DNA of 47,162 bases from Cyanophora paradoxa CCMP329 (taxonomy: Eukaryota > Plantae > Glaucophyta): the NCBI GenBank assembly GCA_004431415.1, contig QPMI01000317.1, positions 1-47,162 of the forward strand, in the 5' to 3' direction. The notes below the pieces were generated by a model. It saw only the letters and a list, made by a program, of their open reading frames with translations, made no database searches and was not told the DNA's origin. The position numbers were made by a program, and so were the translations under genes. Of this stretch, positions 1 to 47,162 are shown piece after piece; position 1 is the stretch's first letter; the number at the start of each line of letters is the position of its first letter.

Positions 1-965
1 CCCGCCCCGCCCCGCCCCGCCCCGCCCCGCCGCCCCGCCCCGCCCCGCCCCGCCCCGCCCCGCCCCCGCCCCGCCCCGCCCCGCCCCGCCCCCCGCCCCG
101 CCCCGCCCGCCCCGCCCCGCCCCGCCCCGCCCCGCCCCGCCCCGCCGCCGCCCCGCCCGCCCCGCCCCCGCCCCGCCCCGCCCCGCCCGCCCCGCCCCGC
201 CCCGCCCCGCCCCGCCCCGCCCCGCCCGCCCCGCCCCGCCCCGCCCCGCCCCGCCCCGCCCCGCCCCGCCGCCCCGCCCCGCCCCGCCCCGCCCCGCCCC
301 CGCCCCGCCCGCCGCCGCCCGCCCCGCCCCGCCCCGCCCCGCCCGCCCCGCCCCGCCCGCCCCGCCCCGCCCCCGCCCCGCCCCGCCCCGCCCCCGCCCC
401 GCCCCGCCCCGCCCCGCCGCCCCGCCCCGCCCGCCCCGCCCCGCCCCGCCCCGCCCCGCCCCGCCCCGCCCCGCCCCCGCCCCGCCCCGCCCGCCCCGCC
501 CGCCCGCCCCGCCCCGCCCGCCCCGCCCCGCCCGCCCCGCCCCGCCCCGCCCGCCCCGCCCCGCCCCGCCCGCCCCGCCCCGCCCCGCCCCGCCCCGCCC
601 CCCGCCCCGCCCCGCCCCGCCCGCCGCCCCGCCCGCCCGCCCGCCCGCCCCGCCCCGCCCGCCCCGCCCCGCCCCCGCCCCGCCCCGCCCCCGCCCCGCC
701 GCCCGCCCCGCCCCGCCCCGCCCGCCCCGCCCCGCCCCGCCCCGCCCCGCCCCGCGCCCGCCCGCCCCGCCCGCCCCGCCCCCGCCCCGCCCCGCCCCGC
801 CCGCCCCGCCCCGCCCCGCCCGCCGCCCCGCCCCGCCCCGCCCGCCCGCCCCGCCGCCCCGCCCCGCCCCGCCCGCCCGCCCCGCCCCGCCCCGCCCCGC
901 CCCGCCCGCCCCGCCGCCCGCCCCGCCCGCCCCGCCCCGCCCCGCCCCGCCCCGCCCCGCCCCGC
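1..965. repeat. (CCCCG)n / (GGGGC)n simple repeat, probably intronic in the dCache receptor gene; runs off the window
   Basis: Near-pure CCCCG pentamer with CCCG/CCG variants. A minus-strand GTAAGT donor at 984-979 precedes it. Confidence 0.95.
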
Positions 966-984
966 TCCGCGCCCCTCCACTTAC

Positions 985-3900
985 AGCGCTGCAGTCGACC
1001 CGCCGGCGGAGGAGCTCAGAGCGGTGGCGGCGCTGGCCGGCGGGCCCCGGGGCGCCTCGCGCTCGAGCTGGAGGTCGACCTCGCGCCGGGCGGGCCGGCC
1101 GAGGCCGCGGCGGCGCTGGCCGGCGCCCCGCTCGGCCGCCTCGCCCTCTCCGCCTTCGTGGGCGAGCGGGGCCTGCGGGAGGGGCTGCTGGGCGGCCTCG
1201 CCGCCTTCGCCGCCTGCCCCGCCGGCCAGCTCGAGGTGCTTGCGTCCGGGTTCGGGTTCGGGTCCGAGGGGCGCCCTAATAACTTGCAACTTGTGTGAGC
1301 GCGCCCGCCGGCCCGCCGGCAGGTGCGGCTGGAGACCCGGCTTGGGGACCACGGCCACGAGGGGGCGCGGCTCCTCGAGGTGGCCCATAGCTAGCTGCCC
1401 GCTTAGCTCGGCTTAGCTTCCCGTTCACTTTGCTTTTAGTTTCGCTGGCTGACCGGGTCGCTGACCGAGGCCCGGTCGCCCTCCCTTAGCCCCGTTCACT
1501 TTCATTTTTGTCTCGCGTCCCGCTTGCTGACCGAGTCGCCTCCATCAGGCCAGGCTCCGCGCGGCGGTGGCGACGGCGCTCCCCGCCGCCCGCGTCGTCC
1601 TACCCCACAGGTGGATCTGATGGAGGACTCCCCCCCCCCCCCTTGCCCCTTGCACCCCCCCCCCCCCCCCCCGCCCTCCCCCTCTTTCCCGCTTCGCCTC
1701 TTGCCCCTTCGCTTTTCGATGAATAAATAAGTTGAACCACTGACAAAGGTACATGCAATCAGTCTCCGAGAGCGCTGAAGCTAGGTTTCACAGATCGTCC
1801 TAGAGAAAAAGGACGCGGGCGGCTGGGAGGGCCCTCGCCACGGCTTCCCTGCACTCCGCCTGCGGGGCCGGCCGGGGGCGCTCAGGTGACCGACGGCGGC
1901 CGCGGGGACCGAAGCCAAGGGAGAGGGGGGCGAGGGGGGCGAGGGGCACCCTGAAGGCCTCGCCGTCCCGCGACCCGAGTCGCACCTGCGGCCGCAGTCG
2001 ATCGAGACGCAGTCGATCGCAGTGCGACCATGTCGCGATTTTCGTGCTTGCAATTGCATTTTGAATATTGGAATCGTAATCATTGATATGTATTGCTGTC
2101 GGTATCGATATCTAACTGCAATCTTGTAATCTGATTGTACTGTAGACTGTATTCGCATAAAACTGGGGATCGAGTATTGAAAAACGCAGTAAAAGTATCA
2201 GGGTATCGATGCCATGGCATCTTAATCTTCGAATTCTACATGTACATCTAGCGCTAGGGTCCGACGGTCACTAATCCGGACACAAACTTCGATGTTCGAA
2301 GCCGTCGTGATCATCACATCCGTCGGCCGATCAGCTCTAGATTTAGATCTAGACGGCCAAATCCGAGCCCGCTGGGCCCGGGGGCCCCTCGACCGTGATC
2401 ACATCCGACCGTCGGACGGGCGACCAGCTCGAGCTCTAGACGGCCAGGTCCAAGCCTGCTGGGGGCCCCTCGACCGCGATCTCGACGCGCCCGCGCCCGC
2501 TGGCCATCGGGCCGCGCGGGTGCACGCGCGCCTCCTCGCGGCGGCGCGCCCGCTCCCGCACCAGGGCCCGCAGCTTCGTGGCGCGGGCGACGAGGAAGCG
2601 GACGAGGACGGGGAAGACTACGATGAAGAGGCCGACCGACGTGACCGTCAGAGAGAAGGCGCGGGCCTGCGAATTCGAAGCAAGCGCGCGCTGCTTAGTA
2701 TAGATAGGATGGAATCCGGAGGCAAAATCTTAATAGATAGGAGGCGGAGGTAAAGATATAGATAGTAATGATAGATAGGATAGTTTAGAATCGAGCCAAG
2801 CTTGTAATTTAACAAGGGCGAACCAGGTGGGCGCGCTCGACGAGGGGTGCCTCCTGCATCGCGATGAAGACCACCCAGTCCTGCGTAATTATAATAATAA
2901 GCTTGAGCTAAACACATTTCTCAAGCTTATAATTAAGCTTATAGTTAAGTGCAATCGCAAGCTTCAGCCTGGATCTAGCCTAGTAAATCTCACCAAGACG
3001 ACGTCAGGGGGGACGATCGGCTCCGCGCTCACGAGGTACCGCGTGCCCCGCTCGTCGCTTACCACGTCGCTGTACGTCGAATCCTCGGCCCTGCGCACGT
3101 CGACGCCAAATAATTATTCAGGTCGTGTTCATATTGTTTCATGGTCGTGTTGGGATCAACATTTGAAATCGAACTAGAGCTCGCGCGTGCGTGCGGTCGC
3201 TTACCATGGGCGGTTGGAGATGAACGACGAGAAGCCCTCCCACGACCTCGACACGAGGGCAATGCTCTGCGAATCACATCAGAATTCACATTGCGAATTC
3301 GAAATGATATGCATATGGGAATCGATATCAGTCACCTCAGACGCGTGCTTCCTCTTGCTTGACACGGGATCGAAGACGCCGTTCGCGTCCCCCGCCCCGC
3401 CGGTCGCCCCACGCACGCTCATAGCGAGCAGCTGGCCGTTCCGCTGCACGATCCAGCACCCGACCTGGACACATCGAGGAATAAGCCACATAATTATATA
3501 ATTCACAAGAAACAAATCGAATCTCGGCGAACCGTGATCCCACTCAAGATGCTGCTCAAGACGTCGCTCATCACCGGCCACTATAATCGGGTTTGACACG
3601 CGTGCACCATCAGCTCTCTTCAGCAGATTGAATGTCCGACAGGATCGTAACTTACCACGGGGAGCGCGTAATGATAAAGCGCTTTCGCGCTGCCGTCCGG
3701 CCATCGATTCAGGAGGGCCACGCTCATCGCGAGCACAGGAGGCGACACGGTCGTGATGGGAGTCTGCGCATGCCAGAAGGTCAAGCGGTCTGTCTGTCTC
3801 ATCCCTACCCGCAAGAGGGCGCACTACTGTGCAGATGCGCATGCCAAGCGGATCGGCGGCAATCACGTCGGAGCGGTTGGCCAACTCCACCGCCCCCACG

Positions 3901-6141
3901 TAGAAGGGCCGGGCTGGTTGAATAACGAAGGGCGATCGTTCAGACAACGTAATATATAATCGAATTCATCGCAGCTATAGTATTCAATTGCAACAAGCTA
4001 ACCTGTCACGCGATAGGGGACGCTGCGAAGGACGCTCGTATTAAAATTGCCCTGCGGGTCGCTTTCGTTAGCAAACGCTACGCATATACGCATACAACAG
4101 CTCGTATGGCAGGAGGACGCGAACCTGGCGGTCGATGACTGCGTGGTACTCGAAGAGAGGGTTCTGAGAAGACGCCGGCCAGACCCACGCCACGGTGTTC
4201 TCCACGAACTGAGAGGTTGCGGCCAGTCCATTGGGGAACGAAACCTGCAAGACAGTTCGACCGCGGCTCCCATTTATTTCGTGTAGAAAATGTCTGCGCG
4301 AGTCGCACCTGCATGAGGAGTGCAGTTTGGAAGGCCCCGTTGGCGCGCGCGGCTGAAAGCTGGGAGACAAAGCTTTGCAGGAACTGGTGTACTAAACCGT
4401 CAGTAATTACAAGCAAATGCATGTCATGATTACATAGTACATCGTGCATGTGTGATTATTTAGTAGCTATCTGTGTAATGCACGCTGATCATGATTATAT
4501 TCCGCACCTCAAGAGTCACAGCGTTCTCTGAAATGACCTTGTCGTGGATAACGGCCTGAATTCGAATAAGCAAGGGAAACGAAACGAAATGTTCATCAGA
4601 GTAGCTGTTTATAATTAGGAAAGATGTGTACCTGGAGTCGTAGAGTATTCGTGGGCTCCGCGATGAATTTTTGAACGATGAGCCGAACGACGTCTCCGAT
4701 CTGAAAAATATCTCAGCAATATTCAATTTGCAATCAAGCAAAGTTGATCACGAAGACTCGCCTTCTGCTTCTGAATCGCTTGCGACAGGTCAAAAAGCAC
4801 AGAGCTATTGCCCCCGTAAGAATTCAGATTAATGAATACAGTAGTCGTTATCCTCACCCGGCGAGATTCGAATTGATGAGCCAAATTCCAACGGATGCAG
4901 CAACGACAAGGCACGCCTGAAAGTTTAATCCGTTAGACATCGCTGAAAATCATGATTCGATTGTAATTAGACATTGATAGTTCGGATTCAAGCACCTGGA
5001 TGAACGCGTGCGCGATAGGGTGCCGAGAAGCGAACTCCCGGTACCACTTCGGCCGAACCTTGCGGCCGATAACCTGCTCCAGCCAGATCCCGTGACTCTG
5101 ACGCCTGCTCCGCCGGCGCTGCCACTCCCCGAAGGACGCCGGCGCCGATCGCTTCGGCAGGTCGCCCTCCTGACGAGGCTCGGCCCCGGCCGCGGATCTT
5201 GAGAGCTCGTTTGTGGAGGCGCCGCCGGCCTTAAGTCCGGAGCTCGAGCCCCAAGGCCACTCCGGCTCGGCCGGCTTCTGCAGCTGCCCACCAGAAGCTG
5301 CAGGTGGCTTCTGATCGTCGACATCGGGCTCGTGCGCGCTGCTCAACGCCGCCATCGAGCTCGAGAGCCGGTGCACTTGCGCGGGGCCCGCGGCGCCCGC
5401 GGCGTCGCCTGCGCCGCTGTCGCCGTCGAGGTCCTCCACCAGCTGCAGGCGCCATCGGACGAAGCTCTGCTGCTTCAACTTCGCCGCCGGCACCGCGCTG
5501 CCCGCGCGCACAGTTTCCCGCCGATCGTGGGCGTCAATTACAACCGCCTCCAGCGGCTGCGGCTGCGGCTTCGGTTGCGGCTGCGGCTGGGACTCCAGGT
5601 CCGCGGCGCTGTTCCCAGCTGAGCTATCGGTGCCAGAGGGAGAGACCAGCCCGTAGCCGTCGCCGGCCGCGGGTCCAGACTGCCGCGCCGTCGCCGCCGA
5701 CGGCTCGGGATCCTGCTGGAATTCGCAGCCATCGACTTCGACGAGGGCGTCTTCGTTTGCGGATCCGGAGCTGAGGCTATGCACGTTCGTTGCAATGACC
5801 GCTGTGTTCCTCGGACCCGGGACAAACACGTGCACTGCGCTCCTCGAGCTCCCGAGCTGTAGCTGCGAGTGCGGCCAGGGGCTGCAAGAGTCGCAAAGGT
5901 CGCGCGCTGTCGCCGCCGGTCGCTGCCTCTCGGTGATTACGATAGTTTCTGCTGCATTTGTGTCGGCTGCCGGATCCGCTGCCGGCTGAGAGCCCCTGAA
6001 CCTTCCGCACGCGCATGTGCTTGGAGCCGCGGCCGGCTGAATGTGCATGTCGGTGTCCGCAGCACGCGCGGCGCGCGCGGAACTCGGCTGTTGCGACGTC
6101 GACCCTGAAGAAGCGCTAGCGAGGCGCCGGCCGACCCGCAT
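985..6141 (-). CDS. Multi-exon membrane receptor: low-complexity N-terminus, TM1, extracellular dCache-like domain, TM2; 3' end probably beyond the window
   Basis: Manual splicing gives ...HAFIQ|ACLVVAASVGIWLINSNLAG|SVLFDLSQAIQKQK|IGDVVRLIVQKFIAEPTNTLRLQ|AVIHDKVISENAVTLE|FLQSFVSQ...|VSFPNG...DRQ|GNFNTSVLRSVPYRVT|ARPFYVGAVE..., then TPITTVSPPVLAMSVALL, VGCWIVQRNGQLLAMS, DWVVFIAMQE and FSLTVTSVGLFIVVFPVLVRFLV (TM2). YxxTxRPFY, WIVxRxGxLLA and DWVV match Cache-family motifs. Exons below ~2500 are uncertain. Confidence 0.75.
2330..2481. repeat. Imperfect ~75-bp tandem duplication
   Basis: atcacatccg...ctagacggcca...gggggcccctcgaccg(t/c)gatc occurs twice. Confidence 0.7.
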
Positions 6142-6459
6142 CTAGATCTGTGCGGAATGGTTAGTCCTCTCCTACATGTACAGCTGATCCGCGCACACGC
6201 GCATCGACTGAGGCCGCGCCGCGCCGCGCGGCGGCCGCACGCACTCACCGGAAGTCTCATGATCACGGTCTCTCACCCGATCGCAAGGCCGCGCGCTGTG
6301 GCCTGGGATATGCTCACCAGGATGCGTGCAGTCTGGAAAGGACGGCTCAGCTGGCAGCTGCTCGTGAAAGGCCGCGAGACGCTAGCATGCACTAGCACTG
6401 CCTAGCGAGTGCCTAGCACGCGACTCGTGACACGAGTACTAGTCCGAAAGAGCTGCTAG

Positions 6460-6700
6460 CACAGCTCGTTTTTTTTACCGGTCGACCCGACACGGCCAAA
6501 TATCCGGTTTCGTTAAATTCCCCTCGGGTTTTCGGAATTCCCCGGCTTTAGCTAGTGCAATCTACCCGGTAGCATGCCGGCTACAAGCTGTTGCGAGGAG
6601 ACTAGCCGTTTTGCGGCGGGTGAAAAGTTATCGCGATCGCCGGCTACCCTTGCCCATATCCGGGCCGTGTTGGGTCGATTAGGAAAAAAAACGAGCTGTG
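6460..6700. mobile_element. 241-bp non-autonomous CMC/CACTA-like MITE (CACAG...CTGTG) with 3-bp TSD TAG
   Basis: ~38-bp imperfect TIR: cacagctcgttttttttaccggtcgacccgacacggcc / ggccgtgttgggtcgattaggaaaaaaaacgagctgtg. TAG at 6457-6459 and 6701-6703. Confidence 0.85.
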
Positions 6701-6734
6701 TAGCCGGTCGGGGTACAGTGGTAAACGGGCTGTC

Positions 6735-6900
6735 GATAACCAATCGCAGGTTTCGGAATGGCCGACCAATGAAATAACGAAAAAAAGGCAGGAAAAAGTG
6801 AAGCTCGATTTGTGATTCGCTCAGTTTTCCCTGAATTCGAAGAGAACTTTCGCCAGTACGTCCGAAGGTCGTGAATCGTCGTGATTCGAATTTCGAATTC
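6735..6900 (+). repeat. Dispersed repeat with tandem CCAAT motifs; related copies on the minus strand at ~11700-11850 and ~29480-29550
   Basis: gataaccaatcgcaggtttcggaatggccgaccaat versus the reverse complement of 11811-11846, gataaccaatcgcagggctgggaatggccgaccaat. Similarity continues downstream (aaaaagt.aagct.gatttgtgatt). Confidence 0.65.
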
Positions 6901-6952
6901 GTGAATGGCCATCGAGCTTGCAGACTCTGAGAAGACTGCCAGAAGTGCTCTA

Positions 6953-7210
6953 CCGTAAAACACAATATTAATGCGCTCAATATCAATGCGTTTTTGGACC
7001 CGGACCCGTCGTATGGCTAATAATGCGCCCCCAAATTAATGCGTTTTTACGCTTTCTCGCCTGCATGAGGGGGGTACTGAGTCCTACTGTCTGCAGTTTC
7101 TTAGCGTTCTGTTATCTATGCGCCCCCAAATTAATGCGTTTTGACGGCAAAAAACGCATTAATTTGGGGGCGCATTAATATTATGCGCGCATTAATATTC
7201 TGTTTTACGG
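6953..7210. mobile_element. Tc1/mariner (Tc2/pogo-like, CCGT-ended) MITE with TA TSD
   Basis: TA|ccgtaaaacacaatattaatgcgc ... gcgcattaatattctgttttacgg|TA, with internal ttaatgcg repeats. Confidence 0.85.
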
Positions 7211-8267
7211 TAGATCTGACCGGAGGCTCCGGATCTGGATCCGATCCGGAGGACCGGAGCTCGCATGCGCAGGCTCGACGAGCACCGGAACCCCGGCCCC
7301 CCGCCGAGCCCCGCGCGCGGCCGTTACATGTTACATGATGTTAGTATGTTTACATGTTAGTATGATGTTACTACTAAGTTATATAATTAACTTTAGTAAG
7401 CCTTGAACTAGGCTTGTGATTCAAAAAGAAGTTGTGAAGCTTGCATGCGCACACGGCGCAGTATTTATAGTGCCTTGCAACTTGGCAATTAATCATTCAA
7501 ATGATTGAAAATATTGGCAGCCTTGCTGCGCAGGGTAGCTATATTAATATTATCCTATATAGACGTCAGTACTAGTATACGTATACTACGTACGGAAGTT
7601 GCACCGTTGCACGCGCTGCGCGGCCTGCGCCCACGTACGCGTGCACGTGCACGGTGCACCGTGTTACCGGGTAGTGCTGCCGGCCGTACGCGTGCTGCCC
7701 GTGCACGGTACCGGTGCACGTGCAGACGGTGCAGTACTAGTGGGCCTTATATAATTAGGACTGTCGTCAGTCACTGAGTCACTGACAGTCACATGTACAG
7801 TCAGAGACTCAGAGGGTCTGCAGCTGACTGACCTGTCTGGGTCAGCTTTTGGCTGACTGACGTTAACGTTTTCTCAGTCCCATACAACACCCTGCTGGGA
7901 GCGTGCCCTCATGTGGGCTTTTCCCATCTAAAGCTTGACGTGGGTCGACCAAAAAATGATCTTCTGTCGTCGAAATTTTCAAAAACCGCCCATGGTAACG
8001 AGGTTAACGGCGTCTAACACCTGGCGGGGGTCGAATGTCCTTTTCTCTCCTCTCTGCTCGCATATCCACCCCTTACTGCCCGTGCCTGATGCTTGGCAAC
8101 TTGAACTCGGAATGAAGTAGATAGATCGCGTTTGGGTCATTTCCGGGTCATTTTTCACGGCTTTTACACGGTAGCCTGACTGAACCTCGGGTTGACTGAT
8201 TCAGTCACAGTCAGGGGGGCAGACCGACTGGGTCAGCCGGGGGGCTGACTGACGAGTCAGTGACGAC

Positions 8268-8347
8268 TAGGGTTGCCACTTACGGCGTAAGTCCCCCAAA
8301 CCCCGCCGTAAGTGTAAGTGTAAGTGTAAGTGTAAGTCGTAAGTCCC
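8268..8347 (+). mobile_element. hAT-like terminus (TAGGGTTGCCAC...) with subterminal (GTAAGT)n repeats
   Basis: About 80 bp are the reverse complement of 36612-36709. TAGGGTTGCCA resembles hAT/Blackjack-type ends (recalled, not searched). Confidence 0.6.
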
Positions 8348-8964
8348 CCGTAAGTCCCCCGTAAGTCGCAAAAAAACGTGCTGGAAGGGCGCGGACAGTG
8401 CTGGAAACGCTTAAAACATGTTATAAGCGATAAACAGATGTCATATCTATGTATCTACGTTAACGTTCCGGGCAACTTCCGGGAAGTTCCGGAACACTTC
8501 ACTTCCGAGCAACTTGAAAGTTGAGAATTGAATCAAACTGACAACGTTTTATAATTAACAGATCAACTCGTGATCAAGTGAAAATGAAACTTCGGAAAGC
8601 TCATGAACATTGCCCAGATGCCGCATAATCATCTTGCAATTGAATTATAACCGGACCACTGAACTGCGGCATAATGTGACGGTAGCACGCAGCGCCACTA
8701 CCGGACCAGGGTAGTACCGGACCTACTACTACCGGTACTGCTGCGCTGCAGGGCGGCCAGGCCGGGCCAGCCTGGCAGGACTCCACGTGCACGGCATATA
8801 CCCCGGTGGAGCTTCTGGGCTCGAAACGAGTCTAAAGTTCTTTGAACTAGTTCTTTTACCCTCGAAATCAGCGGATCTGGATCGTCGGTACACGTGTTCA
8901 TGATCATGAGTTCGAGTTCGAATTCATGACCATGAATCGGGTTCATGATCATGTCGAAGCTTAA

Positions 8965-10968
8965 GGTGAGGTCGCAGTCGGTGAGGTCGCAGTCGGTGAG
9001 GTCGAAGCCGCGTGAGCGGCGCTCGGAAGAGGACGAGCGGCGCTCGGAAGAGGTCGAAGCCGCGTGAGCGGCGCTCGGAAGCCGCGGTGAGGTCGAGAGG
9101 CGCGAGCCGGAAGAGGTGGGTGGAGGGGCACGCACGGCGAAGGCGTGGCGGAGGGCGGCGCAGGAGCGGCCCTGGAGCCTGCCGCGCGACGTCCCCAGGA
9201 TCAGGAAGCGTTGAGAGGAAGGAAGGCGAGGCGAAGCCCAGAAAGAAAGAAAGAAAGCTTAGGGATAGGTTTCGGATTGAGAAAGGAAGCTTGGATTAGA
9301 AGAGTTAGAAGCAAAGGAAGCTTAGGACTAGGATTCGGATCAAGAGAGGAAGCTTGAAACTAGGATTCGGATCGAGAAAGGAAGCTAGCTCGGGCTGGGA
9401 CCTGTTGTGGGAGAGGTCTAGGGACTGTAGCGCCTCGTTGTCGCGGAGGGCGGGGCCCAGCGCCTGGCCCTCCACGTACGCGTCCGAGAGCCCGTTCCAC
9501 GCCAGGTTCAGCGAGGTTAAGCCCTCGTTGCTGCCGAGCGACCTGTGGTGGGGTTGGTTAAGAGGCGTAGAGAGGGGATAGGATAGGGCCTACGCGAGGA
9601 GGGCGGCGGCGAGATGGCCTAAGGTGGCTTAGGTGTGGCGGTAGAGAGAGGATAGCGTGTGTGGCTTAGGTGTGGCTTAGAGTAGACTTGAGAGGGCGGG
9701 GCGGGGGGCGGGTGGCGGGGGGCGTACGCGAGGAGGGCGGCGGCGGCGCAGCCGCGGATCTTGTTCCAGGACAGGTCCAGGTCCTGGAGCGTCCCGTTCT
9801 GCAGCAGGGCCCGCGCCAGAGCCAGCGCCTCCGTCTCGTTCACCCTGCCCAGGGTGCTGTGAGCCGGCGCCGCCGGGCCGAGGCGGCGGCGGCGGGGTGG
9901 ATGGATGGTTGGTGGCAGAACTGGGAGGCTCTAGGGGAGCTCAGAGCGCAGGCCTCTAGGGGGAACTAGGGGCGCGGGCCCGACTGCGCGGCGTCCGGGG
10001 CGAGCGGGCGGGGGCGGGGGGGCGCACTGGTTGCGGGAGGAGTCGAGGGCCGTGAGGGACGTGTTGGCGTAGAGGCCCCCGCACAGCGTCCGCACCGCCG
10101 CCCCCGTCAGCTGTCCAGATCTAGACCCCCGTCAGCCTCTACGGAATGGAAGGAAGGAAGGAAGGAATTCGAAGGAAGGCGCGTGTGAAATCTATGCGCA
10201 GGAGCCGGCGCCGGCGCGCGCGCGCTCGCCTTGTTCTCGGTGAGCTTGAGGGTGGCGAGGCGGCAGGCGGGGTGGGAGAGGGCGGCGGCGAGGGCCCCGC
10301 AGCCCTCCGGATCCGTCCCCAGCTGGTTCGACGAGAGGTCCAGCACCCGGGCGGGGGCGAGTGCGGGTGCGGGCCTAAGTCGGGCGATGCTCTAGATCTA
10401 GAGACGCCCTCGGAACGCTAGCGCTCAAGGGCAGGGCCGGGGGCGGGGTCGGGGGCCGGGGCCGGGGGCGGGGGCGGGCCTCGGCGATGGCGAGGGAGCC
10501 CTCGGTGCCGATGCGGTTCTCCCGCAGCCGCAGCTCCTCCACCTGCCGCGGGCCGGGGCGGGGCCAGGGTCGGGGGCGGGCCGGGGCCGAGGTCGGGGGC
10601 GGGGCCATGGCCAGCTGCAGGCCTAGGGTCAGCCAACGACGACGAGCACGCGAGCTGGGGCGGCCTTGGCGTTAGGGGCGGACCTTGGCGCCGCCGTCCT
10701 TTATAACTTATTCGCTTATTATCAACCTCGCGATCGGCTTCTTATTAACTTATCAAGAGGGTTCCCATCAAAAGGGCCCCCATTAAGGCCGAGGGGCGGC
10801 GCGGGGGGCGGCGGGCGGCGGGCGGACCTTTGCGCCGCCGTCCTGGACGCTGTGGGCGACGCCGCGAGGGCCCGCGACGGCGCGGGACATGACTCATGTC
10901 ACATGACGTCCCCCAGCGAGCTCGATCGCGAGAAGTGCGACAGGTCCAGCGTGATCCGCGTCCTGCGG
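8965..10968 (-). pseudogene. Partial, intron-containing duplicate of the LRR gene (about 7 exons)
   Basis: Collinear with 42545-44885 (RITLDLSHFS, VEELRLRENRIGTEG, LDLSSNQLG, LDLSWNKI, LDLTDCDL). It lacks both ends, has a stop in the 10880-10900 insertion and has lost the ANESLVELNL exon. Confidence 0.9.
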
Positions 10969-10994
10969 GGCGGAAAACCACCGTACGCGTGGCA

Positions 10995-13900
10995 CGTGCA
11001 CCTGACTCAGTGATCATGATGAGCCTGACTCGGAGCTCGAGTGTGACTCCTGCAACTTAAGCTTGCAAGTTGCCAAGTTGGCAGTGTACGTTCAACTTGG
11101 CACGCCGCACGCGCATATGCATGCGGCGCCATGCGCATGTGCGCACGTGCACGGTGCACCAGCCTGCCATGATCATGAGGAAAACCATCGATATCATGGG
11201 ATGCATATGAGTCTGCTGCTCGACTCAGTGACTCCTGCAGCAGAATCCTGCTGAGTCCTGCAACTTGGCAAGCTTTTAAGTTGGCATTGTTCGATGATTG
11301 TTGGCAACTTAGTGGCAATGGCAATTGCAAGCTCCATCATTCATCATTCATGCCATATGCATGCATATGATGATCACGACTTGCGAGTTATTTTTTGGAA
11401 ATTTCTACAGTGAATTCGAATTCGAACTTCGAAGTTGTTTTTGAATCACTCCGATTCACTCGCCGTCGAGTCGCCGTCGAGTACTAGTCGGCGTCGACTC
11501 GCCGAGCTCGACTCTGCTGCTCGAGGCCCGAGACTCGGGCCGAGAGACCCGAGCCGCGAGTGACCCGAGTGACCCGCGAGTCACGCGACCCGAGAGTCCG
11601 ACGGTCGGCGACGGTCGCCGGCGCCGCGGCCGGTCCCGGGGACCCTCGAGCTCGGGAGTCGGGAATCGGGATGCATTCATGACTTGCGATCTAGGTTTTC
11701 GAAATTCGAATTCGGACCGTTTTCCGGCCGTTTTCAGAGTTTTCTTCAGCAAATCACAAATCAAGCTTGACTTTTTCCGGTCCGATTTTTTCCCCATTCC
11801 CAGCCCTGCGATTGGTCGGCCATTCCCAGCCCTGCGATTGGTTATCACAGGCTCTAACCGGCCTGCTGACCACGCGAGCGGCGAGCCGGCTCGCGATCGA
11901 GCAAGCCTGACAAGCCGGCGCCGGCTCGTAAGTTAAAAAGAGTCGTAAGGGACTCGTAAGAGTCGTAACTAACTTAGAACACACGTGCTCTCTCAGAGCC
12001 TAGATCTCTAGATCTCTGCGGCTCTGCCAGGCTGGTGGCACACTGGCACCGTGGCAGACCGTGCCACGGTGGAGCCTGCGGGCCAGGCTGCGGCCCGTAG
12101 CCTGCCAGGCTGGGCCGTAGGCTGCGGGCCTGCGACCCTGCGCGCAGCTGCGCGCGCATGCGGCGGCATTGCGGGAATTTGCGGCCGCGGGCCCGCCGGG
12201 CCGCCGCCGGCCCGCCGGGGCCGGCGGCGCGGGCGCGCGGCGAGTCGGCGGAGTCGCCGGCGACTCCGAGCCTAGAGGCGAAGTACGTTACGCGTGAACA
12301 GTGAACTTTCAAGTTTAAATTTGCTTCCGATTCAGAAGTTCCGAACTTCAAAAAGGCTTCGGAAGTTCGGAATTCAAAGCAATTTCGAATTCGGAAGTTC
12401 ACGTTTTTCCGCGGGCCCGATCGACTCGGCGAGCGCGCGCGGCGCGCGCCACGGTGCGCGCGGCGCCGTGCTGCCACGGTGCTGCCAGGCTGGCACGGTG
12501 CGCATGGGCGGCATGGCTCGGCAATGAGAGTCGGCACTGCGGCATTGGCTCCGCATGCTGCTCCGAGCCTGCTCGACGGTGCTCGCTGCATACCGTAGAC
12601 TCCGTAGTACGTAGCGTCGTACGCATCGGACCGCCGTCGGTTTGGAGTCTTCGCCGAGTTCGGCCTATAGACTATAGTTGAAACCGTTTTTTGAACGTTA
12701 ACTGTAGGCCTGAGGACCAGCGCGCGCGCGCGCTAGCGCAAGGTCCTAACTTTGACCCCAAATTTTAAGGCCGCCGCCAGTTGCAGCCTTGCAGGCTAGT
12801 GCTTTCCCCGACCCGGAGACCGGCGCTGCAGCGGCGTATACGTACGCGCGCGTATACGCACGCTTACGCGCGGGAGTTGTGCATGCCGTCGGCGTCTGCA
12901 GAAATGTGCAGGGAAAACTACTCCAGCGCCGCCGGCGCCGCCGGCGGCCTCAGCGGCCTCTTGAGGCTTCTGCTCAGCGAGCGCGGCGCCGGCCCCACCA
13001 AAGTCGAGTCGGAGAACGATATCGATTGCGTCTCCCGCTTCGGCACTGCCGCTGGTGCGAGCTCGAGGCTCGCGCGGCTCTCGAAAGCACTCGCCGCGCC
13101 GCGCCGGCGGATGCCCGGCCCCGACTTCGATTTGTCTGACCGTCGGACGCCGCGCGCAGGCGGGAGGGACGGCGCGGTGGGCCACCTTCCGGCGCTGCCG
13201 AAGACGGCCATCGTGTGCCGGCCAGACGACGAGCTCGCAATCGCCCGCCTCAAGGTCGACCTGCGGGAGGCGCTCGCGACAGTGATCAGCCTCGACGACG
13301 ACTGCGACAGCGACTGGACCTCCCCGTGCACCTCCGCCGCCGTCTCTCCGACGGCCACTCCGCTGCCCGGCCTGAAAGTCAACGTCAACGCCAACTCCGG
13401 ATCGATATCCCCACGCGACTCCGCCGCCGGCGCCCTGCCGCCCCTTCGAAAGCCCGCGCGCCACGGCTCCCTCCCCGGGCTCTCCCGGGTGCCCCTCCTG
13501 GTCCCCGTCAGCGGCTCGCGCCCCGCCTCCCCTGTCCGATTCGTCGCCCACCGCGGCCCCGCCCATCCAAACACGCGTGCGCCCTGGCCGCCCCCCGCCC
13601 CCCGCCCCCCTCCCCCCCCCCCCCCCCCCCCCCCCCCATCCGAGCCTGCTCCATGCGCAATTAAACTTGCACCGGCCTCTGATCCGTCCCGGCCTCCGGA
13701 TCCCGCAGCCGTGCATGCCCGCCTCTGCGCGCTCCCTTCCAAATCAGCATCCGCGCCGGCCAGCGCTTCGCACCTTGGATGCGCCTGCCACATTAACGTC
13801 CTCCTCGCCGGTAAGCCTTCCGAATTTTTCGATGTTCCCCCCTTCAAATTCAAAATCCATTAGATTTGCGGACGGCCTCTGATATATATTTGAATTTCGA

Positions 13901-15150
13901 TTGGCGCAGATGACTGCCCCCTGAACCGTATGCTCGGGGCTCGCGTCTTCACCTCCTATTGCCCGCACGCCCGCGTGGACGTCGTCAGCGACGGACAGGT
14001 GCCGGACGGCCACTCTCCGCGCGCCTTGGAGCGAGAGTGACTGACCGTCGGACCGCCGCCGGCGCCGCGCGCAGGCGGCCGTCACTGCTTTTGAGGAGGC
14101 GGCGGAGCGCGGGCAGCCGTACGACGCGTGCATACTCGACATCGAGGCGAGCGCGGCCCGATCGCGATTAATATTCGAAGAATCTCTTTGCTTTTCCGCC
14201 CCGCTGACGCTGCGCCGCATTGCCGCCCGCAGATGCCGCACAAGAACGGGCTCGAGGCGGCTCGGGAGATCCGGAGGCTGGAGCGGGCCCAGAGGCGGGC
14301 GCGCCCTGCCCGCCTCCTCGCGTGGTCGACATCCACGCGGCTGTGCGGAGAGACGGGGACCGCAGTCGATCGCGAGCCCGACTGCCACGACGCCGGCTTC
14401 TCTTCGACGTGCCCCAAGCCGGTGCAGCCGGTGGTGCTCCTGCGCGCGGCACTCGCGGGGCTCCAGCACGACCCGGCGTGCCCGCTCGCCCCGGCGACCC
14501 CCAATTGCAAGCCCCGCAGCGGGCCCCTCGCCCCGCTCCGCCCCCACGGGCTCGCCGGCGCCCCTTTAAATTTGCCTGCGACTTCGTCATCGCTGTCCGC
14601 CCAGCTTCGGATGTGAGCGGGTGCCTTGCGATCGGCGCACCCACCGGGCCAGCGCCGTGAGGGGTTCTGATACTCTGAGCCTCGGAGCTTTTTCGCTGCT
14701 GCATAATCTGCGATCGCGAGTCCTTTGAAGCTTTTTCCACCACCTCTAAAGAAATTAAATCGGTACAGATCGGCATCGTCGTAGCTGCATAAATCAAATC
14801 GGCACAGATCGACATCTTCGTAGCTGCATAAATTAAACAATCTTTATCTAATAGATAGATTTGAGTTTTCACCGAGTTTCGAGCCTGCCAGGCCCTGAGG
14901 ATGAGTTTCGTTGCGAGAATGAGCTTGAAAATTCAATCGGCTTTTCGGGCCTCTCTGGGCCCTTTCCCAGGCGTTGGCGCCTGTTTCGGTGTCAGCCTTA
15001 GAAAATAATCAAGTAATCTTTCGTACATAATCTTTCACATGTAAGTTTACTTCACGTACTTTACGCAGTACCCTGATAAAGACAGTGACAGTACATTTCA
15101 TAGCACGTAGAACTGCAGTAGATAATTATATAACGTCGAACTCATGATTA
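10995..15150 (+). repeat. Segmental duplication, copy 1 (~4.2 kb), carrying the REC gene
   Basis: 10995-11500 matches 15960-16824; 11500-11840 matches 29292-29550; 12300-15150 matches 30300-30400 plus 30990-33673. Homology ends at gtcgaactcatgatta in both copies. Confidence 0.85.
12883..14616 (+). CDS. Response regulator: Pro/Ser-rich N-terminus plus receiver (REC/CheY-like) domain, copy A
   Basis: Exons 12883-13576, 13709-13810, 13910-13998, 14075-14146 and 14233-14616 splice in frame to INVLLADDCPLNRMLGARVF...VDVVSDGQAAV...YDACILDIEMPHKNGLEAAREIR...LLAWST...AGFSSTCPKPV. The acidic pair, phosphoacceptor D, S/T and K are all present. The start codon is uncertain. Confidence 0.88.
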
Positions 15151-15806
15151 GCTATAGTTGCTATAGCTAGCTTTCAGATTTAAAAGCCGTGCCAGTCGGT
15201 CCGACGATTCAATGATTCCCCAATGCACTTAATGGATCACTATCTTATATTTAGTTTCGGTAGAGCGCCCGGCCCACCAGCGGTTTTACTCTGCAGGCTG
15301 CTGATTCCGGATCCTGCGCGCGTGCATGCACGAATATTAATCACTGAATGTTCTTACATAATTAAGCTCGAGCATCGATTTGTAACCCTGGGTCCTCGCA
15401 GTATAACCCGGAGTCCTCGCAGTATACATTCGAATTCTCGGCCACTGAGCTCATGCACGTGTAGGACAGCCGGGACGTCGACGCACCCCTCCGCACCGAC
15501 GTTAACACGCGGACGCTGCGCGGGCGGTTCGAATTCGAATTCCTCGGGCAGCGAGGACCCGTCCGATCGATGTTAGCTAGGCAGTACTGCAGTACTGCAG
15601 TACTGCTTGCTGCCAGAGCTAGCGCTAGAGGCGCTGGCCGGGCGTGGAGGTCGCCCGTAGGCTGATTGAGAGCTAGCGCTAAAGGGGGGTGGGGGGTGGG
15701 GGTGGGGTGGCCATGGGGGGTGGGGGGTGGGGGGCCGGGGGGGGGGGGGGGGGGGAGGGGGGGGGGGGGGCCGCCGATTGCAATTGCCACAGGGTATACG
15801 TAGCTA

Positions 15807-15935
15807 TAGGGTTGCCACAGACTCCACGTGCACAGTGCCACTTACGACTTACGTATATATATATATATATATACAGCATTACGTGGAATTCGAAGTCCGT
15901 AAGTTTAATTTAAGTCGCGACTTACAACTTACGCG
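15807..15935 (+). mobile_element. Decayed third hAT-like terminus
   Basis: tagggttgccac followed by ccacttacgacttacg and gacttacaacttacg motifs. Confidence 0.4.
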
Positions 15936-17238
15936 CCCCCGGATGGGACTCACTGCCGTAAGGTGTACCTGATGAGCCTGACTCGGACTCCCGGGAGCTC
16001 GAGTGTGATGACTCCTGCCAGGCTGAGGAGTCAGGACTCAGGAGTCAGGACTCTCCGGTCTCTCGTCGTGCACACGACGTGCAGCAGCCTGAGCAGAGTC
16101 AGGAGTCAGGGAACTCACTGAGTCAGCCTCACTCAGGGCCTGCAACTCAGTGACTTAAGCTTGCAACTTGCAAGTTGGCAGTGCATGTTGCAAGTTGGCA
16201 CGCGCATGCGCACGTGCACCGTGCACGGTGCACCAGCTGCAGCCAGGCTGCCAGACCAGTGCCAGTGTGCCACCACTGGGCCAGCCTGCGCAGGCTGCGC
16301 CACCAGTGGCCCACCAGCCTGCTGGCCCAGTGCTAGCGCTGGCCCACTGCGCATGCGCATGCTGGGCCATGAGGAAAACCGTGGGTCTGCTGCTCGACTT
16401 CTGCACGTGCACGGTGCACCGTGCACCAGCCTGCCATGCGGCCCATGCCATGCCAGGATGATCATGAGGAAAACCATCATGGGATGAGTCTGCTGCAGTG
16501 CTGCTCGACTCCTGCAGCAGAGTCTTAATCTTGCTGAGTCCTGCAAGCTTTTAAGTTGGCATTGTTCGATGATTGTTGGCAACTTAGTTGCAATGGCAAC
16601 TGCAAGCTTTGTTGAAGCAAGTGACGAGATTCATCATTCATGCCACATGGATAATGATGACGACTTAGCCTGCGAGTTAGTTTTCTTGGAATTTTCGAAT
16701 TCTACGTAGTAGTACGGTAGTACGTATACAGCGAAACTGAGCGAATTCGAATTTCGAAGTTGTTTTCGAATCACAAATCGAGCTTTATCGACTCGCCGAG
16801 TCGCCGTCGACTCGGCGTCGACTCCACTGGGAGACACCGGTGGTTGTTACCCCGGGGTAAACTTGAACATGTTACCCCGGGGCAAAAGAATGCCGTTTGT
16901 ATTGCCCCGGGGCAACAAGTTCAAGTTTACCCCGGGGTAACAACATCGTCAGCCAATCAGATTCGTTTGCAACTGGCTCACGGGATCACGTGAACGACTC
17001 TGATTGGTTGTTTTTTTATCTTTTTTCCCAAAATGCGATTGATTTTTTGGGATCTGCCAATCGTGTTCTTCTTATTGAAAAACAATCCAATCACAGAGCT
17101 AGCTAGCCACATATATACAACTAGCTAACGCTACTACTACTGTTACGCTAGCCATTGTAGCCAAGTACATAGCTAGCTGCTAGCTATCTAGCTACGGTAG
17201 TAGCTACTAGCTACTAGCTACTACTAGTATACTATACT

Positions 17239-18905
17239 AGGGGCGCGAGCACCTGTTTCCGGGCAGATGATGCTTATGCACGCCCTGCCGCAGTGCTGGA
17301 GACGCCAAAAGCGATGGTCAGCCCCAGAGCAAGGAGCGGAAAGCGGAACCTATAGCTAACACCTACAGGCCCAGCCGGCAGCCCCGCTCGCTCGCTCACC
17401 TCCGAGCAGCGGGGCCGCCAGCAGACCCCACCACTCGGTCAACTCCGAGCGGCAGGGCCAGCCGAACTGCGCTATTGAAAAGGAGGGGCGCAAGAACCTC
17501 TTTCTGGGCCGATGATGTTTTTGCACGCCCTGCTGCAGACGCCAAAAGCGATGATCAGCCCCAGAGCAAGAAGAAGTGGAACCTATACCTATAGCTAACA
17601 CCTACAGGCCCAGCCGGCAGCCCCGCTCGCTCGCTCACCTCCGAGCAGCGGGGCCGCCAGCAGACCCCACCACTCGGTCAACTCCGAGCGGCAGGGCCAG
17701 CCGAACTGCGCTATTGAAAAGGAGGGGCGCAAGAACCTCTTTCTGGGCCGATGATGTTTTTGCACGCCCTGCTGCAGACGCCAAAAGCGATGGTCAGCCC
17801 CAGAGCAAGAAGAAGTGGAACCTATACCTATAGCTAACACCTACAGGCCCAGCCGGCAGCCCCGCTCGCTCGCTCACCTCCGAGCAGCGGGGCCGCCAGC
17901 AGACCCCACCACTCGGTCAACTCCGAGCGGCAGGGCCAGCCGAAGTGCGCTATCGAAAAGGAGGGGCGCGAGCACCTGTTTCCGGGCCGATGATGCTTAT
18001 GCACGCCCTGCTGGAGACGCCAAAAGCGATGGTCAGCCCCAGAGCAAGAAGAAGTGGAACCTATACCTATAGCTAACACCTACAGGCCCAGCCGGCAGCC
18101 CCGCTCGCTCGCTCACCTCCGAGCAGCGGGGCCGCCAGCAGACCCCACCACTCGGTCAACTCCGAGCAGCAGGGCCAGCCGAACTGCGCTATCGAAAAGG
18201 AGGGGCGCAAGAACCTCTTTCTGGGCCGATGATGCTTTTGCAAGCCCTACTGCAGACGCCAAAAGCGATGGTCAGCCCCAGAGCAAGGAGCGGAAAGTGG
18301 AACCTATAGCTAAAACCTACAGGCCCAGCCGGCAGCCCCGCTCGCTCGCTCACCTCCGAGCAGCGGGGCCGCCAGCAGACCCCACCACTCGGTCAACTCC
18401 GAGCGGCAGGGCCAGCCGAACTGCGCTATTGAAAAGGAGGGGCGCAAGAACCTCTTTCTGGGCCGATGATGTTTTTGCACGCCCTGCTGCAGACGCCAAA
18501 AGCGATGGTCAGCCCCAGAGCAAGAAGAAGTGGAACCTATACCTATAGCTAACACCTACAGGCCCAGCCGGCAGCCCCGCTCGCTCGCTCACCTCCGAGC
18601 AGCGGGGCCGCCAGCAGACCCCACCACTCGGTCAACTCCGAGCGGCAGGGCCAGCCGAACTGCGCTATTGAAAAGGAGGGGCGCAAGAACCTCTTTCTGG
18701 GCCGATGATGTTTTTGCACGCCCTGCTGCAGACGCCAAAAGCGATGGTCAGCCCCAGAGCAAGAAGAAGTGGAACCTATACCTATAGCTAACACCTACAG
18801 GCCCAGCCGGCAGCCCCGCTCGCTCGCTCACCTCCGAGCAGCGGGGCCGCCAGCAGACCCCACCACTCGGTCAACTCCGAGCGGCAGGGCCAGCCGAAGT
18901 GCGCT
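17239..18905. repeat. 239/237-bp tandem array, about 7 units, inside the CACTA element
   Basis: Recurring ORFs at 17356, 17595, 17834, 18310 and 18549 give a 239-bp period with one 237-bp unit. Confidence 0.97.
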
Positions 18906-20039
18906 TCCAAAAAGAAGAGGACTGCGAACCTTGATGGCGGAACCTACGAAGAATCCCTTGATGGCGCGCGAGCATTCCTGCCGCGAGAAGTAAGCAGACG
19001 AAAGAAGCCATCCAACAGCAAGAGCGGCCGCGGAAGGGCTGGGCCGGGCACGCGCGCGGCCCCTCGCGCGTTCTGGGCGCGCGCGACCGCGGAAGGGCTG
19101 GGCACGAATCCCAGCGCGTTAAAAGATCTGCATGATTTGCATAAGCAAGCTGATGCAGAGCAGTAGACTATCGTGCGACGCGCGCGGCACAATGACCATC
19201 GGCAACGTCATCGTCGCACGATGGTTGGCCGCTCGTCGCAACAGTCGCAGTTGAAGGCAGTGGTAGATGCGCTGACGCGTTAAAAGGCGTGGCGCTGCGC
19301 TGCGCTGGCCAGATGCGCAGCTAAGAAGAGGAAATTTGAAATCTAAGGAGAGGAGGCGCCGGCCAGCATGCCAGAGGAATGCTCACGAACCTGCAGAAAG
19401 GGCCTGGAACCGAGGCGTCGCCCCAAAGGGCTGGTGGCTCGCTGCAACAACCTACTGCAGAGCATGTATCCCCCCAATCCTCCCCCCCCCCTCCGCCCCC
19501 GGCGGCCTACGGTAGCATAGCTTCGGCCTTGCGCCGCAACAGTCGCTGCAGATCAGCTGCAGAGGAAGCGGGGCGCGCTTGCCCTTAGCGAGGTGCACCG
19601 CGCGCCCGAGCAGAGTGCCGCGAGGCTGACGGTGTGAGCTTGCAGCGAGTGCCGCGGGGCTGACGATGTAACGAAGATGTGAGCTTGCAAGCTTGCAGCG
19701 CAGTTCGCTGGATTGGCCGCGGGCCGACGTCAGCCCGAGCGCCGCCGCCCGGCCGCCATTCAACACTTGCTTTGGGTGCGTCGCCCGAGCCTCGGGGCAG
19801 GGCTGCGTAGCTGCGGATTGCAATCAGATTGCTTGCGATGCGATCAATCACAATCGACGAGCTTCTGTGAAGGTACGGCATGGGGGCCGATCGGCCGCCT
19901 GGGCGCCGCCCGAGCCTCGGGGCGGATCGGGCGCGGCCGCGGGCGGGGCGGGTGCAATCATTGCTTATCATGTGAGCCTCGGTGCAGGTTGCGCTGGCGC
20001 CCGCCGCGCCCCAGCCCACCCCGCCCCGGCGGGGCGGCA

Positions 20040-21000
20040 AGGCGCTGCTCGCTGCTCGAGCGAGGCGCTACGTCGCTGCCCCCCGCGCCCCGGCCCGCCC
20101 CGTCAGCTCCTCCCCCGCCCTCCTCTCCTCCTCCAGCGGCGGGGCGGCACGGCGCTGCTCGCGGCGGCCGAGCGAGGCGCTACGTCGCTGCCCCCCGCGC
20201 CCCGGCCCGCCCCGTCAGCTCCTCCCCCGCCCTCCTCTCCTCCTCCAGCGGCGGGGCGGCACGGCGCTGCTCGCGGCGGCCGAGCGAGGCGCTACGCCGC
20301 TGCCCCCGCGCCCCGGCCCGCCCCGTCGGCTCCTCCCCCGCCCTCCTCTCCTCCTCCAGCGGCGGGGCGGAACGGTGCTGCTCGCGGCGGCCGAGCGAGG
20401 CGCTACGCCGCTGCCCCCGCGCCCGGCCCGCCCCGTCGGCTCCTCCCCCGCCCTCCTCTCCTCCTCCAGCGGCGGGCGGCACGGCGCTGCTCGCGGCGGC
20501 CGAGCGAGGCGCTACGCCGCTGCCCCCCGCGCCCGGCCCGCCCCGTCGGCTCCTCCCCGCCCTCCTCTCCTCCTCCAGCGGCGGGCGGCACGGCGCTGCT
20601 CGCGGCGGCCGAGCGAGGCGCTACGCCGCTGCCCCCGCGCCCCGGCCCGCCCCGTCGGCTCCTCCCCGCCCTCCTCTCCTCCAGTGGCGGGCGGCACGGC
20701 GCTGCTCGCGGCGGCCGAGCGAGGCGCTACGTCGCTGCCCCCGCGCCCCGGCCCGCCCCGTCGGCTCCTCCCCGCCCTCCTCTCCTCCTCCAGCGGCGGG
20801 GCGGCACGGCGCTGCTCGCGGCGGCCGAGCGAGGCGCTACGCCGCTGCCCCCCGCGCCCCGGCCCGCCCCGTCGGCTCCTCCCCCGCACTCCTCTCCTCC
20901 TCCAGCGGCGGGGCGGCACGGCGCTGCTCGCTGCTCGAGCGAGGCACTACGCCGCTGCCCCCCGCGCCCCGGCCCGCCCCGTCGGCTCCTCCCCCGCCGG
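20040..21000. repeat. ~110-bp GC-rich minisatellite, about 8.5 units
   Basis: Unit ggcgctgctcgcggcggccgagcgaggcgctacg...cctcctctcctcctccagcggcggggcggcac recurs at 20041, 20151, 20263 and onward. Confidence 0.95.
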
Positions 21001-21675
21001 TACCGGGTCCCTTCTTCTGGGCCAGATGTTGCTCCTCTCCATCGCTCTCCGCGTCTCCCTTGGATAGTGAGTCATCGAGATAGTCATGTGCAATCAATCC
21101 ACGCGTTTTCCCGTTGCCCCCGTCTCAGTGGTAGGTGCCACTGCAGTACCACTCTCGCATAGGCGCCCTGTGCGCCCAGCACGCCCCGCGGCACTGGAGA
21201 TGAATAAAGCCGATGCGAATTACATCGAAGCACATCAGAGCACAATCCAACGTGTCCACTGAGCGCGGGCAAAGGGTCCGAGCGTGATCCCAAGTCCTTG
21301 CCACCACCACCGTCAGCGACCGAACGCAGCAGGGCACCCTGCACAGCATGCAAGCGGTGCGCAACAGAGTTAGCCTTGCATAAGAGCGCAGCTGGCGCGG
21401 GGGTTCAGCCAGGATGCGCACCGGGAGCGACCAGCACCAGGGGCGCAGCGGCCACCAAGCCAGTCAACGCGGCGGAACCACCCAGTGCGCCCCGCGTAAG
21501 CTGTTGATATAGGCGATGCTGCGCGTGAGCTGCGAGCGTCGGACGAGGTCGCGGTTGGTCGCTGGCTGCCGAGCGGGAGGGTGCAGTGGACGGACCTCAT
21601 CATCGTGCGCAGGCGAGGACGCCGACCATCCACGAGACCTTCCAGCATCTTACGATCCTGTATGAAGCACGTTAG
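21000..21675 (+). repeat. ~675-bp direct repeat, second copy at 27967-28641
   Basis: gtaccgggtcccttcttctgggccagatg...gaagcacgttagg is nearly identical in both copies. Confidence 0.95.
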
Positions 21676-22436
21676 GTCACACAAGACAGTCCGCTGAGGA
21701 CCGACTGCACCTGCGCCCGCCCTGCTACACGCGGCCAGGGCGTCGCGGCCACGCAACCGCGCGACCAGCCCTGATGCTTGTGTGAGCCCCTTCGCAGCAG
21801 GGCAGTGAGACGGTGGCGTGAGGCGCGGCGGAGAGGCAATGCGCGGCGGTACCTTCCAGCTGACCACAGACAGCCCGAGCGGCCCGCTCCTTCTTAGCTA
21901 CGTCACGCCTAAAGCACTAAGATCGCGATGGAGCAGCTCCGCCATGGCAGAATTGCGGTCGATGCGTGCTGCCCCGAAAAAGGGCGCTCCTGGGCGCTTC
22001 CGGCGGTCAGATCGCTTCTCACCGATAGCTGCGCACTTCGAGCCAGTCGGAGCGGTGCTCAGATGCAAGCAGGATGGCCTAAAGTTCAGGATATCTTGTA
22101 CCCCCAGCCAGTACACCCCCCTCTCTCGGAAACGGCGCGCGGAAACAGGATCGAGTCTGCAGCTGTTTGACAATTATAATTGCAAGAGCGCGGAGCCAGT
22201 GGAACCTTACTTGTCCGCCATCAAGAGGGATGCTAAGGGAATACCAAGGTTGCTCACGTGCACCAAAATCTGCCCTACACGTACAGTACTAGTAGCTCAG
22301 GCCTGGCTCTCAAGCTTAAGGCTGAATGTGTGCAGGGGTCCCGTGTGCCTAAGTAAGCTTTTTATATGCCCAGAATCATGACTGCAAAGCCCTAGGCAGA
22401 GAGCTAGGCATTGTTTCCTTCGGTTCCCAGCCAAGC
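21556..22436 (+). repeat. Left arm of an ~880-bp inverted repeat
   Basis: Reverse complement of 26849-27732; ORFs are mirrored (21898-22173 minus = 27114-27389 plus). Confidence 0.97.
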
Positions 22437-25400
22437 TTGCTGGAAAAAGAGCCATATCTTTGCAGGTACTTCTCAGCTGGGGCTGCAGTTCAGCTCTTGC
22501 ATTCCCTGATTAGTCCTCATGATGAAGGTCAAGTTAGGATCCAGTGGCTCAGCGCTTCTGTCAGGCAGAATTCTTGACTCGGTGCATGAGTGACGTGGTG
22601 CCTTCAGTGTCACGTGAAGGAGCAAAACAAGGCCTGGTATCATATGTGTTCCCACATTTACGTCTTTGAAAAGTGCCTTGAGCTTGTGTGCATGTTCACT
22701 AAGCATGCAGCGGCACTGATTCCAGAAACGTTGCTGGAGGAGCTCCAGCAAGGCCACTTACCAGCTAACGCGATCACGCCAAAATCAGCCCTACAGCAGC
22801 TCAGGCCTGGCTCTCAAGACCGAAGGGGTCCTGTGTACCTAAGTAAGCTTTTTATATGCCCAGAATCATGACTGCAAAGCCCTAGGCAGAGAGCTAGGCA
22901 TTGTTTCCTTCTGTTCGCAGCCCAGCTTGCTGGAAAAATAGCCATATCTTTGCAGGTACTTCTCAGCTGGGGCTGCAGTTCAGCTCTTGCATTCCCTGAT
23001 TAGTCCTCATGATGAAGGGCAAGTTAGGATCCAGTGGCTCAGCGCTTCTGTCAGGCAGAATTCTTGACTCGGTGCATGAGTGACGTGGTGCCTTCAGTGT
23101 CACGTAAAGGAGCAAAACAAGGCCTGGTATCATATGTGTTCCCACATTTACGTCTTTGAAAAGTGCCTTGAGCTTGTGTGCATGTTCACTAAGCATGCAG
23201 CGGCACTGATTCCAGAAACGTTGCTGGAGGAGCTCCAGCAAGGCCACTTACCAGCTAACGCGATCACGCCAAAATCAGCCCTACAGCAGCTCAGGCCTGG
23301 CTCTCAAGACCGAAGGGGTCCTGTGTACCTAAGTAAGCTTTTTATATGCCCAGAATCATGACTGCAAAGCCCTAGGCAGAGAGCTAGGCATTGTTTCCTT
23401 CTGTTCGCAGCCCAGCTTGCTGGAAAAAGAGCCATATCTTTGCAGGTACTTCTCAGCTGGGGCTGCAGTTCAGCTCTTGCATTCCCTGATTAGTCCTCAT
23501 GATGAAGGTTAAGTTAGGATCCAGTGGCTCAGCGCTTCTGTCAGGCAGAACTCTTGACTCGGTGCATGAGTGACGTGGTGCCTTCAGTGTCACGTAAAGG
23601 AGCAAAACAAGGCCTGGTATCATATGTGTTCCCACATTTACGTCTTTGAAAAGTGCCTTGAGCTTGTGTGCATGTTCACTAAGCATGCAGCGGCACTGAT
23701 TCCAGAAACGTTGCTGGAGGAGCTCCAGCAAGGCCACTTACCAGCTAACGCGATCACGCCAAAATCAGCCCTACAGCAGCTCAGGCCTGGCTCTCAAGAC
23801 CGAAGGGGTCCTGTGTACCTAAGTAAGCTTTTCATATGCCCAGAATCATGACTGCAAAGCCCTAGGCAGAGAGCTAGGCATTGTTTCCTTCTGTTCGCAG
23901 CCCAGCTTGCTGGAAAAAGAGCCATATCTTTGCAGGTACTTCTCAGCTGGGGCTGCAGTTCAGCTCTTGCATTCCCTGATTAGTCCTCATGATGAAGGTC
24001 AAGTTAGGATCCAGTGGCTCAGCGCTTCTGTCAGGCAGAATTCTTGACTCGGTGCATGAGTGACGTGGTGCCTTCAGTGTCACGTGAAGGAGCAAAACAA
24101 GGCCTGGTATCATATGTGTTCCCACATTTACGTCTTTGAAAAGTGCCTTGAGCTTGTGTGCATGTTCACTAAGCATGCAGCGGCACTGATTCCAGAAACG
24201 TTGCTGGAGGAGCTCCAGCAAGGCCACTTACCAGCTAACGCGATCACGCCAAAATCAGCCCTACAGCAGCTCAGGCCTGGCTCTCAAGACCGAAGGGGTC
24301 CTGTGTACCTAAGTAAGCTTTTCATATGCCCAGAATCATGACTGCAAAGCCCTAGGCAGAGAGCTTGGCATTGTTTCCTTCGGTTCCCAGCCAAGCTTGC
24401 TGGAAAAAGAGCCATATCTTTGCAGGTACTTCTCAGCTGGGGCTGCAGTTCAGCTCTTGCATTCCCTGATTAGTCCTCATGATGAGGGTCAAGTTAGGAT
24501 CCAGTGGCTCAGCGCTTCTGTCAGGCAGAATTCTTGACTCGGTGCATGAGTGACGTGGTGCCTTCAGTGTCACGTAAAGGAGCAAAACAAGGCCTGGTAT
24601 CATATGTGTTCCCACATTTACGTCTTTGAAAAGTGCCTTGAGCTTGTGTGCATGTTCACTAAGCATGCAGCGGCACTGATTCCAGAAACGTTGCTGGAGG
24701 AGCTCCAGCAAGGCCACTTACCAGCTAACGCGATCACGCCAAAATCAGCCCTACAGCAGCTCAGGCCTGGCTCTCAAGACCGAAGGGGTCCTTTGTACCT
24801 AAGTAAGCTTTTTATATGCCCAGAATCATGACTGCAAAGCCCTAGGCAGAGAGCTTGGCATTGTTTCCTTCTGTTCGCAGCCCAGCTTGCTGGAAAAAGA
24901 GCCATATCTTTGCAGGTACTTCTCAGCTGGGGCTGCAGTTCAGCTCTTGCATTCCCTGATTAGTCCTCATGATGAGGGTCAAGTTAGGATCCAGTGGCTC
25001 AGCGCTTCTGTCAGGCAGAATTCTTGACTCGGTGCATGAGTGACGTGGTGCCTTCAGTGTCATGTAAAGGAGCAAAACAAGGCCTGGTATCATATGTGTT
25101 CCCACATTTACGTCTTTGAAAAGTGCCTTGAGCTTGTGTGCATGTTCACTAAGCATGCAGCGGCACTGATTCCAGAAACGTTGCTGGAGGAGCTCCAGCA
25201 AGGCCACTTACCAGCTAACGCGATCACGCCAAAATCAGCCCTACAGCAGCTCAGGCCTGGCTCTCAAGACCGAAGGGGTCCTGTGTACCTAAGTAAGCTT
25301 TTTATATGCCCAGAATCATGACTGCAAAGCCCTAGGCAGAGAGCTAGGCATTGTTTCCTTCTGTTCGCAGCCCAGCTTGCTGGAAAAAGAGCCATATCTT

Positions 25401-26840
25401 TGCAGGTACTTCTCAGCTGGGGCTGCAGTTCAGCTCTTGCATTCCCTGATTAGTCCTCATGATGAGGGTCAAGTTAGGATCCAGTGGCTCAGCGCTTCTG
25501 TCAGGCAGAATTCTTGACTCGGTGCATGAGTGACGTGGTGCCTTCAGTGTCACGTAAAGGAGCAAAACAAGGCCTGGTATCATATGTGTTCCCACATTTA
25601 CGTCTTTGAAAAGTGCCTTGAGCTTGTGTGCATGTTCACTAAGCATGCAGCGGCACTGATTCCAGAAACGTTGCTGGAGGAGCTCCAGCAAGGCCACTTA
25701 CCAGCTAACGCGATCACGCCAAAATCAGCCCTACAGCAGCTCAGGCCTGGCTCTCAAGACCGAAGGGGTCCTGTGTACCTAAGTAAGCTTTTTATATGCC
25801 CAGAATCATGACTGCAAAGCCCTAGGCAGAGAGCTAGGCATTGTTTCCTTCTGTTCGCAGCCCAGCTTGCTGGAAAAAGAGCCATATCTTTGCAGGTACT
25901 TCTCAGCTGGGGCTGCAGTTCAGCTCTTGCATTCCCTGATTAGTCCTCTTGATGAAGGTCAAGTTAGGATCCAGTGGCTCAGCGCTTCTGTCAGGCAGAA
26001 TTCTTGACTCGGTGCATGAGTGACGTGGTGCCTTCAGTGTCACGTAAAGGAGCAAAACAAGGCCTGGTATCATATGTGTTCCCACATTTACGTCTTTGAA
26101 AAGTGCCTTGAGCTTGTGTGCATGTTCACTAAGCATGCAGCGGCACTGATTCCAGAAACGTTGCTGGAGGAGCTCCAGCAAGGCCACTTACCAGCTAACG
26201 CGATCACGCCAAAATCAGCCCTACAGCAGCTCAGGCCTGGCTCTCAAGACCGAAGGGGTCCTGTGTACCTAAGTAAGCTTTTTATATGCCCAGAATCATG
26301 ACTGCAAAGCCCTAGGCAGAGAGCTAGGCATTGTTTCCTTCTGTTCGCAGCCCAGCTTGCTGGAAAAAGAGCCATATCTTTGCAGGTACTTCTCAGCTGG
26401 GGCTGCAGTTCAGCTCTTGCATTCCCTGATTAGTCCTCTTGATGAAGGTCAAGTTAGGATCCAGTGGCTCAGCGCTTCTGTCAGGCAGAATTCTTGACTC
26501 GGTGCATGAGTGACGTGGTGCCTTCAGTGTCACGTAAAGGAGCAAAACAAGGCCTGGTATCATATGTGTTCCCACATTTACGTCTTTGAAAAGTGCCTTG
26601 AGCTTGTGTGCATGTTCACTAAGCATGCAGCGGCACTGATTCCAGAAACGTTGCTGGAGGAGCTCCAGCAAGGCCACTTACCAGCTAACGCGATCACGCC
26701 AAAATCAGCCCTACAGCAGCTCAGGCCTGGCTCTCAAGACCGAAGGGGTCCTGTGTACCTAAGTAAGCTTTTTATATGCCCAGAATCATGACTGCAAAGC
26801 CCTAGGCAGAGAGCTAGGGATTGTTTCCTTCAGTTCCAGC
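22334..26840. repeat. 490-bp tandem array, about 9.2 near-identical units
   Basis: The same ORFs recur exactly every 490 bp (22473, 22963 ... 26393). Confidence 0.99.
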
Positions 26841-26848
26841 AAAGTCAT

Positions 26849-27732
26849 GCTTGGCTGGGAACCGAAGGAAACAATGCCTAGCTCTCTGCCTAGGGCTTTG
26901 CAGTCATGAATCTGGCCATATAGAAAGCTTACTTAGGCACACGGGACCCCTGCACACATGCAGCCTTAAGCTTGAGAGCCAGGCCTGAGCTACTGTACGT
27001 ATACGTGTATAGGGCAGATTTTGGTGCACGTGAGCAACCTTGGTATTCCCTTAGCATCCCTCTTGATGGCGGACAAGTAAGGTTCCACTGGCTCCGCGCT
27101 CTTGCAATTATAATTGTCAAACAGCTGCAGACTCGATCCTGTTTCCGCGCGCCGTTTCCGAGAGAGGGGGGTGTACTGGCTGGGGGTACAAGATATCCTG
27201 AACTTTAGGCCATCCTGCTTGCATCTGAGCACCGCTCCGACTGGCTCGAAGTGCGCAGCTATCGGTGAGAAGCGATCTGACCGCCGGAAGCGCCCAGGAG
27301 CGCCCTTTTTCGGGGCAGCACGCATCGACCGCAATTCTGCCATGGCGGAGCTGCTCCATCGCGATCTTAGTGCTTTAGGCGTGACGTAGCTAAGAAGGAG
27401 CGGGCCGCTCGGGGCTGTCTGTGGTCAGCTGGAAGGTACCGCCGCGCATTGCCTCTCCGCCGCGCCTCACGCCACCGTCTCACTGCCCTGCTGCGAAGGG
27501 GCTCACACAAGCATCAGGGCTGGTCGCGCGGTTGCGTGGCCGCGACGCCCTGGCCGCGTGTAGCAGGGCGGGCGCAGGTGCAGTCGGTCCTCAGCGGACT
27601 GTCTTGTGTGACCTAACGTGCTTCATACAGGATCGTAAGATGCTGGAAGGTCTCGTGGATGGTCGGCGTCCTCGCCTGCGCACGATGATGAGGTCCGTCC
27701 ACTGCACCCTCCCGCTCGGCAGCCAGCGACCA
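26849..27732 (-). repeat. Right arm of the ~880-bp inverted repeat
   Basis: Reverse complement of 21556-22436. Confidence 0.97.
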
Positions 27733-29598
27733 GCAGCCAGCGCTTAGCCAGTTGTGATGCGTGCCACTCGCAGGACACGATGCGCCGCTTCTCGGCCGTG
27801 CACTCTCGGTTGGAATCACAGCCCCTCAGGAGTCGCCGTGGTGCGGCCCGCGGGCGCGACCTTTTGCCTCCTTTCCTGAGCCCGGCTCTGATGCTATCTG
27901 CATGCAGACATTGCGTGTGCATTGTGTGGCGCTTCGGATCGCGCGTTTTTGACCGAGCACGCCACCGTACCGGGTCCCTTCTTCTGGGCCAGATGTTGCT
28001 CCTCTCCGTCGCTCTCCGCGTCTCCCTTGGATAGTGAGTCATCGAGATAGCCATGTGCAATCAATCCACGCGTTTTCCCGTTGCCCCCGTCTCAGTGGTA
28101 GGTGCCACTGCAGTACCACTCTCGCATAGGCGCCCTGCGCGCCCAGCACGCCCGCGGCACTGGAGATGAATAAAGCCGATGCGAATTACATCGAAGCACA
28201 TCAGAGCACAATCCAACGTGTCCACTGAGCGCGGGCAAAGGGTCCGAGCGTGATCCCAAGTCCTTGCCACCACCACCGTCAGCGACCGAACGCAGCAGGG
28301 CACCCTGCACAGCATGCAAGCGGTGCGCAACAGAGTTAGCCTTGCATAAGAGCGCAGCTGGCGCGGGGTTCAGCCAGGATGCGCACCGGGAGCGACCAGC
28401 ACCAGGGGCGCAGCGGCCACCAAGCCAGTCAACGCGGCGGAACCACCCAGTGCGCCCCGCGTAAGCTGTTGATATAGGCGATGCTGCGCGTGAGCTGCGA
28501 GCGTCGGACGAGGTCGCGGTTGGTCGCTGGCTGCCGAGCGGGCGGGTGCAGTGGACGGACCTCATCATCGTGCGCAGGCGAGGACGCCGACCATCCACGA
28601 GACCTTCCAGCGTCTTACGATCCTGTCTGAAGCACGTTAGGCCCGCGCAGCTAGAGCCCCGACGGCGCACCCGAGCCTTGGAGCGATGTCAGCTGTTGCG
28701 CCCACGCTGCGACGGTGGCCGCTGCGACGGTGGCCGCCGGGTGGCGGCCCCGGTGGCCGGGTGACCGCCCGGTGGCGGCGTGGCGGCGGTGGCGGCGTGG
28801 CGCGCCCGGGGGGGTACGGTACGACTTTCAAGGCGTCAGCGATCGGCCGGCCGGCGACCCCCAGCGCGTTTCCTGCACATCTACGTGCACCGCACAGCTA
28901 GATCGAAGCCTTCAACCGGCCCGGCGGCGTCGCCAGCGGCACTAGTTGCGGCTGCGCTCGTTGCAGCGACCGTCGCTAGCATATGTGCGCATGCTTTGTG
29001 TTGTAATGATCTACTGTGACGTTTGGGCGTGTCTGCGCAGCCCGCGCGCAGCCCGGGAGCCGCGCTCAGGGGCGCTCGAAGCACGCCACGGGATCTCGCC
29101 AGGGACGCAAGCAGGCCATCGGCTCGTAACGGATTCTATCTAGATATGCAAAACATAGCACATCTACGCGCTCTCAGCGCTCCACGGCGAGGTTTTCCTA
29201 GAGGGGGTAACAACAAGGGGGTAAAATCGGCCCAAAAGGTGTAAACTCGAAGTCGTTACCCCGGGGTAACAACACTTCGTGGCTACCAGTGCTCGCCGAG
29301 GCCCGAGAGTCGAGACTCGAGCCGAGAGAGTCGAGACTCGAGCCGAGAGAGTCGGAGAGACCCGACCGGTACCCGAGAGTCGGCGTCGACTCGCCGAGTC
29401 GAGTTCCCGGGCCGGCCCGGGAATTCCCGGAAAAGTGGACCCGGTCGCCCGACCGAATGGGACGTCGACTTTTCCGGCCCATTTGTTCGTTATCTCATTG
29501 GTCAGCCCGGGCCCCGGGGCCATTCCCAGCCCTGCGATATCGACCAATGGTCACACGGTCTCAGACCGTGCGCCACATCATATGCATGCCCACATGTA

Positions 29599-29761
29599 TC
29601 GTGTAACACTTAATTAATGCGCCAGAAATTAATGCGTTTTTGGACCCGGCCCCCTAGTATTGATAATAATGCGGCACCGAATTAATGCGTTTTGCCAGCC
29701 AAAAACGTATTAATTAGGGACCGCATTACTTAAGTGCGCGCATTACTTAAGTGTTACACGG
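29599..29761. mobile_element. CCGT-ended Tc1/mariner-type MITE, related to 6953-7210, TA TSD
   Basis: TA|tcgtgtaacacttaattaatgcgc ... gcgcattacttaagtgttacacgg|TA. Shares aatgcgtttttggacccgg with the 6953 element. Confidence 0.82.
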
Positions 29762-30411
29762 TACTGTGCCACGGTGATGTACATGTACCGTAGTACATGC
29801 CATGATGTACAAGCCTTTGAAGTACTTTGATCACTGTCATTCACTGATCACTGCGATGGATCACTGATATCGAATCATATTTAATTGACATATTATCGTG
29901 TCGAACCGAATTCGAAATTCGAATGTCCGACGGTCGACGTCGGAGCTTCGACATGTCGGCCCGACGGTACGGTAATTACACTGTGACAACCCTATACTAC
30001 GTAGTACGTACTAGACTACTACTAGTGCTCTCAGCCAGTCGACGTCACTGATTGACAGGCTGACAGCCAGTGACAGGCAGTGACAGGCACGTGCACTGAC
30101 AGCCACTGCTGCCGCATTAAAACTTTTGAAAATTGCTGCGTGACAGGCTGCAGCCTGCAGGCTGCAGCTGACAGCCTGACACTAGTACTGTACTAGGCCG
30201 CGGCCCGCCGGGCCGGCGGGCGGCGACTCCGGCGCTCCGCCGGCCGGGCGCCGGCGCCGGCGAGCCACCGAACTTTGAATTCCGTAAGTTCGGAACTCCG
30301 AGCTCGAGGCCGGCCGCCGAGGTACGCCTGAACTTACAGGTTTGCCAAGTTGCTTCCGAACTTTAAAGGCTTGGAAGTAGTACGAACTTACTACGAAGTA
30401 CCGTAGTACTA

Positions 30412-30985
30412 CTGTCAGACAGTGTCAGTTCATTATGTTAGACGTCGCCTTTGTTAGACGTTTGCAGCCCGCGCGCGATAGACGTGGTCAATGATAGACG
30501 AGCTTGGTACCGCTGCTATGAGGCATTACTATGGTAGCGCCCCGGCCCGTCTACGACGGTGACTGAGGCCGAAAACCGGATACGCTAGAGACGGTACTTT
30601 CTCAAGTCCCTCAATGCAAAAGAGCTGGTACTTTTTAACGACCGAAGGGGCCATGACATCATTTTTTTGGCACTTGGTCGCTTCGGTCGTTGGGCCCCTG
30701 ACGCGGTTGCCATAGTAACCGCGTCAAAATTTTGAGCTCATCGCCTTGGTGACTGTTCGTGGAATCGAGCTCGATTCCAAGTCTCCACATTCCATGCTAG
30801 GACCCGGCAAAGACCCGAACACTCAAGTCCCGAGTTCGGAAAGAGACTTGGATAACCACCGAATCGGCCGGTATCCGGTTTTCGGCCTGAGTCTACGACC
30901 TGTTATGATGGTTTTAGTTAGACGAATCAGCTCGCTCGTCTATACTCGTCTAACTAAGAATCCGTCTAACATAATGAACTGACAG
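30412..30985. mobile_element. ~575-bp MITE with TA flanks
   Basis: TIR tgtcagttcattatgttagacg (30423) / cgtctaacataatgaactgaca (30963-30984). Absent from paralogous copy 1 at about 12360. Confidence 0.8.
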
Positions 30986-31446
30986 TAGTTCGGATTCTTT
31001 TCACCTTCGGAAATTCATCGGAATTCAAAGCATTTCCGAATTCGGAAGTTAACGTTTTACCGGTACCGCGGACCCGCGCGCGCGCGCGCGCGCGGCGCCG
31101 TGCACGTGCTGGCAGCCTGGCACGGTGCGCATGCTGCTCGACGGTGCTCCTTGTATTATAAGTTGTATACCGTAGCACGCATACGTAGCCTCGAGCTCGT
31201 ACGCGTCGGGTTGGAGTCTTCGGCCTAGTATAGTTGAAACGTTCGCTGTAGCGCTAGCCTGTAGGCCTGAGCTCGAGGACCAGCGCGCGCTAGCGGAAGG
31301 TCCTACGGACTCCTACCTTTGACCCCTAATTATAAGGCCGCCAGTTGCAGCCTTGCAGGCTAGTGCTTTCCCCGACCCGGAGACCGGCGCTGCAGCGGCG
31401 TATACGTACGCGCGCGTACACGCACGCTTACGCGCGGGAGTTGTGC

Positions 31447-33138
31447 ATGCCGTCGGTGTCGACGTCTGCAGAAATGTGCAGGGAAAACTACTCCAGCGCC
31501 GCCGGCGCCGCCGGCGGCCTCAGCGGCCTCGTGGGGCTTCTGCTCAGCGAGCGCGGCCCCACCAAAGTCGAGTCGGAGAACGATTGCGTCTCCCGCCTCG
31601 GCTCTGCCGCTGGTGCGAGGCTCGCGCGGCTCTCGAAAGCACTCGCCGCGCCGGCGGATGCCCCGACTTTGATTTGTCTGACCGTCGGACGCTGCGCGCA
31701 GGCGGGAAGGACGGCGCGGCGGGCCACCTTCCGGCTCTGCCGAAGACGGCCATCGTGTGCCGGCCGGACGACGAGCACGCGATCGCGCGCCTCCGGGTCG
31801 ACCTGCGGGAGGCGCTCGCGACAGTGATCAGCCTCGACGACGACTGCGACAGCGACTGGAGCTCCCCGCGCACCTCCGCCGCCGTCTCTCCGACGGCCAC
31901 TCCGCTGCCCGGCTTGAAAGTCAACGTCAACGCCAACTCCGGATCGATATCCCCACGCGACTCCGCCGCCCTGCCGCCCCTTCGAAAGCCCGCGCGCCAC
32001 GGCTCCCTCCCCGGGCTCTCCCGGGTGCCCCTCCTGGTGCCCGTCAGCGGCTCGCGCCCCGCCTCCCCTGTCCGATTCGTCGCCCACCGCGGCCCCGCCC
32101 GTCCAAACACGCGTGCGCCCTGGCCCCCCCCCCCCCCCCCCTCCTCCATGCGCACTTAAACTTGCACCGGCCTCTGATCCGTCCCGGCCTCCGGATCCCG
32201 CAGCCGTGCATGCCCGCCTCTGCGCGCTCCCTTCCAAATCAGCATCCGCGCCGGCCAGCGCTTCGCACCTCGGATGCGCCTGCCACATGAACGTCCTCCT
32301 CGCCGGTCAGCCTTCCGAATTTTTCGAATTTCCCCCCATTAAACTTTGAAAATTCAAAATCCTTTAATTTTGCGGACGGCCTCTGATCATCGGATATATA
32401 TATATTTGAATTCCGCTTGACGCAGATGACTGCCCCCTGAACCGTATGCTCGGGGCTCGCGTCTTCACCTCCTATTGCCCGCACGCCCGCGTGGACGTCG
32501 TCAGCGACGGACAGGTGCCGAACGGCCCCTCTCCGCGCGCCTTGGAGCGAGAGCGACTGACCGTCGGACCGCCGCCGGCGCCGCGCGCAGGCGGCCGTCA
32601 CTGCTTTTGAGGAGGCGGCGGAGCGCGGGCAGCCGTACGACGCGTGCATACTCGACATCGAGGCGAGCGCGGCCCGATCGCGATTAATATTCGAAGAATC
32701 TCTTTGCTTTTCCGCCCCGCTGACGCTGCGCCGCATTGCCGCCCGCAGATGCCGCACAAGAACGGGCTCGAGGCGGCTCGGGAGATCCGGAGGCTGGAGC
32801 GGGCCCAGAGGCGGGCGCGCCCTGCCCGCCTCCTCGCGTGGTCGACATCCACGCGGCTGTGCGGAGAGACGGGGACCGCAGTCGATCGCGAGCCCGACTG
32901 CCACGACGCCGGCTTCTCTTCGACGTGCCCCAAGCCGGTGCAGCCGGTGGTGCTCCTGCGCGCGGCACTCGCGGGGCTCCAGCACGACCCGGCGTGCCCG
33001 CTCGCCCCGGCGACGTCGACCCCCAATTGCAAGCCCCGCAGCGGGCCCCTCGCCCCGCTAGCGCTCCGCCCCCACGGGCTCGCCCCTTTAAATTTGCCTG
33101 CGACTTCGTCGTCGCTGTCCGCCCAGCTTCGGATGTGA
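31447..33138 (+). CDS. Response regulator, copy B; REC exons intact, but exon 1 is frame-shifted relative to copy A (possible pseudogene or different start)
   Basis: Same exon structure and REC residues as copy A. It is 10 nt shorter than A around 31645-31665. Confidence 0.75.
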
Positions 33139-34430
33139 GCGGGTGCCTTGCGATCGGCGCACCCACTGGGCCAGCGCCGTGAGGGGTTCTGATACTCTGA
33201 GCCTCGGAGCTTTTTCGCTGCTGCATAATCTTGCGATCGCGAGTCCTTTGAAGCTTTTTCCACCACCTCTAAAGAAATTAAATCGGCACAGATCGGCATC
33301 GTCGTAGCTGCATAAATCAAATCGGCACAGATCGACATCTTCGTAGCTGCATAAATTAAACACTCTTTATCTAATAGATAGATTTGAGTTTTCACCGAGT
33401 TTCGAGCCTGCCAGGCCCTGAGGATGAGTTTCGTTGCGAGAATGAGCTTGAAAATTCAATCGGCTTTTCGGGCCTCTCTGGGCCCTTTCCCAGGCGTTGG
33501 CGCCTGTTTCGGTGTCAGCCTTAGAAAATAATCAAGTAATCTTTCGTACATAATCTTTCACATGTAAGTTTACTTCACGTACTTTACGCAGTACCCTGAT
33601 AAAGACAGTGACAGTACATTTCATAGCACGTAGAACTGCAGTAGATAATTATATAACGTCGAACTCATGATTATATATAATACTGGCCTACGTTTTGCCC
33701 CTCCTCTTTTACTACCGCTTCCGAATCCGATTTTGAATCCCTCACCTCTGCTTTTAGCATCTGCGGTACCGCAAGTTAGTCTTCAGCCGTCGCTTGTTTT
33801 GCCTCTAGATCTTCCACATGTATCGCCGGCGCCTCGATCTAGTTCACGTGCCCAGTCGACGTCATCCGCTTCCTCTCCTTCGTCCGTTACTGTTGCTACT
33901 TCGTCTTTTGTCTCTGGCTGTACGGTTGCTAGTTCTAGTGCACCTGCTGTGTCCTTTAGCTCTAGTGCTACTTCTTCTCGTGCTCGTTCTCCTTATCTCT
34001 TGCGTTCTCGCGATCGTGTCCCTCGTCGTGATCCCTAGTTCTTATGCATATGTCTTGCGATCTCGATTGCCTACGACTATCTTTGATTTGTGATTGCTTT
34101 GTCGATTTTTAATTTTACTTTCTGCGGGGGGTTCGCCCTTCCGTAGTCTCTCAAAAAAATGATTATTGCAAGGGGGGAAAGAAGACCGCAGGTCTTCCCC
34201 CCTTGCTTCCCGTTCCCTCGCTTCAGCCAAAATTTCTTCTATGAGGCCGTTTTCGAGGTCCAGTTTGCAACGCGGGAAAAAAATGAGCCGAAATTCGGTT
34301 GCAGCGACACGTGTTTGTCGCTGCGGCCGTCCATGCAAAAAAAGGTTTTCGAGGCCGGGCGAAGACCAGTTTTCCTTGACTTGAAGCCTGGAAACCAACT
34401 TGTCTCTCATTCCGGTCTTCGAATTCCTTC

Positions 34431-34620
34431 CGCGGTTCTGCATGGAACCAGTTCTCCCTATAGCTAGCTGTCTCCTGTAAAATTTGGCTTCCTCGCAGTG
34501 CGTCGCGTACGCCTTGCTCTTCGTTGCGCGGTTCTGCATGGAACCACTTCTCCCTAGCTGTCTTGCTCGATGTCCTCTAGATTTCAAGTTTCCACTTCCT
34601 CGCACTGCGCCGCGTACGCC
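34431..34620. repeat. Imperfect ~97-bp tandem duplication
   Basis: gcggttctgcatggaacca.ttctcccta...cttcctcgca.tgcg.cgcgtacgcc occurs twice. Confidence 0.8.
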
Positions 34621-35334
34621 GCACGGTACCCGTGCCGCCTGATCTACTTTTGACTGCATCAAGCTTGCACCGCAGCACGTGCACCGAAGCACGCGCAGCC
34701 CGTGGGCCGGATTGGCCCGTACCGCGTAGCTTTTCCTCGCGATCCAGCCTCTGCTCGCAGCCGCATCGCTGCGCCGACCTCGTTGGCGCCCCGGCCGCTG
34801 TCCCTTCGAATTCGCGCCGGGCGGTCTTGCGAGCTAACCAGCTCTTGCGAGCGCATCAGCGGCAAACCGATCGCGAGCGTTCGAGTTGCGAATAACAAAG
34901 AGCGGCGCGTGTGCAGCTGCAGCGCGTGAACAGTGAGTAAGCGAGATCATTGCGTGCACGAGAATCCGGGCGTGAACTCAGCTTCGGCACTGAGCTTAAG
35001 CAAGAGAAAGCGCCTCAGCAGCCAACAAGAGAAAGTTAACATGCGACGAGGGCGCAAAGTTGCTGCAGAGCTGCCTGAAGGCATCGTTGAAGGCGAGATC
35101 TAGAGCATACAGTTAGAGCTTTGCAGCACTGGGGCTTGCAACGGCGGGCTTTGCCTTCTTTGCCCAGCCGCGGCGCGCAATCATTTCTGTAGGCGCAAAC
35201 ATCTCTACCGGCACGTCCGCAGTCATGAAAGCAAATTACGGGTGCGGCGTCCCAAGCAACGTCGGTTGAATGCATGCACGCTGTGTTTACACAACGTTTC
35301 TCATAAAGCGGCTTGCAGGGTCGTCCTCAACTTG

Positions 35335-35428
35335 AAGCAAACGTCTCCGCAGGCGGAATTCCTAGCTCTCGGTTCTACTCTCAGGTGCACTATTGCCGGC
35401 TCTGGAATCCAGTAAAACATACTGATAT
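35335..35428 (+). repeat. ~95-bp direct repeat, second copy at ~36156-36249
   Basis: aagcaaacgtctccgcaggcggaattcctagctctcggttctactctcaggtgcac...catactgatat in both copies. Confidence 0.9.
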
Positions 35429-36456
35429 GCACTGGGGCGAGCTTGTTCTCCGGTTCTACAGAGAAGACTCAGCTCGCTCTCGCGCGAAACTCAAGCAGGA
35501 ACACGTGAATGCCTGGTCCGTTTTTCTGCATGAATGAAAACATGCACAAATGCACTTCTTAGTGCGCGGGGCCCGGGTCCTCCCCAGATTACATCCCAAC
35601 CGCCGTTCGGCATCGCTGCGAACCCTGGAGCAGTGCGTGCACAGTTTTCAGTTGGCGTTTAGGTTTTTGAGGTTATATTGCATACACAGGTCGCTGCAGC
35701 TGAAGACCAGAGAAGTCCTCGCACAGGCTCATCGTCGCCGCTTCCTCTGGCGGTACCCTCTCGTTACTTGACATGCATCTCCCGCCCGCATTGACGTGTA
35801 CGCTTAGCCTGGAGCGTTTCAACTGCCGCACGCTGAGCCTGGAGCGTTTCAACTGCCTGAGACGAACATTGGAGTAGCGCCGGCCCGTCCAATCAATCAG
35901 GTTTGCGATAGACTCATATATGCATCCCGAATAATGTGAATGACTTGTTGCTCCAGGCTTTGCCACCATCGTCGATCGCAGTGCGTGATGAAACTCAAGA
36001 GACTTATTCAAATTGCTGAAATGCTGTGCAGGAACCCTTCTCGAAACGCGTGCGCTGGAACGGGAGATCAGCTGATCGTGTATCGTCTTCGGACGAAAAT
36101 GACCAGAATCACGCTGACTCAAGCCCCGAGTCCCGCATTCCGAATTCTGAAGTTCAAGCAAACGTCTCCGCAGGCGGAATTCCTAGCTCTCGGTTCTACT
36201 CTCAGGTGCACTATTGCCGGCTCTGCAATCCAGTAAAACATACTGATATCAGCACGCGATTAGGGTCCTCCCCGGCTCTCTTCAGGACCGCCGCCGCTGG
36301 CTGCCGCTCACCCCCATGGGCGACTTCCGCCTCGACCCCCTCCAGAAGGCCTGGATCGCCTATGTTTACGGCGAGCCCTCTGCAGACAACACCATCATCA
36401 TTTAGCCAGCTGTTCAGGGTTAGGGGTAGGCCGCGCCTTTTCGGCCTCTGAACTGG

Positions 36457-37229
36457 GTGCTTTTCGGCCTCTGAACTGGGTGAGAAGACCCCTGAACTGG
36501 CCTCCGGTGGTCATGATGTCTACCTGGGATGGCACTTTTACTGCTTGAACAAGCCCCCTTACCTCCTCAAACACACAGAAGAATTGAGTAATGTTTTGTG
36601 TGCTTTCTGGCCGACTTACGGCGGACTTACGACTTACACTTACCCTTACACTTACAAAATTACACTTACGGCGGGTTTTGGGGGACTTCCGCCGTAAGTG
36701 GCAACCCTACGAGTCACAGGCGGCGCCCCCTGATCATGAGCAGCCCCCGCAGTGCTGGTGTCTAGTGACTGTGGCCTGTAAATCACCAAAAAAAAAGAGC
36801 TCGAATTGAATTCGATCAGATTCCGGATCCGAGGGCAACGTCGAGGCCGACGAACTCGCCGCGTCGGGCGGGCAAAGACCGCGCGCCGGCCGCCCGCGGG
36901 GTCGCTCAGTAGAGGCGGAATCCCCCGAATGACTTGCCGCCCTTCTTCTTGTGGAGGGAGCTGGAGCCCGAGGGGGCGCGCCGCAGCGTCCCCGCCCCGA
37001 GGGAGCCCTCGTGGCCCGGCAGCGAGGCGAGGAGGGCCCCGGCCGGCTCGCCGGGGGGCACGGCGGCCGCGGAGAGGGTGTGCCGGGCCGCTAGGTCGGC
37101 GCGGCGGCGCGGGAGGCGGGCGGCGGCCGGGCACGCGTAGACCAGCGCGACGATGCCGCGCTTCGGGGGGGTAGGGCTCCACGAGACCGGCATCATGAAG
37201 CCTGCGCCGAAAGTCAGGCCGGCCCGGAA
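36457..37229. repeat. ~770-bp duplicate of 37390-38160 (hAT-like end plus last exon of the LRR gene)
   Basis: Near-identical sequence; the ORFs 36591-36809 and 37524-37742 are identical. Confidence 0.95.
36612..36709 (-). mobile_element. hAT-like terminus (...GTGGCAACCCTA), duplicated at 37545-37642
   Basis: Inverted match to 8268-8347 with (ACTTAC)n subterminal repeats. Confidence 0.6.
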
Positions 37230-37390
37230 CGCTGGCCGGCGCGGATGCTGATTTGGAAGGGAGCGCGCAGAGGCGGGCATGCACGGCTGCGGGATCCGGA
37301 GGCCGGGACGGATCAGAGGCCGGTGCAAGTTTAAGTGCGCATGGAGGAGGGGGGGGGGGGGGGGGGCCAGGGCGCACGCGTGTTTGGACG
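37230..37390 (-). repeat. Inverted 160-bp copy of REC gene B (32100-32260) at the duplication junction
   Basis: Reverse complement matches the B-specific alleles cgtccaaacacg and gcgcacttaaa. Confidence 0.93.
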
Positions 37391-37838
37391 TGCTTTTCGG
37401 CCTCTGAACTGGGTGAGAAGACCCCTGAACTGGCCTCCGGTGGTCATGATGTCTACCTGGGATGGCACTTTTACTGCTTGAACAAGCCCCCTTACCTCCT
37501 CAAACACACAGAAGAATTGAGTAATGTTTTGTGTGCTTTCTGGCCGACTTACGGCGGACTTACGACTTACACTTACCCTTACACTTACAAAATTACACTT
37601 ACGGCGGGTTTTGGGGGACTTCCGCCGTAAGTGGCAACCCTACGAGTCACAGGCGGCGCCCCCTGATCATGAGCAGCCCCCGCAGTGCTGGTGTCTAGTG
37701 ACTGTGGCCTGTAAATCACCAAAAAAAAAGAGCTCGAATTGAATTCGATCAGATTCCGGATCCGAGGGCAACGTCGAGGCCGACGAACTCGCCGCGTCGG
37801 GCGGGCAAAGACCGCGCGCCGGCCGCCCGCGGGGTCGC

Positions 37839-40800
37839 TCAGTAGAGGCGGAATCCCCCGAATGACTTGCCGCCCTTCTTCTTGTGGAGGGAGCTGGAGC
37901 CCGAGGGGGCGCGCCGCAGCGTCCCCGCCCCGAGGGAGCCCTCGTGGCCCGGCAGCGAGGCGAGGAGGGCCCGGCCGGCTCGCCGGGGGCACGGCGGCCG
38001 CGGAGAGGGTGTGCCGGGCCGCTAGGTCGGCGCGGCGGCGCGGGAGGCGGGCGGCGGCCGGGCACGCGTAGACCAGCGCGACGATGCCGCGCTTCGGGGG
38101 GGTAGGGCTCCACGAGACCGGCATCATGAAGCCTGCGCCGAAAGTCAGGCCGGCCCGGAATGGGGGAGGGGGGAGAAGGGCAGTAGGGGTACCGTTTCCG
38201 TTGTAAAAGGCGTCGCGCACGGCGCTGGCGTCTGCGGGCACGGGCCGTGTGAGGCGCGCGGCCGCCTGGGCGGGCGCGGGGGCAGGGTGGGGCGGGGTCC
38301 GGGGCGGGCCTCGGGTCTCGGCGAAGCAGCTCTCGACGACGATGCGCGCCGCCAAGTGGTCCTCCCGCGCCGTCAGGTCCAGCTGCACGTACCCCTGTCA
38401 GACCCGCCGGGGGGGGGGAAGGGGGTGCGGGGGGTGCGGGTGCGGGGGCGGACGCACGAGGAAGTACCCCTCGAGGTCGACGGGGTTGAGCAGGTTGAGC
38501 ACGCCGAGGCGGGCGCAGGCGAGGGGCACGAAGGGGCGCGGGAGGGCCGCCCCAGCCCCGCCCCCGCCCCGACGCAGTCGCAAGGGCCCGGCCCCGCCCG
38601 AGCGCAGCGACGGCCGCGCGGGCCCGGCCGAGGGCCCGTGGCGTGGGCGTGGGCGTGGGCGGGGCGGCGGGCCGGTCCTCGTCCGACCCCTCCGCGAGGC
38701 GGACGTGCCGGGGCCCCGGGCGACCCGCCCTCCTCCTCCTCGGGCCGGCACCCGTCCCCGCCTCGCCCTCCCCCGGGGCTGCCTCCTCCGCAGCTTCCGC
38801 CGCCGGGGCCGGCTCGCCCGGCTCGGCCGCCGCCGCCTCTTCCCCCTTCTCGGCCCCCTCGTCCTCCTCCTCGCCGGTCTCGGGCAGCGAAGGGGCGCTG
38901 GAGCGCCCGCCCCACGAGGCGCTGCCCGAGCGGCGCATGGACGAGACGCGCGGCACGGCCGCGCGCGGAGAGCCGACGAGGCCGCTGGCGCCGGCCTCCC
39001 CGGCGACGCACTCGCGCCACACGTTCGGGAGGTCCACCACCCGCCCGAAGAGCGTGACGAGCACCTAAGAAGCCCCGCTGAGCAGAGCAGAGCAGAGCAC
39101 AGCGAAGCGGAGCGGAGCGGAGCGGAGCAGACCTCGACCTTGTGGACGGCTGCGGGGAAAGTGTCCATGAGGAGGCGGACCTGGCGGGCGGTGAACCACG
39201 TCCGCCGGTCGTTCGTGTGCTCCGCCCGCAGCCGCCGCAGCCGCGCCGCCGCCGCCAGCAGCGGCGCCGGGCCCGGCACCGGCTCCACGCTCGCCCGCCG
39301 CAGCGCCGCCGACGCCCGCCGAGCCGGCGCCGTCGCCGGCTCCGCCTCCGCCGGCACGCGCTGCCGCGGCAGAGCGGCCAGGAGCGCGTTCGCCGAGGGC
39401 CGCGAGCCCGGGCGGGAGCCCGGCCGCGCGCCGGCGCGCGAGGGCGGCAGCGAGGGCAGCGGCGAGGGCGTCGAGCGCGGGGAGGACCCGCGCGAGGCGG
39501 CGCCGGTACCCGAGGCGCCGTCCCCGTCCGCGGCGCCCCAGGCCGCCCCGCGGCGGACCGTGGCGGCTTGCCCGCCCCCGCCCCGCCCCGCCGTGGCCGC
39601 CCCGTCCAGCGGCGCCGCCGCCGCCGAGAAGAGCATGTCCACGTACCTGTACCCCCGTGAGGGAGGGGCGGGGGGGGGGAAGCGGGAGGGGTAGGGGCAC
39701 ATGTGTCCGGCGCGGGAGAAGGTCTCCTCGCCGACGGTCGCCGGCCGCTGGACGGCGGTCGAGGCACCCCCAAAGGCCGCCGCCGACGCGCGGCGCTCCC
39801 CGCCCGTGCCGGCCGTCATGCTCCCGCGCCGGTTCGCCCCGCCGGCCGCCCGCGGCACCCGCGACCCGCCGAACCTGTGGCAGGCAGCGTCAGAGAGCGG
39901 AGCAAAGAAGAAGAGGGGGAGAGGGGGGCTGAGGCGGACCGGCGGAGCTGCCCGCCAAAGTCGGCGGCTGCGACGAAGGCGGCCTCGCGCGCCGCCTCCG
40001 CGTCGTCCTCGACCGGCTCCTCCCCTGCCCGCCGGGACGCCTCCAGCAGCGCCCGGAACGCCGCGTCGGAGAGCGCGGCCGCTTCGGGCGGGGCGAGGCT
40101 CGTGGAGACGTAGTCGAGCTCGAGGAGGCCCCCGGGGGGGAACGCCAGCGTCCCCGCGTACGCCAGGGGCTCCCCGTTCAGGCGAACGTTCCTCCAGTTC
40201 TCGCCGCTCCCGCCCTGCGACGTGTCCGGCACGCCGGCCGCCACCCGCTCCAGCCGCTCGTCGTTGCCGATGGCCTGGAGCCAGAGCGCGACGGCGCGGT
40301 CCGGGGCCCGGTCCAGGGCGAGGCGGTACGCCCCCGTCGGGTTGTGCAGCGTGAAGTAGTACGCCGAGGGCCTGCGCAGAACAGAACAGAAGGCGCGGTC
40401 AGACCACAGCGGACCAGGCTAACAAGTCGGACAAAGCACCCGAGGGTGCGGCGGAGCTCAGCGGCCTCGTGGGGGGCGAGGAGGGCGCCGAGGGCCGGGC
40501 GGTTCTCGGGGTCGAGGATGCGGAGCCAGACGGCGGCGAGCATGGCGGCCTTGGGCGCCTCCGCGTCGCTCGCGATGTCCCCCAGCAGCGTCGAGACCTG
40601 CCGGCCCGCTCAGCGAGGAGGGCTGGCTCGCTTGGCTTCTAGGGTTAGAGGGGGCGGGGTGCGGCGCGGGGCGCTCAGCAAGAGCTGGCTGGCTGGCTTG
40701 GCCTAGCTAGCTCAGCTTCTTCTCAGGTTAGAGGGGGCAGAACTAGCTCGCTGGCTTGGCGCCCCCGGTCGGCCTCGAAGTAGAGCACCGAACGAGAGTG

Positions 40801-43800
40801 GAGAGCACCGGGCGTGCCCGCGGAGGCGGGCGGCGTCCCCTCTAGCCGCTTCTAAGCCGGGCTCCTGGGCGGTGTCCCCTCCAGTTCATGGCTCCGGGGC
40901 TTCTAAGCTTCGGGGGGCGGCTTCTAGGTTTCGGAGGGCGGCTTCTAGGTTTCGGGGGGCGGGGCGAGCTAGCTCGGCGCGCCTGGTCGACCTCGAAGTA
41001 GAGCACCTCGGCCGCCAGCCGCAGCAGCACCGCCAGCTGCGCCCGCGACAGGCGTCAGGCTCCAAGGCTCGGGCGGAGGGGCGGGGCCCTCTAGACGACA
41101 CGGTGCCGCTCTAGTACCGGGGCGGGGCGGGGCGGGGCGGGGCGGGGCGGACGGGGCCGGGGCGGGAGTCGACGGCGCGGCGGAGGCCCTCGACGGTCGC
41201 GTCGTACGCCGGCCGCTCGGGGCGCCACCGCGCGAACGCCAACTCGAACTGGGGGGCGAGGGGGGAAGGGTCGAACGAACGAGAACAGCGGCAGAGGAGG
41301 GGCGGCAGAGGAGCTGCAAAAGATCTCAACGAAGGGAGGAGGGCACCTCGAGGCGGCCTCCGGGGGGCAGGCCGTCGAGGGCCGCGTCGTCGTCCTCGCC
41401 CCCGGCCCCCTCCTCCTCCTCCTCCAGGTCCCCCAGGAGGCCGCCCCCGGCGCGGCTCCGCGCCCGCCGCTGCTCGGCGGCCGCCGAGGGGCCCTCGCGC
41501 TCACGCAGCATCATCTTTACCAGCCGCTGCGGGGGCGCGACGATGGGCGTCAGTGTCGGCTCAGCTGCAGCCAGGCGGGGAGCTCTAGAATGGGATGGGG
41601 CCGGGCGTCCGGCGGGGCAAGAAGAGCACAACGAAAGAGACAGCTTGATGCTAAGGAGGGGGGTGGGTGGGGTGGTGGTGGTGGGGTGGGGGTGGGGGGG
41701 GTGGGTGGTGGGGGGGCGTGGGGGGGGGGGGGGGGGGGGAGGAGGGGGGAGGGATCTATGGGCGACCACGTATCGGTGCCGGGGCGGTGCCGGACCCCCA
41801 GGGGGGGGGGGGGGGGGGAGCTACGGGGGGACCGAGACGCGAACCTCGACATCGACGGGGTGGCCGCCCAGCGTGGCGGTCCGCTGCAGGGCCGCCGCCC
41901 CCTGCACGGGGTCCTTCTCCGCCGCCACGTGCGCCAGCTGCGCCCCGGGTTAGATGCTCGATCCCCCATTATCTAGCGTCTGGTGTCTTAATGAAATCTA
42001 GTGTCTTATCTGGAATCTAGCTATAGGAATCGTTGAATTCGAACCAAGGCGGGGTACACGCTCGCTCCCCTCTAGCACCAAGAGGAGGTCCCATAATTAT
42101 TCTCTGATCTCTTACAACGCCCTCGTTTAGAATAGCACCCAGTGTCTTATCAGAATCTATGAGGACCTTATGTAATCACGGACCTGGAGGAGGTCGACGG
42201 CGACGGCGCGCTCGTAGGGGTCGGCGAGCTCAAGGACGTAGAGCCCCGCCGGCTCGTTCGGGTCGAAGCGGCGCCGGGCGCGCGCGGGGAGCGGCGGCGC
42301 GTGCGCCGACGCCGCCGACGTCCCGATCAGCAGGTCCTCCCCCACTGCGAGCGAGGCGGCTCAGGAAGCGGAGCCTGAGGAGCGGCGGGGCGGGGCGGCT
42401 CTAGCTTAGAGGGCGGGCTTTGGTCCTAGACCTCCATCTCGAGTTAACGAACGGCCTCAGTCTAGAGGGCGACGGGGGCTATAAAGTTGTTTCGTGCTAT
42501 GAAGCCTCTTGGGGCCCCGGGGCCCGGGGCCGCGCGGGCGCACGGTTGAGGTCGCAGTCGGTGAGGTCGAGGCGGCGCTCGATGCCGTCCGCCGCGTCCG
42601 CCTCCATCGCCAGGATCAGCTGCTTGGCGCCCTCCGGCCCGCTGCGCGACGGCCGCCGTGAGGACAAGGGGGGAGGGAGGGGGGGGAGGGGGGGGGGGGG
42701 ACGGGGCATTTCTGCTCTAGATTGGATGCTTCTGATCTATGCTGTACTTGTACGGGCCCGGGAGAAGGCGCCGGGGGGCTCACATGGGGTTCGCCGCGAG
42801 GTTGAGCTCCACCAGCGACTCGTTCGCCTGCTTGTTCGCCTGAGGGAGAGAGGCGCGAGCCGGAAGAGGCTCGGGAGAGGCGGCGCTGGCGCACGGCGAA
42901 GGCGTGGCGGAGGGCGGCGCAGGAGCGGCCCTGGAGCCTGCCGGCAGCGCGAGGCCCCCAGGATCAGGAAGCGTTGAGAGGAAGAGAGCTTAGATAAGGA
43001 TTCAGATCGAGAGAGGGAGCTTAGAATGAGGATTAGGTTTAAGAGAAGGAGCTTGGGGTTGGGGCGCCTGTTGTGGGAGAGGTCGAGGGACTGAAGGGCC
43101 TCGTTGTCGCGGAGGGCGGGGCCCAGGGCCTGGCCCTCCACGTCCGAGAGCCCGTTCCACGCCAGGTTCAGCGAGGTTAAGCCCTCGTTGCTGCCGAGCG
43201 ACCTGTGGTAGGGTGAGGAGAGGAGAGGAGGGGAGGTGTGGAGAGGGGATAGGATGGGGCCCACGCGAGGAGGGCGGCGGCGAGATGGCCTAAGGTGGCT
43301 TAGGTGTGGCTTAGAGAAGAGTTGAGAGGGCGGGGCGGGGGGCGGGGGGCGGGGGGCGGGGGGCGAGGGGGGGCGGGGCGCACGCGAGGAGGGCGGCGGC
43401 GGCGCGGCCGCGGATCTTGTTCCAGGAGAGGTCCAGCTCCTGGAGGGTCCCGTTCTGCAGCAGGGCCCGCGCCAGCGCCAGCGCCCCCGTCTCGTTCACC
43501 CTGCCCAGAGTGAGGCGGGCCGGCGCCGATCGCGAGGCGGCGGCGACGGCGGCGGCGGGGATGGATGACTGGCGCTGGAAAAGAGGCAGAACCGGGAGGT
43601 TCTAGGGGACCCAAAAGGTTCTAGGTTCTAGGGGAGCTCAGAGGATGGCCTGGAGCGGGGACGGGCGCCCTAGACGCGTACAGGCCCGACCGCGCGGGCG
43701 CGCGGGGGCGTGCGGGCGGGCGCACTGGTTGCGGGAGAGGTCGAGGGCCGTGAGGGACGTGTTGGCGTAGAGGCCCCCGCACAGCGTCCGCACCGCCGCC

Positions 43801-46545
43801 CCCGTCAGCTGCCCCCGCCCCCCGTCAGCCTCTACGGAATGGAAGGAAGGAAGAAAGAAATCCGCGTGTGGAATGTATGCGCAGAAGCCGGCGCCGGCAC
43901 GCCCTCGCGCGCGTTCTCGATGGAATGGAGGGCCTAGGAAGGGCCCCAATGGAATGGTGGGATGGAGGCGGGGGAAATAGGTCCTTCGCGGGTGTGGCGG
44001 GGGCGCCAGCTAGGCGAGCCGCCGTGGAAGGCGCGTGTGGGAGCTAGCTTGAGCTTAAGAGGGTGGGGAAGCTTGCCTTGTTCTCGGTGAGCTTGAGGGT
44101 GGCGAGGCGGCAGGCCGGGTGGGAGAGGGCGGCGGCGAGGGCGCCGCAGCCCTCCGTCCCCAGCTGGTTCGACGAGAGGTCCAGCACCCGGATGTGCGGG
44201 TTCACCCGCAGCGCCTGCGCCCGGGCTCCCTCGGCTCAGATGGCTGGAGACGGGCCGAGAGGGCGGGGTGGGGCGGGGTTCTTCAGGAGCGACGCCTCAG
44301 GGTTGCGGGGCGGGGCGGGGCGGGGGCGGGACGCGACGGCCTCACGGGCGGTGCTCTAGAGACGCCCTCGGCACGCTCAGGGGCGGGGCGGAGGCGGGGG
44401 AGGGCGGGCGGAGGGGGCCTCCTTCTAGGGCCCCCTTCTAGGGGGCGGGGGCGGGGGCGGGACCCGATGGCCCCGGGGCACTTCTTTCAAATGTTCTAGA
44501 GACGCCTCGGCATGCCTAGGGGCGGGGTCGGGGCCGGGGGCGGGGGGCGTGCCTCTGCGATGGCGACGGAGCCCTCGGTGCCGATGCGGTTCTCCCGCAG
44601 CCGCAGCTCCTCCACCTGCCGGGGGCCAAGGCCAGGGCCAGGGCCGCCGTCAGCCAACGACGAACAAGCGTCCTTAATGACTTATTGGTTTATCATCAAC
44701 CTTGGCGGCGCCGTCCTTTATCAAAAGGGTTCGTAAAAGGGCTCCCATTGACGCGGGGCCCCCTGCAAGGCTGAGGCGCGGCGGACCTTTGCGGCGCCGT
44801 CCTGGACGCTGTGGGCGACGGCGCGGGACATGGCGTCCCCCAGCGAGAAGTGCGACAGGTCCAGCGTGATCCGCGTCCTGCGGGGAGGAGGGGGAGGCTG
44901 AGGGCGCGCAGAGGGCACTCTCTTCTGGCGGGCCGGGGGCACCTGCTGGCCGGGGCCGAGAGGGACGCCGGCGGGCTCGCCGTCCCGGGCTGCCCTGCGA
45001 CCGCGCCCGCGCCCGCGGCGGCGACCGAGAGCGGGGGCGAGGCCGCCGAGCCGCGCTCCAGGTTCACAGCGATCGCCATCGGCGTCAGCCGCATCTGAGG
45101 TGAGAGGTGAGAGGGCTGTCGATCTCTAAGGCTGTGAGAGGTCAGAGGGCCGGGCGGGGCGAGCCTCGGAGCACTTGTTGACGAAGCGGGCGGCGACGAG
45201 CTCGCCCGTCGTCTCCGCCCCCGCCACCGCCTCCGCCAGCGCCGCCTCCTCCGACCCGGCTAAGGGATGGTTAGGGGGGTACAGAGTTACGGGGGGGGGG
45301 GTGGAGCGCACGGTCCGGGATGTTCGTCTGCAGGTCGCGGCTCTTCTGGTACAGCTTCGCGAACGCCTTCCGGTCCGGCGGCCGCAGCTGGCCCAGCTGC
45401 GCGTACCCCGCTGAGAGGGCGCCCGGGGGGAGGGGGGGTAGGAGGGGGAGGGGGGTACTACCTCGCTGCGGGAGGTGCTGAGGATGCTGCGGGTCGTGTG
45501 CGTGCCCCATCGCCCCGGCGCCTGCGAACGCAGCGGCTCGTTCCCCGACGGGGGCGGGCGGGGGGAGGTTGGAGGAAAGTACCGAGGCGGTGCGGGAGAG
45601 GGAACGCAGCGTCCCGCCGCCGCCGCCGCCGCTGCAGAAGAGTGAGCAGAGGCGGGGGGGTACGGCGCAGGAGCGGGAAAGGGGGGTACGGCGCCGGACC
45701 TCTCGCCGGAGCGGAGTCGGAGTCCACTGGGAGGGGCGCTGGGCGGCGCGCCCACGTCGCCGTGCGGCCGAGGGCGGGCCGGCTCCCCGATCGGCTCCCA
45801 CCCAGCCCTGCGCGCGCCCCGGCGTCGGCCGCGCCGGCGGGCGCGGCGCGGCTGCAGACGCACCGAAGCGGAAGCTCTGGCGCGTGCCGAGGCGGGCGAG
45901 GGCGGCGCGGTGCGTCTGGCCCCCGCCGGGCTCGTCCGCCCGCCGTGCCGCGCCGCCGCTTGTGCCGGTCCTTCCGCCGCGTCTTTGCCGGCGCCGCCGC
46001 GAGCGCCGCGGCCAGGTCCGCGTCATCGTCCGCGCCTCCAGCGCCGCCTCCGCCGCGAGCTGCCGGTGCGTGCGGTCGCCCGGCGCGTTGAAGTAGCCGA
46101 CGAAGGCCGCCCCGCCGAGCACGTCGTCCTTCGGGAGCCACTGCGGGAGCGCGGGGGCGCTGCGCGCGTGCGCGACGCTCGAGCCGTGCTGCCGCTGGAG
46201 CTCCTTGAGCCGCCGGTACGCGAAGAACTGGCTGCTCCGCAGCATGCTCTCCTCCAGCGCGGCCGCCGATTTGGACTGCGCATGCGCCCCGGCTCTTAAG
46301 GCACGCGGCGGAGGCGGGGCGAGCCGCTCGCAGCACAGCGCAGCGCACCTGCATGAGCGGAGGCGGGAGCGGCTCGGGCGGCTTCACCGATGCAGCCGCG
46401 CCGGTCACCGCGCGCTCGGGCAGCGCCGGCTTGGTGGGCGTCCAGTCGCGGAAGAGGAGCGCGGAGGAGGCAGGCTCCAGGTCGAGCGACAGGCCCACGC
46501 GCTTCTCGTGCCTCCGCCTCACCGCCGCCGGCGGGGATGCCGCAC
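37839..46545 (-). CDS. Multi-exon RI-like leucine-rich-repeat protein (NLRC3/LRRC74-like LRR block) with a conserved-looking C-terminal region
   Basis: LRR exons: RITLDLSHFSLGD, VEELRLRENRIGTEG, IRVLDLSSNQLGTEG, LATLKLTENK, LTALDLSRNQ, LQELDLSWNKIRG, LTSLNLAWNGLSD, LQSLDLSHNR, LVELNLAANP. C-terminal motifs: FDPNEPAGLYVLELADPYERAVA, HNPTGAYRLALDRAPDRAVA...DTSQGG...NWRNVRLNG...GLLELDYVST, LFGRVVDLPN, RLGVLNLLNP. The start is unresolved; the stop is inferred from the duplicate exon. Confidence 0.85.
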
Positions 46546-47162
46546 GGCGGCCATGCTGAGCTAAACCGGGACGCTGCCCGGCGGGCGCTCCCGATGGCTA
46601 GGCGAACTATGCTGAGCTCTTAGCTAATGGAAACAAGGCGCGGGCATGCCGGCGCGCCGCCGCCTCGCAACCTCGTGCGCTCGGCTGATCACCTGCCACT
46701 GCTACCCCAGATCCCAAGAGGCCTCGTTGCGTCTATCCCGATGCGCGGCTGCGGTCTCGCAAGTTCGGCTCGAATCGTAGTCGTACCCGCCACAGCCGCT
46801 CCCCCCTTAATCTCCTACGCTCTGATGTCGTCGCCGGTGCGAGCTCGGCGCGCGTGAAAGCGTGCGCTCACTGACACATCGCGCAGATGACCGAGTCGCA
46901 GGTCCATCCCGGGCGCGCTTGACCTTTCCGCTTGGTCGACGCTCGAGCTCGACGCTCCCTTGCAATTGACCCCGCGCAGATGCGCCAGTTCGCGGGGGAG
47001 GAGAATGTGGAACGAGTGAAGGCTGGCATTCGCCAGACGCAGGACGCGGGCGCGCGGATCAAGGAGTCGGCTTTCGCCACCGCCCGCCGCGCCGGCGATC
47101 TTGCCACAGACGTCGCGCAAACGGCCGCGACGTGCGCTCGGCGCGGACGCCTCTCGTTGTGC

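Follow-up and report, generated by a model that had tools for sequence, protein, structure and literature searches.

Three-letter sites rewritten as site, flipped site and site in Cyanophora paradoxa: six-letter insertions that work like hairpin-type transposon excision footprints

Duplicated sequences in a 47,162-nucleotide stretch of the Cyanophora paradoxa CCMP329 genome (contig QPMI01000317.1; hereafter the window) differ at many points by six letters, where a triplet W in one copy is matched in the other by W, its reverse complement and W again, W-rc(W)-W (a +6 event). What process writes these insertions? We find that this organism has, time and again, turned a three-letter site into the site, its flipped form and the site once more. 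The feature is real, and it works like a hairpin-type transposon excision footprint. With a probability of about three in four, transposons with 3-bp target site duplications (TSDs) insert and later excise via hairpins formed on the flanking DNA, after which complementary 3-nt overhangs rejoin. The responsible transposon most likely belongs to the CMCT clade (EnSpm/CACTA, Chapaev and Transib/RAG1-like elements, with CA..TG ends).

An initial annotation had listed 13 of these nine-letter motifs, and every coordinate holds the 9-mer that it named. The partner copy carries the single triplet at the listed sites, as had been claimed, although at 31458 it also differs by an adjacent C/T. Most of the listed events lie in a pair of receiver-domain (REC) genes, which we compared exon by exon (core alignment 12788-15148 versus 31352-33671):

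12884-14570, plus strand: REC gene copy A, model tig00001327_g8246
12985, 13018, 13426 and 14554: exonic +6 events of copy A
13059: +6 event in an intron of copy A
13092 and 13113: +5 events (form W-CG-W) in an intron of copy A
13401, 14367 and 14502: events common to copies A and B
31269-33095, plus strand: REC gene copy B, with +6 events at 31269 (5' flank), 31458, 33012 and 33057
~32385: +8 event (W = GAT) in an intron of copy B

Nine +6, two +5 and one +8 events separate the two copies over ~2.3 kb, a total of 12 against 43 substitutions. The scars added 72 bases, and about 0.28 visits would be needed per point substitution. All nine +6 events that had been reported for ~2.4 kb of this alignment are present, eight of them in the core and one (31269) in the less tightly aligned 5' flank. 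The +5 and +8 events of the REC gene are all intronic; a +8 motif at 14043 lies beyond the point at which, judging from P0001 and P0002, the exon ends. Two window ORFs match the EukProt models tig00001327_g8246 and g8244, and a receiver domain is also present in the paralogue tig00000145_g8858. The window is 63% G+C, with GT-AG and GC-AG introns.

Six-letter insertions are the most frequent length change between duplicated genes in the window. Among 26 clean indels of at least 3 nt between window paralogues, 14 are of 6 nt, which bears out the predicted 6-bp peak, and 13 of these 14 obey the W-rc(W)-W rule (12 exactly, one if an adjacent SNP is allowed). A random 6-nt deletion would remove such a motif in 2.7% of cases. 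Further +6 events, missing from the initial list, occur at 10391, 10417, 11187, 11201, 11480, 7862 and 22312, and polymorphic +8 events at 11261 and ~32385. A nested double event occupies 10916-10931, and a single longer inverted copy was found at 10887. Several of these events fall in leucine-rich repeat (LRR) sequences or in a dispersed repeat:

9088-10970, minus strand: decayed fragment of an LRR gene; its +6 events are at 9475, 10306, 10391 and 10417, and the nested pair is at 10916-10931
42830-44900, minus strand: LRR gene copy without those insertions (the pre-event state)
7862-7870: dispersed-repeat copy with a +6 event (W = GTT) that is absent from most of the other copies

Three independent polarisations identify the +6 events as insertions, the direction that had been proposed. 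At all seven exonic polymorphic sites of the REC pair, the two extra residues are absent from a third REC paralogue (P0002), directly at 31458, 12985, 13018, 13426, 33012 and 33057 and in a shifted frame at 14554. P0002 also lacks the extra residues at 13401, 14367 and 14502, where copies A and B share them. In the LRR fragment, two exonic events interrupt the canonical repeat spacing, which is restored only when the insert is absent. At 7862, sequences without the six letters account for 572.5 of a depth of 607.8 in run X18; the remainder equals the depth of the window's own contig (35.3), which corresponds to one copy with the insert and about 16 without it. Thus, the events are net insertions relative to the pre-insertion site, as in a hairpin footprint.

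Assembly error does not account for the motifs. Intervals with 62 +6 and 10 +8 motifs are matched by Illumina-based Logan contigs from four public runs. Among the contig pieces listed there are no deviating letters and one gap, at the end of a contig from run X18 that ends at 6451. This reproduction in independent runs excludes long-read error.

The grammar of the motif is narrow. In all, 200-225 W-rc(W)-W motifs with a 3-nt W are present against about 20 expected. Over 35 kb (the window minus arrays and second copies), 200 non-overlapping motifs compare with 19-21 in local order-1/2 Markov shuffles, confirming the enrichment that had been predicted. Among the unit lengths scanned, the large excess is confined to three: two-letter units give 202 against 131-142 expected, four-letter units 9 against 1-2, and units of five or more letters two motifs in total. 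We rejected four-letter units as a class of their own, as they are mostly nested three-letter arrays. The mirror control W-reverse(W)-W stays near background (18 versus 12-13), and palindromes of every arm length are somewhat enriched. Versions with one mismatch are also in excess (881 versus ~490), indicating a process of long standing that has also acted recently. A scan of W-a-rc(W)-b-W over all single spacers a and b revealed one further peak, at a = C and b = G; this W-C-rc(W)-G-W class (+8) occurs 46 times against 3.2 expected. Forms with one spacer only (+7) are no more enriched than controls and were not retained as a class, so +6 and +8 are discrete. Tract length is thus fixed, unlike the variable lengths of template switching. 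Both copies of the triplet are retained, and the added bases are an inverted copy of the flank, as in a hairpin footprint.

Scars are concentrated in the spacers near genes:

6250-9080: scar-dense spacer with 33 +6 and 5 +8 motifs; ~8% of bases in excess
10980-12880: scar-dense spacer with 30 +6 and 12 +8 motifs; ~14% in excess
15150-16824: scar-dense spacer with 30 +6 and 6 +8 motifs; ~13% in excess
29292-31440: scar-dense spacer with 25 +6 and 10 +8 motifs; ~10% in excess
5056-5751, minus strand: seven +6 motifs, but no +8 motif, in an exon of model g8244 that belongs to a low-complexity N-terminal region

Counted together, the +6 and +8 classes account for an excess of 8-14% of bases in the four spacers and 5% in the LRR fragment. 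The excess is about 1% in the LRR gene and ~0% both in a GC-rich stretch (38200-41500) and in much of the interior of the larger of two resident elements (element B, below). Exons contain the +6 class only. This class probably persists there because it keeps the reading frame.

The window was said to hold two elements with 3-bp TSDs, and it does. When the TSDs are not counted, the coordinates are 6460-6700 for one and 16825-29291 for the other:

6460-6700: element A, a 241-bp MITE with CACAG ends, terminal inverted repeats (TIRs) matching at 16/16 positions and a 3-bp TSD (TAG); candidate donor type
16825-29291: element B, a 12.5-kb non-autonomous CACTG..CAGTG element with TIRs matching at 11/13 positions and a 3-bp TSD (CTC); candidate donor type
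22285-22293: +6 event (W = AGT) within element B, on the left arm of an inverted duplication
26996-27004: +6 event (W = TAC/GTA) on the right arm of the same inverted duplication
11490-11515, plus strand: paralogue of the element B insertion site, empty, with one CTC and its own +6 event at 11480

The single CTC at the empty paralogue fixes the TSD of element B at 3 bp. Resident elements whose TSD length equals the scar unit are therefore present. They are the only CAC..GTG pairs in the window with a 3-bp TSD and TIRs matching at no fewer than 10 of 13 positions, in a scan restricted to CAC..GTG and to near-perfect TIRs. A broader TIR and TSD scan was set aside, since its output was mainly chance matches in GC-rich DNA. 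CAC..GTG ends and 3-bp TSDs typify EnSpm, which belongs to the CMCT clade along with Transib, the source of RAG1 (PMC12730594). Both elements have CAC..GTG termini with short TIRs and a 3-bp TSD, and element B also has subterminal GTTACCCC-type repeats, in both orientations at both ends. The CACAG ends of element A fall outside strict CACTA/CACTG. Contig depth suggests ~40-100 copies of element A, and its end had no match in metagenome contigs. The interior of element B consists of tandem arrays and duplications and is nearly scar-free. Pfam searches gave no match and no recognisable transposase for ten ORFs of element B, and nothing but LRR domains for 30 window ORFs. No excision allele of element A appeared among the 15 joints listed out of 193 (5700-11650), in contigs that drop rare variants.

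We propose that one +6 is the scar of one full cut-and-paste visit by a transposon that duplicates a 3-bp target. Insertion would duplicate W, as is shown for element B. On excision, the transposase may nick exactly at each 5' border, and the 3'-OH of the flank would then attack the opposite strand, so that each flank closes into a hairpin that has no spacer base. Host nucleases would open these hairpins about 3 nt beyond the tip, leaving 3' tails that end in rc(W) and W; by the geometry that we computed, the tails are complementary and could anneal and be filled in to W-rc(W)-W. When hairpin-opening depths were enumerated for both donor sites, W-rc(W)-W was the product with the longest terminal pairing and was reached by three depth combinations. 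That several depths converge on one product explains the uniformity. If the first C of the element stays behind on the flank, the best-paired product of the same model is W-C-rc(W)-G-W. The +8 class could arise from another enzyme or cleavage mode whose nick falls one base into the element, so that a terminal C stays on each flank, and the +5 class from a retained terminal C and hairpins opened at the tip. Such scars would accumulate in gene-proximal spacers.

A unit fixed at 3 nt implies that the enzyme cuts with a stagger of that length, and a zero-loop inverted copy implies a covalent hairpin; DDE transposases that form flank hairpins supply both. The fixed C and G of the +8 class, which the initial annotation had overlooked, point to at least two cleavage chemistries. 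Flank-hairpin cleavage is described for hAT, Transib, RAG and MULE (PMC5499845). The initial annotation had called hairpin excision established for CACTA and hAT elements, which overstates the case for CACTA; that source leaves CACTA unmentioned. Footprints with P-nucleotides and microhomology follow 85-100% of Arabidopsis Ds excisions (PMC5873905). Reported plant CACTA footprints are heterogeneous, for example 3-5 bp for Tpn12, with no fixed +6 (10.64898/2026.08.24.746626), so the uniformity seen here would need a host repair route strongly bound to microhomology. The earlier reading of the insertions as excision footprints is supported in part, by polarity, length peak, resident elements and geometry; elements A and B, or strict CACTA elements, are putative scar makers. 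As neither an excision allele nor a transposase was seen, we infer the link between scars and transposons, and with it the excision step, the nick position and the assignment of families to classes.

Published data on repeats bear on how often such visits could occur. Most repeats in C. paradoxa are reported to be CpG-methylated (PMC12344493). The Canu/Augustus assembly, with 712 contigs and probably haploid, has a repeat landscape with little sign of expansion (PMC6704402). Methylated repeats sit uneasily with many visits unless activity is episodic or excision near-certain. The very high ratio of scars to substitutions (12 versus 43) would suit a CMCT transposase, possibly RAG1-like or host-tamed, that acts hit-and-run, and so would the many exonic scars in apparently intact genes, since in a haploid an element lodged there would disrupt the gene. 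Such an enzyme would integrate an end-bearing substrate and take it out again in the course of a single cell cycle, or would cut target DNA, leaving a scar with no element ever resident. We consider this hit-and-run reading improbable. By geometry, a strand-transfer intermediate resolved before gap filling would flip W with length unchanged; in-place triplet inversions show no excess, nor do complement transversions in the REC pair (9 of 43 substitutions). A +6 requires a completed duplication first, which is ordinary insertion, and the clearest exonic cases sit in duplicated genes. In a somewhat wider form, which includes a host system under which almost all new insertions are excised to leave the same product with the frame intact, the idea is unlikely but deserves some weight. 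If true, it would mean a standing, enzyme-defined mutational pathway that is the main source of indels in Cyanophora and adds two residues per event.

The non-transposon routes, even taken together, carry little weight. Template switching at replication, or templated insertion of the polymerase-theta type, could yield micro inverted triplications, and short-range template switching is documented as a source of short inverted copies (PMC9435742). The slight enrichment of palindromes of all arm lengths and the longer inverted copy at 10887 fit such a process. It offers no reason, however, for the fixed 3-nt unit, the zero-length loop or the invariant C/G class, and 6 of 20 polymorphic sites have no self-complementary dinucleotide at either edge that could direct a switch (a seventh lost it through a later change). 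We therefore regard it as quite unlikely.

The same 20 polymorphic sites, which were hand-picked and in which the bias was spotted post hoc, have a C 5' of the triplet on either strand in 16 cases (p = 0.012) and a CpG at the triplet edge in 11 (p = 0.0005). The bias is weaker over all motifs (49/193 versus 36 expected), and the TSD targets of elements A and B fit the looser rule (C 5'). This weak target bias suggests an enzyme, and suits either a transposase target preference or one extra base of microhomology. The CpG edges at recent sites could also reflect an undescribed host pathway in which nuclease- or topoisomerase-like 3-nt staggered breaks, perhaps directed by CpG, the methylated context in C. 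paradoxa (PMC12344493), are filled in and sealed as hairpins. Such a pathway, which we judge highly improbable, would have to invoke two unknown activities, both of which come with a DDE transposase. In addition, the C..G found in +8 scars corresponds to the ends of transposons, and element interiors are scar-poor though reported to be methylated as a class. The idea that deletions by slippage between W copies across a small hairpin (the W..W direct repeats that flank the palindrome are a plausible substrate), or sequencing and assembly errors, produced the pattern has a negligible chance of being right and is already refuted for the sites tested: three polarisations give insertion, independent runs reproduce the motifs, and deletion cannot produce a tenfold motif excess.

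Transposon excision with flank hairpins thus remains the preferred reading, and known systems resemble it in part. The hAT footprints (Ac/Ds, Tam3, Ascot-1, Hermes) share palindromic P-nucleotides at the empty site and microhomology joining (PMC5873905); that of Ascot-1 appears by title in the reference list of PMC5499845. The hAT elements have an 8-bp TSD, a palindrome centred on the complement of the element-adjacent base and diverse products, whereas the Cyanophora scars have a 3-bp unit, no lost flank base and one dominant product. RAG nicks exactly at the CAC border, as the spacer-less +6 requires. The Transib TSD is 5 bp, and V(D)J coding joints are deliberately diverse. The CACAG start of element A recalls the RAG border, and no RAG-like gene was found in the window. 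Revertants of Volvox Jordan reportedly retain both TSD copies plus 3-9 extra bases, of which the shortest would be +6. V(D)J coding joints and Transib/RAG1 excision share the flank hairpin chemistry (PMC5499845). The EnSpm/CACTA elements (Spm, Tam1, the Tpn1 family, Tdv1 and Jordan) share CAC..GTG ends and the 3-bp TSD (PMC12730594, PMC3193017), and their short footprints resemble the Cyanophora scars, but known cases are single loci with mixed products of 3-5 bp (10.64898/2026.08.24.746626). Template-switch mutations and inverted triplications have the same direct-inverted-direct order, but with variable lengths and a need for local homology, and with no fixed triplet or invariant C/G.

Hairpin footprint chemistry is already known; the literature that we searched reports neither such uniformity, nor two fixed classes, nor a genome share of this size. 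This search found no genome reported to have scars making up a tenth of its spacer DNA and no report of the +6 signature, and the palindromes go unmentioned in the Cyanophora genome paper (PMC6704402). In-frame insertions of two residues would mislead alignment and indel models for glaucophyte genes. Schwarz-Sommer and Saedler are said to have argued in 1985 that transposon visits, beyond resident copies, generate sequence diversity. Such diversity is hard to measure elsewhere because footprints are heterogeneous; the fixed grammar here allows counting. Scars of this kind would be a readable record of past transposition and target choice, and an in vivo readout of where CMCT-clade enzymes cleave, at the exact border or one base inside. 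To this the window contributes an outgroup polarisation in a coding gene, a ratio of events to substitutions and a candidate donor with a verified 3-bp TSD.

Two further two-residue insertions relative to P0002, the third REC paralogue, are common to REC copies A (12884-14570) and B of the receiver-domain gene. These KV and ST pairs seem to be decayed scars (triplet W expanded to W-rc(W)-W), with one CpG-type change. Beside element B, the 12.5-kb CACTG..CAGTG element, the adjoining copy (16800-16812) has ACT where the paralogue (11474-11492) has AGT-ACT-AGT. This triplet is the inverted one rather than AGT, which could reflect either a point change or a flip in place.

The decayed LRR fragment carries a 14-nt insertion at 10887-10900 (reference, the LRR gene), which can be read as C, 7 nt copied in inverted orientation from the left flank, and a 6-nt repeat. 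This is possibly the footprint of a long-TSD element or the product of a template switch.

Repeats and duplications in the window are as follows.

1-980: short-period tandem repeat, almost pure G+C (99% G+C)
6953-7210: MITE, 258 bp, TA flanks, TIR 19/20, ends CCGTAAAAC
8258-8368; also 36612-36717 and 37545-37650 (inverted): repeat starting TAGGGTTGCCAC
17239-27732: element B interior, tandem arrays (239-bp, ~110-bp, 490-bp)
21000-21676 / 27967-28641: direct duplication, 677 bp, element B interior
21556-22439 / 26846-27732: inverted duplication, 890 bp, element B interior
within 36457-38160: direct duplication, 773 bp, near-identical (99.7% identity)
37230-37393: inverted REC gene fragment, 99% identity to copy B

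The MITE is Tc1/mariner-like in type and is present in an estimated ~80 copies, based on depth; a diverged relative lies at ~29587-29763. The TAGGGTTGCCAC repeat at 8258-8368 looks like a hAT-type end, and a decayed version of this repeat occurs close to 15805. The 773-bp direct duplication adjoins the inverted REC gene fragment.
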